64,000 bases of DNA from an uncultured Gammaproteobacteria bacterium (GTDB lineage: Bacteria; Pseudomonadota; Gammaproteobacteria; Arenicellales; JAANXG01): NCBI GenBank assembly GCA_947259875.1, contig CAMYNX010000001.1, forward strand, positions 13,755 through 77,754. The letters are read 5' to 3'. The first letter of the stretch is position 1. The number at the start of each line of letters is the position of its first letter. A program made the translations under genes and the position numbers. Shown piece by piece: positions 1-64,000 of the stretch. Below the pieces are notes generated by a model. The model searched no databases and had not been told where the DNA came from. It was given only the letters and a program-made list of their open reading frames with translations.

Positions 1-1
1 T

Positions 2-1906
2 CTGACAAGTGTTGGCAGGCATCTGCGTAGCATCCGCTATCGCTGGCAAGTCATGCTTCATGATCTTTGCATGATACCGGTTGCGTGGTTGTCGGCCTAC
101 TGGCTACGTTATAACTTGAGCGATATTCCTGACGAGTTTCTTCATCAGGCATTCGTGGTGCTTCCGTGGGTGATTTTCGCGCAAGGTGTGGTTTTGGTCT
201 TGTTTGGCACTCATCGGGGCTTATGGCGATTTACGTCATTGCCTGATCTTGTGCGGATACTCAAGTCAGTAGTGGTAGGAACAACGCTAGTCGCACTGCT
301 GATATTCCTAATTACCCGACTCGAGTACGTTCCGCGGTCGGTATTTATTTTATATGCCATCTTGCTGGCTGGAGTATTGTGTGGTTCTCGATTACTGTTT
401 CGAATGATCAAGGATCAAAATTTAAGTACCGCGATAGAAAAGCGTGCGCTTGTGATTGGCGCCGGTGCAGCTGGTGAACAACTCGTCAGAGATTTGCGAC
501 GTAATACGAAAAGAATCTGTGAGCCCGTAGCATTTGTAGATGATGACCCTGCAAAAAGCGGCAAAGAAATACATGGGATACGTGTGGTGGGCTCCTGCGG
601 TGTCATCAGAGATCTGGCTGAACGTTGGAATATCGAATTAATATTTATTGCCGTACCTAGCGCAACTGATAAACAGATGCAACGCATTGTTGGACTGTGT
701 GAACAATCCGGGATCGATTTTCGGACTCTTCCTGCCATAAACGACATCGTAACTGGTCAAGTAAGTCTGAGTGATATGCGCGAGGTGCGCATCGATGATT
801 TACTGGGTCGGGATCCGGTGCAGCTAGATTGGGGCCAGATAAAACGTGGATTGAACAATAAAGTAGTGCTAGTAACCGGAGCAGGTGGGTCGATCGGCAG
901 TGAATTGTGCCGTCAGTTGATCAGCGTGGGACCGAAGAAGATTATTCTTTTCGAGAATAGTGAATTCAATCTCTACCAAATCGAACAAGAGTTGACCCGA
1001 AATCATCCAGAATTGAATTGTGCGGCAATTCTTGGAAATGTGTGTGACCGAGCCGCGGTTCATAATATCTTCCAACGTTATACGCCGCAGATCGTGTTTC
1101 ATGCAGCTGCGTATAAGCACGTTCCATTGCTGGAGGGACAACTCAGGGAGGCCGTAAAAAATAACGTTATCGGCTCTTGTGTTGTTGCTAGACAGGCGTC
1201 GAAAAGTAAATGCGAGAAATTCGTTTTGATTTCGACCGACAAAGCAGTAAATCCGACCAGTCTAATGGGTACGTGTAAGCGGGTAGGCGAAATATATTGT
1301 CAAGCGCTTGACACACAGTCTGATACAAAATACGTCACCGTCAGATTCGGCAACGTATTGGGCTCTGCGGGTAGTGTCGTCCCTCTATTTCAGAGGCAGA
1401 TCAAAGAAGGCGGACCCGTGACTGTTACCCACCCTGATGTTACGCGGTATTTTATGACAATCACTGAGGCTACCCAATTGATTCTCGAGGCAAGCACTGT
1501 TGGGAGTGGCGGCGGAATATACGTTTTAGATATGGGAGAACCAATAAGAGTGAGATATCTGGCAGAGCAGATGATCAAGCTTTCTGGAAAGATTCCTGGT
1601 GACGACGTGGCAATTGTATATACCGGTCTACGTCCCGGTGAGAAGCTATATGAGGAGTTGTTTCACTCGGAAGAACCGCTCACTGACACCGAACATGACA
1701 AGATTCTGCTTGCGTCAAGCAGAGAAGTCGAATGGAAGGTAGTTGAACCAATAATTGCGCGGGTCGAAAACGCGGTGGAAAACTTCGACGAGGAAATATT
1801 GGTTAATCTGTTAGCCCATTTAGTTCCTGAATTCTCACAAGCGCACAAAAAACATGACGCCCCTGATTCAGAGATGTTGGTAGTCGGCGATACACTCACA
1901 GGTTAA
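2..1906 (+). CDS. Membrane-bound NDP-sugar 4,6-dehydratase/epimerase, CapD/WbpM/PglF family (probably 5'-partial)
   Basis: N-terminal hydrophobic helices, then Rossmann motif VLVTGAGGSIGSEL, FHAAAYKHVP (YxxxK) and STDKAVNPTSLMGTCKR. The frame is open from nt 2 with no stop before ATG 53. Upstream residues RSIRYRWQV look like the basic N-terminus of this family, so the gene may begin left of the window. Confidence 0.9.
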   Translation: MTSVGRHLRSIRYRWQVMLHDLCMIPVAWLSAYWLRYNLSDIPDEFLHQAFVVLPWVIFAQGVVLVLFGTHRGLWRFTSLPDLVRILKSVVVGTTLVALLIFLITRLEYVPRSVFILYAILLAGVLCGSRLLFRMIKDQNLSTAIEKRALVIGAGAAGEQLVRDLRRNTKRICEPVAFVDDDPAKSGKEIHGIRVVGSCGVIRDLAERWNIELIFIAVPSATDKQMQRIVGLCEQSGIDFRTLPAINDIVTGQVSLSDMREVRIDDLLGRDPVQLDWGQIKRGLNNKVVLVTGAGGSIGSELCRQLISVGPKKIILFENSEFNLYQIEQELTRNHPELNCAAILGNVCDRAAVHNIFQRYTPQIVFHAAAYKHVPLLEGQLREAVKNNVIGSCVVARQASKSKCEKFVLISTDKAVNPTSLMGTCKRVGEIYCQALDTQSDTKYVTVRFGNVLGSAGSVVPLFQRQIKEGGPVTVTHPDVTRYFMTITEATQLILEASTVGSGGGIYVLDMGEPIRVRYLAEQMIKLSGKIPGDDVAIVYTGLRPGEKLYEELFHSEEPLTDTEHDKILLASSREVEWKVVEPIIARVENAVENFDEEILVNLLAHLVPEFSQAHKKHDAPDSEMLVVGDTLTG

Positions 1907-1909
1907 TCT

Positions 1910-3322
1910 ATGTTAGTTCCAGTGATTTTGTCGGGCGGCTCTGGCAGCAGACTCTGGCCCGTTTCACGTCATTTGTTTCCGAAGCAGTTTCATGATCTTA
2001 CGGGAACGGCAACTTTATTGCAGCAAACCGTAAAAAGGGCCTGCCAAGTAGCGTCCAAAGATAGAGTAATGGTTCTGTGTAATGAAGATCATCGATTCTT
2101 GGTTTCGGACCAACTCATGAATAGCGGTGCGTACGAGGTGGAAATTGTCCTGGAACCTAAGGCGTTAAACACTGCCCCCGCGATTACGGTTGCCGCGCTG
2201 CATGCCCGACAATTGTATGGCGTTGTGAACTTATTAGTATTGCCGTCGGACCATCTAATCGTAAGTGACGAGAAATTTCGTAACGCAACAGAAATTGCGG
2301 CACATAATGCTAGTCAAGGCAAGTTAGTCACTTTTGGCATCGTGCCGGATCGGCCGGAAACTGGATATGGCTATATAAGAAGAGGAAAAGTGTTGGACGG
2401 TGATTGCGGTTTTGAGGTGGACCAGTTTCTCGAGAAACCATCTCAAGCGGTGGCAGAAGGTTTAGTACAGAGCGGAGATTATTATTGGAATAGCGGAATG
2501 TTTGTATTCCGTAATGATATCTATCTGGATGAAATCAAAAGGTGGAGGCCCGAAATCTATCAAAGATGTGTTGAGGCAACCGAAAATATAACTCGAGACA
2601 CGAAATTTACGCGTATTGATCCAGTGCCATTTTCCAAATGTCAAAATGATTCGATTGATTATGCAGTTATGGAAAACACCAAGAATGCCGTTGTCGTGCC
2701 TCTTGATACGACATGGAGTGATGTCGGCAGCTGGTCACAATTAGAAAAAGTCATGAGCTCCGATGAGGAAGGTAATGTTACCCAGGGAGATATAATAATC
2801 CGTGATGTTAAGAATTCTTATATTCGTGCGGAGCAACGGCTGGTCGCTGCAATAGGCATCGACAATGTAATCATTGTAGAGACGGATGATGCAGTGCTGG
2901 TGGCCGACAAAGATCGTGATCAAGACGTCAAGGCTATTGTTCAGGAATTGAATGACCGCAGTAGAACCGAAGCCATGGTTCACACTAAGGTCTATCGCCC
3001 CTGGGGATGTTTCCAGACTCTAGATAGTGGTAACGGCTTCCAAGTGAAGAGGCTTGTAATTAATCCTGGTGCCAGCATCTCGCTTCAACTTCATCGGCAA
3101 CGCTCTGAGCATTGGGTAGTCGTTAGCGGTGTAGCCAATGTAACATGCGGAGACGAGACTCTGATATTGAAACCAAATGAGTCTACGTATATTCCGGTGG
3201 ATACCAAACACAAACTCGAAAATTTATCAGAAGTACCTTTAGAAGTGGTAGAGGTGCAAACAGGGCCATACCTTGGCGAAGATGATATTGTCCGTTTCGA
3301 AGATGAATATGGCAGAGTCTAA
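1910..3322 (+). CDS. manC: Mannose-1-phosphate guanylyltransferase / mannose-6-phosphate isomerase (bifunctional type)
   Basis: N-terminal nucleotidyltransferase motif PVILSGGSGSRLWPVSR. C-terminal cupin/PMI part RPWGCFQTLD...LHRQRSEHWVVVSG. 470 aa is typical for this family. Confidence 0.93.
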   Translation: MLVPVILSGGSGSRLWPVSRHLFPKQFHDLTGTATLLQQTVKRACQVASKDRVMVLCNEDHRFLVSDQLMNSGAYEVEIVLEPKALNTAPAITVAALHARQLYGVVNLLVLPSDHLIVSDEKFRNATEIAAHNASQGKLVTFGIVPDRPETGYGYIRRGKVLDGDCGFEVDQFLEKPSQAVAEGLVQSGDYYWNSGMFVFRNDIYLDEIKRWRPEIYQRCVEATENITRDTKFTRIDPVPFSKCQNDSIDYAVMENTKNAVVVPLDTTWSDVGSWSQLEKVMSSDEEGNVTQGDIIIRDVKNSYIRAEQRLVAAIGIDNVIIVETDDAVLVADKDRDQDVKAIVQELNDRSRTEAMVHTKVYRPWGCFQTLDSGNGFQVKRLVINPGASISLQLHRQRSEHWVVVSGVANVTCGDETLILKPNESTYIPVDTKHKLENLSEVPLEVVEVQTGPYLGEDDIVRFEDEYGRV

Positions 3323-3878
3323 AGATATCCCGAATTCATGGCCAATTGAGAGCAACGAAATACCTGATAATGCAGACTTGTTGTACGATGCGGATCAGGT
3401 TAATTGTGCGTTTGACAAACTTGCTGATGATATAAACCATGCTCTCAAGGGACAGTCTCCGCTAGTTGTCTGCGTGTTGATTGGCGGAATCGTAGTAGCG
3501 GGGAGGTTGATCTCGCGACTCAAAATTCCATGTGACATTGGTTATGTGCATGTGTCTCGGTATCGGGATCGGACGCGCGGTGGTGATTTAGATTGGTTGA
3601 CAAACGTTTACGGTCAAGTCGAGAATCGCGTGGTTCTAATCGTCGACGATATACTTGATGAAGGCACAACCTTATTGGAAATTGAGAAGCGCTTGAAGGA
3701 GCAGGGGGCGAGCCGGACATTGAAAGCAGTATTAGTGAAGAAACGCAGACCATCAGTAGTGACTTCAGTCGACTTTTTTGGCTTGGAGGTACCGGATCGA
3801 TATGTGTTCGGGTGCGGGATGGATTACAGAGGTAGGTTTAGAAACTTGCCTGAAGTGTATGCCCTAGCCGAAATTTGA
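3309..3878 (+). CDS. hpt: Hypoxanthine(-guanine) phosphoribosyltransferase
   Basis: PRPP-binding loop VVLIVDDILDEGTTL and C-terminal GCGMDYRGRFRNLPEVY. The ORF track starts at 3273, which overlaps manC by 50 nt. In-frame ATGs at 3303 and 3309 are more plausible starts. Confidence 0.8.
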   Translation: MAESKDIPNSWPIESNEIPDNADLLYDADQVNCAFDKLADDINHALKGQSPLVVCVLIGGIVVAGRLISRLKIPCDIGYVHVSRYRDRTRGGDLDWLTNVYGQVENRVVLIVDDILDEGTTLLEIEKRLKEQGASRTLKAVLVKKRRPSVVTSVDFFGLEVPDRYVFGCGMDYRGRFRNLPEVYALAEI

Positions 3879-4666
3879 TGGGGAACATTGGTGTTATTGT
3901 CGGCTCCGGATTAAGCCGATTGCAGTCATCTGGCGAAGATTATTCGCCTAACATCGACATTACGCCTTACGGGCCAACCTCTGCGAGTTTAAGACAACAT
4001 GAATTAGCAGGTAAGCATATTGTGGTTTTGGCGCGGCACGGACAAAAGCATTCCATCGCGCCCCACGAAATTAATTACCGCGCAAATGTTTGGGCCCTGA
4101 AAACGGCTGACGTAAACATCGTGATTTCCCTTTTTACTGTGGGTGGAATTGGAAATCGATACGGGCCTGGCGTAATTGTCATTCCAGATCAGATTTTGGA
4201 CTACACACAAAATCGCGAGCACACGTTTTTTCAGGATCATGAACCGGTTACGCACATTGACTTTACGTACCCCTTCTGTGAAGCATTGAGAGAACTATTG
4301 ATCCACAGTTCGGCGGAAGCAAATGTAGATGTGGTAAAAAATGGCACGTACGCCGCAACCCAGGGACCAAGACTGGAGACTAGCGCGGAAGTCAGCAAAT
4401 TGGCGCGTGACGGAGCTGACATTGTCGGAATGACGGGGATGCCGGAGGCGGCCTTGGCCCGGGAACTGGGTTTATGCTACGCCTCCATCGCACTGGTCGT
4501 GAATCACGCCGCGGGGCGTGGACAGGGCGTAGTGACCGGATCAGAGATAGAGAACGTATACGCGCAAGGTGCGGATCGATTGTTTAACATCCTGGTAGCT
4601 GCCGTGCCAAAAGCTGAGCAGTTAGGTTTCGAGCTGCCCGATCCTATACGTCCCGGAAGCGGTTAG
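3878..4666 (+). CDS. MTAP-family purine nucleoside phosphorylase (S-methyl-5'-thioadenosine or -thioinosine phosphorylase)
   Basis: Family motifs ITPYGPTS, LARHGQKHSIAPHEINYRANVWALK, GPRLETSAEV and GMTGMPEAALARELGLCYASIALVVN. ATG 3878 shares one base with the hpt stop (TGATG). The track start at 3875 is a TTG one codon earlier. Confidence 0.85.
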   Translation: MGNIGVIVGSGLSRLQSSGEDYSPNIDITPYGPTSASLRQHELAGKHIVVLARHGQKHSIAPHEINYRANVWALKTADVNIVISLFTVGGIGNRYGPGVIVIPDQILDYTQNREHTFFQDHEPVTHIDFTYPFCEALRELLIHSSAEANVDVVKNGTYAATQGPRLETSAEVSKLARDGADIVGMTGMPEAALARELGLCYASIALVVNHAAGRGQGVVTGSEIENVYAQGADRLFNILVAAVPKAEQLGFELPDPIRPGSG

Positions 4667-4667
4667 A

Positions 4668-5351
4668 TCACGGTTGCTGAGTCCAGCGACTTACTTTTAC
4701 CAAGGCTCCGAAGCGCGGATGATCGAAATAATGGATTTCGTTCAATTTCAGGCGGCGTGTTTCTTTTATTATATAAACCGGTGTTTGATAGTAACCTGAG
4801 GAATAGGGTACGGTAGTGTCAGGAATGTTTGTCAGCGGACGATTAAAACGTAATTCAAGCTCAATGAATAAGAGTTTTTTCGAATAAAATCGTACTTGAC
4901 CGGATATAGTTGGTTGTTCACCAATGGAAACTACAGGCGCGTCGTTCTTGTTGATAGCGGGTTGTATCCACGCCAACTGTTTCAGTAGATTGTACCGTGC
5001 ACTACTGCTTAGATCGGCAATGATTTTTCCCAATGTTCCCGTTTGCACGAAGATTAACGGGGGCCTCCCAATCTGTGGATCGCTGGTTGGCGCCGGTTTA
5101 TCTAGATCTAACTCAAGCCGGCGCCCGAACAATTCATTGCCGGCTGAATCAGGTCCCGTGTTCTCAAACACGATAACCTCAATTAAATACGTTTTCTGGC
5201 TGTCCATCTGCGCAGAGACGGACCACATGCTCGTCAACGTAAATATCAGGCATAATGCTTGAAACCAGTACTTTATCTTCACGGCTCGAAGAATCTGCAG
5301 TGCTAATCGAAGCAAGTATGATAGCAGTTTCGCCAACCCTGTTGTGACCAT
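4668..5351 (-). CDS. CsiV-family periplasmic protein
   Basis: YLIEVIVFEN near the N-terminus and IHYFDHPRFGALVKVSRW at the C-terminus match the CsiV family as I remember it. The likely true start is GTG at 5282, giving signal peptide (V/M)KIKYWFQALCLIFTLTSMWSVSAQ. That start removes the 5' overlap with def. Confidence 0.7.
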   Translation of the reverse strand: MVTTGLAKLLSYLLRLALQILRAVKIKYWFQALCLIFTLTSMWSVSAQMDSQKTYLIEVIVFENTGPDSAGNELFGRRLELDLDKPAPTSDPQIGRPPLIFVQTGTLGKIIADLSSSARYNLLKQLAWIQPAINKNDAPVVSIGEQPTISGQVRFYSKKLLFIELELRFNRPLTNIPDTTVPYSSGYYQTPVYIIKETRRLKLNEIHYFDHPRFGALVKVSRWTQQP

Positions 5352-5880
5352 GGCAATTCGGCAAGTTCTGAAAATGGGTCACCCACTTCTTGTTCAAAGA
5401 TCACAGCGGGTACCAGAGTTCCGAAGTGAGGAATTGGATAACCTCGTCGCGGATATGTTTGATACGATGGCGGCGTTGGATGGCGCCGGATTAGCGGCAC
5501 CACAAATTGGTGTTTCCAAGCGAGTCGTGATATTTGGTTTGCAGAGCAATCCTCGCTACCCAGAGGTTGAACCGGTTCCCATGACGGTGCTCGTTAACCC
5601 CACATTAGAGTTTACGTCTTCCGATATGGAGTCAGGCTGGGAAGGTTGTTTGAGTGTACCGGGTATGCGGGGGAGGGTAGACCGCTGTCGGCGCATCCGT
5701 TACACCGGTTTCGACCAGTATGGGGAAGTGATTGACCGCGAAGTGGAGGGTTTCCATGCCAGAGTTGTGCAACACGAGTGTGACCATTTGGACGGTATAC
5801 TGTACCCGATGCGGATCAATGACATGCGTGACTTTGGTTATGAGGATGTGCTTTTCCCCGAGCTGGCAAAAGCCGATTAA
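5344..5880 (+). CDS. def: Peptide deformylase
   Basis: The three deformylase motifs are present: GLAAPQIG, EGCLSVPG and HECDHLDG. Confidence 0.95.
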   Translation: MTMAIRQVLKMGHPLLVQRSQRVPEFRSEELDNLVADMFDTMAALDGAGLAAPQIGVSKRVVIFGLQSNPRYPEVEPVPMTVLVNPTLEFTSSDMESGWEGCLSVPGMRGRVDRCRRIRYTGFDQYGEVIDREVEGFHARVVQHECDHLDGILYPMRINDMRDFGYEDVLFPELAKAD

Positions 5881-8800
5881 TTCAGTAATTCACATAAGTC
5901 TTGGGCGGCCTTAAATCGAGATTCCGGATCAGAAAAGTCGTCGATTAGCTTAAGCGTGGTGGAATTGGCCATTTGGTATTTATCCGGATCCGAATGCAGT
6001 AGCTCAATTAAACGGCCGGGATCAATGTTTGGATTTTCTTCGAAGACGATTCGGCCCCCTTTGGGGCCGATATCCACGCGAACGATCCCGAGTGGTGCCA
6101 GTCGCAACCGCAGTTCGGTGAGCCTGAATAACATTTTTGCCGGTTGTGGAAGCAGACCAAAACGGTCTATCGCCTCTATCTCGAGTTCTCTTAGTTGCTC
6201 TGAGCTCGTGACGTTGGAAATGCGTTTGTACATTGTTAGACGCAGATGAACATCTGGTAAGTATGCGTCTGGGAATAATGTCGGGATATGGAGGTTGATT
6301 TCGAAGGTGGGCTTTTCCAGGTCCAAGTTAACCGCGGGGCTCGTATCCATAGATTTGATTGTCGCTATCGAACGATTCAGGAATTCTGAATACATCGTGA
6401 ATCCAACTTCGTCAATGGCCCCACTTTGTGACTCTCCAAGCAATTCTCCAGCGCCTCGAATTTCGAGATCGTGAGATGCAAGGGCAAAACCGGCGCCCAG
6501 ATCCTCCAATGACTCAATGGCCTGAAGCCGCTTCACTGCATCTAATGTAAGATTCCTAAGAGGAGGGATTAACATAAATGCATATGCTTGGTGATGTGAC
6601 CGACCGACGCGACCTCGTAATTGATGTAATTGAGCCAGACCAAAGCGGTCAGCGCGATTGATGATAATTGTGTTGGCGGTGGGAATATCAATCCCGCTTT
6701 CGATGATTGTAGTGCAAACTAAAATGCTGAATCTCTGATGGTAAAACTCGCTCATGACGTGTTCAAGTTCACGTTCCCGCATTTGTCCATGTGCCACCTG
6801 AATGTCTGCTTCCGGAAGCAGTTGTTTCAAGGTTTGGTTGATTTTTTCTATAGTTCGTACTTCGTTGTGCAAAAAATACACTTGGCCCCCGCGCCTCAAC
6901 TCGCGTAAGCAGGCTTCCCGGATCATTGATTTATTCCATTCACGAACGAATGTTTTTATCGATAGTCTCCTCTTCGGAGGGGTGGCAATAATTGATATGT
7001 CTCGCAAGCCAGACAGCGCGATATTTAAAGTACGCGGTATCGGTGTTGCAGTTAGCGTCAAGATATCAGTCTGTGCTCGTAGTTTTTTCAACTGTTCTTT
7101 TTGACGCACTCCAAAGCGATGTTCTTCATCAATTATGATTAACCCTAAACGTTTGAACCGCACATCCCGTTGTAAAAGTCGGTGCGTACCGATTACGATA
7201 TCAACAGTTCCTTTTTTTAGATTTGATAGGATTTCTGACTGTTGTTTTTGGTTCCGGAACCTCGATAACAACTCGATTATTACCGGTGAATCCGCAAACC
7301 TGTCTGTGAAATTGTAGAAGTGTTGTTGCGCCAACAGAGTTGTTGGTACGAGAATTGCGATTTGCTTGTTTCCTTGAATAGCAAGAAAGGCTGCCCTTAA
7401 AGCGATTTCCGTTTTCCCAAACCCGACGTCACCACATACAAGACGGTCCATAGGTTTATCACTGCACATATCTGCAGTGACATCGTCCACCACTTGTGTT
7501 TGGTCTGGTGTTTCTTCGAAGGGAAATGTAGCGCTAAAAGACATATATGCATCGTCGGGCGGAGGAAAAGGAGTCCCTTTACGCACCGCACGCAGTGTCT
7601 CAACTTCCAATAATTCAACGGCAATGTCATGGGCACGCTGCTTGGCGCGTCGTTTTGCTCTAAGCCAAACCTCACTTCCAAGTTTATGTAAAGGTGCGGA
7701 TTCGGCACTAGCTCCCACAAAACGGCTTACCTTGTGAAGCGACAGCACCGGAATATAGAGTTTATCGCCGCCGTAGTATTCTATTGTAAGAAATTCGGTT
7801 TGATTCTCTTCAATAGTCAAGGTGTTGAGTCCTTGATATCGACCGATGCCGTGTTCATCATGAACCACCGGATCGCCGATTTCGAGCTCTGCTAAAGAAC
7901 GAATTATTGATTCAGGGTCTTGGCTTGCAGTACTACGACGTCGTCTTTGCAAGACACGTGCCCCGTAGAGCTGTCCCTCAGTTAGAACTGCAAGCTTCGG
8001 AGAGTCCAGTAACAGACCGTTCTCTAGTGAACCGACTGTCACCGCGAGGGTATGTGAGGACTGAAGGAATGATTCCCAATTACTCACCACGTGCACGGGT
8101 AAAGATTGATCTCGCAACAGTCCGAGCAGGTTCTCTCTGCGGCCGGCGGTTTCCGCGACCAGCAAGATCCGACCCGGAAAACCTTCGACAAATTCATAGA
8201 ACTTAGCGTACGGCGAAGGCGCCCTAAGGTTTACCGAGAATTCAGGTGGTGCTTGACAGTGATAACGATAAGAATCCACAAGTTCTGGATTGAAAAGTGC
8301 CTGAATCTGGATGCGTGGATATCGAATTAAGCTAGCTTTGACCGCATCGGTACTGATAAATAATTGGTCAGGAGGCACCAGTGCCCGGTCGGTGTCCAGA
8401 GACGCATTTTGGTAGCGATCCTCGATCTCGGCAATGGATGTTTTCAAAGCGTTATCGACGTCTTCGACGAATACGAATGTTGTTCGTTTCGGTAGGTAGT
8501 CAGTAAAAGAGGCGGTGCGCGAAAAAAACAACGGCAAATAGAATTCGATGCCTGGGGGAACTAAACCGTTGCTGATATCTCGATATATACTATACCGTTG
8601 TGGATCGCCGCTGAACAAACGTCGAAAAGCACCCCTGAATACCCTGATTCCAGCTTCGTCCAATGGAAATTCACGAGCGGGAAGCAGTTGTATTGAGTCA
8701 ACCTTGTATTTTGATCGTTGAGTTTCTGGATCAAAATAGCGTATCGACTCCACTTGGTTGTCGAATAAATCAATACGAAAAGGGTGTTCACTTCCGGAAG

Positions 8801-9428
8801 GAAATATATCGATTAAACCTCCTCGCACACTATATTCGCTGGGCGCGATAGTTTGATCGACAGCATGATATCCTGCGGTTTGAAGTTGCGTCCTGAGGGT
8901 ATCAGTTTCCAAATGTTCCCCTACCTGTATACAGAAACTATGTCCGCGGATATATTCAAGAGGCGCAAGGCGTTGCGTCAGATTGCCCGCGGCGATAACT
9001 ATTATTCCTCGTCTCAGGCTCGGCAATTGAGACAATGTTAGAAGTCTGTGGGAAACGATATCCGGATGAGGAGAAAAGTTATCATAAGGAAGACATTCCC
9101 AATCTAGGAAGGTGAACACCGGAATTGGTTTGGAAACACTCAAATAAAACCGGATTTGATCTTCTACCCGCCGTGCGGAACGGGTATCGGCTGTCACGAC
9201 AATCACAACACCCAGCCGTTTCGCCGCTTGCACAATAGCCAGGCCAAGACTGCTTCCGTACAACTGCTGCCAATGAATGAGCGGCCGATCAGGGCTGGGC
9301 AAACTCGGGTCAAACGGAGAAATCAGGCTGCTAGAAGTAGGTTCAGGATTCAAAAGCGGATAGCGCTGCCGTGAAAAAGGTACGCATTGTAACCATGGAG
9401 TAGAGATGTCGCCAGCAAAACCAAGCAA
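5877..9428 (-). CDS. mfd: Transcription-repair coupling factor
   Basis: Collinear with E. coli Mfd as recalled. Motifs: GDVGFGKTE (Walker A), IIIDEEHRFGV, TLTATPIPRTL, LHQLRGRVGRS and the RNAP-interaction region PVVHDEHGIGRY. The maximal ORF starts at TTG 9428. Alignment to E. coli suggests TTG 9353 instead (about 1158 aa). Confidence 0.95.
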   Translation of the reverse strand: MLGFAGDISTPWLQCVPFSRQRYPLLNPEPTSSSLISPFDPSLPSPDRPLIHWQQLYGSSLGLAIVQAAKRLGVVIVVTADTRSARRVEDQIRFYLSVSKPIPVFTFLDWECLPYDNFSPHPDIVSHRLLTLSQLPSLRRGIIVIAAGNLTQRLAPLEYIRGHSFCIQVGEHLETDTLRTQLQTAGYHAVDQTIAPSEYSVRGGLIDIFPSGSEHPFRIDLFDNQVESIRYFDPETQRSKYKVDSIQLLPAREFPLDEAGIRVFRGAFRRLFSGDPQRYSIYRDISNGLVPPGIEFYLPLFFSRTASFTDYLPKRTTFVFVEDVDNALKTSIAEIEDRYQNASLDTDRALVPPDQLFISTDAVKASLIRYPRIQIQALFNPELVDSYRYHCQAPPEFSVNLRAPSPYAKFYEFVEGFPGRILLVAETAGRRENLLGLLRDQSLPVHVVSNWESFLQSSHTLAVTVGSLENGLLLDSPKLAVLTEGQLYGARVLQRRRRSTASQDPESIIRSLAELEIGDPVVHDEHGIGRYQGLNTLTIEENQTEFLTIEYYGGDKLYIPVLSLHKVSRFVGASAESAPLHKLGSEVWLRAKRRAKQRAHDIAVELLEVETLRAVRKGTPFPPPDDAYMSFSATFPFEETPDQTQVVDDVTADMCSDKPMDRLVCGDVGFGKTEIALRAAFLAIQGNKQIAILVPTTLLAQQHFYNFTDRFADSPVIIELLSRFRNQKQQSEILSNLKKGTVDIVIGTHRLLQRDVRFKRLGLIIIDEEHRFGVRQKEQLKKLRAQTDILTLTATPIPRTLNIALSGLRDISIIATPPKRRLSIKTFVREWNKSMIREACLRELRRGGQVYFLHNEVRTIEKINQTLKQLLPEADIQVAHGQMRERELEHVMSEFYHQRFSILVCTTIIESGIDIPTANTIIINRADRFGLAQLHQLRGRVGRSHHQAYAFMLIPPLRNLTLDAVKRLQAIESLEDLGAGFALASHDLEIRGAGELLGESQSGAIDEVGFTMYSEFLNRSIATIKSMDTSPAVNLDLEKPTFEINLHIPTLFPDAYLPDVHLRLTMYKRISNVTSSEQLRELEIEAIDRFGLLPQPAKMLFRLTELRLRLAPLGIVRVDIGPKGGRIVFEENPNIDPGRLIELLHSDPDKYQMANSTTLKLIDDFSDPESRFKAAQDLCELLN

Positions 9429-10143
9429 CTCAGAAACCCGGACCTGCTGGGGGATTGTGCCCGCTGCGGGTATCGGTAAACGTATGAGATCAGAGATTCC
9501 AAAGCAATATCTAACAATTGAAGGGCGATCGGTTTTGGAACACGCGTTGTCCCAGTTGTGGGAGGTCCCGGCGCTGAGCGGAATTGTGGTGTGTATTCAT
9601 GCTCGGGATTCACATTGGTGTAAATTGAGCATACGACACTCCAAACTGCTCGGGACAGTAACCGGTGGCGAGACGCGTGCCGAGTCGGTGATAAATGGCG
9701 TCCGTTTTCTTCAGCAATGGGGCGATCCGGAAGACTGGGTACTCGTGCATGATGCGGTTCGTCCCTGTGTCTGGCCCGATAGTATTCAGACTCTTATCGA
9801 CAACGTTCATTCTGATGATGGGGGGCTGTTAGCGGTGCCTGTCACTGACACCGTCAAAAAAGTGAATCCCAATTACTGTGTCGATCTTAGTATCAATCGG
9901 GAATCTTTATGGTTGGCGCAAACTCCACAGTTTTTCAAACTTGGCTTGCTGGAGCAGGCATTGAATCGTGCCGTGTCCGACCACGCGTTCATTACTGACG
10001 AGGCCAGCGCTATGGAATATGACGGCTATCACCCAAAGGTCATACGAGGAAGTTTGGATAACATTAAGGTCACAACACCCGACGATCTTATTTTGGCGTC
10101 TTTTTATCTCCACCAACGTACCACAATCGGTCAATCGACATGA
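9406..10143 (+). CDS. ispD: 2-C-methyl-D-erythritol 4-phosphate cytidylyltransferase
   Basis: N-terminal IVPAAGIGKRM motif and VLVHDAVRPC. It is immediately followed by and overlaps ispF (ATGA at 10140). Confidence 0.92.
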   Translation: MSPAKPSNSETRTCWGIVPAAGIGKRMRSEIPKQYLTIEGRSVLEHALSQLWEVPALSGIVVCIHARDSHWCKLSIRHSKLLGTVTGGETRAESVINGVRFLQQWGDPEDWVLVHDAVRPCVWPDSIQTLIDNVHSDDGGLLAVPVTDTVKKVNPNYCVDLSINRESLWLAQTPQFFKLGLLEQALNRAVSDHAFITDEASAMEYDGYHPKVIRGSLDNIKVTTPDDLILASFYLHQRTTIGQST

Positions 10144-10622
10144 GAGTCGGCCATGGGTTCGACGTGCATGAACTTGTCCCCGGGCGGCCATTGGTCATTG
10201 GCGGGGTCCACATCGAGCACGATAAAGGTCTCGCGGGATATTCGGACGCCGATGTATTGATACATGCCATCTGCGACGCCTGCCTCGGGGCCCTCGCGGT
10301 GGGGGATTTGGGACAACTCTACCCCGACAACGACGAACGTTTCCAAGGTGTTGACAGTCGACAATTGTTGCGGGACGTACATCGACTTGTAAGCGATCAC
10401 AGCAAGCGTGTTATCAATGTAGATTCAACCGTGATAGCACAGCTTCCTAAACTGGCGCCTTATATTCCCAACATGCGGCTGCTGATTGCCGACGATCTGC
10501 ACATTGAGCCAGATCAAATCAGTATCAAGGCGACCACCACTGAAAATCTGGGCTACCTGGGAAGAGAAGAGGGCATCGCGGCACACGCGGTCGTCTTATT
10601 AGACGAAATTGTGAAGCGATGA
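10140..10622 (+). CDS. ispF: 2-C-methyl-D-erythritol 2,4-cyclodiphosphate synthase
   Basis: MRVGHGFDVH, GYSDADVLIHAICDA and ATTTENLGYLGREEGIA. 160 aa. Confidence 0.95.
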   Translation: MRVGHGFDVHELVPGRPLVIGGVHIEHDKGLAGYSDADVLIHAICDACLGALAVGDLGQLYPDNDERFQGVDSRQLLRDVHRLVSDHSKRVINVDSTVIAQLPKLAPYIPNMRLLIADDLHIEPDQISIKATTTENLGYLGREEGIAAHAVVLLDEIVKR

Positions 10623-10624
10623 TG

Positions 10625-11152
10625 TTATCTCCGTTTCAATAGGACGTATATCGCTCCGGTGCCACCGTCGAAAGATCGGGCCGTGCAGAATGCAAGTACC
10701 TCATCACGTTGTTTTAGCCAGTGATAAACCTTCTTTTTGAGTATGGATTCTTTCGCCGGTGAACGAAGCCCTTTTCCGTGAATGATTCGGACACACCGAC
10801 GATTATGAAGTCTGGCATCGCGCAGAAACTGTCCTAACGTCTCACGCGCCTGTAAAACTCTGTGTCCATGAAGGTCAAGTTCTTGCTCGACCAGATATTC
10901 GCCTCGACGTAGTTTGCGAAAAATGTTTCGCTGTACACCTCCGCGTACGAACAGAAGCTCGTCTCCATTTTCGTGTTCTTTTGGATCGAAGTCACAGTTG
11001 AGCAAGTTGCGCAAGACATCTCGTTCGTCATTGCGCGTTTGCGCAGGATATGGTGCCGGTTTTTTACGATATGGGCGAATCGTGTCTTGTTTCATGATCG
11101 TGGCACCTTCCATGGTGAGTCGAAATAGACGGTGATCAGGATGGGACACCAT
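10625..11152 (-). CDS. smrB: Smr-domain endonuclease, SmrB-like (ribosome-collision rescue nuclease family)
   Basis: C-terminal Smr domain LDLHGHRVLQARETL...IIHGKG...GGTGAIYVLLK. The N-terminus LFRLTMEGATIMKQDTI...KLRRGEY parallels E. coli SmrB (LFRQLMAGTRKIKQDTI...KLRRGDY) as recalled. Confidence 0.8.
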   Translation of the reverse strand: MVSHPDHRLFRLTMEGATIMKQDTIRPYRKKPAPYPAQTRNDERDVLRNLLNCDFDPKEHENGDELLFVRGGVQRNIFRKLRRGEYLVEQELDLHGHRVLQARETLGQFLRDARLHNRRCVRIIHGKGLRSPAKESILKKKVYHWLKQRDEVLAFCTARSFDGGTGAIYVLLKRR

Positions 11153-11154
11153 AA

Positions 11155-12129
<975 letters not shown>

Positions 12130-12357
12130 TTAACGTTGTCTATAAAGAAAAAATGGTATCCTTGCTCAAGAAGGATTGGTATAGGGTTGAACTGTTATTA
12201 ATGTTACGCAACACTTCTACCGATAGCAAAGGCTCGATATATGTGGGGTTAATGCGCGCATATTTCAAGTTTCCTATATTAGAAGTCCGGTACTTTACGA
12301 TACTGACTTACCGAACAATTATTAATTAGTACATTATCGCTCACAATACGGTTACGT

Positions 12358-14667
12358 ATGGCACAGGCACGTCGCACAAGGGTCGTTTCTTCCCCCGTCG
12401 TCCCACCTAAAATAATGAATATGCTTCGCGAAAGCGGCGTCTTCATGCTCATGGCGATCGCACTCTACTTATTGATGTCTCTCGCTAGTTACTCACCGCA
12501 AGACCCGGGGTGGTCTCATACCGGCACCAGTGATGCAATACGAAACATGGGCGGCCGGTTCGGCGCGTGGATAGCAGATTTTCTACACCATGGTTTTGGC
12601 CGGATAGCGTATTTGTTTCCGTTGATAATACTATTTGTTGGTTGGAGAATTTATCAGGCGCGGCATAGCGGAACATCCGCCAAATATCAAAAAAAGATGC
12701 TGGTTAGTATTGGATTTCTGTTGACGATGATTGGCGCATGTGGTCTCGAGTATCAACATTTTTATCATACGGCCGAAAACGTTCCGTATGTAGCCGGTGG
12801 GGTTATGGGATCGCTAGCGGCGGGTGCCTTGTCTCCCGCATTCGGAGACGTTGGAAGTACTGTATTTCTACTCACTATGTTTCTTTCCGGCGTAACATTT
12901 TTCACCGGATTATCGTGGTTCTGGCTAATGGACAAGACCGGCGAGTATGCTTTCAAACTTTTTGATATCGTTCAAAGCAAACTCGGTGCCATGATCGATC
13001 GTTCCATAGGTAAACGCGCTCGTCGGACACGACAGAATGCAGTTATGCAATTCAAGGAAAGGCTGTATAAAAAGCGGGCGCCTCGGATAGAACCGAAGAT
13101 TAAGGCACCACCTCAAAGCGGACGTCTGGAACGCGAAAAACAATCCAAGTTGTTCGAAGCAAAACCGACTTCATCGTCAGTGGTGCCACCGTTGACTTTA
13201 CTAGATCCACCCGAACCACGCGATGCAGGCTATTCCAAGCAGACTTTGGAGGCAATGTCCAGATTGGTGGAAAAAAAGCTAGCTGATTTCAGTATCGATG
13301 TCGAAGTAGTTGCGGTTCATCCTGGGCCGGTCATTACCCGTTTTGAAATCGAACCTGCGCGAGGGATTAAGTCGAGCCAGATAGGTGGACTTTCAAAAGA
13401 TATTGCACGAGCGCTTTCCGTCGTCAGCGTGCGTGTGGTCGACAACATACCAGGGAAATCCGTTATCGGTCTTGAAGTTCCTAATGAAATTCGGGAAACA
13501 GTAGCGTTAGTCGAAGGTTTGTCGGCGCGCCCGTACGAAGAAGCAAATACTCCCTTAGCGCTTATGTTAGGTAAAGATATTGGCGGTGCGCCAGTTATCA
13601 CGGACCTTTGTAAAATGCCTCATTTGTTGATTGCAGGGACCACGGGGTCAGGCAAGTCCGTGTGCATCAATGCACTCACGTTGAGTATTATCTATAAATC
13701 CTCGCCGCAAGACGTCCGGTTGATAATGGTGGATCCAAAGATGCTCGAGCTTTCGGTTTATGACGGGATTCCACATCTGTTGGCTCCGGTTGTTACTGAC
13801 ATGAAGGAAGCTGCTAACGCTTTACGTTGGTGTATCGTTGAGATGGATCGTCGTTACCGTCTCATGGCTGCGATGGGTGTAAGAAACATTGCCGGATTCA
13901 ACCGTAAAGTGCGAACCAGTAATGCGGAAGGCAAGCCAATCTTAGATCCGTTAATGAGCGAACTGGAACAAGACCCTGAGCCGTTGTCGCCACTTCCATT
14001 TATCGTAGTTATCATAGACGAACTGGCCGATTTGATGTTGGTTGTGGGCAAGCAAGTCGAACAATTAATAACACGTCTGGCTCAAAAGGGCCGTGCCTCC
14101 GGCATCCATCTGATACTCGCGACTCAACGACCGTCGGTTGATGTGATCACTGGCCTGATCAAGGCGAATATTCCGTCACGAATTGCTTTCCAGGTGTCCG
14201 CGCGAGTGGATTCTAGAACCGTGCTTGATCAAATTGGTGCTGATCAATTGTTGGGTTATGGCGATATGCTTTATCTTCCGCCAGGTACGAGCACGCCGAT
14301 CCGCGTGCATGGTAGCTTCGTGTCCGATCAAGAAATCCATCGCGTGGTAGAGTATCTGAAACGGGCGGGCGAGCCGCAATATAACGATCAAGTATTGACT
14401 GGGGCATCCGACTCATCAGCTATCATGTCATCAGGCATGGCGCAGGAAAACAATGGTAGCGCGGAAGATGATCCGCTTTACGATCAGGCGCTACGATTGG
14501 TCACAGAAACACGGCGTGCTTCGATTTCTGCTGTTCAGAGACAGCTGCGAGTGGGATACAACCGCGCGGCGCGGATGATCGAGACAATGGAACAGGCCGG
14601 TGTGGTCGGTCCGTTGCAGTCTAACGGTAAACGTGAGGTGTTAGCACCGCCACCGCCGAGTACTTGA
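12358..14667 (+). CDS. ftsK: DNA translocase FtsK
   Basis: N-terminal membrane helices and a basic linker. Motor domain with Walker A AGTTGSGKS and Walker B VVIIDELADLM. C-terminal gamma (KOPS-reading) domain ISAVQRQLRVGYNRAARMIE. Confidence 0.95.
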   Translation: MAQARRTRVVSSPVVPPKIMNMLRESGVFMLMAIALYLLMSLASYSPQDPGWSHTGTSDAIRNMGGRFGAWIADFLHHGFGRIAYLFPLIILFVGWRIYQARHSGTSAKYQKKMLVSIGFLLTMIGACGLEYQHFYHTAENVPYVAGGVMGSLAAGALSPAFGDVGSTVFLLTMFLSGVTFFTGLSWFWLMDKTGEYAFKLFDIVQSKLGAMIDRSIGKRARRTRQNAVMQFKERLYKKRAPRIEPKIKAPPQSGRLEREKQSKLFEAKPTSSSVVPPLTLLDPPEPRDAGYSKQTLEAMSRLVEKKLADFSIDVEVVAVHPGPVITRFEIEPARGIKSSQIGGLSKDIARALSVVSVRVVDNIPGKSVIGLEVPNEIRETVALVEGLSARPYEEANTPLALMLGKDIGGAPVITDLCKMPHLLIAGTTGSGKSVCINALTLSIIYKSSPQDVRLIMVDPKMLELSVYDGIPHLLAPVVTDMKEAANALRWCIVEMDRRYRLMAAMGVRNIAGFNRKVRTSNAEGKPILDPLMSELEQDPEPLSPLPFIVVIIDELADLMLVVGKQVEQLITRLAQKGRASGIHLILATQRPSVDVITGLIKANIPSRIAFQVSARVDSRTVLDQIGADQLLGYGDMLYLPPGTSTPIRVHGSFVSDQEIHRVVEYLKRAGEPQYNDQVLTGASDSSAIMSSGMAQENNGSAEDDPLYDQALRLVTETRRASISAVQRQLRVGYNRAARMIETMEQAGVVGPLQSNGKREVLAPPPPST

Positions 14668-15305
14668 TGCTGATGAAGCCCGTTGTCCCAGCACTGTTTC
14701 TTGCTGCCATCATTTGGTCGTCGCCTGCCGCGCCGGGATCCAAGGGTGTGGATAGTCTTGATCGATTTTTCCGTGAGGTTGGGACGTTTGCTGCTCGTTT
14801 TGAACAAATCGTCCTTGACGAGGGACTTAATCAAATCGAAGAAAGCGTCGGTCGGATGACAATAAAACGTCCAGGACGTTTCCGATGGGACTACGACCCC
14901 CCATTGGAACAAAAAATTATTAGTGATGGTGATAAGGTTTGGATTCACGATATAGACTTAGAACAAGTCACCGTGCGTCCGTTGGTGGACATATTGGGAA
15001 AGACACCGGCCGCGATACTGGCGGGAAAAGGAAATATTTCTGAAAATTATTTAGTCACTGATTTGGGAAACTACGGTAAGCTTTCCTGGGTTGGTATGCA
15101 ATCTAAACAAGAAGACAGTGCGTTCTCCGACATGCGAATTGGATTTGAAAATGGAAATCTTCGCGTTTTGGAACTTGTCGACAATCTTGGGCAGACCACT
15201 CGTATAACGTTCTTGGAATCCGTAGAAAATCCTCTTGTGTCTGATGAAAGTTTCGCGTTTGTGCCTCCTCGCGGTGTTGACGTAATCGATCAAACTAAGA
15301 ATTAA
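14664..15305 (+). CDS. lolA: Outer-membrane lipoprotein carrier protein LolA
   Basis: Signal peptide, then FAARFEQ...PGRFRWDY...DGDKVWIHD, which is typical of LolA. It sits directly after ftsK as in E. coli, with an ATGA overlap. Confidence 0.88.
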   Translation: MMLMKPVVPALFLAAIIWSSPAAPGSKGVDSLDRFFREVGTFAARFEQIVLDEGLNQIEESVGRMTIKRPGRFRWDYDPPLEQKIISDGDKVWIHDIDLEQVTVRPLVDILGKTPAAILAGKGNISENYLVTDLGNYGKLSWVGMQSKQEDSAFSDMRIGFENGNLRVLELVDNLGQTTRITFLESVENPLVSDESFAFVPPRGVDVIDQTKN

Positions 15306-15342
15306 AAATAATATTTTTACGATCGTTTTGCTCGAAAGTTGA

Positions 15343-15717
15343 ATGAATAATTTGCTTGCGATCGCTGGCGCTGGCGCTATCGGTGCGGTCTTGCGCTACC
15401 TTGTCGCGTCTGGGGTCTATGAAATATTAGGCCGAGAATTTCCGTACGGAACATTAATAGTCAATCTGATTGGATCCTTTTTGATTGGTTATCTATTCGT
15501 GTGGTTTTTGGATAGATCAGTGGCATCCGAGACCTGGCGCTTGGCAGTGTTAGTCGGTTTGCTAGGAAGCTTTACAACATTTTCGAGCTTTTCTTTAGAG
15601 ACCTATAACCTGGTGATTACAGGTTATTATGGCCGCGCGGCGGCGAACATAGTTTTTAGTGTATCCCTATGTCTACTCGGAACATGGATCGGTATTAGTC
15701 TTGCGCGGCATGTGTAA
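15343..15717 (+). CDS. crcB: Fluoride ion channel CrcB/FluC
   Basis: 124 aa with 4 TM segments. Motifs GAVLRY, GTLIVNLIGSF and GLLGSFTTFSSF. Confidence 0.92.
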   Translation: MNNLLAIAGAGAIGAVLRYLVASGVYEILGREFPYGTLIVNLIGSFLIGYLFVWFLDRSVASETWRLAVLVGLLGSFTTFSSFSLETYNLVITGYYGRAAANIVFSVSLCLLGTWIGISLARHV

Positions 15718-15723
15718 CGGTTT

Positions 15724-16029
15724 ATGAAAACTTCGCTCGTCACCTTTGTTCGAATCTACCTAACCGAAGGAGAAAGACAACTCGACTCGTTGTTGAAGCG
15801 GCTTCACGACGTTGAGAAAGTCAGAGGTGTTACGGTGTTTCGTGGCGTGTCGGGATTCGGAAAATCAGGCAAAGTGCATTCTTCGCACCTTTTGGATTTG
15901 TCGAGTGATCTACCTTTGGTGGTGGAGTTTTTTGACCAGCCAAGTAAAATCGAGATGATTTTGTCTCACCTCAAAGACGATTTTGACAGCGGTCACGTGG
16001 TTCAGTGGCCGGCAAATGTCAACATATAG
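15724..16029 (+). CDS. DUF190 (UPF0166) domain protein, crcB-associated
   Basis: 101 aa. VRIYLTEGER...GVTVFRGVSGFGKSG...DLPLVVEFFD matches the DUF190 pattern. It starts 7 nt after the crcB stop. Confidence 0.8.
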   Translation: MKTSLVTFVRIYLTEGERQLDSLLKRLHDVEKVRGVTVFRGVSGFGKSGKVHSSHLLDLSSDLPLVVEFFDQPSKIEMILSHLKDDFDSGHVVQWPANVNI

Positions 16030-16041
16030 ATGGCGATATAG

Positions 16042-17322
<1,281 letters not shown>

Positions 17323-17521
17323 TAATGCTGTTTCAAAAGCTTACATCTAAGCTATTGGTTGGGGTATGGCGATGGGGCGGCGGGACGCCAGCGCTCGAAG
17401 CCGAGCTTTGTGTACGAGTAACACTTAGCTGTACAATGCCTACGGGGACGGTAAGTAGCACCTAAACAATTCAATAACAATCTGAGAAATATAAGACTAC
17501 CGGCGATGTCCAATTAACGGC

Positions 17522-18919
17522 ATGAAGAGCTTTTCGAGGTCTACGATGAACAGAAGAACACTCCTGGGGATCCTGATATCGATTGCTACACTACCATGTG
17601 TGGTCCAGGCGGAATTTGGCACCGATATTCACGTTCAATCCGATAGCGACCCAATTCGTCTGGACATTGATCGAAGGACTTTTGACGAAATCAAATCGTT
17701 TTTGAAGCAAGGCTATCCCACGGTATCGGTGATGCTGCATGCTGTTTCGTTGGGCATGTCCATTAACGATGTTGTTTATCTTGCAGTCAAATCCAATCCC
17801 CAACGTGCAAAGGAACTCTATGATACCGCGGTGTCATTGTTACCCTCGTTGCCAGGCTGGGCTATACAGGATGAGGACAGTTCAGATCGCTACTATACCA
17901 ATTACACTGCAAGTGAACTCGGTGCGCAATCTACGGTTACCGAGGTGGCGCGGCGCTTTTTCGAAGAGAGCATGCGTCTTGCCCCATTTCCGGAATGGTA
18001 TGCCGGCGGTTATCACATCAAGGTATCGACCGATGAGTTAGCGGGGCTACTCAAGGATAGTTGGTGGTACCGGCAGGGAAACTTACAACCCAACTCCCCG
18101 CGCAGTGCTCCGAATCGTCCAATCTTTATTTCCCTATATGGGGACCGCAATGAAATTGTGATCGATAGCGGTACTGAGCGCATACGTAATGCACAGCAAA
18201 AGGGAGTGCGTGAGCTACCCGTGGTGTTTGTATACAATGACATGCGCACTCGGCCGATCAGCCGCTACAGCGCCGATGTCAAGGTCAAGGGAATCGTCGA
18301 TGATTTCTTCAACCGTGGACTCAAGCTCACCTCCGTCCCGGAATGGCGGCAGGTGGGTGATCATCACATGCTCGCTCCCGTCGCAGAGCTCATGGAACTG
18401 CTCGATACAATAGACAAAAAAGACGTTGACCCGGCCAGATGGTCAGCAATTACCCAGGATATCAGGAACAATGGTTTCAACGCACCACTGTTGGTTTCGT
18501 TACTCAATTCTGGAGACGGACGGATATGGGTCAACCAACCGGATCGCATTACCGCTGCGGCTGAGCTTGGTGTCGGCCAGGTACCGGTGGTGTTTTTGTA
18601 TCACGATCTCGGTCGGCCGCCCTGTGGTCAGCCGATTCGAACAACGGCGCTGATTTGTTCGGCCGCGCTTGCAGCGGGCGCCGATCCAACGATTTGCCAA
18701 CTTCCACCGGGCGCACGTGTGCCAGCACCAGGCTATGTTACGCCCGGTGGCGGCGCAGGTTTTCCGCCGCCGCCACCACCACCCTTACCACCGACGACCA
18801 CGGTGCCGCCACCAACGACAACGATCCCGCCACCGACGACCACGGTGCCGCCACCGCCGACGACAACAATACCACCGCCACCGCCACCCTCGCCAGTGTT
18901 GCCAGGAGGTAACCCTTAG
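17522..18919 (+). CDS. Secreted protein of unknown function: two homologous internal domains plus a C-terminal Pro/Thr-rich low-complexity tail
   Basis: Signal peptide with a twin arginine (MNRRTLLGILISIATLPCVVQA|EF). Internal duplication: aa 144-240 (RRFFEES..PFPEWY..RPIFISLYGD..ELPVVFVYND) versus aa 260-361 (DDFFNRG..SVPEWR..APLLVSLLNSGD..QVPVVFLYHD). The tail is FPPPPPPPLPPTTTVPPPTTTIPPPTTTVPPPPTTTIPPPPPPSP. I recognise no named family. Confidence 0.75.
   Translation: MKSFSRSTMNRRTLLGILISIATLPCVVQAEFGTDIHVQSDSDPIRLDIDRRTFDEIKSFLKQGYPTVSVMLHAVSLGMSINDVVYLAVKSNPQRAKELYDTAVSLLPSLPGWAIQDEDSSDRYYTNYTASELGAQSTVTEVARRFFEESMRLAPFPEWYAGGYHIKVSTDELAGLLKDSWWYRQGNLQPNSPRSAPNRPIFISLYGDRNEIVIDSGTERIRNAQQKGVRELPVVFVYNDMRTRPISRYSADVKVKGIVDDFFNRGLKLTSVPEWRQVGDHHMLAPVAELMELLDTIDKKDVDPARWSAITQDIRNNGFNAPLLVSLLNSGDGRIWVNQPDRITAAAELGVGQVPVVFLYHDLGRPPCGQPIRTTALICSAALAAGADPTICQLPPGARVPAPGYVTPGGGAGFPPPPPPPLPPTTTVPPPTTTIPPPTTTVPPPPTTTIPPPPPPSPVLPGGNP
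18788..18874 (+). repeat. Imperfect in-frame tandem duplication (42 nt + 45 nt) encoding PPTTTVPPPTTTIP-type units
   Basis: The string ccaccgacgaccacggtgccgccacc occurs at 18788 and again at 18830. The units are 42 nt and 45 nt, both multiples of 3, and lie inside the Pro/Thr tail of the 17522..18919 CDS. Confidence 0.85.
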
Positions 18920-18928
18920 GGGCGGACA

Positions 18929-20275
18929 ATGGTGAATCAACAGCGACAACCGGACCACAGCCAACGACGTGACCGGGATTACATTTTGTTGACCCGCCTT
19001 GCGGCGGGTATATCGGCAGCGTTACTAGCGATACCCGGCGCGACTCAGGAAAATGTTTTGGATACACAGGCTCTCCCCGACCAGCAACTGTTGTTTGGCG
19101 TGTCGCCAGCGGCTCAGACGAAGCAGTTGTTAAAGCCGCTGCCTGATGCGTTGCTCGAGGAGTTACTTGGATTGTATGCAGCACTTGGTGTTGGCGCGAA
19201 ATACCACACCAACGTCAGACGTACCCCCGATAATGAAATAAGCGATACCGCATTTGTGATCCAGCCGGAGCTTGCCTATCAAAATGATTTCGGTGGCCGA
19301 CACACAGGTGAAATCATCTATGCGGCAAGTATCGTGCGGCATAATGATCTCGATAATGAAGACACGACCAACCAAAGCCTGAATGGTGCCTTGCGTTTTG
19401 ACCTGACCCCGATACTCGATGTACGTGTGTTCGGACAATACAACGACGGTTTCGAGGAGCGCGGTGCATCTGGGTCCAGGACATTCATCGATAATGAACC
19501 AGACGAAATCGAGACCGTCACTTACGGTGGCGAAGTCATCTTTGGCCGTACGACGCAGAAATTTCAAGTTTCAGTGGGCGCCAGCAAATCTGAATCGAGA
19601 TATCAGAACAATAATCAGGAATTTCGCGATCGTGATTATGAACGTGTTCACGGGATATTGTTTTACAACGTCGCACCGAAGACCCATTTGTTTTTAGAGA
19701 CTAATCACACCGAGATTGATTACCCGCGACAATTCAGAAATCTAAATAGTGAAGAAGATTCCTATTATGCCGGTGTACGTTGGCGTGCATCGGAAATGAT
19801 AGAGGCGCTAGCCAAGGTTGGGCGCCTCGAAAAGGACATGGCCGATCCGGCCGTGCAAGACTTCGATGGCACGAGCTATTTGGGGAGATTCGTTTGGAGA
19901 CCGAAACCCTATAGCCGATTCGAGCTTTATGGGTCCCGAACCACCGAGGAAACTGCGCAGCAGGAATTTGATGCATCGGGGCCTGGCTTTTTTGTCAGCG
20001 AATTGATCGGTTTGAACTGGACACACGATTTTACTTCGACGTGGCAAGCATACGCATATTTTAATCACATCGATGATGATCATCCGGATGATCGACTAGA
20101 TACGATCAAAGACTACGGTGTCGGGCTCACCTACAGAATAAACAACTGGTTAAACGTATCTGCGCAGTATGGCGAAGTGGAGCGAGACTCCAACGAACCC
20201 ACGGTCGAGTATGAAGACCAGATAACATCGCTCTTTTTACGGGGCGATTTTAAAATGGGCACTGGGGCTCACTAG
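18929..20275 (+). CDS. Predicted outer-membrane beta-barrel protein of polysaccharide-export loci
   Basis: Signal-like segment LLTRLAAGISAALLAIPGATQ; the true start may be an internal TTG. Alternating-hydrophobic strands run throughout. The C-terminal barrel-closing region YGVGLTYRINNWLNVSAQY...ITSLFLRGDF (barrel-type aromatic, 9 residues before the stop) is present. It starts 9 nt after the preceding gene and lies just upstream of the OPX gene. Confidence 0.7.
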   Translation: MVNQQRQPDHSQRRDRDYILLTRLAAGISAALLAIPGATQENVLDTQALPDQQLLFGVSPAAQTKQLLKPLPDALLEELLGLYAALGVGAKYHTNVRRTPDNEISDTAFVIQPELAYQNDFGGRHTGEIIYAASIVRHNDLDNEDTTNQSLNGALRFDLTPILDVRVFGQYNDGFEERGASGSRTFIDNEPDEIETVTYGGEVIFGRTTQKFQVSVGASKSESRYQNNNQEFRDRDYERVHGILFYNVAPKTHLFLETNHTEIDYPRQFRNLNSEEDSYYAGVRWRASEMIEALAKVGRLEKDMADPAVQDFDGTSYLGRFVWRPKPYSRFELYGSRTTEETAQQEFDASGPGFFVSELIGLNWTHDFTSTWQAYAYFNHIDDDHPDDRLDTIKDYGVGLTYRINNWLNVSAQYGEVERDSNEPTVEYEDQITSLFLRGDFKMGTGAH

Positions 20276-20330
20276 AATGGTCCCTGGGCAGTGGGACTCA
20301 GATTAGTTTATCTTTACATCCCACATCATT

Positions 20331-21236
20331 ATGTATAAGTGGCTAGTATTATTGAGTGGGCTGACGTCAAGTTTTTCGGTGGTTACCAGCCTGCAAGCCG
20401 GCAATCTAGATGTTCCCTTCGATTTAGAATACCGGGTAGACGGACAAGTACAATCCGTCGCCGTCACCAAGCACCCCACCGCTGCTATTACGTCGAGCAT
20501 GATTGTAAGAGCGGCACCCGGCGCACACCGGGCCCTACGGGAATATCTGATCTCGCCGGGTGATATCATATCTGTAAGGGTGTTTGGTGAACCGGACTTG
20601 AGTTTGAGCAGCGTTAGAGTGCCAACTGACGGCCTTATCTCCTATCCGTTGCTCGGTCAGATTCGCATCAATGACCATACCGTGCGATCTCTCGAGCAAC
20701 GACTGACAGCGTTGTTAGGTAATGGCTTCTTGCGAAAACCTAAGGTGTCTGTGTCAATCGTCGAATATCGTCCGATATTTGTAAAAGGTGGTGTTAATTC
20801 GCCGGGCGCCCATGATTACGCGGAAGGACTGACCGTGGAAAAAGCGCTTGCGTTAGCCGGTGGTATGTCGAAGGAGGGAAGAGTGGAAGGTATCACTGTG
20901 CTCCGGGACAACGGTCGGTCCCAGGTCGTAAGCCTTGAATACTGGATATTGCCAGGCGACGTCATATCGATTCCCGAAGTGACCGAGATTGACATCAAGG
21001 AGTTCATTTATTTGCACGGCGAAGTAAAGAGCCCGGGAAGTTACGAATACAGAAAAGGTTTGACGGTCGAAAAGGCATTAGCGTTAGCCGGTGGTTTTAG
21101 CAATCGTGCCTCAAAACGAAAAATCCAGATATCTCGCGAAAGCGAAGGCGGTGATTTTGTTCGGCTAAAAAAGGTGGGACTGCATTTCACGGTCAAACCC
21201 GGCGATGTTATTACAGTGGGAGCAAGTTTGTTTTAG
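20331..21236 (+). CDS. Short periplasmic OPX (Wza-like polysaccharide export) protein
   Basis: Poly_export-type motif YLISPGDIISVRVFGEPDLS...DGLISYPLLGQI. Two SLBB-like repeats each contain GLTVEKALALAGG (aa 166-178 and 243-255). The signal peptide has no lipobox Cys. The protein ends right after the second repeat, so there is no Wza-type C-terminal OM helix. Confidence 0.88.
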   Translation: MYKWLVLLSGLTSSFSVVTSLQAGNLDVPFDLEYRVDGQVQSVAVTKHPTAAITSSMIVRAAPGAHRALREYLISPGDIISVRVFGEPDLSLSSVRVPTDGLISYPLLGQIRINDHTVRSLEQRLTALLGNGFLRKPKVSVSIVEYRPIFVKGGVNSPGAHDYAEGLTVEKALALAGGMSKEGRVEGITVLRDNGRSQVVSLEYWILPGDVISIPEVTEIDIKEFIYLHGEVKSPGSYEYRKGLTVEKALALAGGFSNRASKRKIQISRESEGGDFVRLKKVGLHFTVKPGDVITVGASLF

Positions 21237-23335
21237 TGGACTCGAGTTCGAATTTAAAACTTCAGACAGTTAAAACAGGGGACGATAATCGTGCGCCGTC
21301 GTTCCCTATGATTTTTTCTCAAGCCGATGATCCGCGAATCAACATTGGTGATTACCTAGGTGTTATCAAGCGCTATAAGTGGAGCATTATCGCGATGGCT
21401 TTATTGGGAGCCATTATAGGTGGTCTCAAGGCGATGTCCGGCGTGCCTGTTTACCGTGCAACCGTAACGATGGTGGTCGAACCGGATTTTTCTTCTTTGG
21501 CTTCCGCGAACCAAGGTGCGGTAGTCTATGCGACGGCGTGGCGTTTTTACGAGACGCAATATGATCTGCTGCGTAGCCGGGCCGTGGCGGAGCGCGTCGT
21601 CAAAAAGATGGATCTTGTGAATCTTGGTGGACCTAAGCCGCGTGTTACTTTTTCTATCATAGATGAAATAAAAAAGCTTGTTATTTCTCACACCGAGGAT
21701 AATTCTGAGCGCAATGAAATTAAACGACCCTTGACCGCCCAACAAGAAAAAGCAAAACGCGAAGCATTGTCCACTTTGATACAAGGAGGTGTAAGTGTTC
21801 GTGGGGGAGATAAAAGTCAACTTGTATATGTTTCGTTTGATTCTGTAGACCCGAAATTCTCGTCTGATGTCGCTAATTCATTAGTTCATTCCTACATAGA
21901 GCTAGAGTTGGAATCGCGCCTCAATCGTGCCAAACGCGCTAGTAATTGGTTGACTGAACGGTTAAACGACCTACGTGAAAAGCTTGCGTTGTCGGAACAG
22001 AAATTACAGGAGTTTCAGTCGCGAGAGGGAATGATCGACCTAAAGAGCATTGAACAACTCACAAGTAACGAATTGGGTATGTTGAATCAGGAATTTCTTA
22101 CCGCAAAAACTAAGTATTCAGAACTAGCTAAACGATACGGTCCGAAGCATCCTAAAATGCTAGCAGCCCTAGCTGAACTGGATGCCACCAAGCGGCGGTT
22201 GTCGGAGGCCTCGAGGCGCGTTGTCGATACCCGCACCAAGGAGTTTGCGTTAGCGGAATTAGAGCGCGAGGTGAGTGCAAATCGAGAACTCTATGATGTG
22301 TTTTTGAACAAGTTCCGGGAGACCGATTTATCGGTGGATAATCAACTCAGCAGCGCACGTGTCGTAGATCAGGCGTTACCACCCAAAGCACCGTTCAAGC
22401 CGGACAAAGCACAAATTCTTACGTTATGGGGTCTAATTGGATTCAGTATTGGAGTGTTACTTGCTTTTCTGAGAGATCATTTAGATAACACTTTTAATAA
22501 TATCGAAAAAATCGAGCAACGATTTAATCTCCCAGTACTCGGTGTTATACCTCTCGTGAACTTAAAAGATTTGAAAAGTTTTCAAAAGAATTCTGAGTTT
22601 TCGAAAAGCGATTTTATGGTCGGTCCGGAACGCTATTTCATGAACGAAAAAAGATCTTGGTTTTCCGAATCCGTAAATCATATTCGCACCGGGATTATGT
22701 ATTCAAATGTCGACGATCCGCCGCAGGTCATACTTATTACGTCATCAGTGCAAGCGGAAGGTAAGACGACCTTGGCTACCAATCTTGCTTTATCGCTGGC
22801 GCAAATTGGCGAGACTTTGCTGATCGACGCTGATCTGAGAAAGCCAAGACTCGATAAAATAGCCACAATTGACATCGAAGGCGGGTTGATTGATTTCGTG
22901 GCAGGAAACAAGTCCCTAGACGAAAGCATTAAAACAGATGCTGAATGTCCCCAGCTCTCTATCTTGGGGTGCGGTGTCATTCCTCCCAATCCTTTGGAAC
23001 TGCTTTCATCTAAGAAGATGGAAAATGCGATCAATGTGCTGAAAGATAGTTTTTCTCATATTATCATTGACACCGCCCCGATCTTACCAGTAAGCGATGC
23101 GATAGTCTTGAGCCACATCGTGGATGCAGTGTTGATGGTAATACAATCGGAGCATACGACTCAGAATATGGTGCGCGATGCGTTACGACGCTTGGAGGCA
23201 GCCAATATTTCTCCACTTGGATTCGTCTTGAGCAAAGTAGATTCTAAGAAGACGTCATATTATTACGACGGAAAGTATAGCCATTATTACGGTGGGTATC
23301 AGCAACAAGAAGCACTCGTTAAAAGAGCGTCTTAA
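21236..23335 (+). CDS. Polysaccharide co-polymerase (PCP-2a) / tyrosine autokinase, Wzc-like
   Basis: GTG start overlaps the OPX stop (TAGTG). N-terminal Wzz-type domain with two TM segments and a long coiled-coil. C-terminal kinase with Walker A SSVQAEGKTTLATNLA, A' LLIDADLRKP and B IIIDTAPILPVSDA. Tyr cluster SYYYDGKYSHYYGGY at the C-terminus. Confidence 0.92.
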   Translation: MDSSSNLKLQTVKTGDDNRAPSFPMIFSQADDPRINIGDYLGVIKRYKWSIIAMALLGAIIGGLKAMSGVPVYRATVTMVVEPDFSSLASANQGAVVYATAWRFYETQYDLLRSRAVAERVVKKMDLVNLGGPKPRVTFSIIDEIKKLVISHTEDNSERNEIKRPLTAQQEKAKREALSTLIQGGVSVRGGDKSQLVYVSFDSVDPKFSSDVANSLVHSYIELELESRLNRAKRASNWLTERLNDLREKLALSEQKLQEFQSREGMIDLKSIEQLTSNELGMLNQEFLTAKTKYSELAKRYGPKHPKMLAALAELDATKRRLSEASRRVVDTRTKEFALAELEREVSANRELYDVFLNKFRETDLSVDNQLSSARVVDQALPPKAPFKPDKAQILTLWGLIGFSIGVLLAFLRDHLDNTFNNIEKIEQRFNLPVLGVIPLVNLKDLKSFQKNSEFSKSDFMVGPERYFMNEKRSWFSESVNHIRTGIMYSNVDDPPQVILITSSVQAEGKTTLATNLALSLAQIGETLLIDADLRKPRLDKIATIDIEGGLIDFVAGNKSLDESIKTDAECPQLSILGCGVIPPNPLELLSSKKMENAINVLKDSFSHIIIDTAPILPVSDAIVLSHIVDAVLMVIQSEHTTQNMVRDALRRLEAANISPLGFVLSKVDSKKTSYYYDGKYSHYYGGYQQQEALVKRAS

Positions 23336-23373
23336 ATCACTTCACTCGCTTCTCTGTAGCAAGCACACTTAAG

Positions 23374-24069
23374 TTGTCCCGTACAATCAGCTTCACTGTC
23401 TTCACTGTGACAGCTATCTTGTTGTCTTGGTGTTTGATCTCGACGTTGGTTAACCGGGTTGTGAATACCTCCGGACAATATGTAACAGACCTTGACAACA
23501 GAGGTTGGATCGAAGACATAAACCACTGGTTCTCGACCGTAAATCGGCTGGAGACCGCTCTATCCTGGAATCCCCTGGATGTAGACCTGTTGATGCGGTT
23601 GGCTCGACTGTATCGGTGGCGCGCATTTGACCAAAGGTTATCTCCGAAACTAGCTAGGGAATCTCACCATCTAGCCATTCGATATGTAAAAGCCGCATGC
23701 CGCAGACGTCCATCATCGGGTTTGGCATGGGCTACCTTGGCAGTTGTAAAAGCTGCGGCGGGCCATATAGATCAGGAAATGATTTTGGCCTTAAATAGGG
23801 CCATGGCATTGGGTCCATGGGAACGGCAGGTTCAACACCAAGTTGTCTTGGCCGGTATTCAAACTTGGAATCGCTTGCCCACGAATACCCAACATCGCAT
23901 GCTCGAAATAGTCGACAGAGCACTCAAGGATTCAACACTCTCCAGAATCGTAATTGAGACCGCGATAAGACATAACTGGCAAGCTCCTCTAGAACCGTTA
24001 TTACAAAATAATCAGAGACTGAAGCGGTTATTCAAGAGCATTGACGTCGAATATAAGAAAGAACACTAG
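23374..24069 (+). CDS. N-terminally anchored helical-repeat (TPR-like) protein, function unknown
   Basis: TTG start. One TM segment (FTVFTVTAILLSWCLISTLV), then helical repeats such as SGLAWATLAVVKAAAGHIDQEMILALNRAMALGPWE. It is located between the kinase and the ligase-family gene. Confidence 0.55.
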   Translation: MSRTISFTVFTVTAILLSWCLISTLVNRVVNTSGQYVTDLDNRGWIEDINHWFSTVNRLETALSWNPLDVDLLMRLARLYRWRAFDQRLSPKLARESHHLAIRYVKAACRRRPSSGLAWATLAVVKAAAGHIDQEMILALNRAMALGPWERQVQHQVVLAGIQTWNRLPTNTQHRMLEIVDRALKDSTLSRIVIETAIRHNWQAPLEPLLQNNQRLKRLFKSIDVEYKKEH

Positions 24070-24082
24070 CGTGTTACAGACC

Positions 24083-25498
24083 ATGGCAAGATCGGTCAAC
24101 TTAATTTGTTATGTGTTGCTGCTGGTATTAATTGTCTGGTTACCGATCCCGCTGGGTAGCAGAAACGAATGGTCGACACAATTCATGGAGATCGTGTCGT
24201 TGACAATATTACTGATGTGGCTTGTTTCAAACAGCGTTACGCAATCGAAAGCATCATTAAAACTTCAGTCGGTTCGAGTTATATTGCTATTCATGGCATT
24301 GTGGTTGTGTTATCAACTATTTCAAGTTATGCCGCTACCCGAATTATTCATAAAGTTCCTCTCTCCGAGAACTTTTACTCTGTATAACCTCTCAGTGCCC
24401 GAAGCGGACCAAGCTTGGGCTTATGCGGTGAGTTTGGATCGTGATACCAGTCTTGAAGAAACTCTAAAGTACAGCGCATACGTTGCGATGTTTTTTCTAA
24501 TATTCGTTCTGATAGATACACGTCAACGATTAATTATTCTCGCGTATACAATCTTTTCAGTTGGATTGGCGCAATCTGTGTTTGGTATTTACGCCATGTT
24601 CACGGATCTATACTTAATACCTAAGGAAACAATGGACGGCCATCGATGGGTAATTGGAACTTTTGTAAACCGTAATCATTATGCTGCACATATTGTTATG
24701 ACCATTGGTATCGGGCTCGGATTACTATATTCGCAACCTACCTCATCAAGATCCTGGTCGAACACGCGAAATATTGTTTTAAACATAACAGACATGTTGC
24801 TAGGTAAAACTGGCTGGGTATTTATCTGCCTAGTTGTGCTTTTTTCGGCATTATTTTTAAGCCAGTCACGAGGTGGTGTGATTTCATTCATTGGCGCCTT
24901 CTTGTTCGTAACGATCGTGACGTTCAGTATTAAGGCGCGGAAAGATCGGGGTTATAAAATTGTTATTACGACCGGACTTATTATAGTTTTGTCAGTAGCG
25001 TGGTTAGGCCTCGGTGGCCTAACAAAAAGATTTGAAAAACTTGGAGAAGATGAACGATGGGAACAATGGAGGCTAACAACCTATATAATAAAGGATTACC
25101 CACTATTTGGAGTAGGAAGTGGGAATTATCGCTGGGTCTTTCCTAACTACCGCGAAGGCACGTTACGGCAATTGACTTATGATCATGCACATCAAGATTA
25201 TATGGAACTTTTGTCGGAACAAGGTGTAGTAGGAGCCCTCATATTAGGGATTGCTTTTCTTTTAATTATAAAGATGCTGTTGAAATCATACCGCACCCAA
25301 AATCACTTGTTGGGACGTGGCATGATATTCGGCTCTTTGATATCAATAACCGCATTTATGATACACGGTTTAGTCGACTTCAATTCTCGAATTCCTGCGA
25401 ATGCCGCTTACTTCTATGTAATTGCGGCTTTGGGACTGGCGGCGACAACGTTAAACAACAAAATTGGAAAAAAGCATCGCTATGAGAGCAACAAATAG
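24083..25498 (+). CDS. O-antigen ligase family (Wzy_C domain) polytopic membrane protein: WaaL, Wzy or PglL-type
   Basis: At least 10 hydrophobic segments. [15 protein letters not shown], then a large loop and [27 protein letters not shown], typical of the Wzy_C family. The track start is TTG 24041, inside the previous gene. GTG 24071 or ATG 24083 is more likely. Confidence 0.85.
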
Positions 25499-26465
25499 AA
25501 AGCGGGTTTTGATAACTGGCGGAGCTGGATTCTTGGGCTCGCATTTATGCGAAATTCTTATCGCGAAAGGATACGAAGTACTGTGCGTAGACAATTATTT
25601 CACCGGAACTAAAGAAAACATAGCCCATCTGGTCGGGGATCCCTATTTCGAGATGCTTCGCCACGATATTACATTTCCCTTGTATGTTGAGGTAGATGAA
25701 ATATATAACTTAGCGTGCCCAGCGTCTCCGATTCATTATCAACACGACCCTGTACAGACGACGAAGACAAGCGTTCATGGAGCAATAAATATGCTCGGTT
25801 TGAGCAAACGCATTAACGCGCGCATCCTTCAGGCTTCGACAAGTGAGGTGTACGGCGATCCGAAAGTTCATCCACAAACAGAAAGCTATTGGGGTAATGT
25901 CAACCCTGTGGGTATACGAGCCTGTTATGACGAAGGGAAACGATGCGCAGAAACGTTATTTTTTGACTATTACCGGCAGCACCGACTGCCCATTAAGGTT
26001 CTGCGAATCTTCAATACCTATGGACCCAGGATGCATCCAAATGATGGTCGTGTTGTGTCGAATTTTATCGTGCAGGCGTTGAACAATAACCCGATGACGA
26101 TTTTTGGCGATGGAACGCAAACGCGGTCTTTTTGTTACGTATCGGATTTGATAGATGTAATGACATTATTTATGGAAAGTCCGGCCGAATTTACCGGACC
26201 TCTAAACGCAGGAAACCCAGTTGAATTCACAATCTCGGAATTGGCGGAAACCATAATCACGTTAACCGGTTCCAGATCACAGATCACAAATAAACCACTG
26301 CCTCATGACGACCCAAAACAAAGATGTCCAGACATATCCTTGGTCAAGAAAAAATTGGGTTGGGAGCCAAAGGTCGGCTTGGAAGAAGGCCTAAGAAACA
26401 CCATCGATTACTTCGATGAACATTTAAGATGCCATACTAAGATCAAAAACAATTCGAACCCGTGA
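25482..26465 (+). CDS. UDP-glucuronate decarboxylase (UDP-xylose synthase)
   Basis: [40 protein letters not shown] and YDEGKRCAE (YxxxK) closely resemble UXS enzymes. The track start is TTG 25464; ATG 25482 is preferred. Confidence 0.88.
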
Positions 26466-27442
26466 ATCGACGTATTCTTGTTACTGGAGGTGCCGGGTAT
26501 ATCGGCAGCCATACGTGTAAGTCTTTATTTCATCATGGGTTCGAACCGATTTGTTACGATAATCTTGTTCATGGTCATCGAGAGTTCGTTAAATGGGGGC
26601 CTTTTGAAGAGGGCGATATAAACGATTCTCAGCGCCTAAACTCAGTGTTTGACAAGTATCAGCCTCGCGCGGTGATGCATTTCGCTGCTTATGCATATGT
26701 CGGAGAATCAATGTCCGATCCCTTGAAGTACTATAAAAATAACGTTCACGGCAGCATGACGTTGTTAAACGTGATGCGTACACGCAACGTTACGAAAATT
26801 ATATTTTCCAGCACATGTGCGACTTATGGTATCCCAAAGACTATCCCCATTCCGGACGGTCACGTGCAGCAACCCGTTAATCCCTATGGGCGTTCCAAAC
26901 TAGTGATTGAACATATGCTTCGAGATTATGCATATGCGTACGGTCTTCACGGTTGTTCCCTGCGCTATTTTAATGCCGCCGGTTCAGATCCAGATGGTGA
27001 ACTCGGTGAGTGGCATGAACCGGAGACTCACCTGATACCAAACGTAATGTTGGCTGCAGTAGGAAAACGAGAGTCAATCACCGTGTTTGGCGACAATTAC
27101 GGTACGCCGGATGGAACCTGTGTACGCGACTATATACATGTGACTGATCTTGCGGAAGCCCATGTCCTCGCTCTGAAAACTCTGGAAGAGGAGCCTGGTC
27201 TCAAGACTTATAATCTGGGCAACGATAGGGGATATTCTGTTAAAGACATAATCGACGTTTCGGTTGATATATGTGGCCAAGCAATTCCGGTTCAAATAGG
27301 ACCACGTCGCCCAGGCGATCCGCCGGTATTAATCGCCGACTCGAGTAAAGCAAGAAGTGAACTAGGATGGATATCAAATTACAACCAGTTGGAACAAATT
27401 ATAGAAACTGCGTGGGACTGGTTCTCAAGACAAAATCAATAA
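26462..27442 (+). CDS. galE: UDP-glucose (or UDP-GlcNAc) 4-epimerase
   Basis: [30 protein letters not shown] (YxxxK) and [14 protein letters not shown]. The GTG start overlaps the previous stop. Confidence 0.9.
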
Positions 27443-27449
27443 TTGTTGT

Positions 27450-29285
27450 ATGTGCGGTTTAGCCGCTATTTTTGTTTACTCCAATCGCTCGTCCAGCGTC
27501 TCAAGGCGCGAACTCGTGCAGATGCAACATCAAATGCGTGATCGTGGACCAGACGGAGAAGGCGTCTGGCTGGGAGAATGTCTCGGATTGGCCCATACAC
27601 GTCTATCCATCCTCGATTTGAGCGATGCGGCTGCCCAACCGATGGTGGATCCAACAAGTAGCAGCGTATTGGTTTACAACGGAGAGATCTACAATTTTAG
27701 AGAAATAAGAACAAAACTCGAACGCAAAGGATATGTGTTTCGCTCTACAAGCGACACCGAGGTGTTGCTATATCTATACCGCGATAAGGGCGAGCGCTTA
27801 GTTGACTATTTGCGTGGTATGTATGCTTTCGTTATCTGGGATGCCAATAAGAAAACCTTATTTTGTGCACGTGATCCATATGGAATTAAACCGCTGTATT
27901 ACTCCGACGACGGTAAGACATTGCGCATCGCCTCTCAAGTAAAAGCGTTACAAGCAAGCGACGCGATATCGAAAGAGCCAGATCCTGCCGGTGTTTGTGG
28001 CTTTTATATATTTGGACATGTGCCGGAACCGTACACGTATTTACGAGAAATTAAATCGTTACCAGCAGGAAACATTCTGCGATGCCCACTTGGTGGAAAA
28101 CCAGACATCCGCTCTTTTTTTTCGATCTCCAACGTGTATGTTGACGCAAGGGCGCAGCGGCACGATGTACCAAGGCCAGGACATTTTGCGCGAGCAATTC
28201 GAGAATCTGTAATTCATCATATGTTGGCGGATGTCCCGGTAGGTGTTTTTCTGTCGTCGGGAATAGATTCCGGAGCCATATTAGGACTGATGCGCGATGT
28301 CTCCGATGAACCAATCGATGCCTTCACATTGTCTTTTGACGAATATAGAGGGAAAGAAGAAGACGAAGAGCCACTGGCTGCAATGGTTGCCGACTATTAT
28401 GACGCCCATCACAGACCGTATGTATTTCCAAGAGATGAAATATCCAGATTGATACCGGAATTCTTAGAGGCAATGGACCAACCGTCTATTGATGGATTAA
28501 ACACTTGGCTAATGAGCCATGTCGCGAAGGAGCATGGCTTAAAGGTTGTATTATCCGGTCTCGGCGGCGATGAGTTGATGGGAGGTTATCCGTCGTTTCG
28601 TGATATCCCGAAATCTGTAAGACTATTGCGTTTTATTAACAAGGTACCAAAGCTCGGTGAATCGTTTCAACAAATAGTGCAAGTACTGCATAACGTCGGT
28701 TTACCAGTGAATCCGAAATTGGGTGGATTATTGTTACTCGGTGGGAGTTACGCTGGTGCCTATTTGCTGAGACGTGGCTTGTTCATGCCTTGGGAACTGC
28801 AGAATCTGGTAGGAGAGGAATTTGCCCATGAAGGTCTTTTGACACTCTCTCCTATCGCCCATATACAAAACGGTTTACAGCCAGATCCTGAAACAAATTT
28901 TGGCCGAGTCGCCGCCTTGGAATCCACATATTATTTACGTAATCAATTACTACGTGACTCGGATTGGGCGGGGATGGATCACTCAGTCGAAATTCGCACT
29001 CCACTCGTGGATGCGGTGTTGTTGGATGAACTTGCGCCTCTTCTTGTCGATTCAGATGCCACCAGCAATTTGAAGGAACTATTGGCGCAGGCCCCGCGAA
29101 GACCATTGCCAGATAAGGTGATCAACAGGAAGAAAACCGGTTTTACATTGCCCATTCCAATATGGTTAGAAACGATGCCAATGCTCGATACTTGGTGCCG
29201 TGTACCGTTACTGGCTAGAGAAGGATGCCACTGGGCACGGCGGTGGGCTTATACGGTCATGTCACCAATCATCCAGCCATCGTAA
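27450..29285 (+). CDS. Asparagine synthase-family glutamine amidotransferase (WbpS / EPS-locus type)
   Basis: N-terminal nucleophile MCGLAAIF, YNGEIYNF, and a PP-loop variant FLSSGIDSGAI. 611 aa and located inside a glycan cluster. Confidence 0.85.
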   Translation: MCGLAAIFVYSNRSSSVSRRELVQMQHQMRDRGPDGEGVWLGECLGLAHTRLSILDLSDAAAQPMVDPTSSSVLVYNGEIYNFREIRTKLERKGYVFRSTSDTEVLLYLYRDKGERLVDYLRGMYAFVIWDANKKTLFCARDPYGIKPLYYSDDGKTLRIASQVKALQASDAISKEPDPAGVCGFYIFGHVPEPYTYLREIKSLPAGNILRCPLGGKPDIRSFFSISNVYVDARAQRHDVPRPGHFARAIRESVIHHMLADVPVGVFLSSGIDSGAILGLMRDVSDEPIDAFTLSFDEYRGKEEDEEPLAAMVADYYDAHHRPYVFPRDEISRLIPEFLEAMDQPSIDGLNTWLMSHVAKEHGLKVVLSGLGGDELMGGYPSFRDIPKSVRLLRFINKVPKLGESFQQIVQVLHNVGLPVNPKLGGLLLLGGSYAGAYLLRRGLFMPWELQNLVGEEFAHEGLLTLSPIAHIQNGLQPDPETNFGRVAALESTYYLRNQLLRDSDWAGMDHSVEIRTPLVDAVLLDELAPLLVDSDATSNLKELLAQAPRRPLPDKVINRKKTGFTLPIPIWLETMPMLDTWCRVPLLAREGCHWARRWAYTVMSPIIQPS

Positions 29286-29293
29286 AACACGCG

Positions 29294-30478
29294 GTGCAAT
29301 CCAAACGGGTATTGATATCTACGATTGTGCCACTCTGCGGAGGTGTTCCGCAAATGACGCGATTCATCGTTTATCGGGTGCTAGATTTAGGACTCGAGCC
29401 GGTCATTGGGTACTATCAACCTTACCGGATCGCGCCAAGTCTATCCGTGCCTAGTTACCGTTTACTGCGTGGCAAAATTGGCAAGCAACAACATCAAGTA
29501 TTCAATGGTGTCGAAGCGCATGCCTTGGGCGCTTGGTTGCCAGAACTCGAGTTCACACACTACTGGCCTACTCGCCTGTGGAGAGAGCTGCTATCCAGCT
29601 GCGAATATCATATATCGATATCGGGAAATTGTTTAGCCGCCACACCTTACCTCTCAATTAACAAACCGTTCTGGTCTTGGGTGGCCACACCCTGGCACGA
29701 CGATCGGCAAGATCGTGTTCGGACCTTTCCACTGCTGAGGCGTTGCTTGGACAAATTCGTCAACTCACCTGCTATATCAAGGCTCGAAAGAAAAATATTG
29801 CGTACTGGTAATGTCGTTGCGTTGAGCCAATACACACAAAAAACACTTAACAAACTCGTAGATCATGAGGCAATCAGGGACGTTATGCCGATGCCGATCG
29901 ATGTAAACTTCTTTGTCCCGCAGAATAGAGATAAATATCACCGGTCAGTTGGATTTGTGGGTAGGCTTGATGATCCACGTAAGAACATAGGACTTCTTAT
30001 CGACACCATAGCGTATTGTCACCAAAACGATTACTTTATCACCGCAATACTAATTGGTGGCGCTATCAACCACATGTTACGTTCAAGAATTCAAGAACTT
30101 GGGCTTACCGAACACATCAAGATCATAGGCGAGGTCCAAAGAGCTGAGTTGCCGAATTATTTGCGAACCATGGATGCCTTTATTATTCCATCTCATCAGG
30201 AAGGTTTGTGCATCGCGGCTTTGGAGGCCATGAGTTGCGGAGTACCGGTGATCTCAACCAGATGTGGTGGGCCAGAGGAATACGTTATTCACGAAAAGAC
30301 AGGATTATTGGTGGATTCTAATCCTGCCGCCGTAGGAAATGCGCTGTTACATCTTCTTAATAATAAGAAATTTCATAGACGTTTATCAGAGCAAGCGCGA
30401 AAAATAGTCGTAACTCGGTATACCCAGCAAATTGTTAAAAAAGCATTCGAAAATAGTTTTAATAATACATTTCATTAA
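29294..30478 (+). CDS. Glycosyltransferase, GT4 family (GT-B fold)
   Basis: C-terminal EX7E-type region IIPSHQEGLCIAALEAMSCGVPVISTRCGGPEE. The track ORF starts at 29225, inside the amidotransferase gene. In-frame GTG 29294 gives MQSKRVLISTIVPLCGG, a typical GT4 N-terminus. Confidence 0.85.
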   Translation: MQSKRVLISTIVPLCGGVPQMTRFIVYRVLDLGLEPVIGYYQPYRIAPSLSVPSYRLLRGKIGKQQHQVFNGVEAHALGAWLPELEFTHYWPTRLWRELLSSCEYHISISGNCLAATPYLSINKPFWSWVATPWHDDRQDRVRTFPLLRRCLDKFVNSPAISRLERKILRTGNVVALSQYTQKTLNKLVDHEAIRDVMPMPIDVNFFVPQNRDKYHRSVGFVGRLDDPRKNIGLLIDTIAYCHQNDYFITAILIGGAINHMLRSRIQELGLTEHIKIIGEVQRAELPNYLRTMDAFIIPSHQEGLCIAALEAMSCGVPVISTRCGGPEEYVIHEKTGLLVDSNPAAVGNALLHLLNNKKFHRRLSEQARKIVVTRYTQQIVKKAFENSFNNTFH

Positions 30479-30724
30479 TGCTCGTTGCCGAATCAATTTT
30501 GTTGACTGAGGGGCCCCGCCTGATCGGGATAAATGCCGCCGTACACTATGCAAGAATTACGTGACGTGTATAACGATTTATCGCGTCGAAGACCAAAAGA
30601 TTATCGTTTCTCATCTAGACCGGGCCGCCTCGATACTGTCTTGATCTCCGGAGATAAGTGCAAGAAATGGGATTGGACCGCTGATTAGATGTATTGCTAA
30701 CAATAAAGCACTATTCCATACGCG

Positions 30725-31582
30725 ATGAGACATACAAATCAAATACACGACGAATACTTCGGGTCCGATCACGTCACGGTGATAGAGCCCCCTAAAGGCT
30801 GGCATATGTTCGACTTGAGAGAGCTTTGGGCGTATCGAGAGCTTCTTGGGGTGCTCACTACACGAGATATTAAAGTCCGCTACAAGCAGACCGTGCTTGG
30901 CGTGACTTGGGCAGTTATTCAACCAGTCGTAACAATGATTGTGTTTACTATCGTGTTTGGCAAGTTGGCGAAACTTCCCACAGATGGATACCCTTATCCG
31001 ATATTTGTGTATTCGGCGTTGTTACCTTGGATGTTTTTTGCCAACGCAATCGGTACTGCGGGTGGATCCCTTATCGGTTCAAGTCACTTAGTGAGCAAGG
31101 TGTATTTCCCAAGACTAATTATCCCCTTGTCGTCAATTGGTTCGGGCCTGATTGATCTAGCAATATCTACAGGTATTTTATTGTTGTTGATGTTGTATTA
31201 CGGTGTGCCCCTGACAATGCAGATATTTGCTGCACCGATATTGCTAATCGCCGTTATCTTCACAGCGCTGGGGGTCGGAACACTCCTATCTGCGTTAACC
31301 GTAGCCTATCGTGACTTTCGTTTCGTGGTTCCGTTCATGATACAAATATGGCTTTTTTGTACCCCGGTAGTCTACGCAATGAGTCTGGTTCCCGAACACT
31401 GGCAATGGATCCTTGGGTTAAATCCGATGACCGGCATCGTAGAAGGGTTCCGAGCGGCGTTTCTCGGTAAGCCTTTCGATTTAACTACGCTAATAATCTC
31501 TTTCTTTATTTCAACACTTATATTTCTAATCGGTATAGCATATTTTGAAAAAGTAGAACGTCGGTTCGCTGATATCATTTAA
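30725..31582 (+). CDS. wzm: ABC-2 type polysaccharide/O-antigen export permease
   Basis: LWAYRELLGVLTTRDIKVRYKQTVLGVTWAVIQP followed by 6 TM segments. It is directly upstream of the ATPase. Confidence 0.9.
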   Translation: MRHTNQIHDEYFGSDHVTVIEPPKGWHMFDLRELWAYRELLGVLTTRDIKVRYKQTVLGVTWAVIQPVVTMIVFTIVFGKLAKLPTDGYPYPIFVYSALLPWMFFANAIGTAGGSLIGSSHLVSKVYFPRLIIPLSSIGSGLIDLAISTGILLLLMLYYGVPLTMQIFAAPILLIAVIFTALGVGTLLSALTVAYRDFRFVVPFMIQIWLFCTPVVYAMSLVPEHWQWILGLNPMTGIVEGFRAAFLGKPFDLTTLIISFFISTLIFLIGIAYFEKVERRFADII

Positions 31583-31611
31583 AAAATAGAATATACAAGA
31601 TACACAAAGTT

Positions 31612-32907
31612 ATGAAAGGTGCTGTTCGTGTAGATAACTTAGGAAAACAATATGTGATTGGTGGCGCCGAGCAAATCTATAGATCTTTTCGCGAGATGGT
31701 TGCTGGTGTTTTTACATCGCCGTTCCAAAAATACCTGAAGTTAAAGGGGGCAGTAAGAGAAAAAGATAAGTTCTGGGCTTTGAGAAATGTGAACTTTGAA
31801 ATACGACCCGGAGAGGTAACCGGCATTATAGGACAGAATGGTGCAGGGAAAAGCACACTCCTAAAAATATTGAGTCGAATAACCTGCCCAACAGAAGGAA
31901 GGGCTATTTTAAGTGGAAAAGTAGCCAGTCTGCTTGAAGTTGGCACTGGATTTCATCCTGAACTTACAGGCCGTGAAAACATATATCTGAACGGCACAAT
32001 ACTAGGTATGACACAAAAGGAAATTCGATCCAGGTTCGATGATATTGTGTCATTTGCTGAAATCGAAGTGTTTTTGGATACCCCGGTTAAGCGCTATTCA
32101 AGTGGAATGTACGTTCGTCTGGCATTTTCCATAGCAGCCCATCTTGATCCGGATATACTAATCGTGGATGAGGTCTTAGCGGTGGGAGATGCTTTGTTTC
32201 AAGATAAGTGTCTTAGAAAACTGAGTTCCGCGTCTAAAGAGGGAAGGACTGTTTTATTTGTAAGTCACAACTTGAAAATGATTTCGGCTCTATGTGATTC
32301 GTGTATTGTGCTTAATAAAGGCAACTTACTATCTATGGGAAATGTTACAGATCAAGTTAATTTGTATCTTTCTAAACTATCGAACGAAACAGAACTCGTT
32401 ACAGACAGAGAGGAAACGAAAGAACATGGTCCTATGGTAATTGATGACGTCCGGATATTTTCTACAGCAAATAACAGTTCAGTGATTAAATTAGGTGACG
32501 ACGTTGCTTTTGAATTTAATTACAAAGCAGATAATTTGCGCGGTAAAGCTATTTCATTCGGGTTTTCGTTACAAGATATTACCTCTGGTGAGTTTGTCTT
32601 AGTGTATTACAGTGAATTCAATAACATGTATTTTTATGACGTTAATGGCCAAGGGACTATCAGATGTCTGATTGATAGACTCCCAGTAGTACCAGGAAAG
32701 TATCTTGTTGCTTGTCGAGCGGTGGCAAACAACCGAGAAATATACTTTAAAGAAAATCTAACCACCGTCATTATCAAGGAAGGCGACTATTACGGTACCG
32801 GCCGTCTAGGTCATCGCGCGGCAGAGCTTACAAAGATCTTAATTGACGGGGAGTGGGAGCATCACGTTGGTGAAACTATACATGGCGACGTGGGTGAACT
32901 GAACTAA
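31612..32907 (+). CDS. wzt: Polysaccharide/O-antigen ABC transporter ATP-binding protein with C-terminal Wzt_C-like domain
   Basis: Walker A GQNGAGKSTLLK, signature YSSGMYVRLAF, Walker B ILIVDEVLAVGD. An extra beta-rich C-terminal region of about 175 aa follows (IDDVRIFS...LPVVPGKYLVACRAV...), as in Wzt proteins that bind capped glycans. Confidence 0.9.
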   Translation: MKGAVRVDNLGKQYVIGGAEQIYRSFREMVAGVFTSPFQKYLKLKGAVREKDKFWALRNVNFEIRPGEVTGIIGQNGAGKSTLLKILSRITCPTEGRAILSGKVASLLEVGTGFHPELTGRENIYLNGTILGMTQKEIRSRFDDIVSFAEIEVFLDTPVKRYSSGMYVRLAFSIAAHLDPDILIVDEVLAVGDALFQDKCLRKLSSASKEGRTVLFVSHNLKMISALCDSCIVLNKGNLLSMGNVTDQVNLYLSKLSNETELVTDREETKEHGPMVIDDVRIFSTANNSSVIKLGDDVAFEFNYKADNLRGKAISFGFSLQDITSGEFVLVYYSEFNNMYFYDVNGQGTIRCLIDRLPVVPGKYLVACRAVANNREIYFKENLTTVIIKEGDYYGTGRLGHRAAELTKILIDGEWEHHVGETIHGDVGELN

Positions 32908-32963
32908 ATAATTGCGGACAACTTGTATTTAGCGATGGGTTATGTAGTGCTTTGCATCGTAAC

Positions 32964-33743
32964 ATGGGTCTAAGTATCAATACGCTTAGGCAAGTAAAAC
33001 ATGGATCAAGACGTTGGCTATGGAATGTCTTATATCAAGGTTGCAAATATATTGTGCTCCGGCGACTTAACGGAACCATCGCGTCCGGACTATTTAAAGG
33101 GATGCAGTTTACAACGTCATATATTTCCAGTATGCCCATGCCGAAAATATTGGGTACATACGAAAAAGAGATTCAAGAGGTCTTACAGAAATGGAGGTAT
33201 GAAAAATTTAATCGTTTTATTGACGTCGGCGGGGCAGAAGGATTCTATGCGGTAGGAATAGCCAAACAATTTAACGTTAAAGAAGTGATTGTTTACGAAA
33301 TGCTTGAAGAAGGGCAGGTAATGATTCGTATGCTCGGCGAGCAAAACCGCATCTTGCCATGCGTAAAAATATATTCTAAATGTGAAGAACATGATTTATA
33401 CGAAATATGTGATGAGCGCGCCAAAGATTTAGTGCTCATTGATGTTGAGGGCGCCGAGATCGATTTATTGAGCTCAAGAGTTGTCGAGAAGCTTCGCAAC
33501 AGCACGGTACTGGTAGAAGCCCATGATTTTAAAGTAACTGATTGTACTAATCTTGTTAATCAGAAGCTTTCTAGCACACATGTGACAAAGATAATCTCCA
33601 GTAACTTGCGAAAAAAGACGGATTTTCCGCTTTACTATCCGTTCCCTAAAGCAATTAAACTCGCCATGATGGATGAGCAACGACCAGAGATAATGAATTG
33701 GATCATTGCTAGCCCCAAAAAACACGGTATATGCCTGTCCTAG
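32964..33743 (+). CDS. FkbM-family SAM-dependent methyltransferase
   Basis: GTYEKEIQEV...FIDVGGAEGFYAVGIAKQF matches the FkbM pattern (G-x-Y-E ... DVGAN-G). The track start is TTG 32952; the first ATG is at 32964. Confidence 0.75.
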   Translation: MGLSINTLRQVKHGSRRWLWNVLYQGCKYIVLRRLNGTIASGLFKGMQFTTSYISSMPMPKILGTYEKEIQEVLQKWRYEKFNRFIDVGGAEGFYAVGIAKQFNVKEVIVYEMLEEGQVMIRMLGEQNRILPCVKIYSKCEEHDLYEICDERAKDLVLIDVEGAEIDLLSSRVVEKLRNSTVLVEAHDFKVTDCTNLVNQKLSSTHVTKIISSNLRKKTDFPLYYPFPKAIKLAMMDEQRPEIMNWIIASPKKHGICLS

Positions 33744-33856
33744 AAATAGTTTTCGCAAAGGCCCGTAAATATTATTAAAAATAATATCAATCGTATACCA
33801 CTGTTGCTACGGGAAAGTTAGAAAGTCTTAGAAGGTCACATCGGCCGGAAAATATT

Positions 33857-35209
33857 GTGAAAGGCACTATATTGTTTATATCGCCTAGCGCTTATCCTAT
33901 TGGGGGTGTTGCGACATGGTTGGATTACGTTTCAAAAGGTCTACAGGAAAAAGATTGGCGAGTTGTCGTAGGCCTTGCCTCTGGGAAATGGCACGATGCA
34001 GAAACATACAGAGAAAAACATGGCTGTTTGACGGTTAGGCCAATAAACAATAACTCTGGTTCCAGAGAAGGTCGTATTCGGGCAATTGAAGATATTATAA
34101 AACGAGTCAATCCAGAATTAGTGGTTGGCGTAAATATACCCGATTGCTATATAGCCGCGTTAAGAAGTCGTGCGATTAAAGTATGGCCGAAAATTGTGAT
34201 GACAGTGCATGCGATACAACCAGACTTCTACGAAGATATAAGAAAGTATTCTGAGGTGCTAGACGGCGTAATCTGTACCAACAAACTTGCTTGTGAGTTA
34301 GCGAAGGTGGATTCTGGGTTTAACGAGAAGCAAATATATTATGCGCCCTATGGTGTGTCAGTTAATAGTAAAAACAATATAATTAGAGCGCCCGGGGATC
34401 CGCTAAGGCTTGCATATGTTGGACGTTTAGAGCAATGGCAAAAACGTATTCATGATTTACTGCCCATTTTGGCGCACTTAGAAGATGCTGGAATTAATTA
34501 TCAGCTACTTATTGCTGGAACCGGACCTGAAGAAACCTGGATCAAGAGTCAATTTGGGTCTCGGATTGAAAAACAATTTGTTCAGTTTCTTGGTGAAGTT
34601 CAATTACATGAAATGAACAAAATAGTTTACGATCGGACTGACGCATTAATCGTAACATCAGCGTGGGAGACGGGGCCAATCAACATTTGGGAGGCAATGG
34701 CATCGCGGGTCCCTGTTGTGACAAGTCAATATATTGGGTCGGGTTTAGAAAATGTTTTAAGTAACAACAAAAACTGTCTGACCTTTACAATCGGAAACAC
34801 ACGGCAAGCAGCAGAATGCATAATGCAATTACTAGACAGGAGCATTAGAGAAAAGATAGTACGAGGTGGACATCGACTCGTAACAACAAAATACAATAAA
34901 AAGTTATCGGTTGAAGCCTGGGACCGTTGCTTCACGAGTATTTTGGTGTCTTCGGATAACAAGGAAGGAGTCAAACAGCCATTGACAATTACTCCCGGTG
35001 GGCGTCTTGATCGAATATTTGGGATAAGATTGGGTGAAACGATACGTTGCACATTCGATAGGAGATATGCCCATCAATCAGCCGGCTCGGAGTGGCCACA
35101 TTCGTATGGCATTCGTGAAGTTCATGATTCATCATTTTGGTCTATGGCTAGACGGCTAGACGAGGTCGCCGCCGAGGAAAATTCTCAGACCCAAAGTCGC
35201 GCAAGTTAA
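33857..35209 (+). CDS. Glycosyltransferase, GT4 family
   Basis: GTG start. N-terminus ILFISPSAYPIGGVATW. C-terminal IVTSAWETGPINIWEAMASRVPVVTS. Confidence 0.82.
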   Translation: MKGTILFISPSAYPIGGVATWLDYVSKGLQEKDWRVVVGLASGKWHDAETYREKHGCLTVRPINNNSGSREGRIRAIEDIIKRVNPELVVGVNIPDCYIAALRSRAIKVWPKIVMTVHAIQPDFYEDIRKYSEVLDGVICTNKLACELAKVDSGFNEKQIYYAPYGVSVNSKNNIIRAPGDPLRLAYVGRLEQWQKRIHDLLPILAHLEDAGINYQLLIAGTGPEETWIKSQFGSRIEKQFVQFLGEVQLHEMNKIVYDRTDALIVTSAWETGPINIWEAMASRVPVVTSQYIGSGLENVLSNNKNCLTFTIGNTRQAAECIMQLLDRSIREKIVRGGHRLVTTKYNKKLSVEAWDRCFTSILVSSDNKEGVKQPLTITPGGRLDRIFGIRLGETIRCTFDRRYAHQSAGSEWPHSYGIREVHDSSFWSMARRLDEVAAEENSQTQSRAS

Positions 35210-35233
35210 CATAATAGCTGGGGATTAAAACGT

Positions 35234-36157
35234 ATGGTCTCGCTAACTATAACTGTCTGTATTTGCACGTATAATCGAGCAAAATACCTGGCACATACGC
35301 TTTCTAGCCTGACCCAATTGAAAGATACGGAGACTTTAAGTTGGGAACTTCTTGTAATCGATAACAACTCCAAAGATCAGACGAAGTCAATTATCGACGA
35401 ATACAACAATCAACTCCCTATACGATACGTTCGTGAAACCGAACAAGGATTGTCACACGCGCGCAATAGGGCGTTGAGAGAATGTAATGGCAAAGTTTTG
35501 ATCTTCATGGACGACGACGTTAAAGTCGATATTGATTGGTTATCTGCCTATGCAGACGCCGTAAATCGCTTTCCAGATGCTGATTATTTCGGTGGGCGAA
35601 TATTACCTCAATGGGTGACTGAAAAACCAAAATGGATTAGAGACGAAACAATGCCCCTCATAGGAGGACTATTAGTCATATGCGATAATGGCGTGGAAGC
35701 TCGCTATTACCGTAACACTGATGTAGGCCCTTTCGGTGCGAGCTTTGGAATACGACGCCGTCTGTTCGAAAAATTGTCACCATTTAGGGTGGATCTTGGG
35801 CCTAAACTTGATATCCCTGGGCGCGGTGATGACTACGAGTATCTGCTACGCGCTAAGCGTGCCGGTTATCGTGGCATTTATTGTGGGCCCGCTCTGTGTT
35901 ACCACCAAACCGATCCGAGAAGACTACGAATTAGGTATATGTATCGCTTTGGTGTACAAAAAGGAATTGCGGAGAAAAGAATTTCAATTGAAAAACATTC
36001 TGCTGGATCGATTATTCGCGAACTCAATTATGGAATTCGCGGACTGTTGCAATTGTGCAAAGGTCGTGGTGATCGTTTCCGGCAATGTGTGATCAATATG
36101 GGAATTCAACGCGGACTGCGACAAAACATATGCAATATAGAGGGCACACGAATATAA
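35234..36157 (+). CDS. Glycosyltransferase, GT2 family
   Basis: LTITVCICTYNRAKYL...ELLVIDNNSKDQT...VLIFMDDDV (DXD). Confidence 0.85.
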   Translation: MVSLTITVCICTYNRAKYLAHTLSSLTQLKDTETLSWELLVIDNNSKDQTKSIIDEYNNQLPIRYVRETEQGLSHARNRALRECNGKVLIFMDDDVKVDIDWLSAYADAVNRFPDADYFGGRILPQWVTEKPKWIRDETMPLIGGLLVICDNGVEARYYRNTDVGPFGASFGIRRRLFEKLSPFRVDLGPKLDIPGRGDDYEYLLRAKRAGYRGIYCGPALCYHQTDPRRLRIRYMYRFGVQKGIAEKRISIEKHSAGSIIRELNYGIRGLLQLCKGRGDRFRQCVINMGIQRGLRQNICNIEGTRI

Positions 36158-36281
36158 ACGTTGACACTATCGCAAGTTTAAATTTGAATTAAATGCTATA
36201 GATTAAATATATATTTTCGTTCTAACCACCGCTTTCTTTTCAATCAACGTTTTTAACGCTATTTCATAAACAGACTGTTAC

Positions 36282-37265
36282 ATGAACGGTAGGATTGACG
36301 ACCTCGTTAGTGCAATCATTCCAGTATTTAATAGACCAGATCTGTTAATTGAAGCCGTCAACAGCGTCCTTGCGCAAACCCATCGACCTGTAGAAATCAT
36401 CATCATTGATGATGGTTCAACTGACAGGACTCCGCAGGTAGCTAAAAGCTTAGCCGCGCAACATCCCGAAGAAATTATATATCGACGACAAGCGAACCAG
36501 GGACCTGGCGCTGCACGAGAACTTGGAAGACAAACAGCAAAAGGAGAATTTATCCAGTATCTTGACAGCGACGACTTGCTTTCTCCGGATAAATTCGAAA
36601 CACAAGTTGAAGGCCTTCGATCAAACCCCGAGTGTGCCGTGTCATATGGAATGACTCGCTATTATCGCATTGGAGAATCTCCACAAGATATTGCACATAA
36701 ACGCACCGGTGAAAGAATTGACAAGATGTTTCCGGCGTTCCTGCAATCTAGATGGTGGTCCACTTCGACACCGTTGTTTACCAGAAGTATCTGTGATCGT
36801 GCAGGGGCCTGGTTAGATCTGAGTAACGAGGAAGATTGGGAATACGATTGCCGCGTAGCAAGTTTTGGAGTCCGTTTACATTATTGTCCACAATTTGTTT
36901 CCGATACACGGGACCACGATAGTCATCGAGTATGTCAGGACGTTACAAATTCTTCCGAGGTACTTAAAGATAGGGCGTACGCGCATGAACTTATATATCA
37001 ACACGCAATTAGGACGGGCATAAAAGAGGATACGCCGGAAATGCGGCACTTTGCCAGAGAGCTATTTTTTTTATCTCGACAGTGCGGTTCCGCCGGATTG
37101 TCGAATGAGGCAAAGAAATTGTTTTCGCTTGCTCGGGATGCCTCCGGAGCAAAAGGCAACAAGGCGGAGTTTATAATTTATAAACACCTCGCTACTTTGC
37201 TTGGCTGGTCTCGTATGGGTGCGGTTAGTGAAAAATTGGACTTGTTACGTTCTAAAATAAGTTAG
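36282..37265 (+). CDS. Glycosyltransferase, GT2 family
   Basis: VSAIIPVFNRPDLL...EIIIIDDGSTDRT...IQYLDSDD (DXD). Confidence 0.85.
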   Translation: MNGRIDDLVSAIIPVFNRPDLLIEAVNSVLAQTHRPVEIIIIDDGSTDRTPQVAKSLAAQHPEEIIYRRQANQGPGAARELGRQTAKGEFIQYLDSDDLLSPDKFETQVEGLRSNPECAVSYGMTRYYRIGESPQDIAHKRTGERIDKMFPAFLQSRWWSTSTPLFTRSICDRAGAWLDLSNEEDWEYDCRVASFGVRLHYCPQFVSDTRDHDSHRVCQDVTNSSEVLKDRAYAHELIYQHAIRTGIKEDTPEMRHFARELFFLSRQCGSAGLSNEAKKLFSLARDASGAKGNKAEFIIYKHLATLLGWSRMGAVSEKLDLLRSKIS

Positions 37266-37458
37266 AACATGGCATGAAGACATCTTAACCTTGCAAGTAT
37301 ATCGTTATTAGAGTGTTTTTCTGGCGAAAAGCTATTGCCAACCGGTTTTAAAAAATGTCTATCCATCCTAACTAGCGGTCTGCAATAAAGACATCATTAT
37401 CTCGTCTCCTTGGTTAAACAATTGCCCGTATGTCCAAATAAAGCGAGTTATGAACTAG

Positions 37459-38424
37459 GTGGGTAAGGGTTATCTAGATGTGTCGGTTGTGATGAGTGTT
37501 AAGGACGATGAACATTTCGTAGCACAATCTGTTGAAAGTATCCTTGAGCAAAATGATGTCGATTTCGAATTCATAATTGTGAATGATGGATCGACCGATA
37601 GGACTGGAGAAACAATCGCTAAATTCCAACGTAAAGATAGCAGAATTAAGGTCATCGAACAGAAACATAAAGGCTTGACGAACGCTTTAATAACTGGGTG
37701 CATACTGGCAAATGGCAAATACATAGCGAGGCAGGATGCAGGCGGCGACGTTTCTTTACCAGGCAGGCTACGAAGTCAATTCGAGCTATTAGAAGGTGAC
37801 GACGATGCTGTGATGGTTGGCAGCGGCGCGAGATTTGTTGGACCCCATGGTGAATATCTGTACGACGCTGTAATGTCCCAAGACGAACTCGATCAGGGCC
37901 TTCGCAGTTTGACCATTACAAGCGTTAGAAGTCCCCCTCACTGTTGCGCAATGATGCGAAATTCAGCTTATAAGAAAATTGGCGGATATCGTGGCGTATT
38001 TTACGTGGCACAGGATCTGGATCTATGGATGCGACTTTATGAGACCGGCAAAACTATTGCCGACGAGACAATTCGCTACGTAGCCAAAGTTCGTCCTAGA
38101 GATATCAGTAATTTGTATAGAAAACGTCAAATAGAAACCACCAAATTTATTCTCGAGGCCGCGAGATTAAGACGTTCGGGTCGGGATGATACTGTAATGC
38201 TAGATCTCGCGAAACAAACAAAACAAGAAAAACCGCGATCAAATATTGGTCGAAAGTTATACAACAACAATCAAGAAGCAAAGGGCTTGTACCATATTGG
38301 GGCTTGCATCAACTTAACGGATAGTGAGAGGGCACGTCATTATTATCGCCTTGCACTTAGGAAGCAGCCTCTTCATATACGCGCCTTATTACGATTGCTT
38401 TCAAGTTATCGAAATAAAGTATAA
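37459..38424 (+). CDS. Glycosyltransferase, GT2 family
   Basis: GTG start. VSVVMSVKDDEHF...EFIIVNDGSTDRT...ARQDAGGD. Confidence 0.8.
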   Translation: MGKGYLDVSVVMSVKDDEHFVAQSVESILEQNDVDFEFIIVNDGSTDRTGETIAKFQRKDSRIKVIEQKHKGLTNALITGCILANGKYIARQDAGGDVSLPGRLRSQFELLEGDDDAVMVGSGARFVGPHGEYLYDAVMSQDELDQGLRSLTITSVRSPPHCCAMMRNSAYKKIGGYRGVFYVAQDLDLWMRLYETGKTIADETIRYVAKVRPRDISNLYRKRQIETTKFILEAARLRRSGRDDTVMLDLAKQTKQEKPRSNIGRKLYNNNQEAKGLYHIGACINLTDSERARHYYRLALRKQPLHIRALLRLLSSYRNKV

Positions 38425-38695
38425 ACGTCGGCACTACTCCTCAGATGCAGACCGCATTTTCTTGCATGCCAAACTCGTAAGTTGAAAGAGTCCGTAATAC
38501 GAAAAAACTATGTGGTCGTACGTGTACGCTATTTTGAATGGCCATAGATTAAAAGACACATATAAGTCTGATATATCCATAGATAGTGTCCTTTGTTATT
38601 TTGAGATGCTTGGATAAACTAATTCGCCAGTGGCTAATCACAGCCAGGTATTTCGTTAATCAGTTGCTGGTCACGGGAGGAAAGACTTTTTCGGT

Positions 38696-39610
38696 ATGAA
38701 ATTGCATCGTGCGTCAACACTGGCCGTGGCAATACCAACGTATCGACGAGGCGGATTACTGATAAAAACAATCAAACAGATACTTTCCCTTAAACAAAGG
38801 CCGGATCAGATACTCGTTCTCGATCAGACGGAAAGACATACAAAAGAGACGGAATCGAAGTTGGAGGCTATGCAAACCGAGGGCGACATCGTATGGCAAC
38901 GGCTGAGCACACCGTCAATACCGCAGGCGATGAATATTGCTTTGATCGAGTCTGATTGTGACATTGTATTATTTTTAGATGACGATATAGAAATTACCAG
39001 CGAACTAGTTAAAGAACATATAGAGGGCCACAAGAACAGCAACGCGGTAGTCGTTGTTGGTAAGATAAAACAACCATGGCACCATCAAGACGTGGGAGGC
39101 GCAAAGTATAAGCAAAACTTTGGTTTCACATCTGATGTATCAAAGTATATAAATAGTGCCATGGCGGGCAATATGTCGGTAAACAGAACGAAAGCTATAG
39201 AGATCGGTGGGTTTGATGAAAACTTCGTACGTGTGGCCTACCGTTTTGAAGATGAATTTGCTCAAAGGGTAGCGAATGAAGGTTGCCAAATCTATTATCA
39301 CCCTGCGGCGAGTATATGTCATTTGAAGTTTAGCGAAGGTGGCACCAGGACGTTTGGTAACCATTTAACAACAATAAAACCCGATCATTCAGTCGGAGCT
39401 TACTACTTTTTTCTTCGTGCACCGGGAGTAAGACACCGTGGGTGGAACGTTATAAAGCGACTAATCAACGCCAACCTAACGAGACATCATTTCAAGAAAC
39501 CGTGGTGGATACCAGTTACGATCATCAGTGAACTGTCGGGGATAGTCTGGGCAGTGCGTTTATACCTGAAAGGTCCACGCTACATCAATGAAAAGCGCAG
39601 TCTATGTTAG
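38696..39610 (+). CDS. Glycosyltransferase, GT2 family
   Basis: LAVAIPTYRRGGLL...ILVLDQT...VLFLDDDIE (DXD). Confidence 0.8.
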   Translation: MKLHRASTLAVAIPTYRRGGLLIKTIKQILSLKQRPDQILVLDQTERHTKETESKLEAMQTEGDIVWQRLSTPSIPQAMNIALIESDCDIVLFLDDDIEITSELVKEHIEGHKNSNAVVVVGKIKQPWHHQDVGGAKYKQNFGFTSDVSKYINSAMAGNMSVNRTKAIEIGGFDENFVRVAYRFEDEFAQRVANEGCQIYYHPAASICHLKFSEGGTRTFGNHLTTIKPDHSVGAYYFFLRAPGVRHRGWNVIKRLINANLTRHHFKKPWWIPVTIISELSGIVWAVRLYLKGPRYINEKRSLC

Positions 39611-41022
39611 CAGCGTCTATCCTAGTTGCCTTAATATTATTTATATTATGTTTCAACAGCATACGGGCAACTGTTTTTATTGTTATAGCGGTAGGGATTA
39701 TCCAGGATCCAATCAGAAAGCTCGTACCTGAAGAACCTGTCTTTTTTGTTGTTATAGTGGGTATTTTTTTTGCTACAGGCATGATTGGTGCAATGCTTCG
39801 AAATGGTACGCGTTACTTCGCTCCATTATCTGGTATTAACAACCTTTTGTATTATCCGATAGTGTCGTTTTTAATTATTTTATTGATACAAACGTTCGCC
39901 ACAATCGTGCGTTATGATCAGGTCGTTTTGGCTATTGTTGGATTGAGTGGATATTTGGCGCCATTGTTAGCGTTGCCACTTGCGTATTCTTACGTGAATA
40001 CGCTAGAGGACATAAAAAGACTTCTCGCAGTGTATATTGGTTTTAATTGTTTTGTAGCATTGGGGGTATATCTTTCGTTTTTGGGTGTTGATTGGGCAAT
40101 TCTCCAACAGGTTGGGCAAGGTATTGTCATTTATGATTTAGGCACTGTATTAACAGCGCATTCTGGATTTGCGAGGAGTGCAGAAATCGCCGCTTGGCAT
40201 ATGGCGGCAAGCGTCTGCATGTTGGGAACACTTAGTGCTATAACGAATAAAACGTCTCAAAGATTGTGGTTTGCTTTTCTTATAGTGATTATGGTGGGCG
40301 GCATTGTTCTGACAGGACGGCGTAAAATGCTGATGGAAATATCTATATTTGTTTTCTTCTATTTTTCAATTTTAATATTTACTCGGACAACTGGAACAAA
40401 AGTTTTTGTGGGAACTTTGATATTAGGATTAGGACTTATGATTTGGTTAGGCCTACAAGAGATATTCCCGGAAAAATATGAAAGTCAGATTGACCTATAT
40501 CTGCAACGAGGTGCAACTGTTTTTGAGGATGCACCGCAACGTTTTTCAAATCTAGGGTTTGGAAGCTTACAAAGTGCATTACAGCGAGTTGGATGGTTGG
40601 GTGCTGGAATGGGGATAGGAAGTCAGGGAGCGCGCTATTTTAGCGACGTGTCTTTTATCTCGGTCATAGGCGGGTCGACGGAAGGTGGTCTAGGAAAACT
40701 TATCGTAGAGTTAGGTATACCGGGTCTTGCCCTTTTATTATGGTTGCTATGGCGAATCAATCAAAATATATCCAAGATATTGCAGTATTGTAATGTAGTC
40801 GACAAGACAGCAGCACATTTGGGCGTGGCTATATCGGCATTTCTTGTCACAAACATCTTCATATTTGTAGTGGCATCGCAAGTGTATGGAGACTTGTTCA
40901 TATTACTGCTGCTGGGGATGTTTGTAGGAATATTATTCGCTACGCCTAAAATCTTCGCTTCCAGGCGCTCGTACGTTGACGTTGAGGAAGGCACACAGAA
41001 ATACGCAAACCCGGTAACGTGA
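39604..41022 (+). CDS. Polytopic membrane protein, Wzy-like polymerase / O-antigen-ligase-like
   Basis: About 11-12 hydrophobic segments. LTGRRKMLMEI, then a large loop (PEKYESQIDLYLQRG...GWLGAGMGIGSQGARYF) and GGLGKLIVELGIPGLALLLWLL. This resembles Wzy/Wzy_C architecture rather than a Wzx flippase. Confidence 0.65.
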   Translation: MLAASILVALILFILCFNSIRATVFIVIAVGIIQDPIRKLVPEEPVFFVVIVGIFFATGMIGAMLRNGTRYFAPLSGINNLLYYPIVSFLIILLIQTFATIVRYDQVVLAIVGLSGYLAPLLALPLAYSYVNTLEDIKRLLAVYIGFNCFVALGVYLSFLGVDWAILQQVGQGIVIYDLGTVLTAHSGFARSAEIAAWHMAASVCMLGTLSAITNKTSQRLWFAFLIVIMVGGIVLTGRRKMLMEISIFVFFYFSILIFTRTTGTKVFVGTLILGLGLMIWLGLQEIFPEKYESQIDLYLQRGATVFEDAPQRFSNLGFGSLQSALQRVGWLGAGMGIGSQGARYFSDVSFISVIGGSTEGGLGKLIVELGIPGLALLLWLLWRINQNISKILQYCNVVDKTAAHLGVAISAFLVTNIFIFVVASQVYGDLFILLLLGMFVGILFATPKIFASRRSYVDVEEGTQKYANPVT

Positions 41023-42197
41023 GCAAAAGCCGACCACGTATTAATCTGGGAATTATCGCAACTCATCCTATTCAGTACCAGGCACCATGGTTTCGAGCGC
41101 TATCTGAGATTAGCAAGATACAGCTCAAGATCTATTATATTGTCATTCCAGATGACCGTCAGCAAGGGCAAGGTTTCAATCATGCGTTTGAGTGGGATGT
41201 TCCTCTATTGGACGGTTACGGCTGGTCAGTACTGAAGCCGAGCGGAACGAATAATTTGTCTCGCTTTTTTTCTACTAGAATAAACAAGTTAGGAGAGACC
41301 CTTCGAAAAGACAAAATAAATGTTTGTTTGATCACCGGATGGCAGTCATATGGATTATTACAAGCTCTTTTTTCTTGTAAAATATTAGGTATACGAACCT
41401 TGATAAGAGGAGAGTCGAACGCCATTCGTATACGACCTCTCTGGAAAAAACTTTTGCACCGTATTTATTTAAACCAATTCGATGCATTTTTAGCAGTCGG
41501 AATAGAAAACAAAAACTTTTATATAGAAAACGGAATCGAACTAACTCGAATATTTTGGTGCCCTTACTTCGTTGATAATGCGAGATTTATTAGACAAGCC
41601 GAAGTAGCAATCGGGAAAAGACAAGAGATTCGAAAAAGTTGGGGAATTATAGAAAAGGAAATATGTTTCGTTTTTGCAGGAAAATTTGAACAAAAAAAGC
41701 GCCTATCAGACATAATCAAAGCACTAAAAATAGCGCGACAAAAAAATCAAAGTATACGCTTGCTGGTTGTTGGTTCTGGAGAACAAGAAAGACAAGTCCG
41801 TCAGCTAGCGGTTAGTAACTCTTCTCCAGTCTCTTTTGCGGGATTTCTTAATCAAACAAAGATTAGTGACGCATACGTTGCTGCAGATTGTTTGATATTA
41901 GCTTCGGATTATGAAGAAACATGGGGCTTGGTCGTTAACGAAGCTATGGCTAGTGGCATACCGGCACTGGTTAGCGATCAAGTCGGTTGTGGTGCAGATT
42001 TAGTTATAGATGAGAAAACTGGATCAATATTTCGTTGTGGAGACATACAGGACTTATCGCAAAAGATGATATGGATGGCTGACAATCGCGATAAGTTGAA
42101 GCAAATGGGAACCAACGCGCGTAAACATATTGAGAATTACTCAATAAAAAGTGCCACTAAGGGGTTACTCGACGCAATGAAGGTTTTAAGCACCTAA
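41019..42197 (+). CDS. Glycosyltransferase, GT4 family
   Basis: GTG start overlaps the previous stop. C-terminal ILASDYEETWGLVVNEAMASGIPALVSDQVG. Confidence 0.85.
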   Translation: MSKSRPRINLGIIATHPIQYQAPWFRALSEISKIQLKIYYIVIPDDRQQGQGFNHAFEWDVPLLDGYGWSVLKPSGTNNLSRFFSTRINKLGETLRKDKINVCLITGWQSYGLLQALFSCKILGIRTLIRGESNAIRIRPLWKKLLHRIYLNQFDAFLAVGIENKNFYIENGIELTRIFWCPYFVDNARFIRQAEVAIGKRQEIRKSWGIIEKEICFVFAGKFEQKKRLSDIIKALKIARQKNQSIRLLVVGSGEQERQVRQLAVSNSSPVSFAGFLNQTKISDAYVAADCLILASDYEETWGLVVNEAMASGIPALVSDQVGCGADLVIDEKTGSIFRCGDIQDLSQKMIWMADNRDKLKQMGTNARKHIENYSIKSATKGLLDAMKVLST

Positions 42198-42352
42198 TAG
42201 TAAATGCAAAGTATGTAACACCTAGTATGAGACGACGTTCATTGTTTATATTGTTTTGCAGCCGTATCATGCGCGACGATTAAATACGATACACGGATTG
42301 ATTGGCAAAGATTTCGCCTAATAGTGTCGTTGTTTGTATTCATTGAATAATA

Positions 42353-43537
42353 ATGAGAATACTTCATGTAGTACCGACATACCTTCCTGCTACACGATAT
42401 GGAGGTCCAATTTATGCGATTCATGGATTATGTAGATCATTGGTCGAAGCAGGCGCGAAAGTATCTGTATTCACCACAAATGTGGATGGCGCCTCAGTCT
42501 CAAATGTCGAGACCAATTCTTGTGTCGATATGGATGGTGTTGAAGTCACATACTTTGCGTCTCCTTACTTAAAACGATTGTATTACTCACCTAACATGAA
42601 GTTGGCGTTGAAAAATACAATCGATGGTTTTGATTTAGTTCATGGTCATTCGATTTATCTATGGCCTACGATGTTGGCAGCCAGAACTTGTCGCAGCACA
42701 AGGACTCCGTATGTGTTATCACCTCGAGGAATGCTCGTTAAAGACCTCGTAGCAAAAAGAAACCAATTAATAAAGTCGATTTGGATAAAATTGGTTGAGC
42801 GAAACAATATTTCGATAGCAAACGCTGTTCATTTTACCTCGCTAACAGAATATAAAGCCGCTAAAAGATTCAATCTAAATATAAAAACGTCGTTTGTTAT
42901 TCCCAACGGCATTGATATAGACGACGTAGATAAATTTAAAAACCAGAAACAATATAAAAAACTCCAGAGAAAAGATATGCCGTTAATTCTGTATTTTGGG
43001 AGAATCAGCTGGAAGAAGGGGCTTGATCGACTTATCAAATCGATGACGTTGGTAACAAGAGGAAAACTTGTCATCGCTGGTAACGATGAAGAAGGCTATA
43101 CGTCGAAATTAAAGCGTCTGGTTCGACAATATGGGTTGAATGACAAGATTGAATTCAAAGGTCCTCGATATGGCACGGACAGGTATTCGTTGTTTTTGGG
43201 TGCCGACATATTTGTATTACCCTCTCTCTCCGAAAATTTCGGTAATACAGTTTTGGAGGCAATGGCACTTGGCTGCCCGGTTATCGTAACATCCCAGGTG
43301 GGCCTGTCTTCGAAAGTAGAACAATCCAAGGCGGGGATCGTTGTCAATGGTGAACCTGAAAGTATCGCTGACGGCATAAATAGGTTAGCCGATGATCAGA
43401 CGACAGCAAAACAAATGGGAGAAAATGGAAGCAGGACTGCGCGGAATGAATTTTCGTGGAAACTCATCGCTGATCAGATGTTCGAGAAATATCAGAGTGT
43501 GATCATGTCGAGCGTGAACGATGACACGTGTAGATAA
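42353..43537 (+). CDS. Glycosyltransferase, GT4 family
   Basis: MRILHVVPTYLPATRYGGPI at the N-terminus. C-terminal VLPSLSENFGNTVLEAMALGCPVIVTSQVG. Confidence 0.88.
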   Translation: MRILHVVPTYLPATRYGGPIYAIHGLCRSLVEAGAKVSVFTTNVDGASVSNVETNSCVDMDGVEVTYFASPYLKRLYYSPNMKLALKNTIDGFDLVHGHSIYLWPTMLAARTCRSTRTPYVLSPRGMLVKDLVAKRNQLIKSIWIKLVERNNISIANAVHFTSLTEYKAAKRFNLNIKTSFVIPNGIDIDDVDKFKNQKQYKKLQRKDMPLILYFGRISWKKGLDRLIKSMTLVTRGKLVIAGNDEEGYTSKLKRLVRQYGLNDKIEFKGPRYGTDRYSLFLGADIFVLPSLSENFGNTVLEAMALGCPVIVTSQVGLSSKVEQSKAGIVVNGEPESIADGINRLADDQTTAKQMGENGSRTARNEFSWKLIADQMFEKYQSVIMSSVNDDTCR

Positions 43538-44366
43538 CGTGTCAGTCTTGGTTTTTACTTTAAACGAAGAAAAAAACCTCCCCTCGTGCCTGGATAGTTT
43601 GCAATGGACTGACGATGTTGTAGTCGTTGACTCTTACAGCACGGATAGCACATTGAAAATCTGTGAAAAACGCGATGTGCGCGTATATCAACATCGATTC
43701 GAAGGTTTTGGTTCACAGCGCAACTGGGCGCTAGATAACATCGACCGAAAATACTCGTGGGTCCTGTTACTTGACGCCGATGAGCGAATATCCAGTAAAT
43801 TGGCTGACGAGATAGTAACTAAAGTATCTGAAGGTGATGGAAGAATTTGTGCTTATCGTCTGAAAAGGAGATTTTTTCTGTGGGGAAAATGGCTGAAACA
43901 CAGCAGCCTTTATCCGACTTGGGTGGTTCGCTTGATACAAGGTGACAAGGTACGTTACGTAAATCGTGGTCACGCTGAAACGCAAATCGTGAACGGTGAA
44001 ATCGGTGTTCTGCAAAACGATATCATTGATGAAAACCGTAAAGGAATCGATTCGTGGTTCGAAAGACAGAATGATTACTCGCGAAGAGAAGCGGAGTACG
44101 AAATTGAACAGCAAAGAGAACCATTTCATTTTTCGAATATCTTTGCACGAGATCCAGTACTACGAAGGGCAGCCATAAAGCGGTTAACGTGGACGCTTCC
44201 CGGGCGTGCGGTATGGTACTTCTTTTACAGCTATATATGGCGGGGAGGTTTTCTTGATGGCGGGGAGGGATTGAGATATTGCCTAATGCGATCCATGTAC
44301 CAGCGAATGATAGCAATTAAAAAATATGATCTCGCTAAAAACTTGAAAAGCTTTAATGGTCTTTGA
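43521..44366 (+). CDS. Glycosyltransferase, GT2 family (LPS-core WaaE/KdtX-like type)
   Basis: VSVLVFTLNEEKNLPSCLDSL...VVVVDSYSTDST...LLLDADE (DXD). Confidence 0.8.
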   Translation: MTRVDNVSVLVFTLNEEKNLPSCLDSLQWTDDVVVVDSYSTDSTLKICEKRDVRVYQHRFEGFGSQRNWALDNIDRKYSWVLLLDADERISSKLADEIVTKVSEGDGRICAYRLKRRFFLWGKWLKHSSLYPTWVVRLIQGDKVRYVNRGHAETQIVNGEIGVLQNDIIDENRKGIDSWFERQNDYSRREAEYEIEQQREPFHFSNIFARDPVLRRAAIKRLTWTLPGRAVWYFFYSYIWRGGFLDGGEGLRYCLMRSMYQRMIAIKKYDLAKNLKSFNGL

Positions 44367-44463
44367 TTGACAACTCTATAGAAAGAATACTTAAAGCATT
44401 TTCTCAAACTGAAATATTTATTTACCGTTCGGCGTTCTCTATTGACAACTAGACGAATCCGTT

Positions 44464-46209
44464 ATGTATATAGTTGGACTAAATTCCTATCACGGAGATT
44501 CATCGGCTTGCCTGGTAAAAGATGGTCGGTTAGTCGCCGCAGCAGAAGAGGAGAGATTTCGAAGACTTAAGCATTGGGCCGGATTTCCCGCCGAAGCGAT
44601 TCGCTACTGCTTGTCGGAAGAGCAAATTAAACTTGACGAAGTTGATCATGTGGCGGTCAATAGCAATGCATATGCCAATTTTTGGCCGAAACTTCGTTAC
44701 GCGTTTTCGGGCGGTGCAAGCTGGTCTTTATTGTTTGAGAAAATTCAAACCCGAAAACGACGTCACGCACTGCGCGAACGCTTGGAAACCACCTTTCCAG
44801 GCCAGCTTCTTAACGGCAAGATGCATCGTATCGAGCATCATTTGGCGCACTTGGCGTCTAGTTTTTTTGTTTCGCCTTTTGACACAGCAGTAACAGTATC
44901 CGTGGACGGATTCGGCGATTTTAGTAGTACCAGTTGGGGCGTGGGGGAGGGACAGCATATCCATATCGGCGGCCGCGTGAGTTTTCCACATTCACTGGGC
45001 GTATTTTATCAAGCCATGACTCAGTATTTGGGGTTTTCGCGATATGGTGATGAATACAAGGTCATGGGACTGGCCGCATACAGTAAACCAGATTATCTCG
45101 ACGCTATGAGGGAGATTATCAGATTGAATGGCAAGGGAACCTTTTCTCTTGATTTACGATTTTTCCGGCATCAAAAGCACGAAATTGGATATCAATGGGT
45201 CGATAGCGAGCCGCAGGTTTCCCGCTTGTTTAGCCATGAAATGACGACACTTCTCGGACCTGCGAGACGCGCGAATAGCCCTATCGAGCAACGTCATAAA
45301 GCCGTAGCGAGTTCAGTACAAGCCGTATATGAGGAAGCTTTGTTTCATCTGCTCAATAATATTCATTCCCAATATAGTATGAATAAACTGACATTGGCCG
45401 GAGGCTGCGCAATGAATTCAGTCGCTAACGGCAAGATCAGGGGCAAGACGAAATTTCGAGATATTTATATTCAGCCTGCCGCTGGCGATGCCGGTGGCGC
45501 GATTGGAGCGGCATTCGTAGCCTGGCATAGATTGAACCGGCAAGATACTAAATTTTTCATGGAACACGCATACTGGGGGCCGTCATATTCCGACGAAGAT
45601 ATTCATCATTTGCTGGACCAACAAAGAAATAGGCTGTTGGCTGAGGATATCAGGATAGAGCAAGCGGAACACGAGGATAAACTTTGTAGCCGCGTGGTGG
45701 AATCAATAGCAGAAGGTAAGGTAGTTGGTTGGTTCCAGGGCCGAATGGAATGGGGTCCCCGAGCATTAGGCAATAGATCTATTTTATGTGATCCCAGAAG
45801 GGCGGATATGAAAGACATTCTTAACGACAGGATAAAACGACGAGAATCTTTCAGACCTTTTTCTCCTGCGGTTCTCAGGGAGGCAGTAAAGGATTGGTTT
45901 GAAGTAGACGATGATGTACCGTTTATGATGAAAGTGTATCCGATACGAGCAGAAAAAAGAAAGCAGATTCCCGCTGTAACTCATATAGATGGTTCTGGCA
46001 GGCTGCAAACCGTATATCAACATACCAACCCACGATTTTATAGACTGATTGAGTGTTTCGCGTTAAGAACCGGTATTCCGCTGGTACTTAACACATCATT
46101 CAATGAGAACGAACCCATCGTGTGTAAGCCGGAAGAAGCTTTGGATTGTTTTTTGAGGACCAATATGGACATGTTGGTCATGGGGAACTACGTTATTTCA
46201 AGAGCTTGA
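44464..46209 (+). CDS. Carbamoyltransferase, NodU/CmcH family
   Basis: MYIVGLNSYHGDSSACLVKDGRLVAAAEEERFRRLKH, LAGGCAMNSVANG and C-terminal GPRALGNRSILCDPR...TSFNENEPIV. Confidence 0.92.
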   Translation: MYIVGLNSYHGDSSACLVKDGRLVAAAEEERFRRLKHWAGFPAEAIRYCLSEEQIKLDEVDHVAVNSNAYANFWPKLRYAFSGGASWSLLFEKIQTRKRRHALRERLETTFPGQLLNGKMHRIEHHLAHLASSFFVSPFDTAVTVSVDGFGDFSSTSWGVGEGQHIHIGGRVSFPHSLGVFYQAMTQYLGFSRYGDEYKVMGLAAYSKPDYLDAMREIIRLNGKGTFSLDLRFFRHQKHEIGYQWVDSEPQVSRLFSHEMTTLLGPARRANSPIEQRHKAVASSVQAVYEEALFHLLNNIHSQYSMNKLTLAGGCAMNSVANGKIRGKTKFRDIYIQPAAGDAGGAIGAAFVAWHRLNRQDTKFFMEHAYWGPSYSDEDIHHLLDQQRNRLLAEDIRIEQAEHEDKLCSRVVESIAEGKVVGWFQGRMEWGPRALGNRSILCDPRRADMKDILNDRIKRRESFRPFSPAVLREAVKDWFEVDDDVPFMMKVYPIRAEKRKQIPAVTHIDGSGRLQTVYQHTNPRFYRLIECFALRTGIPLVLNTSFNENEPIVCKPEEALDCFLRTNMDMLVMGNYVISRA

Positions 46210-46245
46210 GAGTTTTGGAGAATTCAACAGGAGTATAGGTTAAAC

Positions 46246-46398
46246 ATGATAGAGTTCTTAAAAGACCTTTGGGACTTTATGAGGGCACGAAAGAAATTTT
46301 GGCTTGCACCCATAATTATCGTATTGCTGTTGCTAGGTGCACTTTTGGTATTTGCCCAAGGGTCGGCAATGGCGCCGTTTATTTACACGTTATTTTAA
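46246..46398 (+). CDS. DUF5989-family small membrane protein (50 aa), below the ORF-track length cut-off
   Basis: My translation is MIEFLKDLWDFMRARKKFWLAPIIIVLLLLGALLVFAQGSAMAPFIYTLF. AGGAG lies about 10 nt upstream of the ATG. The ...RKKFWL-TM-...APFIYTLF pattern and the position right after a carbamoyltransferase match what I recall of DUF5989. Confidence 0.8.
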   Translation: MIEFLKDLWDFMRARKKFWLAPIIIVLLLLGALLVFAQGSAMAPFIYTLF

Positions 46399-46431
46399 GT
46401 GCTTCAATAATAATATCCTGAGTGATAGATT

Positions 46432-46465
46432 GCGCTCCGCATAAACGCGGGGCGCTTGTTTTTTT
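46432..46465 (+). terminator. Rho-independent terminator-like hairpin plus T-tract
   Basis: GCGCTCCGC (46432-46440), loop ATAAAC, GCGGGGCGC (46447-46455). This gives a 9-bp stem with one G-U pair, followed by TTGTTTTTTT (46456-46465). Confidence 0.75.
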
Positions 46466-47512
46466 ATGGCTTACCTGTTTACGATTCTCACTACGATTGC
46501 GGTAATTGCCTTTTTGATTCCGCGGGCCGAAGAATGGGGATTACTCGATTACCCAGGTGATCATCGCAGACATACAGAAGCGACTCCAGGTATCGGCGGG
46601 ATTGCTATGTTTGCCGGTTCAGTCATCGGTATAGCTTGGTATGGTCCTAATTGGTCGTTAACGGTGCCGCTATTGGTATCGGGTGGGTTTATGCTGGCCA
46701 TAGGTATTTGGGACGATCGCCACAAAACTACTTACCTCTTCAGGTTCATTGGGCAACTAATCGCGGCTACGATAATGATCAAAGCTGGTGGTGTGGTACT
46801 AGACGATCTCGGGCATCTGATTTCAGATCAACGGTTACCCTTGAATCGCTGGTCCGTTGCGTTGACGCTTTTCGGTACGGTGGGAGTGATTAATGCATTG
46901 AACATGTCGGATGGCATGGATGGTCTTGCGGGTGGCCTGGCCTTGGTAACACTGTTGTCCTTGACGATAGTTGCTGGTGTTACCGGTAATATTCAGGATG
47001 CTAATGTTTTAGTGATCATAGCGTGTGCCGTAGTCGCTTTTTTGCTATTCAACGCCCGTATCTTTGGATACCAAAGAGCTCGCGCATTTATGGGTGATGC
47101 GGGCAGTATGTGGTTGGGCCTCACACTATCGTGGTTCTTAATTAACTTGTCACAAGGAGAGGCGCGCGCCATGTCTCCGGTCACGGCACTGTGGGTCATG
47201 GCAGTTCCCTTGATCGATGCCGTAGGTTCTTTGGTAAGGAGGGCGATAAAGGGACGTTCACCGTTTCAAGCTGATCTGGCCCATTATCATCACTATCTAT
47301 TGGCACTCGGTTGGAGCGTCAACCAAACATTGATTATAGCTATTGGATGTGCGCTGGTCCTCGCCACAGTGGGCATTCTTGGTTTGTATATGGATATTCC
47401 TGAGCATGTAATGTTCTTCGGTTTTCTTGGAGCGTTTGTTATCTATTTGGTCGCGATGGAGTTGGCGGATAGAAGAATTACCGCGCGGCGTCGCGTACAA
47501 CCAGAAAAATAG
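46466..47512 (+). CDS. Polyprenyl-phosphate HexNAc-1-phosphate transferase (WecA/WbpL, MraY-like family), initiating enzyme
   Basis: 11 TM-type profile. LDYPGDHRRHTEATPGIGGIAMF, WDDRH, INALNMSDGMDGLAGG and FMGDAGSMWLG. Confidence 0.9.
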   Translation: MAYLFTILTTIAVIAFLIPRAEEWGLLDYPGDHRRHTEATPGIGGIAMFAGSVIGIAWYGPNWSLTVPLLVSGGFMLAIGIWDDRHKTTYLFRFIGQLIAATIMIKAGGVVLDDLGHLISDQRLPLNRWSVALTLFGTVGVINALNMSDGMDGLAGGLALVTLLSLTIVAGVTGNIQDANVLVIIACAVVAFLLFNARIFGYQRARAFMGDAGSMWLGLTLSWFLINLSQGEARAMSPVTALWVMAVPLIDAVGSLVRRAIKGRSPFQADLAHYHHYLLALGWSVNQTLIIAIGCALVLATVGILGLYMDIPEHVMFFGFLGAFVIYLVAMELADRRITARRRVQPEK

Positions 47513-47539
47513 AAAGCCCCGGCAGCAAGCTCCGGGGCT
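47513..47539. terminator. GC-rich hairpin between the convergent wecA-type gene and yccA
   Basis: AAGCCCCGG (47513-47521) pairs with CCGGGGCTT (47531-47539). On the minus strand it is followed by a T-rich run (complement of AGAAAAATAGAA), so it suits yccA termination. It is weaker as a plus-strand terminator. Confidence 0.65.
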
Positions 47540-47563
47540 TATCAGAAATGATGTCTCCTTAGA

Positions 47564-48238
47564 CTACTCGTCGCCGAAAATACCGAGTAAATGTAGCAGA
47601 CTGGTAAACAGATTATAGATAGCCACGAAAAGTGTGACCGTGGCCATTATGTAGTTGGTTTCACCACCGTGCACGATCTGGCTGGTTTGATAGAGGATCA
47701 GACCGGACATTAGGAGTATGAACATAGCGGACACGGCCATAGATAACGCTGGTATACCGAAAAGAATCGCTCCCAGACCGGCCAAGAAGGCAACTAAGAT
47801 GCCCGAGAACAGGAACCCAGCGATAAAGCTAAAATCTTTGCCAGTTGTTAGCACGTATCCGGATAGACCCAAGAAAATGATGCCGGTACCACCCATTGCC
47901 AGCATGACCAACTGATGTCCGTTTGGAATGGTGCTCAGGTAGTAGCTAACGATGGGCCCCAGCGTTAGCCCCATAAAGCCGGTCAGCGCAAATACCAATA
48001 TCAGGCCCCAACCCGAGTTACGGAATCGGGATGTCAGAAACAGCAATCCAAAATAGCCCACCAGGGTCAACACCAACCCAGGATGTGGCCAGTTAAACGC
48101 TATGGATAGTCCGGCTATGGCGGCACTGAAAAGCAGTGTCAGCGACAGCAGGGCATAAGTATTTTTCAGTACTTTATTAACAACCAGGGTCGACGGAACC
48201 GGTTGTGCAACGGCAGTGTGAAGCCTGTCTGAGCTCAT
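47564..48238 (-). CDS. yccA: BAX inhibitor-1/YccA family membrane protein (FtsH modulator family)
   Basis: KVLKNTYALLSLTLLFSA and the C-terminal IVHGGETNYIMATVTLFVAIYNLFTSLLHLLGIF closely parallel E. coli YccA as recalled. 7 TM segments. Confidence 0.9.
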   Translation of the reverse strand: MSSDRLHTAVAQPVPSTLVVNKVLKNTYALLSLTLLFSAAIAGLSIAFNWPHPGLVLTLVGYFGLLFLTSRFRNSGWGLILVFALTGFMGLTLGPIVSYYLSTIPNGHQLVMLAMGGTGIIFLGLSGYVLTTGKDFSFIAGFLFSGILVAFLAGLGAILFGIPALSMAVSAMFILLMSGLILYQTSQIVHGGETNYIMATVTLFVAIYNLFTSLLHLLGIFGDE

Positions 48239-48626
48239 GTAACCTCCAAAAGCGACGTCGAATTAATCAAATCAGCAGTATTTAGCATGTTTCTAGGATA
48301 CGTTTTCCCGCAGAAAGTTCAAGAACCTTAACAATACCGTAACTTGATTGAGAATATGGGGTAAGTTTCCTTACTTTTCAATATCTTTTACCTGAGTTAT
48401 GACCTATCAAAACAGGCGATGCTGTGACCGATGGTCAGCGATGTGATATCCGGAAGCTGGATTGGCGGCGTTAGCGCTGGGGCCGATTTCTCAGTTACTG
48501 ACCGGACCACGAATTTAAACGGGTTATTTTTTGCACCCGGCACCGACAATCTACGTTCGTACACGAGCAGTGCGGGTGCCACGATCAGTAGCGCACGTAG
48601 GTAGGGCTAGCTTGTGTGGCGTGTGT

Positions 48627-50405
48627 TTATTTTTGTAATGTTGTGGTAACTCGGGACACACGTATTTGCTGATCTGGGGCGGTGCGAAATGTCGCCACGG
48701 GTTCCAGAAAAAACTCAGAATCGAGCTGTTCACGATTGTCGACTACGTTGGTGTGATTACTCACGCGCTGGAAGGTTAATACATCGCTGAAGGAGTGTGT
48801 TCGCATGTCGTTGATGAGCGTTTCCTTGTTTTGATTTGCGTAGTCAAAGTTAATCGCACCGAACCCGAGCGCATTTAGACGTACCGGTCGCGCGGTCACA
48901 ATCAGCGTCGTGCGTGGATTAAATGAGCCCAGAAATTCGATTTGATACTCCAAATCGGGATACAACAATCCGGTGCGCTGTGGGTAGAGGCTGACCGGAA
49001 GATAGAGGATGAATAATACCGCTGCAGCAAAAAATAAACGCCTTGTGTTGACCCATGGACCAAACAGCCACGGCATCAATAATGGGGAAAAGACTAGAAG
49101 GCTGAATACCGGTAGATAAATACGTTGCATATACGTCAGCGTGATGTCTCCGAAGTAAAAAGACAGCAATATCAATAGATGAATACCGCTCGCAATGAGT
49201 GCAAAAATGAAGAATTGTCGGTTTACATCGTTGTCAAAATGCAAACATCGACGAAAGCGGAGGTAAAGTATCCAGGCGCCGAGGATCACCGCCACTGGCA
49301 GCGCAAAATCGGAAAGCGCGGTGTCGAATACTGACGATAGGTCTCCTTGGCTGATGACGAAACGCTTTGTGTTAACAAGCAGATAATCGAAGCCAAAAGC
49401 TCTGCTTACTACGCCATCACCAAAAAACGACCTGGAGAGATAAATTTGCCAAATGTATGGCAGTAATAGCATGGGCGTCCATGCGAGTAACTGAGCATTC
49501 GTTCGAATAAACCTCCTGTCACATCTTTTCAATATCACCACAAACGTTACGGCGAGTGCAAAAAGATAAATATTCTCGTAGCGAATGTGCGAGAAAATCA
49601 ACAAAGTGCTCCATAGGAAGCCGAACGATGCCGAGCTAGGTTTGCGAAGGAAGATATAAACGCCGACAAGAGAAACCAGGAAAATAAAGGTAGACAGAAA
49701 ATCGAAACCGGAGGAGCGTGCACTGATGATAAAGACGGGGTTAGTCAAAATAAGCAACACCCCGGCTATAGCCCCCCAATTATCCAGTTGATAGCGAAGC
49801 ACGAGGTACACCAACGCGAGACACGCATAGAGCAGAACGGCATTCAATAGAAACCCATTTTGCCACCGCTGCCCGCGTATTAGATGCGTTATGTGCACAA
49901 GAAATGGAAATAATAGAGGGCGCTTGGGCGCATACTGCTCGAGTACCACGTAGTCGCGACCGAGTGAATATTTAGCTTGGGTTACGCCGCGCGCCCGGTG
50001 CTCGCGTGCCAGTGAATTAGAGACGCTCAGAAGACTGGTTTCATCGTCGAGGACTCTAAAATGTGGTTGAACGGCGCTACACAAAGATATCGTGATCAAC
50101 AGACAAATTGCCAATCCTTTCCAGTTAGATTGCACAAACCGGTTGAGAAAAACCGTGCTCTGCCTGTACAGGCGTAGCGCGTTCAATATCCATACTATGC
50201 ACACGCCGAGTATGATGTAGTAAGAGAAGGTGCTGAATAGATAGTCGATACGTGCCGGTTTAACGATCCCGTATCCCGCCAGAGTGATAAAAACAATAAG
50301 GGGGAACCCCACCGATACGCCAATCCAAATCGTTTTTGACATCGTTATAGAATCCAACCAGACCTGCAGTAGATTAGAAACATACAGAAACTGGTCAATA
50401 GACAC
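48627..50405 (-). CDS. Large polytopic membrane protein, GT-C-like (ArnT/PMT-type) glycosyltransferase candidate
   Basis: About 12 hydrophobic segments plus a soluble C-terminal part of about 110 aa. The first loop carries an acidic motif RVLDDETSLLSVSNSLA, reminiscent of the D/E motif of GT-C enzymes. The likely start is M22 (MSKTIWIG, nt 50342). Confidence 0.5.
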   Translation of the reverse strand: MSIDQFLYVSNLLQVWLDSITMSKTIWIGVSVGFPLIVFITLAGYGIVKPARIDYLFSTFSYYIILGVCIVWILNALRLYRQSTVFLNRFVQSNWKGLAICLLITISLCSAVQPHFRVLDDETSLLSVSNSLAREHRARGVTQAKYSLGRDYVVLEQYAPKRPLLFPFLVHITHLIRGQRWQNGFLLNAVLLYACLALVYLVLRYQLDNWGAIAGVLLILTNPVFIISARSSGFDFLSTFIFLVSLVGVYIFLRKPSSASFGFLWSTLLIFSHIRYENIYLFALAVTFVVILKRCDRRFIRTNAQLLAWTPMLLLPYIWQIYLSRSFFGDGVVSRAFGFDYLLVNTKRFVISQGDLSSVFDTALSDFALPVAVILGAWILYLRFRRCLHFDNDVNRQFFIFALIASGIHLLILLSFYFGDITLTYMQRIYLPVFSLLVFSPLLMPWLFGPWVNTRRLFFAAAVLFILYLPVSLYPQRTGLLYPDLEYQIEFLGSFNPRTTLIVTARPVRLNALGFGAINFDYANQNKETLINDMRTHSFSDVLTFQRVSNHTNVVDNREQLDSEFFLEPVATFRTAPDQQIRVSRVTTTLQK

Positions 50406-50866
50406 CAGTCGATGGAAATACCGAGGCCGGCGTTGTAAGCCGTGGAGATGGGAGCAAGTTATGAAAAAGGCTGTTGTATCGCTGTTCCAGGCATGGTGCG
50501 ATAAATTGGGCGTTATCGGGAGCTGGGATTACCATTACTGTTCTGCAGGAAATTATGCTCGCTCAATTGTACTACCGTATCTTAATATTTGATTGTGTCG
50601 AAGCAACCGCTATCGATAAATGCCACCGGGCGCTGGGCAAATTTTTGCGTTATTAGTTGCCGCCGCTACCAAGTGTCCACATTCCTTATGTGGTGTGGAA
50701 TTCGAGAACGTTAATTGGGTGATAAAACAGATCGCCTAGCGTAAACTCGACGAGTAACGGAAACAGTACTAGTGTAGTTGTCGAAGCAACGCGAGTCCGG
50801 GCGAGCTAACAATCGTGACTGGCCTCAAAATGTTGGAGAGTGACTTGCATTCTAGGCATAAATTCC

Positions 50867-50954
50867 GGAGAGGTGGCAGAGTGGTCGAATGCGGCGGTCT
50901 TGAAAACCGTTGACTCGAAAGGGTCCGGGGGTTCGAATCCCTCCCTCTCCGCCA
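50867..50954 (+). tRNA. serT: tRNA-Ser (anticodon UGA)
   Basis: I folded it by hand. Acceptor GGAGAGG/CCTCTCC, 3-bp D stem GCA/TGC, anticodon stem GCGGT/ACCGT with loop CTTGAAA (anticodon TGA). There is a long variable arm, T arm GGGGG-TTCGAAT-CCCTC, discriminator G and an encoded CCA. Confidence 0.93.
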
Positions 50955-51310
50955 AAACTAAACACATTCTATCGCGCGAGATTCTTACCTCAGTGTATTC
51001 TCGAAACTCAACCACTGTTTATCGAATTGTTTATACATAGATCGAGCCGCGCAACCAAAGCGATCTAATATTAACTCGATTGCAGGAAGCACGTTAGTTT
51101 TGGTTTTCCCAGAGCGACGCAAGAACCTTTCGTGAAGCGCTACCGTGAAAACGGCACTTCTGCAGAATATGGAATTGTCCAGTAGGCATGAAATCGATGA
51201 TGTTGTAAACGGATTAGCTGCACAGAGTTAACCATTGATCAAGCGGCAATATCCATAGGAAAATATCACCGAGGTTAATTGAACAAGGTAAAATATGGAG
51301 CCAAATACTT

Positions 51311-52135
51311 GTGACGATGCATGAACAAGACCTAAATTTCAGCGGACGTACTATTTTTGTCTCGGGTGGCACAAGTGGTATCAACCTTGGTATTGCGGAA
51401 GCTTTTTCAAGAGCTGGGGGGAAATTGGCGGTGCTGAGCCGCTCACAAGAGAAGGTAAACGCAGCAGTACAGAAATTGCAGGAATACGGATCGGAGGCAA
51501 TTGGGTTTTCTGCCGATGTTCGTGACTTTGAGGCCGTGGAGACATCGCTGAAGAAGGCTCATGAAAATCTGGGTGAGATTGACGTGCTGATCTCTGGAGC
51601 CGCAGGGAATTTTCCCGCACCGGTGTTGGGCATGTCTGCTAACGGATTCAAGTCGGTGATTGATATCGATTTGTTAGGGACTTTTAACGTGTTACGCGCC
51701 GGTTACGCCTTTTTGAAAAAGCCCGGTGCAACGATCATCAACATCTCAGCGCCCCAGGCTTATGTCCCGACCCCGCTACAAGCTCATGTCTGTGCCGCGA
51801 AGGCCGGGGTCGATATGCTGACCCGTGTGCTGGCGTTGGAATGGGGTGACCAAGGAATCCGTGTTAATTCCATCGTACCGGGACCAATCGAAGGCACCGA
51901 GGGCATGGCGCGTCTCGCACCGACACCAACGTCACAGGCGGCAGTGGCAGCGAGTGTGCCCATGAAACGCATGGGAACCACCACCGACGTGGCCAAGCTG
52001 GCGCTCGTGTTGGCCTCTCCACTCGCTGATTATATCAATGGTGCCGTGATTCCGGTCGATGGTGGTTGGTCTTTGACTGGATTTGGCGATCTGATGAACA
52101 AGTTAGCTTCGCAATTCAAATCATCGGCCCAGTAA
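51311..52135 (+). CDS. SDR-family oxidoreductase, 2,4-dienoyl-CoA reductase (DECR2)-like
   Basis: TIFVSGGTSGINLGIAEAF (TGxxxGxG) and ISAPQAYVPTPLQAHVCAAKAGVDMLTRVLALEWG resemble peroxisomal-type dienoyl-CoA reductases. GTG 51311 lies 10 nt after GGAG. ATG 51317 is an alternative start. Confidence 0.7.
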   Translation: MTMHEQDLNFSGRTIFVSGGTSGINLGIAEAFSRAGGKLAVLSRSQEKVNAAVQKLQEYGSEAIGFSADVRDFEAVETSLKKAHENLGEIDVLISGAAGNFPAPVLGMSANGFKSVIDIDLLGTFNVLRAGYAFLKKPGATIINISAPQAYVPTPLQAHVCAAKAGVDMLTRVLALEWGDQGIRVNSIVPGPIEGTEGMARLAPTPTSQAAVAASVPMKRMGTTTDVAKLALVLASPLADYINGAVIPVDGGWSLTGFGDLMNKLASQFKSSAQ

Positions 52136-52140
52136 GAAAT

Positions 52141-53100
52141 ATGCAAGATGAGAATAGAATGACAGGCACTGAAGCGATCGATCATCTTTCTCAAACTCAG
52201 CAAAACGGACTGGTGAACAGCGCATTCGATCGTATTGCCCATCGGCGGGATGATCTTGAGTGGATTGCACAACATTTAAATAATGCCGGCACACGCTTTA
52301 TCCCGGTGTGGCGGCAAAAAAACCTCATCAGTGTCGATAAGCTGAAAGCGATGACGTTGTCGCATAAGGATATCGCCAAACCTGAAATGCTTTTAGAATC
52401 AACGGTTTTATTGGGTTCTCATGAGAGACATGCGTATTTTGCTTATTTCATTGACGAAGAATGTGATCCGATTCACGAGAAATTTTTGCATACCGATGCA
52501 ACATTTGAAGATCTGAGACGCCTCGGTCCGATGCTCGACGATTGGGATGCGTCGGTACTCGCTTATGCCAAAGGAATCTGTTACTGGCACGAACGTCATA
52601 GGTTTTGTGGCGTGTGTGGTTCACCAACCATCAACAGCAAGGCTGGCCATTTGAGATTATGTTCCAGCTCAGTTTGCGGAGCATCTCATTTTCCACGTAC
52701 GGATCCTGCGATAATCGTCTTAGTGCACTGCGAAGAACGCTGCCTTCTCGGACGCCAAGGTCAATGGCCAAAAGGCGTGTATTCGACGCTTGCCGGCTTT
52801 GTTGAGCCCGGTGAATCTGCGGAACAGGCGGTATTGAGAGAGGTTTGGGAGGAAACTGGGATACGTATAGAACAGATGTCATACCAGTCGTCTCAACCAT
52901 GGCCGTTCCCAAGTTCTTTAATGTTGGGCTTTCAGGCAACAGCACCGTTAAAGGAGATACGTAGAAATGACAATGAATTGGAAGATGCACGCTGGTTCAC
53001 GCGTGCGCAGGTTATCGACGCTATCGCTGATCGTGGTCCCCTCAAGCTTCCACCGACATTTTCGGTCTCTCGACGATTGATCGAAAACTGGTGCAGGTAA
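52141..53100 (+). CDS. nudC: NAD+ diphosphatase (NADH pyrophosphatase) NudC
   Basis: Zinc-ribbon CGVCGSPT...CSSSVCG. Nudix box GFVEPGESAEQAVLREVWEETGI, then SQPWPFPSSLMLGF. The track start at 52066 overlaps the SDR gene; ATG 52141 follows its stop. Confidence 0.88.
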   Translation: MQDENRMTGTEAIDHLSQTQQNGLVNSAFDRIAHRRDDLEWIAQHLNNAGTRFIPVWRQKNLISVDKLKAMTLSHKDIAKPEMLLESTVLLGSHERHAYFAYFIDEECDPIHEKFLHTDATFEDLRRLGPMLDDWDASVLAYAKGICYWHERHRFCGVCGSPTINSKAGHLRLCSSSVCGASHFPRTDPAIIVLVHCEERCLLGRQGQWPKGVYSTLAGFVEPGESAEQAVLREVWEETGIRIEQMSYQSSQPWPFPSSLMLGFQATAPLKEIRRNDNELEDARWFTRAQVIDAIADRGPLKLPPTFSVSRRLIENWCR

Positions 53101-53158
53101 ATCTATTTCATACACTGATCGTGTGTTGCGAAGTAAAAAGGTTTTTTTGGAGATACCT

Positions 53159-56487
<3,329 letters not shown>

Positions 56488-56651
56488 ACGATTTCGGCGA
56501 ACAAAATTTTGATGTGCATCATTGCGCTATGCGACAATAACCCATTATTCCAATCGAAAATAATACGATCAGTTATAGTAACCCTTCCACGCTCACTGGA
56601 GCCCGCCAAAGTGAATCAGGCGCCGGTTGAGTAGATGCCTGAGTAGTATTT

Positions 56652-57851
56652 ATGTCTGAAAATAGAGCCAAGGCGCTCGATTACCACGAGTTCCCAATAC
56701 CTGGAAAAATCTCGATACAGCCGACCAAGCCATTCGTCTCCGCCAGCGATCTATCGCTAGCCTATACCCCTGGTGTCGCGGAACCGGTTCGCGCGATCGC
56801 AGAAAACGAATACGAGGCATATCGCTATACGAATAAGGGCAACCTGGTCGCTGTTGTCACTGATGGTAGTGCCGTATTAGGACTCGGTAACGTAGGTCCC
56901 GTCGCTGGCAAACCGGTGATGGAAGGTAAGGCCGTGCTATTCAAGCGTTTTGCAAACATCGATGTTTTTGATATCGAGATTAAAGCACCCAGCACCGAAG
57001 CCTTTATTGAGACGGTAGTCCATATTTCGCCTACATTTGGTGCCATCAATCTAGAGGATATTGCCGCACCGAACTGTTTCATTATCGAGCAATCGTTAAG
57101 AGAACGTTTGGAAATCCCAGTGTTTCACGACGATCAGCATGGTACAGCGGTAATCGTATGCGCTGGTCTATTGAATTCATTGGAAATACAGGGTAAACGT
57201 CTGGAAGACGTGAGAATTGTCATGCTCGGGGCCGGGGCCGCGGGAATCGCAACAACGCGTTTGCTCATTGCCTTGGGTTCAAAACGTGAAAATATAATTT
57301 TGGTCGACCGCAAGGGAGTAATTCATACTAGGCGCTCGGACATCAATATCTACAAGCAGGCTTATGCGGTGGATACCCCGCTCGAGACACTCGACGAGGC
57401 GATGTTAGATGCGGATGTATTCGTGGGAGTATCTGGCCCCAATCTGGTGACCGCAGACATGATTAAGACGATGGCCGATCGCGCGATCGTGTTCGCGCTG
57501 TCGAATCCGATCCCAGAAATCATGCCAGATGTCGCGAGCGCGGTACGCGATGACATCATCATGGCCACCGGGCGTTCTGACTTTCCCAATCAGGTTAATA
57601 ACTCGCTGTGTTTTCCGTTTTTGTTCCGCGGCGTCTTGGACGCCAAAGCGCACAAGATCACTGAGAAAATACTCATCGCTGCGACCCGGGCCCTGGCCGA
57701 GCTGGCCAAGGAGCCGGTCCCCAACGAAGTACTGAAGGCGTATCACATCGAGGAACTATCGTTCGGCCCCAAATACATCATCCCAACTCAGTTTGACCCA
57801 CGGTTGATAGAAACCGTGCCGTTGCGCGTCGCCGAAGCGGCCCGTAGCTAA
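56652..57851 (+). CDS. NAD(P)-dependent malic enzyme, short form without a PTA-like domain
   Basis: LAYTPGVAEP, VAVVTDGSAVLGLGNVG, FHDDQHGTA, MLGAGAAGIA and ALSNPIPEI. 399 aa. Confidence 0.88.
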   Translation: MSENRAKALDYHEFPIPGKISIQPTKPFVSASDLSLAYTPGVAEPVRAIAENEYEAYRYTNKGNLVAVVTDGSAVLGLGNVGPVAGKPVMEGKAVLFKRFANIDVFDIEIKAPSTEAFIETVVHISPTFGAINLEDIAAPNCFIIEQSLRERLEIPVFHDDQHGTAVIVCAGLLNSLEIQGKRLEDVRIVMLGAGAAGIATTRLLIALGSKRENIILVDRKGVIHTRRSDINIYKQAYAVDTPLETLDEAMLDADVFVGVSGPNLVTADMIKTMADRAIVFALSNPIPEIMPDVASAVRDDIIMATGRSDFPNQVNNSLCFPFLFRGVLDAKAHKITEKILIAATRALAELAKEPVPNEVLKAYHIEELSFGPKYIIPTQFDPRLIETVPLRVAEAARS

Positions 57852-57918
57852 TACCCCACAGCCGTTTGCAAGCTGTGATATATGTTAAAAAACAAATAAG
57901 GTAATTTCTGCGAATATC

Positions 57919-59088
57919 ATGAAAGTACATGAATATCAAGGAAAAGAAATCTTGAGAGCATACGGAGTCGCGACCCCACGTGGCGAGGTCTGTTTCTCGG
58001 TCGAAGAGGCGGTGGCCGCGGCTGAACAACTTGGTAGCGGGCCATGGGTGGTCAAGGCGCAGATCCACGCGGGCGGCCGCGGCAAAGGCGGTGGGGTGCG
58101 CTTGGCGCGCTCAGCGGATGAAGTCCGTCAACATGCGGCGGACATCCTGGGTATGACACTGATCACCCATCAAACGGGTCCCGAAGGAAAGATCGTTAAA
58201 CGATTGCTGGTTGAGGAAGGCGCCGATATCGAGCGCGAATTCTATGTCGGCATAGTTGTCGATCGCTCGGCTCAGAGAGTCGTAGTGATGGCGAGTTCGG
58301 AGGGAGGTACCGAGATCGAGGAGGTCGCCGCGCAAACACCTGAGAAGATTCATAAGGCAATCGTTGACCCCGTGGCCGGGTTGACACGTGAGCAGGCCAA
58401 AGACCTGGCGGCAAAAATCGGACTGCCTGACACGGTCCTAGACCACGCCGCCGAGTTTCTGCTCGGACTTTATCGGGTCTATTGGGGCACCGATGCATCG
58501 TTGGCGGAGATCAATCCTCTGATTCTGACCACCGACAACAAAGTGCTTGCCCTCGACGCGAAACTTAATTTCGACGACAACGCACTGTTCAGGCATCCCG
58601 AAACCAAGGAGCTACGAGATCTCGACGAGGAGGATCCGAATGAGATCGAGGCATCCAAGTATGGCCTTAGTTACATCGCTTTGGACGGCAACATTGGATG
58701 CCTGGTCAATGGCGCGGGGCTGGCAATGGCGACCATGGACATCATTAAGTTGTATGGCGCAGAACCGGCAAATTTCCTAGATGTTGGAGGCGGCGCGACC
58801 ACAGAACAGGTTACCGAGGCGTTTGTCATTATGATGCGGAACCCCAATTTGAAAGCGATTTTGGTCAACATCTTCGGCGGCATTATGCGCTGCGATGTCA
58901 TCGCCGACGGGCTGGTCAATGCGGCCAAGGAGGTTCATTTGTCGGTGCCGCTGGTTGTCCGCCTGGAGGGCACCAACGTCGTCCAGGGAAGGGAAATCAT
59001 CGCCAATTCCGGTATCGAGATCACATCCGCCACCACCATGGCCGATGCGGCGGAAAAGGTGGTGGCCGCTGCGCGAGGTCATCGATAA
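57919..59088 (+). CDS. sucC: Succinyl-CoA synthetase beta subunit
   Basis: [51 protein letters not shown] and [11 protein letters not shown]. Confidence 0.96.
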
Positions 59089-59966
59089 TGTCCATCCTGA
59101 TCAATAAACAGTCCCGCGTCGTGACCCAGGGTATCACCGGCAAGACCGGAGAGTTTCACACTAAGTATTGTGTCGAGTATGCCCTTGGCAAAGTGTGTTT
59201 CGTCGCCGGCGTCACGCCAGGTAAGGGCGGCCAGCAAGTTGAAGGGATTCCGGTCTTCGATACCGTGGAAGATGCGAAAAACAGCACCGGCGCCAATGTT
59301 TCAGTTATCTATGTGCCGCCGCGATTCGCGGCGGCCGCGATAGATGAGGCGGTCGAAGCCGGGATGGAAGTCGTGATTTGCATCACTGAAGGCGTCCCCG
59401 TCAAAGACATGATTTTGACTCGCTACAAGATGCGTGACCAAAACACGATACTGGTAGGGCCCAACTGCCCCGGTGTAATTACGCCTGATGAGATCAAGAT
59501 CGGAATTATGCCTGGTTACATTCATAAAAAGGGCCCGGTTGGCGTGATATCGCGCTCCGGGACGCTGACCTACGAGGTTGTTGATCAACTCACACAGCTT
59601 GGTCTTGGGCAATCCACATGCATTGGCATCGGTGGCGACCCGGTCAACGGTGTGAAACACTTAGATGTGATACGAATGTTCAATGATGATCCGCAGACCG
59701 AGGGTGTTGTCATGGTCGGCGAGATAGGTGGCACGGACGAGGAGGAATGCGCCGCCTGGGTAAAACAACATATGAGCAAACCGGTGGTAGGCTTTATCGC
59801 CGGCGTCACCGCGCCGCCGGGCAAACGCATGGGTCACGCGGGGGCTATTATTTCCGGCGGAAAAGGCACCGCCACCGAAAAAATCAAAGCTATGGAAAAC
59901 GCGGGAATCCGTGTAACTCGTAATCCGGCCGAAATCGGTAAATTGATGGACAAAGCTCTGAATTAG
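59088..59966 (+). CDS. sucD: Succinyl-CoA synthetase alpha subunit
   Basis: [30 protein letters not shown] and phosphohistidine loop [15 protein letters not shown]. The start overlaps the sucC stop (TAATG). Confidence 0.96.
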
Positions 59967-60071
59967 TCACCTCTATCGGCCAGTATCATAGTTTTTCTTT
60001 ATCCTGCGTAGCCATTTTTTCGAAATACGAAAGTTTCATCACATCCAGGGCTGCGGGCATTACGCGTAACT

Positions 60072-60794
60072 TTGCTTTCGGAAAATCGATGCTTAGAACT
60101 AGGGAAGTTCAATTCGACCGTCAGCTACTACGGAGAACCAAGATTGGTTAATGATGATAACGAATTCGTTAAACGTCTGATTGATCAGCAAGTGGTGTCT
60201 TCTCCGGTATTGGAGCTTGGAACGGGCTACGGTGGCCGTACCTGTCGGGACTTGGTTGTCGCAAATGGAATGGAATACTATGGCACGGACGTTCGTGCGA
60301 GCGATGGTGTCGACTTTGTTGCAAACTTTGAGTGGGCAGATGACATGGAGGTATTCGGCAACGTTGCGCCACTCGGTTCGGTACTAATACTAAACGTTCT
60401 AGAACATGTTTTTAACCCTATTCGCATTCTCGATAACGCCTGTACACTTGTCAGGAAAGGGGGGGTAATTGTAGTCATCACGCCGGCAGTTTGGCCGCTG
60501 CACAACTTTCCGATGGACACCTGGAGAATAATGCCTAATTTCTATGAGGAGTACGCACAGCGCCGGAAGCTGGATCTCGTTCAGAAATATTTTGAGTACC
60601 TTGGCAAAGGTCCAGTATCGGCGTTCCAAGAAGCGGATGGTGCATACAGATTTCCACCACCTTGCGACGCTAAATTCAAGTACTCGTACAGTCGAATAGT
60701 ACACAAAGCGTTCAATACATTTGGACGATCAATGTTCCAACCAAGTCATGTGGGCATTGGAGCTGTATTTATTGATCTCAAGCAATCGAGCTGA
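60072..60794 (+). CDS. Class I SAM-dependent methyltransferase (probable)
   Basis: TTG start. Motif I-like VLELGTGYGG, post-II ILNVLEHVFNP and LVRKGGVIVVITP. No closer assignment is possible. Confidence 0.55.
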   Translation: MLSENRCLELGKFNSTVSYYGEPRLVNDDNEFVKRLIDQQVVSSPVLELGTGYGGRTCRDLVVANGMEYYGTDVRASDGVDFVANFEWADDMEVFGNVAPLGSVLILNVLEHVFNPIRILDNACTLVRKGGVIVVITPAVWPLHNFPMDTWRIMPNFYEEYAQRRKLDLVQKYFEYLGKGPVSAFQEADGAYRFPPPCDAKFKYSYSRIVHKAFNTFGRSMFQPSHVGIGAVFIDLKQSS

Positions 60795-60972
60795 GAGCGG
60801 GGCGGCCAGATGCGGTAAACGGTGCCAATCGGGGGCGTCGTTAATAGCTTAGAAAAAAAAACGGTGTAGCTTTTGGGTATGCAGGTTACACGCTACAAGA
60901 CGACGCTTGTTCGCGCGGATGATCGATTTTTGACGCTGTATCTCTCGTTAAAAAACCTCCCCAGTTGATCCT

Positions 60973-61944
60973 ATGAGAATTTCAATTGCCATGCCCGTCT
61001 ATCAAGGCGAAGCGTATCTCGAGGAAACGCTTGTCAGTATCGGAAAACAAACGAGGTTGCCGGACGAGGTGGTGATGTCAGACGACGATTCTAGAGATAC
61101 CACCTCTGAGATTGTTGAGCAATTTGCAAAAACAGCGCAGTTTGAAGTCAAGCTCTTGAGTCACAACCGTTCTGGAATTACAGCAAATTACCAGAACGCG
61201 CTGCGCTCAACGAGCGGTGAGGTGATTATATTCAGCGATCAAGACGACTTTTGGCTACCCAACAAGATCGAAGTTATCGAGAAATCGTTCCTGGCTCGCC
61301 AAGATGTATCCATCGTATCTTCCGACAGCGCTTTGGTTGATCAATTTCTGCAGCCGTTGGGCACGACCCTGCGTGGGGGTAAAGCGAAGTCTAAACAGCT
61401 GGCTGACGCCACGAATCGGGCGGATGATTTTCTGCAGTTTCTCAAGGGTCTGCCTTTACTTGCCCATACTTTGGCTATCCGAGCAATCTGTAAGGCGAAA
61501 ATACTCGATAAACCTGACGAACTGACTGAGTGGTGGTTTGAAAGCTGGGTAGGCAATGTCGCTGTTTGTCATGGCCGGTTGGCCTTGATCGAGGAGGTAT
61601 TGACCCTCTACCGCCAGCATGCCGCACAAGTGGCTGGTACTCCGTCGTTTACAAATCCAGAGCAGATTTCGACGATAGCGAGTTACGGAAGACGCATCGA
61701 ACAATTGCGCTATCTGCGAGAAATATTAGTTCGCGGACTGGAAAATCAGTTGTTGGACGAACGAGAACGCGAGCGCAGACTGCACATGCTTGATGATTAC
61801 GTCGATTTCCTCAAAACACGTATTACCCTGAGACACTCTGTACCCAGCCGCTGGCGGCACGGCACACATCTGCTTCTTTCCGGTTATTACCATCGATACG
61901 CTCGCGGGTGGCTGAGCTTTGCCAAAGATCTCATATCAAAATAG
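60973..61944 (+). CDS. Glycosyltransferase, GT2 family
   Basis: MRISIAMPVYQGEAYLEETLVSIGKQT...VVMSDDDSRDTT...IIFSDQDD (DXD). Confidence 0.82.
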   Translation: MRISIAMPVYQGEAYLEETLVSIGKQTRLPDEVVMSDDDSRDTTSEIVEQFAKTAQFEVKLLSHNRSGITANYQNALRSTSGEVIIFSDQDDFWLPNKIEVIEKSFLARQDVSIVSSDSALVDQFLQPLGTTLRGGKAKSKQLADATNRADDFLQFLKGLPLLAHTLAIRAICKAKILDKPDELTEWWFESWVGNVAVCHGRLALIEEVLTLYRQHAAQVAGTPSFTNPEQISTIASYGRRIEQLRYLREILVRGLENQLLDERERERRLHMLDDYVDFLKTRITLRHSVPSRWRHGTHLLLSGYYHRYARGWLSFAKDLISK

Positions 61945-62292
61945 AGTATGAAATCTGTGCATATATCAGGTCCACCACCGGACGAAATTTCTTGAATTCA
62001 TGAAATACCACCTGCGAGTACTTCGATGCCTCAGTAGTCCGGCTTTTTTCAACTACATGTTGTCACTGACATTATGGGATATCGGGTTGCAGGACCCGTG
62101 TAGGCAGTCCTGTTCAGCTTCATCGCTCCAGTCTAAACACAGGAAGATTGTGGAACGGCTCTAATCCCGATGCTCACGCATGGAGAGTTCACGCAAGATT
62201 AAATATAAAAAATGGATGAGGCCGGAGATTCAATGACGCGTTGTCGCAAGCAAGACATTCAATAGCCGCTTGATGCGCAGGCGCGGCGCGAC

Positions 62293-63687
62293 TCAAGTCA
62301 GGGACTTTACCACTGCCTCGATACTGTCCTTGGCATCGCCGAACAGCATGCGCGTGTTTTCCCGGTAGAACAGGGGATTGTCGACACCCGCATAGCCGGT
62401 GGCCATGCTGCGTTTCAACACTACCGCGGTGCCTGCCTTCCACACCTCCAGTACCGGCATGCCGGCGATCGGGCTGTTGGGATCTTCTTGGGCGGAGGGA
62501 TTGACGATGTCATTGGCGCCGATAACCATGGCCACGTCTGTGTTCGGGAAATCATCGTTGATCTCGTCCATCTCCAACACGATGTCGTAGGGGACCTTGG
62601 CCTCGGCCAGCAACACGTTCATGTGACCGGGCATGCGCCCGGCAACCGGGTGGATGCCATAGCGCACATTGACCCCGGCGCTGCGCAGCTTTTGCGTCAA
62701 TTCGGAAATCACGTGCTGGGCATGGGCGACCGCCATGCCGTACCCGGGTACGATGACCACCTCTTTTGCAGCACTCAGCAAATCAGCCGTTTCTTCCGCC
62801 GATACCGCGGTGACCTCTCCCGCGTCCTCTGCGGCGGCCACCGCAGTGCCGCCCTCGGTCCCGAATCCGCCAGCGATAACGGCGAGGAACCGACGATTCA
62901 TGGCGCGGCACATGATATAGCTCAAAATCGCGCCGCTCGAGCCAACCAAGGCACCGGTGACAATCAGCAAGTCATTCGACAACATGAAGCCCGTCGCCGC
63001 CGCTGCCCAACCGGAGTAGCTGTTGAGCATCGAGATCACTACCGGCATGTCCGCGCCGCCGATGGCCATCACCATGTGCACACCGAACGCAAACGCGATT
63101 AAGGTCATGATGATCAACGGCAGTACGCCGGCGCCGATGCTTTCCGCACCCACAAACGCGATGCCCAACCAGATACAAACGAGACCCGCGGCGAGATTCA
63201 GCCAGTGGCGCGCCGGCAGCATCAACGGCGCGCTTCCGATCACCGCCTGGAGCTTGCCGAAGGCAATGACCGAACCGGTGAATGTGATCGCACCAATGAA
63301 AACTCCGAGATAGATTTCTATCTCATGAATGGTTTTTTCGGTGCCTTCAAAATGGATGCTGGGGTCTATGTAGTTGGCGAAGCCCACGAACACCGCGGCG
63401 AGGCCGACAAAACTATGCAACATTGCCACCAGCTGGGGCATCGCGGTCATCTGCACCCTGGCGGCGACGATAAACCCGGCGATTGCGCCGATTATCATCA
63501 TCGGAGCAATGAGGCCCAATCCAGACACCTGATCACTGGTGATGGTCGCGATAATTGCGATGGCCATACCGATGATCCCATACACATTACCGCGGCGGGC
63601 CGACTCCTGGTGACTCAGGCCTCCAAGGCTCAGTATAAACAAGATGCTGGCAACTATGTATGAGGCGGTGACAACTCCCGCAGGCAT
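62293..63687 (-). CDS. pntB: NAD(P) transhydrogenase beta subunit
   Basis: N-terminal membrane domain, then the NADP(H)-binding domain III: [31 protein letters not shown] and [10 protein letters not shown]. Confidence 0.95.
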
Positions 63688-63697
63688 GAACTAACTC

Positions 63698-64000
63698 CTA
63701 TTTGCGAAACATCTTCAACATGCGTTGGGTGACGAGGAATCCCCCGGCGACGTTGACGGTGGCAATCAGCACTGACACCGCGGCTAGAAACACGACAATG
63801 CCGCTGGGCGCGCTGATCTGCAGCAAGGCGCCGATGAGGATGATTCCGCTGATGGCATTGGTGACGCTCATCAGCGGTGTATGCAAAGCGGGGGTCACCG
63901 ACCAGATCACCTGGTAGCCGACAAAAATCGCCAATACAAAGACGATAAAATGACTCATGAACGCAGCGGGCGCGACTGATCCGAGAGCGAGGATGGCGAT
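63698..64000 (-). CDS. pntA: NAD(P) transhydrogenase alpha subunit, C-terminal membrane part (5'-truncated by the window edge)
   Basis: [44 protein letters not shown] matches the PntA transmembrane region. The frame stays open upstream of the track's Met (..[17 protein letters not shown]..) to nt 64000. Confidence 0.88.

Follow-up and report, generated by a model that had tools for sequence, protein, structure and literature searches.

How does one row of genes come to carry the marks of two different routes of glycan export? In the stretch of 64,000 nucleotides analysed here (the window), which belongs to an uncultured lineage of Gammaproteobacteria, an island between serS and yccA (17522-47512) contains an OPX protein, a PCP-2a tyrosine kinase, a Wzy-like protein and a WecA-type initiator together with Wzm and Wzt. 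All these hallmark genes, named in the original prediction, are recognized by Pfam and NCBIfam. The predicted count of 25 genes, all on the + strand, also proved right: 24 are ORFs of at least 100 aa and the 25th is a 50-aa DUF5989-like ORF (46246-46398). The longest intergenic gap is 272 bp. The island is composed of two modules, each widespread separately (both were seen apart in distant lineages), which are probably old and separately mobile. Module A (17.5-25.5 kb, barrel-OPX-PCP-TPR-Wzy_C) follows serS:

16042-17322, serS, flank of the island
17522..18919, + strand, secreted protein of unknown family, 465 aa, first island gene
18929..20275, + strand, outer-membrane beta-barrel (BBP2_2, EpsL-like; PF10082, 115.5 bits)
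20331..21236, + strand, short OPX, 301 aa (PF02563, Poly_export, and two SLBB domains)
21236..23335, + strand, PCP-2a co-polymerase with BY-kinase domain, Wzc-like, 699 aa
23374..24069, + strand, VpsP-like/weak-TPR protein, 231 aa, with one N-terminal hydrophobic segment
24041..25498, + strand, WaaL-fold membrane protein of the Pfam Wzy_C family (PF04932, 68.6 bits)

The product of the first gene has a signal peptide, two internal repeats of ~100 aa (SW 96 vs 25.6±4.6 for shuffles) and a Pro/Thr-rich C-terminal tail, and finds no match in Pfam or NCBIfam. The beta-barrel gene, which the original prediction did not name, lies directly upstream of OPX and adjoins it in the related genomes as well as in loci L087, L121, L167 and L169; its product scores 57.7 bits against EpsL (TIGR03014), far under the cut-off. 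The barrel is proposed to be the pore partner of the short OPX, which shows no Wza_C match in Pfam and no lipobox. Three relatives and L087 share the OPX C-terminus DVITVGASLF without a change, the final ASLF being invariant. In the case of M. xanthus WzaB, the porin is bound by a C-terminal Phe-Phe motif (PMC12819527). Export through a short OPX coupled to a barrel is well established, and the arrangement was noted computationally in 14 ABC-dependent contexts (PMC9601211; PMC9603273, PMC12819527).

The PCP-2a protein consists of Wzz, GNVR and P-loop kinase domains (TIGR01007, 166 bits vs cut-off 108) with Walker A (AEGKT), A' (DADLRKP) and B (IIIDTAP) motifs, and its Tyr-rich tail YYYDGKYSHYYGGY is conserved in the relatives. 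The product of 23374 matches NF038257 with 51.6 bits (cut-off 125) and TPR_19 weakly; a protein of ~230 aa is always found between PCP and Wzy_C in L087, L120, L167 and L169. The head of the island has only one glycosyltransferase, with initiator and flippase both missing, and therefore it cannot work alone. In L167 the head cassette is accompanied by a probable Wzx and a PHPT initiator, so that its natural context can be Wzx/Wzy; in other lineages it has other partners.

Module B (about 25.4-47.5 kb) combines AsnB, Wzm-Wzt, glycosyltransferases, the membrane protein mem472 and a carbamoyltransferase:

25464..26465, + strand, UDP-glucuronate decarboxylase (UDP-xylose synthase, UXS; phmmer E 2.5e-120 to UXS1 2b69)
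26462..27442, + strand, UDP-glucose 4-epimerase GalE (TIGR01179, 438.6 bits vs cut-off 262.3)
27450..29285, + strand, AsnB-type glutamine amidotransferase (Asn_synthase and GATase domains; TIGR01536, 372 bits)
29225..30478, + strand, GT4 glycosyltransferase (PF00534)
30725..31582, + strand, Wzm, ABC-2 permease (PF01061, 84 bits)
31612..32907, + strand, Wzt ATPase, 431 aa
32952..33743, + strand, candidate chain-end modification enzyme (weak FkbM-type methyltransferase signal; PF05050, E 3.6e-4, under cut-off)
33857..39610, + strand, five glycosyltransferases GT4b, GT2a, GT2b, GT2c and GT2d (Pfam)
39604..41022, + strand, mem472, WaaL-fold membrane protein (by profile-profile comparison and fold)
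41019..44366, + strand, three glycosyltransferases GT4c, GT4d and GT2e (Pfam)
44464..46209, + strand, NodU/CmcH-type O-carbamoyltransferase (PF02543, PF16861)
46246..46398, + strand, single-pass membrane ORF, 50 aa, the 25th gene
46466..47512, + strand, WecA-like polyprenyl-phosphate HexNAc-1-P transferase (PF00953, 112 bits)
47564-48238, - strand, Bax1-I/YccA gene, flank of the island

Eighty metagenome loci with mem472 were surveyed, 33 of them at least 9 kb long. The UXS is 70-74% identical in L007, L087 and L105. The AsnB-type enzyme, probably responsible for sugar amidation, recurs near the mem472 module in 13 of the 80 loci. The GT4 ORF at 29225 overlaps the end of AsnB by 60 nt and its counterparts in relatives have 371-399 aa; its true start probably lies downstream. 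Ten glycosyltransferases, mostly single-domain, are encoded in the island. The order GT2b-GT2c-GT2d is kept upstream of mem472 in most long loci, and GT4c, GT4d (251 bits to HpsP and 245 bits to XYAG1, each under cut-off) and GT2e stand downstream of it in most loci. The carbamoyltransferase is 49-60% identical in 24/80 loci and directly adjoins mem472 in L087, L105 and L144, while the equivalent of the 50-aa ORF carries PF19451 (DUF5989) in L002 and L003. The WecA-like protein (TIGR02380, 263 bits, under the 326 cut-off) is the sole initiating enzyme of the island and is encoded at the end far from the head.

Wzm is 58-89% identical in the relatives and 36-63% in eight metagenome loci with the mem472 module. 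The nucleotide-binding domain (NBD) of Wzt extends to near residue 265 (best PDB match A. aeolicus O-antigen Wzt 8dku, E 2.3e-65) and is followed by ~170 residues without a Pfam or PDB sequence match, i.e. by the C-terminal extra domain that had been predicted. In L003/L085 the position after wzt is occupied by a sulfotransferase gene, and L086 has a class-I SAM methyltransferase gene there. With such a change of enzyme class in the next gene, the identity of the Wzt C-terminal domain drops to 19-20%, that of the NBD remaining 56-63%. Judged from these sequences, Wzt behaves like a cap-reading transporter, its C-terminal domain changing together with the adjoining modification enzyme.

Two Wzy_C/WaaL-like membrane proteins were expected, and both are present. 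The Wzy_C protein at 24041 carries an H-x-H-N-D-Y-L-E motif with R339, H384 and D386 invariant (family alignment A2). Its family profile matches WaaL 7tpg (2.6e-9) and the oligosaccharyltransferase 9rmk (7.4e-8), suggesting that the protein may be a polymerase, a ligase or an O-oligosaccharyltransferase. The second one is mem472, which has no match in Pfam or NCBIfam even at E<=10. Comparison of the two families by hhalign gives 92.9% (E 3.7e-7), and the AF2 model of mem472 (pLDDT 85.3) has WaaL 7tpg as its only significant PDB fold match (E 3.6e-6). The arginines of the two families are aligned (GRRK of mem472 with SRGG of Wzy_C), R313 falling in the region of R339 within a periplasmic loop region. 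Thus mem472 founds an unannotated WaaL-fold family, with 456 cluster representatives at E<=1e-30. The gene had been singled out beforehand as a possible Wzx flippase; this is ruled out by the WaaL fold and the Wzy_C kinship, and flippase families are matched by 0/68 members of the family (PF04932 by 7/68).

No PF01943, PF13440, PF03023, PF14667, PF01451 or PHP domain was found in the 24 large island genes, nor in ORFs of 120 aa or more elsewhere in the 64-kb window, and the island of four relatives likewise contains no Wzx, LMW-PTP or PHP phosphatase. The predicted absence of these proteins is thereby upheld for these genes and ORFs. The island encodes four multi-pass membrane proteins: Wzy_C, Wzm, mem472 and WecA. 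Since the gaps do not exceed 272 bp, every multi-pass protein is assigned and mem472 has a WaaL fold, there is no hidden Wzx.

Among the 33 long loci with module B, Wzm and/or Wzt occur in nine (36-64% identity), OPX/PCP within 10 kb in five and a Wzx-type gene in one (L117, PF13440). Five of the Wzt copies are complete, and each of them is of the long kind (409-428 aa). These counts indicate that module B is natively ABC-dependent. The five contigs with OPX/PCP are unrelated and differ in gene order and orientation:

L087, serS-barrel-OPX-PCP-TPR-Wzy_C-UXS-mem472-CarbT
L121, AsnB-Wzm-Wzt-GTs-mem472...barrel-OPX-PCP
L149 and L109, module B then OPX-PCP
L120, module B then Wzy_C-TPR-x-PCP on the other strand

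Finding the two modules paired again in environmental bacteria that are unrelated suggests a genuine variant of the pathway. The suggestion that two pathways are wired together gains comparative support from this recurrence and from the incompleteness of the head, and falls short of proof.

The original prediction also offered another explanation, a conserved export head joined to an exchanged serotype cassette. Both of its G+C counts are exact (21 for the 60 nt at 41281-41340 and 41 for 58021-58080), and the compositional heterogeneity is real but modest: G+C is 42.6% in the tail (30479-46465), 47.0% in the head and 47.8% and 50.8% in the flanks, GC3 is also lower in the tail, and the lowest-G+C 16-kb window begins at 30001. 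In the relatives, gene replacements and insertions are seen near wzt and before the carbamoyltransferase. However, a recent horizontal insertion of a cassette (30.5-46.4 kb) into a conserved export locus is very improbable. Synteny of the whole island in relatives had been named as evidence against it, and in 4/4 related MAGs found the whole island is syntenic, its orthologues, those of the tail among them, standing in the same serS-to-yccA order (serS 71-84% identical). The linkage of the two modules is stable, and the island is no newly exchanged serotype cassette. The tail genes, which were read in three relatives, are collinear there and 46-89% identical, with no sharp break of identity across the proposed cassette boundaries, and the survey of ORFs and Pfam domains revealed no integrase boundary. 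The G+C of the tail varies with the genome (43 to 57%), lying 3 to 6.5 points under the flanks in three of four relatives (less than 1 point in the fourth, whose tail was covered for its first 6 kb only), which argues for long residence. Cassette-like variation does occur, but only in the C-terminal domain of Wzt, at the position following wzt and in a small number of adjacent or inserted genes. What stands of the predicted cassette is its modularity, as the modules occur apart in distant lineages, and not its time-scale.

It is possible, if rather unlikely, that two independent systems lie side by side, namely an ABC-dependent O-antigen cluster (about 25.4-47.5 kb), whose product a WaaL-fold protein would ligate to lipid A-core, and a Wzx/Wzy capsule or EPS head with its initiator, flippase and glycosyltransferases elsewhere. 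PCP-2a kinases are the textbook partners of Wzy-dependent and not of ABC-dependent pathways, and capsule and ABC-type O-antigen loci are often adjacent in enterobacteria (Klebsiella, E. coli O8/O9). The other partners of the head cassette, those in L167 included, point the same way, as does the end of another glycan cluster (WbpM-like and ManC) at the window start; the genome outside the window may contain a second biosynthetic cluster as well as genes for Wzx, WaaL and a Wzb phosphatase. Two systems would, however, leave the head an orphan in all four relatives, and would have to accommodate the five unrelated contigs, among them L087, where mem472 and the carbamoyltransferase directly follow the head. 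A promoter/terminator scan, uninformative overall, gave no signal between the halves. Quite improbable is ABC-dependent protein O-glycosylation, with the TPR protein and Wzy_C (24041) acting as a PglL/WsaB-like oligosaccharyltransferase onto Ser/Thr of secreted proteins, possibly of the Pro/Thr-rich tail of the 17522 product. This would agree with the match of the Wzy_C profile to 9rmk, almost as good as to WaaL, with the kept H-x-H-N-D motif and with the secreted first product, 61-84% identical in the three relatives with this end of the island, its tail kept. Geobacillus offers a parallel: its cluster, which contains wzm and wzt, has a TPR gene, wsaA, immediately upstream of wsaB, the gene of a Wzy_C-type O-OTase, and the Paenibacillus cluster includes an asparagine synthase homologue (PMC2943079). 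On the other hand, no PglL-specific Pfam domain was found in the island genes, no locus outside the relatives, L087 included, encodes the PT-rich protein, and the TPR/Wzy_C pair sits inside the barrel-OPX-PCP cassette in distant lineages, which suggests polymer export instead. Such a role could coexist with the composite pathway described below.

The reading that we prefer, with about even confidence, is that the island encodes one ABC-fed glycan pathway ending in a composite OPX/barrel translocon. Taken from family membership, its steps, the coupling of the modules and the role of each WaaL-fold protein would be as follows. Undecaprenyl phosphate would be primed by the WecA-like enzyme at the cytoplasmic face and the chain extended by up to ten glycosyltransferases from donors including UDP-xylose and GalE products, with amidation by the AsnB-like and carbamoylation by the NodU-like enzyme. 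After modification of the chain end by the enzyme encoded after wzt, the finished lipid-linked chain would be exported by Wzm-Wzt, the variable Wzt domain reading the end group; with the ABC transporter taking the chain across the membrane, a Wzx would be dispensable. At the periplasmic face, mem472 and/or the Wzy_C protein with its TPR partner would take the Und-PP-linked glycan, and the WaaL-fold protein(s) would transfer it to the final acceptor or join blocks. The PCP-2a kinase, short OPX and beta-barrel of module A would then take the product through the periplasm and the outer membrane. Against the coupling counts the rarity of the neighbourhood (only 5/33 long loci); besides, glycan clusters often lie near one another in any case. 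With ten mostly single-domain glycosyltransferases and a Wzy-like protein, the island looks closer to the block-repeat Wzy-type than to the classic ABC-dependent homopolymer design.

The island is bounded by serS (16042-17322) on one side and by a minus-strand Bax1-I/YccA gene (47564-48238) on the other. The ORF survey gives 24 plus-strand ORFs of at least 100 aa between serS and yccA, and a 50-aa single-pass ORF at 46246-46398 brings the number of genes to 25. The largest intergenic gap is 272 bp. Gene families were assigned with Pfam and NCBIfam as follows.

Genes of the island in order, with the supporting match
1st, 17522-18919, plus strand: secreted protein, Pro/Thr-rich at its C-terminal end (no Pfam/NCBIfam match)
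2nd, plus strand: outer-membrane beta-barrel (BBP2_2)
3rd, plus strand: OPX, 301 aa (Poly_export and SLBB domains only)
4th, plus strand: PCP-2a, 699 aa (Pfam/NCBIfam)
5th, plus strand: VpsP-like/weak-TPR protein (Pfam/NCBIfam)
6th, plus strand: Wzy_C protein with 12 helices (Pfam)
7th, 25464-26465, plus strand: SDR, UDP-glucuronate decarboxylase (E 2.5e-120 to UXS1)
8th, plus strand: GalE (Pfam/NCBIfam)
9th, plus strand: AsnB-type amidotransferase (Pfam/NCBIfam)
10th, plus strand: GT4 glycosyltransferase (Pfam/NCBIfam)
11th, plus strand: Wzm (PF01061, 84 bits)
12th, plus strand: Wzt, 431 aa (PF00005, 76.8 bits)
13th, plus strand: weak FkbM methyltransferase signal (Pfam/NCBIfam)
14th-18th, plus strand: one GT4, then four GT2 (Pfam/NCBIfam)
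19th, 39604-41022, plus strand: mem472, a 472-aa membrane protein (no Pfam/NCBIfam match)
20th-22nd, plus strand: two GT4, then one GT2 (Pfam/NCBIfam)
23rd, plus strand: NodU-type carbamoyltransferase (Pfam/NCBIfam)
24th, 46246-46398, plus strand: 50-aa single-pass membrane ORF (DUF5989 on its equivalents in relatives' contigs L002 and L003)
25th, plus strand: WecA-like transferase (PF00953 above cut-off; TIGR02380 263 bits against an equivalog cut-off of 326)

The original prediction of 25 plus-strand genes with mixed Wzy and ABC hallmarks is confirmed by these Pfam and NCBIfam assignments, and the absence of flippases and phosphatases that it reported is upheld for the 24 large island genes and for the ORFs of at least 120 aa in the rest of the window. 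The WecA-type initiation of an ABC-dependent O-polysaccharide pathway is present (PF00953). The export genes from the barrel to Wzy_C (17.5-25.5 kb) are referred to below as module A or the head cassette and the remainder (~25.4-47.5 kb) as module B, of which 30479-46465 is the AT-rich tail. A promoter scan of the island performed no better than on shuffles, and the promoter/terminator scan revealed no boundary between head and tail. Cyanobacterial Hps glycosyltransferases are sub-threshold relatives of only a few island enzymes (GT4d against HpsP, 251 bits, cut-off 550; GT2a against HpsE, 157 bits, cut-off 300).

Several genes deserve separate mention. The 17522-18919 protein contains two internal repeats of ~100 aa (SW 96 vs 25.6+-4.6 for shuffles) with a common ...PVVF-Y-D motif. 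Its C-terminal Pro/Thr-rich tail (TTTVPPPTTTIPPP...) is kept, with variable length, in three relatives; its signal peptide has RR in the window copy and lacks RR in the relatives. No homologues of this protein were found in mem472 loci. The UDP-xylose synthase (25464-26465) is 70-74% identical across the very distant contigs L007, L087 and L105, including a Nitrospirota MAG, which is far above every other gene of the module. The small ORF at 46246-46398 sits between the carbamoyltransferase and wecA and seems to be a co-traveller of the former. Just past yccA, a minus-strand gene (48627-50405) encodes a 14-helix GT-C-like protein with a weak PMT_2 match, and this position is filled in three relatives. 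Since no homologue of it occurs in the 80 mem472 loci, it is probably outside the conserved module. A lone GT2 gene at 60973-61941, 13 kb downstream of the island, has central-metabolism genes around it.

Four MAGs from uncultured Gammaproteobacteria, GCA_945787105, GCA_947258975, GCA_947259175 and GCA_947258495, have the order ftsK-lolA-crcB-DUF190-serS, island, yccA in common. Identity to the relatives is 71-84% for serS and 45-85% for the head genes; not all of the contigs span both island ends, and the tail-gene identity of 46-89% refers to the three MAGs in which the tail was read. An empty serS-yccA junction was not found among the four MAGs, and the variation of the island is local, namely the gene after wzt and a few genes inserted or lost. 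A contig scan with the AsnB-like protein as the query yielded mostly unrelated paralogues and one close relative. The composition is heterogeneous, as had been predicted, and not uniform: G+C is 42.6% in the tail versus 47.0% in the head, 47.8% in the left flank and 50.8% in the right flank, and GC3 follows the same pattern. The two G+C counts quoted with the prediction were exact on recount. In three of the four relatives the tail is 3 to 6.5 points below the flanks, and in the fourth it is less than 1 point below as judged from the first 6 kb of its tail alone; the absolute G+C follows each genome (43 to 57%). The low G+C of the tail dates from long ago and does not mark a recent import. The original interpretation of a conserved export head joined to an exchanged serotype cassette stands in part: as a recent event, the exchange is rejected by the dip in three of four relatives and by their syntenic islands, which the prediction itself had named as counter-evidence.

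The PCP scores 166 bits against TIGR01007 (cut-off 108) and possesses Walker A, A' and B motifs as well as a tyrosine-rich tail, both kept in the relatives. By its model score, motifs and tail it is a PCP-2a with a BY-kinase, predicted to be active, and a tyrosine cluster, as belongs to the Wzx/Wzy-dependent pathway. The OPX has no Wza_C helix, its 301 aa being formed by Poly_export and SLBB only, as in class-3 OPX. The BBP2_2 barrel gene is located 56 bp upstream of the OPX gene, the stop of which is overlapped by the PCP gene; this class-3 coupling of OPX, barrel and PCP is retained in metagenome loci L087, L121, L167 and L169. The OPX C-terminus ...DVITVGASLF is invariant in three relatives and L087, and no lipobox was found in the protein. 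In M. xanthus WzaB the porin is bound by a C-terminal Phe-Phe motif (PMC12819527), and the short-OPX/beta-barrel translocon is an established export route (PMC9601211, PMC9603273, PMC12819527). Schwabe et al. counted 14 short-OPX/barrel couples in ABC-dependent vs 185 in Wzx/Wzy contexts (PMC9601211). By itself the head harbors no initiator, no flippase and one glycosyltransferase.

The nucleotide-binding domain of Wzt has its best solved relative in A. aeolicus O-antigen Wzt (8dku, E 2.3e-65), so the Wzm and Wzt of an ABC-dependent O-polysaccharide pathway are both present (PF01061, PF00005, 8dku). The C-terminal extension of Wzt (~170 aa) matches neither PF14524 (Wzt_C) nor any PDB sequence; phmmer with this part against the PDB gave chance matches only, and the C-terminal 179 aa as a homologue query found nothing. 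A single-sequence AlphaFold model of Wzt (pLDDT 32) is too poor for use. In two relatives wzt is followed by an FkbM-like gene, in one by a sulfotransferase gene and in one by a gene for a class-I methyltransferase. When the post-wzt gene is of another class, the identity of the Wzt C-terminal domain is 19-20%, with the ATPase domain still at 56-63%. Such co-variation is the pattern expected of a domain that reads the chain-end modification and supports this putative role. For E. coli O9a Wzt, reading of the chain-end modification by the C-terminal domain is established according to references within PMC2943079. In the relative with the sulfotransferase in the post-wzt slot (L003 1849-2949, L085 19627-20727) the Wzt C-terminal domain is unrelated, which suggests a chain end that is sulfated, not methylated.

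The flippase families PF01943, PF13440, PF14667 and PF03023 have no Pfam match in the 24 large island genes, in the window ORFs of at least 120 aa outside the island or in the islands of the four related MAGs. LMW-PTP (PF01451) and PHP/CpsB_CapC phosphatases are likewise absent from the 24 large genes, the window ORFs of at least 120 aa and the relatives' islands. The multi-pass proteins of the island are only the Wzy_C protein, Wzm, mem472 and WecA, and each has an assignment other than Wzx. Having neither a Wzx nor a phosphatase, the island falls outside the Wzx/Wzy scheme. The first genes of the window (53-3322), for a WbpM/PglF-like UDP-GlcNAc 4,6-dehydratase (617 aa) and for a ManC GDP-mannose pyrophosphorylase/isomerase, look as if a further glycan cluster, situated upstream, ended here, so genes of the missing types may lie outside the window. 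A PHP-type (CpsB_CapC) phosphatase, the component absent here, accompanies distant copies of the head cassette, being fused to the PCP in L167 (6311-9307) and adjoining it in L168 (1-379).

The AlphaFold model of mem472, built from an alignment of 68 family members (pLDDT 85.3), has a sole significant PDB match, the WaaL ligase 7tpg (Foldseek E 3.6e-6, TM 0.53/0.61), at 12% sequence identity. Profile alignment of these 68 members with the head Wzy_C family gives 92.9% probability (E 3.7e-7, 331 columns). PF04932 (Wzy_C) is matched by 7 of the 68 at E<=0.01 and the flippase families by none; window mem472 does not match PF04932 even at E<=10, the gathering threshold not being reached. The relationship of the two families is remote. 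No Pfam or NCBIfam model covers the mem472 family, which counts 456 cluster representatives out of 1.84 billion at E<=1e-30; a tblastn search of plasmids with mem472 as the query was negative. Residues R38, K39, R191, H199, R239-R240-K241, R313, E360, N417 and D430 are invariant in the family, and basic residues that it keeps occupy positions corresponding to basic ones of the Wzy_C family. The histidine motif H-x-H-N-D-Y-L-E, retained in the head Wzy_C family, corresponds to G-G-A-A-E-G-G-L-G-K in mem472. The head family also matches WaaL (2.6e-9) and a solved oligosaccharyltransferase (7.4e-8) by sequence. Taken with the matches of mem472, this gives the island two WaaL-fold proteins, in agreement with the two Wzy_C/WaaL-like proteins predicted originally (PF04932 for the head protein, fold and profile match for mem472). 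Each is a candidate ligase, polymerase or protein O-transferase, roles that sequence and fold do not separate; as a ligase, either could join the product of an ABC-dependent O-polysaccharide pathway to lipid A-core.

A flippase at 39604-41022 was the outcome that the prediction had set against itself, and no Wzx is found there. With its WaaL fold, its remote Wzy_C kinship and none of 68 members matching flippase models, mem472 is rejected as the missing Wzx. A 596-aa metagenome protein (P0040) has a mem472-like membrane domain fused to an FkbM-type methyltransferase domain (PF05050), which hints at a functional link of this family to methylation.

A metagenome scan with the mem472 alignment yielded 80 loci, 33 of them at least 9 kb long. 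Most long loci have the order [AsnB]-GT2b-GT2c-...-GT2d-mem472-GT4c-GT4d-GT2e-carbamoyltransferase at 25-60% identity, and in L087, L105 and L144 mem472 directly adjoins the carbamoyltransferase. Among the 33, Wzm and/or Wzt are found in nine, OPX and/or PCP-2a homologues in five and a Wzx-type gene in one (L117, PF13440); each of the five Wzt copies that are complete has 409-428 aa.

Every step of the reading that we prefer, a single ABC-fed pathway, is taken from family membership, and we judge its correctness to be about evenly balanced; what the data establish is anatomy, folds, synteny, recurrence and co-variation. Undecaprenyl phosphate would be primed by WecA, and a glycan, probably xylose-containing, amidated and carbamoylated, would be built on it by the ten glycosyltransferases. 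Its predicted features are xylose, an amidated uronic acid, O-carbamoyl and an O-methyl group at the terminus. The post-wzt enzyme would add a cap and Wzm-Wzt would export the product, still Und-PP-linked, for processing by the WaaL-fold enzymes on the periplasmic face. Finally, PCP-2a, the short OPX and the barrel would carry it out.

The locus may also be two independent neighbours, an O-antigen cluster and an orphan capsule head, which we regard as possible at a rather low probability. Module A (barrel-OPX-PCP-(~230 aa)-Wzy_C) is indeed found in distant lineages with other partners: in L167 it stands with a PHPT initiator and a faint Wzx match, and its PCP is fused to a PHP phosphatase domain; in L168 (Porticoccaceae) the partners are AsnB, a WecA-like gene and a PHP phosphatase; L169 belongs to Magnetococcales. 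On the other side, the pairing of modules A and B recurs after rearrangement. L087 (serS 62%) reads serS-barrel-OPX-PCP-TPR-Wzy_C-UXS-mem472-carbamoyltransferase, L121 reads AsnB-Wzm-Wzt-GTs-mem472 and then barrel-OPX-PCP, OPX-PCP follows module B in L149 and L109, and Wzy_C-TPR-x-PCP follows it on the opposite strand in L120. In genomics, a neighbourhood that survives rearrangement is usually taken to indicate functional linkage. Recent import of the tail cassette is very improbable in view of the synteny common to the relatives and the G+C dip in three of four. ABC-dependent protein O-glycosylation as in Geobacillus wsaA-wsaB/wzm/wzt, with the Pro/Thr-rich first gene product as the acceptor, is unlikely as the whole explanation; it is compatible with the single ABC-fed pathway and could coexist with it.

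In textbook schemes Wzy-dependent and ABC-dependent glycan export are separate, and tyrosine-kinase co-polymerases are paired with the Wzy-dependent route only. The literature search turned up no description of a cluster composed of these genes. A stable, recurrent locus of Wzm-Wzt, two WaaL-fold proteins, PCP-2a and OPX/barrel suggests that the parts are more interchangeable than these schemes imply, and it offers a concrete case that is open to genetic tests. Tentatively, Wzm-Wzt might even replace Wzx, end-capped Und-PP-linked blocks passing via mem472 to a translocon of PCP-2a kinase, short OPX and barrel in a widespread, undescribed line; if so, the Wzy-, ABC- and synthase-dependent routes of the textbooks would be joined by a fourth wiring scheme. 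The analysis also flags an unannotated WaaL-fold family that sits in one recurring glycosyltransferase/carbamoyltransferase cassette of environmental bacteria. This family and the recurrent ABC/PCP-2a-OPX pairing are the parts most worth following up.

Identity with Kps capsule, exosortase/PEP-CTERM or VPS systems is rejected, the model scores being far below cut-offs. For Kps (group 2/3), the KpsM model gives 42 bits vs 300 and the BexC/CtrB/KpsE model (KpsE being the PCP-3 protein) 30 vs 437, and neither GfcC nor Wza_C is seen in the island OPX, the Kps OPX being the class-2 KpsD. The XrtA/PEP-CTERM models (TIGR030xx) score, e.g., 99/180, 127/231 and 350/817, and no exosortase match occurs in the window.

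S-layer O-glycosylation clusters of Geobacillus and Paenibacillus resemble the island in having wzm and wzt with a Wzy_C-type transferase gene preceded by a small TPR gene. For wsaA-wsaB/wzm/wzt clusters it has been proposed that Wzt recognises a methylated chain end, and one S-layer glycosylation cluster has an asparagine synthase homologue (PMC2943079), comparable to the island AsnB. In contrast to the island, the hosts are Gram-positive without OPX, PCP or barrel, the initiator is of WbaP type and the acceptor is a known S-layer protein.

Group 1/4 capsule systems (Wza-Wzb-Wzc; gfc operon) share with the island OPX and a PCP-2a autokinase with a C-terminal tyrosine cluster, whereas the island has no Wzb/Etp phosphatase and no Wzx, and its OPX is not Wza-like. 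The O-antigen units that the gfc operon exports come from a different cluster. The island resembles group 4 in that its export genes bring hardly any biosynthetic genes with them and would use a neighbouring O-antigen-like cluster, which in the island is ABC-dependent, not Wzy-dependent.

With the short-OPX/barrel translocons (M. xanthus EpsY-EpsX and WzaB-WzpB-WzcB, V. cholerae VpsN-VpsM) the island shares the adjoining short OPX, barrel and PCP, an OPX end formed by a conserved hydrophobic residue and Phe, and a VpsP-like protein after the PCP. Unlike the island, the characterised examples are Wzx/Wzy-dependent with their own Wzx; the island OPX has no lipobox, and matches to NCBIfam EpsE, EpsL, EpsY and VpsP are far under the cut-offs.

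ABC O-antigen pathways in which the chain end is recognised (E. coli O8/O9a Wzm-Wzt with WbdD, A. aeolicus Wzm-Wzt) have in common with the island WecA-type initiation, cytoplasmic assembly, an ABC-2 permease, a Wzt with an extra C-terminal domain beside a co-varying modifying-enzyme gene and a WaaL-fold protein in the cluster, and the island Wzt NBD is closest to A. aeolicus O-antigen Wzt. The island differs in a Wzt C-terminal domain that matches neither Pfam Wzt_C nor a solved chain by sequence, in having ten glycosyltransferases where those pathways have a few polymerising enzymes, in two WaaL-fold proteins and in the attached PCP-2a kinase, OPX and beta-barrel. To our knowledge, O-antigen pathways use none of these last three components. 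Judged from its gene families, with confidence and doubt in roughly equal measure, the locus may work as an ABC-dependent O-polysaccharide pathway as far as the inner membrane and, beyond it, as a class-3 OPX capsule/EPS exporter.

Follow-up and report, generated by a model that had tools for sequence, protein, structure and literature searches.

A composite translocon, in which an OPX protein is paired with a beta-barrel of the outer membrane (OM), was published in 2022 by Schwabe et al. (PMC9601211) and Saidi et al. (PMC9603273), and the mechanism of one such pair, WzaB/WzpB of Myxococcus xanthus, was worked out in 2026 by Mellouk (PMC12819527). The barrel homologues EpsX (PMC9601211) and WzpB (PMC12819527) are required for export, and AlgE has been reported as the closest fold for EpsX (PMC9601211). 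In WzaB, the Ser202-Phe203-Phe204 tail is needed for the binding of WzpB, and Arg106-Arg107 is the experimentally shown binding site for the PCP (WzcB). WzaB neither oligomerises nor functions unless its N-terminus is lipidated, and its Phe-Phe tail is not enough to target it to the OM (PMC12819527). Lipidation is typical of the Myxococcus members of Class 3 but does not define the class, in which approximately 50% of the proteins carry SPII and approximately 30% carry SPI signal peptides (PMC9603273). The D1D2D2 variant of the OPX and the VpsN/VpsM pair were already given by Schwabe et al. (PMC9601211).

The locus described here lies in a 64-kb stretch of DNA (the window) from an uncultured marine gammaproteobacterium, where a gene for an OM beta-barrel is followed on the plus strand by an OPX gene. 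We consider it probable, at roughly 80%, that the two proteins form the OM end of a composite polysaccharide secretion machine consisting of a Class-3 OPX and a porin of the Wzp/EpsX/VpsM type. An initial annotation of this DNA had pointed to a composite model from Myxococcus and proposed that the pair fits it. This model is a published one (PMC9601211, PMC9603273, PMC12819527), and the pair agrees with it in its synteny, in AlgE being the closest fold to the barrel, in WzaB being the best solved sequence match of the OPX, and in the hydrophobic-Phe tail.

The OPX gene (20331-21236, plus strand) encodes a non-lipidated, 301-aa Class-3 (D1D2D2) protein with no C-terminal helix, as assigned by Pfam, an AlphaFold2 (AF2) model, profile search and Foldseek. 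The Poly_export domain (PES, PF02563) was matched at residues 70-143 (E 2e-22, 79.6 bits against a cut-off of 28), and with the alignment to the solved structure 9n9a the D1 domain is placed at residues 70-145 (20538-20765, plus strand). Two SLBB (beta-grasp) domains follow on the same strand, the first at residues 149-214 (20775-20972; Pfam SLBB in two stretches, and AF2) and the second at residues 225-298 (21003-21224; Pfam SLBB/SLBB_2 at 226-296, and AF2). The second SLBB domain is predicted to lie nearest to the outer membrane. In the AF2 model, residues 70-301 mostly exceed a pLDDT of 90, and this folded part comprises 232 aa. The protein has the hallmarks of Class 3, with a Poly_export domain, only SLBBs after it, no Wza_C/D4 helix, and an OM-barrel gene within five genes. 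The precursor is longer than 280 aa, a limit that Schwabe et al. set empirically for their search and that is not a structural definition (PMC9601211), and it is so because of an extra N-terminal linker of 46 aa; the same authors extended the class to D1D2D2 forms of more than 250 aa (PMC9601211).

The best solved relative of the OPX in a profile search of the PDB was 9n9a (E 7e-28), which is M. xanthus WzaB according to the Foldseek listing. Foldseek itself found Wza as the top match (E approximately 5e-20) and also WzaB, with 32% identity in the alignment. When the OPX profile was aligned with Wza, a comparison of alignment and not of superposed structures, a 10-residue gap in D1 fell opposite the Wza segment QYRSASDTGNW. 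This segment appears to be the position of the Tyr-ring loop as described for Wza (PMC12819527), in which case the OPX would have a short beta1-beta2 loop in its place. D1 also contains a basic pair, R135-K136, that precedes a proline (P137) conserved in 48 of 49 sequences by alignment column counts, and in the 9n9a alignment this pair falls on Arg106-Arg107 of WzaB.

The N-terminus of the OPX carries a Sec/SPI-type signal peptide (residues 1-23; 20331-20399, plus strand), which is the sole hydrophobic window of the protein and is presumably cleaved between SLQA and GN; close OPX homologues share a similar pattern, LQA followed by DN. As the initial annotation had stated, the protein is of 301 aa and has no lipobox Cys. 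The whole 301-aa sequence contains zero cysteines, and upstream of the start there are eight codons with no start codon and then an in-frame stop; lipidation of this OPX is therefore impossible. Only 2 of 120 OPX homologues have a lipobox-like motif, and since nearly all members of the clade carry a normal Sec-type signal peptide, non-lipidation is a trait of the clade. The mature protein begins with a linker (residues 24-69, approximately 46 aa; 20400-20537, plus strand) whose low model confidence (pLDDT below approximately 56) suggests that it is probably disordered. This linker is restricted to the window OPX and its closest relatives and is absent from homologues of 250-270 aa. Since WzaB needs its lipid and the window OPX cannot have one, at least the step of assembly must differ between the two.

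The C-terminus bears on whether the OPX could reach through the OM without a partner. It had been stated in the initial annotation that the protein stops right after the second SLBB-like repeat and forms no alpha-helical pore of the Wza type, and both statements hold. The SLBB_2 match stops at residue 296 of 301, and the AF2 model has no helix beyond residue 252 and ends with a strand at residues 293-298, three residues short of the C-terminus. These last three residues are Ser-Leu-Phe (21225-21233, plus strand), a candidate porin-docking motif identified by column counts and by analogy with WzaB. The window OPX ends in GASLF, and in the alignment of 49 sequences S299 is found in 47 and F301 in all 49. 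An end of the form PGDVxxVGxS(L/W/F)F is common to 118 of the 120 homologues, and the terminal dipeptide (W/L/F/I)-F occurs in 118/120 homologues and at 79 of 80 related loci. Because 118 of 120 homologues end alike, the C-terminus is natural and not truncated. By analogy, the hydrophobic-Phe end of this clade may be the counterpart of the porin-docking Phe-Phe tail of WzaB.

The lack of a helix alone cannot rule out that an OPX spans the OM, because PslD, an OPX of 256 aa, does so with a beta-strand segment at its C-terminus (residues 221-254; PMC13434223). It could therefore be argued that the window OPX crosses the membrane itself, either by an overlooked amphipathic helix of the Wza type or by a C-terminal strand of the PslD type that forms a parallel 8-stranded barrel. 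This is very improbable. Only 3-5 residues lie beyond the last SLBB, against the segment of approximately 34 residues that PslD needs, and hydrophobic 19-residue windows were confined to the N-terminal signal peptide, with none elsewhere in the OPX or at its C-terminus. The alignment with PslD covers only positions 57-158 of the OPX profile, and both PslD and Wza are lipoproteins, whereas the window OPX has no cysteine. The Wza-type helix, the lipobox and the PslD-type strand were all rejected on the basis of the zero cysteines, the AF2 model and the tail of 3-5 residues.

The preceding gene (18929-20275, plus strand) encodes a protein of 448 aa that the initial annotation took for an OM beta-barrel; the HMM match to BBP2_2 and the 18 strands of the AF2 model bear this out. 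By Pfam BBP2_2, AF2 and Foldseek it is an OM beta-barrel porin resembling VpsM/EpsX/Wzp. The match to PF10082 (BBP2_2) spans residues 83-438 (E 3.4e-33, 115.5 bits against a cut-off of 23.7), and this family membership is a result for the window barrel alone and not for EpsX/Wzp. The protein begins with a long Sec-type signal peptide (residues 1 to approximately 38), and a motif conserved in its periplasmic N-terminal part, FG(V/I)xPAAxTQR, follows at residues 55-70. The AF2 model (pLDDT 80.9, pTM 0.77) predicts a membrane-spanning barrel proper of 18 beta-strands by DSSP within residues 81-443 (19169-20257, plus strand), in which the strands have a pLDDT of approximately 90 and mostly of 85-95. 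The predicted transmembrane strands are antiparallel with both termini on the periplasmic side, and eight short, even-numbered periplasmic turns of 2-6 aa alternate with odd-numbered loops that are mostly longer. An estimate of the lumen charge by strand parity gave 15 K+R and 19 D+E, which is too crude to bear on the charge of the polymer.

AlgE ranked first in the PDB for the fold of the barrel and recurred through the Foldseek list (TM 0.47-0.53), in whose top 50 PgaA did not appear. The profile of the barrel had no matches among PDB sequences, and the link to AlgE is one of fold comparison only. Many other barrels of 18 to 22 strands, Occ porins included, scored close to AlgE, which leaves some room for a barrel that is not an export channel at all but a surface-anchoring lectin like Wzi or a general porin lying at the locus by chance. 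Wzi is likewise 18-stranded and is found in capsule loci, and Wzi homologues lie near some Class-3 OPX genes (PMC9603273). We regard this reading as improbable. The barrel matched BBP2_2 and no Wzi family in Pfam, and Wzi did not appear among its top 50 structural matches in the PDB. Furthermore, the OPX has no means of its own of crossing the OM, export depends on the homologous barrels EpsX and WzpB, and the tight adjacency of barrel and OPX genes fits an obligate partner. This adjacency was seen across 80 related loci that were found by a genome scan with the OPX alignment; in 69 of them the gene just before the OPX, on the same strand, encodes a barrel homologue, with a median gap of 47 nt, and the intergenic gap in the window is 55 nt.

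The OPX stop codon overlaps the start of a gene (21236-23335, plus strand) for a PCP-2a (Pfam Wzz, GNVR and AAA_31; NCBIfam TIGR01007, 166 bits, cut-off 108). This Wzc-like co-polymerase carries a tyrosine autokinase domain and has a C-terminus rich in Tyr. A PCP gene is found downstream of the OPX in 76 of the 80 loci. In the window the PCP gene is followed on the same strand by a gene for a VpsP-like single-pass protein (23374-24069) with one TM-like segment, whose match to NF038257 is below the cut-off (51.6 bits against 125) and which is present in 26/80 loci. The next gene, also on the plus strand (24041-25498), encodes a polytopic membrane protein of the Wzy_C family, either a polymerase or a ligase, with approximately 10 TM segments (PF04932, 68.6 bits against 31.7), and such a gene occurs in 40/80 loci. 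Upstream, 10 nt before the barrel gene, lies the gene for a conserved secreted protein of 465 aa with an internal duplication (repeat E 2e-9) and a Pro/Thr-rich tail (17522-18919, plus strand). It had no Pfam or NCBIfam match, likewise none was found by Pfam for 20 scanned members of its family, and its profile gave a weak PDB match to SbnI (E 0.003). At 21 loci the gene sits between serS and that of the barrel, and its product is a possible accessory component. A scan of 17.2-25.6 kb for promoters and terminators gave weak consensus matches only.

The pathway that feeds this translocon can be read in more than one way. The same translocon may belong to an ABC-dependent system, in which WecA and glycosyltransferases would build the polymer on Und-PP-GlcNAc and Wzm/Wzt rather than Wzx/Wzy would carry it over the inner membrane. 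The same co-directional cluster contains Wzm/Wzt genes (30725-32907) next to one for an FkbM-type methyltransferase, a WecA gene is located at 46466-47512, and no Wzx-family match was found by Pfam in the scanned ORFs of at least 150 aa in the 64-kb window. In addition, 14 short-OPX/barrel pairs were assigned to ABC-dependent pathways by Schwabe et al. (PMC9601211). However, the Wzc-type PCP-2a with its autokinase and the Wzy_C protein after it are both typical of Wzy-dependent systems. The syntenic core kept among relatives is barrel, OPX, PCP, (VpsP-like) and Wzy_C, whereas the region downstream varies, and the GC content falls at 30-44 kb, which suggests a separate module of the O-antigen type. 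On balance an ABC-dependent route is unlikely.

If the pair works as its relatives do, the 301-aa OPX would be exported by Sec and would remain periplasmic. It may form a ring, an octamer by analogy, with three stacked tiers of D1, SLBB and SLBB. The D1 tier would meet the crown that the Wzc-like co-polymerase forms in the periplasm, probably via the basic R135-K136 loop, and the eight Ser-Leu-Phe tails of the top SLBB tier could be presented to the barrel at its eight short periplasmic turns. The barrel would supply the membrane-spanning pore, which the OPX alone cannot form. Polymer made at the inner membrane would then pass through the co-polymerase, the lumen of the OPX and the barrel to the cell surface. 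The stoichiometry, the protein-protein contacts and the export function in this scheme are modelled on the Myxococcus systems.

The two-part architecture has been catalogued before, as have the D1D2D2 variant and the non-lipoprotein state, and the window pair is an ordinary further example of them. It can safely be annotated as a Class-3 OPX with its partner porin, and its importance beyond annotation is small. The clade, which has culturable members such as Marinobacterium, Colwellia and a Vibrio sp., is without the lipid, the Vibrio type included, yet keeps the docking tail, and it is therefore a natural place to study how a non-lipidated Class-3 OPX is assembled on its porin. A more speculative and rather doubtful proposal is that in the VpsM/VpsN-like gammaproteobacterial clade the OPX ring, unlike that of WzaB, assembles on the porin in a lipid-free manner. 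Docking would occur via the invariant hydrophobic-Phe end, with lineage-specific N-terminal modules (the linker here, the SH3_3 domains of Arenicella-type relatives), and the protein encoded at 17522-18919 could serve as a so far unrecognised fourth component for tethering or scaffolding.

The comparison with known systems begins with E. coli Wza, a Class-1 OPX. Like Wza, the window OPX has a stack resembling D1-D2-D3, with Poly_export and two beta-grasp domains, but it lacks the D4 amphipathic helix, the lipobox and the Tyr-ring loop of Wza and needs a separate pore. PslD of Pseudomonas aeruginosa is also short and helix-less and belongs to a Wzy-type system (PMC13434223). It is a lipoprotein whose 34-residue C-terminal segment forms its own parallel beta-barrel, whereas the window OPX lacks that segment and has a partner barrel. 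The window barrel shares with AlgE, the alginate export porin of a synthase-dependent pathway and its top structural match, the 18 strands, but the identity is approximately 10%, the TM score is approximately 0.5, and there is no relationship at the sequence level. The partner of AlgE is AlgK, which is not an OPX.

A link to PEP-CTERM-type EPS loci, as suggested in the initial annotation, came down to distant homology. The best NCBIfam matches of the barrel and the OPX are the Methylobacillus-type, PEP-CTERM-associated EpsL (TIGR03014) and EpsE (TIGR03028), which follow the same logic of an OM barrel with a short OPX. Both scores were far below the cut-offs (57.7 against 275 for EpsL and 131.6 against 262.65 for EpsE). 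Among the Pfam-scanned ORFs of at least 150 aa in the 64-kb window there was no exosortase, and a search by regular expression yielded no PEP-CTERM-like tails there. The reading of the locus as one of the PEP-CTERM/exosortase type was dropped on these grounds.

The Myxococcus pairs EpsY/EpsX (WzaX/WzpX) and WzaB/WzpB resemble the window pair in many respects. The OPX consists only of Poly_export and SLBB domains, lacks a D4 helix and a Tyr-ring loop, and carries the hydrophobic-Phe tail and the basic pair in D1. An 18-stranded AlgE-like barrel adjoins it, and a Wzc-type PCP is its neighbour. The Myxococcus OPX proteins are, however, D1D2 lipoproteins of 190-217 aa with essential lipidation, while the window OPX is a D1D2D2 protein of 301 aa with a Sec/SPI signal peptide, zero cysteines and a linker of approximately 46 aa. 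The gene order also differs from that in Myxococcus, as the window has the barrel gene ahead of the OPX gene, and against the NCBIfam model EpsY the window OPX scored 73 bits, below the cut-off of 320.

The vps-II cluster of Vibrio cholerae, with VpsM/VpsN and VpsO and VpsP, has the same order as the window, namely barrel, OPX, PCP and the VpsP-like gene, and VpsM and VpsN are the names given by JGI to some homologues of the window barrel and OPX. In a Vibrio sp. locus of the same clade the genes run PGT-barrel-OPX-PCP, the PGT being WcaJ-like, and the proteins of this retrieved locus (not the V. cholerae sequences) share 20% identity with the window barrel and 38% with the window OPX. Its OPX is a one-SLBB form of 176 aa, whereas the window OPX has two SLBBs. 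In the window, the place upstream of the barrel is taken by the 465-aa secreted protein rather than by a VpsL-type PGT, and WecA lies 25 kb downstream. Taken as a whole, the locus looks more like the Vibrio VpsM/N/O/P type than the PEP-CTERM type.

The barrel and OPX genes lie in a long, co-directional polysaccharide gene cluster on the plus strand, at approximately 17.5-47.5 kb of the window. Both open reading frames were found exactly as the initial annotation had described them: a 448-aa protein at 18929-20275 (+), followed by the 301-aa polysaccharide-export (OPX) protein at 20331-21236 (+). The assignment of the 448-aa protein as an outer-membrane beta-barrel was borne out by its match to the Pfam family BBP2_2 (PF10082; E 3.4e-33, score 115.5 bits where the gathering threshold is 23.7, residues 83-438) and by an AlphaFold2 model (pLDDT 80.9, pTM 0.77) in which 18 beta-strands span residues 81-443. 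The strands of this model are joined alternately by eight short periplasmic turns (2-6 residues) and by loops that are mostly longer, and the predicted pattern is the classical outer-membrane barrel topology. The sequence profile of the barrel had no matches in the PDB. By Foldseek, the alginate porin AlgE ranked first and recurred in the list of PDB matches (TM ~0.5), followed by Occ porins and TonB-receptor barrels. The family is very large, with 11,403 clusters at 50% identity (E <= 1e-3), and 2,118 at E <= 1e-30. After the signal peptide and ahead of the first barrel strand, residues 55-70 (19091-19138) carry a conserved FG(V/I)xPAAxTQR motif in a region of low model confidence, which could be a periplasmic plug or docking segment.

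The OPX protein consists of a Poly_export domain (D1, residues 70-143) and two SLBB domains (D2), the second SLBB_2 match stopping at residue 296. Its AlphaFold2 model, built from an alignment of 49 homologues, is very confident over residues 70-301 (mostly pLDDT >90), which form D1 and two beta-grasp domains; the low-confidence residues 1-69 are made up of the signal peptide followed by a ~46-residue linker. No helix occurs beyond residue 252, and the last strand (293-298) is followed only by Ser-Leu-Phe. The hydrophobic 19-residue windows of both the barrel and the OPX protein are confined to the N-terminal signal peptides. The protein contains no cysteine, and none of the 8 codons between its ATG and the preceding in-frame stop is a start; thus, a lipoprotein form is not possible. 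The earlier description of an OPX that ends just after the second SLBB repeat, with neither a Wza-type helix nor a lipobox cysteine, therefore stands, and the search for an overlooked amphipathic helix or lipidation site found neither. The short helix-less OPX PslD crosses the outer membrane via a 34-residue C-terminal parallel beta-barrel segment (2026 cryo-EM, PMC13434223), a possibility that the initial annotation did not consider, but self-spanning of this type is excluded for the window protein because only 3-5 residues follow its last SLBB domain.

In a profile search of the PDB, the best match was the crystal structure of the Myxococcus xanthus Class-3 OPX WzaB (9n9a, E 7e-28), followed by E. 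coli Wza, while Foldseek gave E ~5e-20 for Wza and 2e-13 for WzaB (32% identity). Aligned to Wza, the OPX profile is missing ten residues of D1 at the site reported for the beta1-beta2 loop, from which the tyrosine-ring gate of Wza is built; Class-3 OPX proteins are described as characteristically lacking this loop (PMC12819527).

A scan with the OPX alignment, using one genome per species, yielded 80 loci. The barrel gene, as detected with an HMM from the barrel alignment, immediately preceded the OPX gene in 69 of these, always on the same strand and with a median gap of 47 nt, and a Wzc-like co-polymerase (PCP) gene followed the OPX gene in 76. The loci that depart from this pattern belong to Granulosicoccaceae/Chromatiales, a further Chromatiales MAG (L037) and two Nitrospira with tandem OPX genes, and one is a contig end. 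The Nitrospira/Nitrospirales MAG loci L030 (1-8351) and L033 (1336-4589) contain 3-4 large tandem OPX-like ORFs, with no barrel homologue detected there. A role for the barrel as a lectin of the Wzi type, or as an unrelated porin, is unlikely: its Pfam scan gave no Wzi family match, Wzi is absent from its top 50 structural matches, and the near-obligate neighbourhood of the two genes argues for a partnership. Our data support the composite translocon proposed in the initial annotation, as the pair matches the published Class-3 OPX/porin signatures, and we estimate the probability that the two proteins work together in this way at roughly 0.8.

Such a translocon would contain an OPX octamer whose tails would contact the periplasmic turns of the barrel, and the assembly would function in export. 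The eight predicted turns fit, in geometry, the eight tails of such an octamer. In WzaB, the Ser202-Phe203-Phe204 tail is needed both in vitro, for binding to the WzpB porin, and in vivo, for secretion, and in a model it touches the eight loops that this 18-stranded porin exposes to the periplasm (PMC12819527). The Ser-Leu-Phe end of the window OPX is the equivalent of this tail: a terminal (W/L/F/I)-Phe dipeptide is present in 118 of the 120 best homologues and in 79 of the 80 loci, and Phe301 is invariant in the alignment. R135-K136, directly preceding the conserved P137, align with WzaB Arg106-Arg107, the pair that binds the co-polymerase; a basic residue occupies position 135 in 34 and position 136 in 35 of 49 sequences.

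WzaB strictly requires lipidation for outer-membrane association, oligomerisation and function, and its Phe-Phe tail alone is insufficient (PMC12819527). In contrast, the window OPX and most of its clade have no lipobox. A lipobox-like motif was found in only 2 of 120 homologues, and most of the N-termini readable in the retrieved loci are Sec/SPI-like without a lipobox, in long and 150-residue mature forms alike, with a lipobox-like minority. Non-lipidation thus characterises the clade and is not peculiar to the window gene. Among Class-3 OPX proteins, ~50% are predicted lipoproteins and ~30% have Sec/SPI signals (Saidi et al., PMC9603273). The ~46-aa low-confidence linker is shared with the six closest relatives, while this N-terminal region is absent from most clade proteins of 250-270 aa. 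Many clade members from Arenicella-type MAGs are 410-525 aa long, with N-terminal extensions of 150-280 aa, which in several of the proteins include SH3_3 domains (PF08239), and with the C-terminal GASWF end retained (among others homologues P0075, P0082-P0085, P0093, P0099 and P0102; loci L009-L021 and L031). These extensions may be an alternative anchor for a non-lipidated OPX. What residual novelty the finding has lies in how non-lipidated members would assemble.

The OPX stop codon is overlapped by the start of the next gene (21236-23335), which encodes a PCP-2a of the Wzc type carrying a tyrosine autokinase domain, and genes for a VpsP-like protein (score under the family cut-off) and a Wzy_C-family membrane protein follow. 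The co-polymerase and the Wzy_C protein beside the OPX suggest that the route may be of the Wzy type; scans of window ORFs of at least 150 aa yielded no Wzx flippase. The suggested kinship with PEP-CTERM-type loci did not hold beyond distant homology. The EpsL and EpsE models scored far under their NCBIfam cut-offs (57.7 bits against 275 for the barrel and EpsL), and no exosortase or PEP-CTERM tails were found in the window by Pfam searches of ORFs of at least 150 aa and a motif search.

The same co-directional cluster includes WecA (46466-47512) and, at 30725-33743 (+), a Wzm/Wzt-type ABC-2 exporter, whose Wzt protein (431 aa) has a C-terminal extension, with an adjoining FkbM-family methyltransferase. 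An AsnB-type amidotransferase and a NodU-like carbamoyltransferase (27450-29285 and 44464-46209, +) hint that the polymer is possibly amidated or carbamoylated. The former is similar to the XrtA/PEP-CTERM-system amidotransferase model, with a score (349.6 bits) under the cut-off of 816.9. Between glycosyltransferase genes, a 472-aa protein with ~11 predicted TM segments (39604-41022, +) had no match in Pfam or NCBIfam; it may be a polymerase, ligase or flippase of divergent sequence. GC content is 0.40-0.43 at 30000-44000, the segment with the glycosyltransferase and ABC-exporter genes, compared to ~0.47-0.49 in the flanks. This low GC and the differences among related loci in what follows the conserved core suggest an exchangeable, serotype-like module, which may be a separate module of the O-antigen type.

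Between serS and the barrel gene is a secreted 465-aa protein (17522-18919, +) without a match in Pfam or NCBIfam. Part of its sequence is duplicated internally (29% identity over 98 aa, E 2e-9), with LPVVF(I/V)Y at the end of each copy; it also has a segment containing Cys and a tail rich in Pro and Thr. The sole structural lead is a weak PDB profile match (E 0.003) to SbnI, which has a ParB/Srx-like fold. The protein keeps this position in 21 related loci, and all 21 database homologues are hypothetical or unnamed. The order serS, 465-aa protein, barrel, OPX, PCP, (VpsP-like), Wzy_C and epimerase is common to ~20 of the 80 loci, in uncultured marine Gammaproteobacteria, Arenicella and related MAGs.

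Composite OPX/beta-barrel translocons were proposed in 2022 by two groups with experimental support (PMC9601211; PMC9603273), and OPX-porin and OPX-PCP binding was shown directly in 2026 (PMC12819527). Schwabe et al. listed 453 couples of short OPX and barrel in 10 phyla, named VpsN/VpsM among them, and widened the class to D1D2D2 variants of >250 aa (PMC9601211). The window pair has the structural features of the published OPX/porin classes and departs from two non-defining ones: lipidation, and the empirical 280-aa length cut-off, which is exceeded because of the disordered linker. The design is thus already known, and the pair adds another member, with low novelty. AlgE, the closest fold to the window barrel, is also the nearest structural homologue reported for M. 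xanthus EpsX (PMC9601211). The clade includes one-SLBB OPX forms of ~176 aa in Vibrio, Marinobacterium, Colwellia and Endozoicomonas, and some barrel and OPX homologues carry the JGI names VpsM and VpsN. In a Vibrio sp. locus of the clade, the order of WcaJ-like phosphoglycosyl transferase, barrel, OPX and PCP parallels vpsL-M-N-O.
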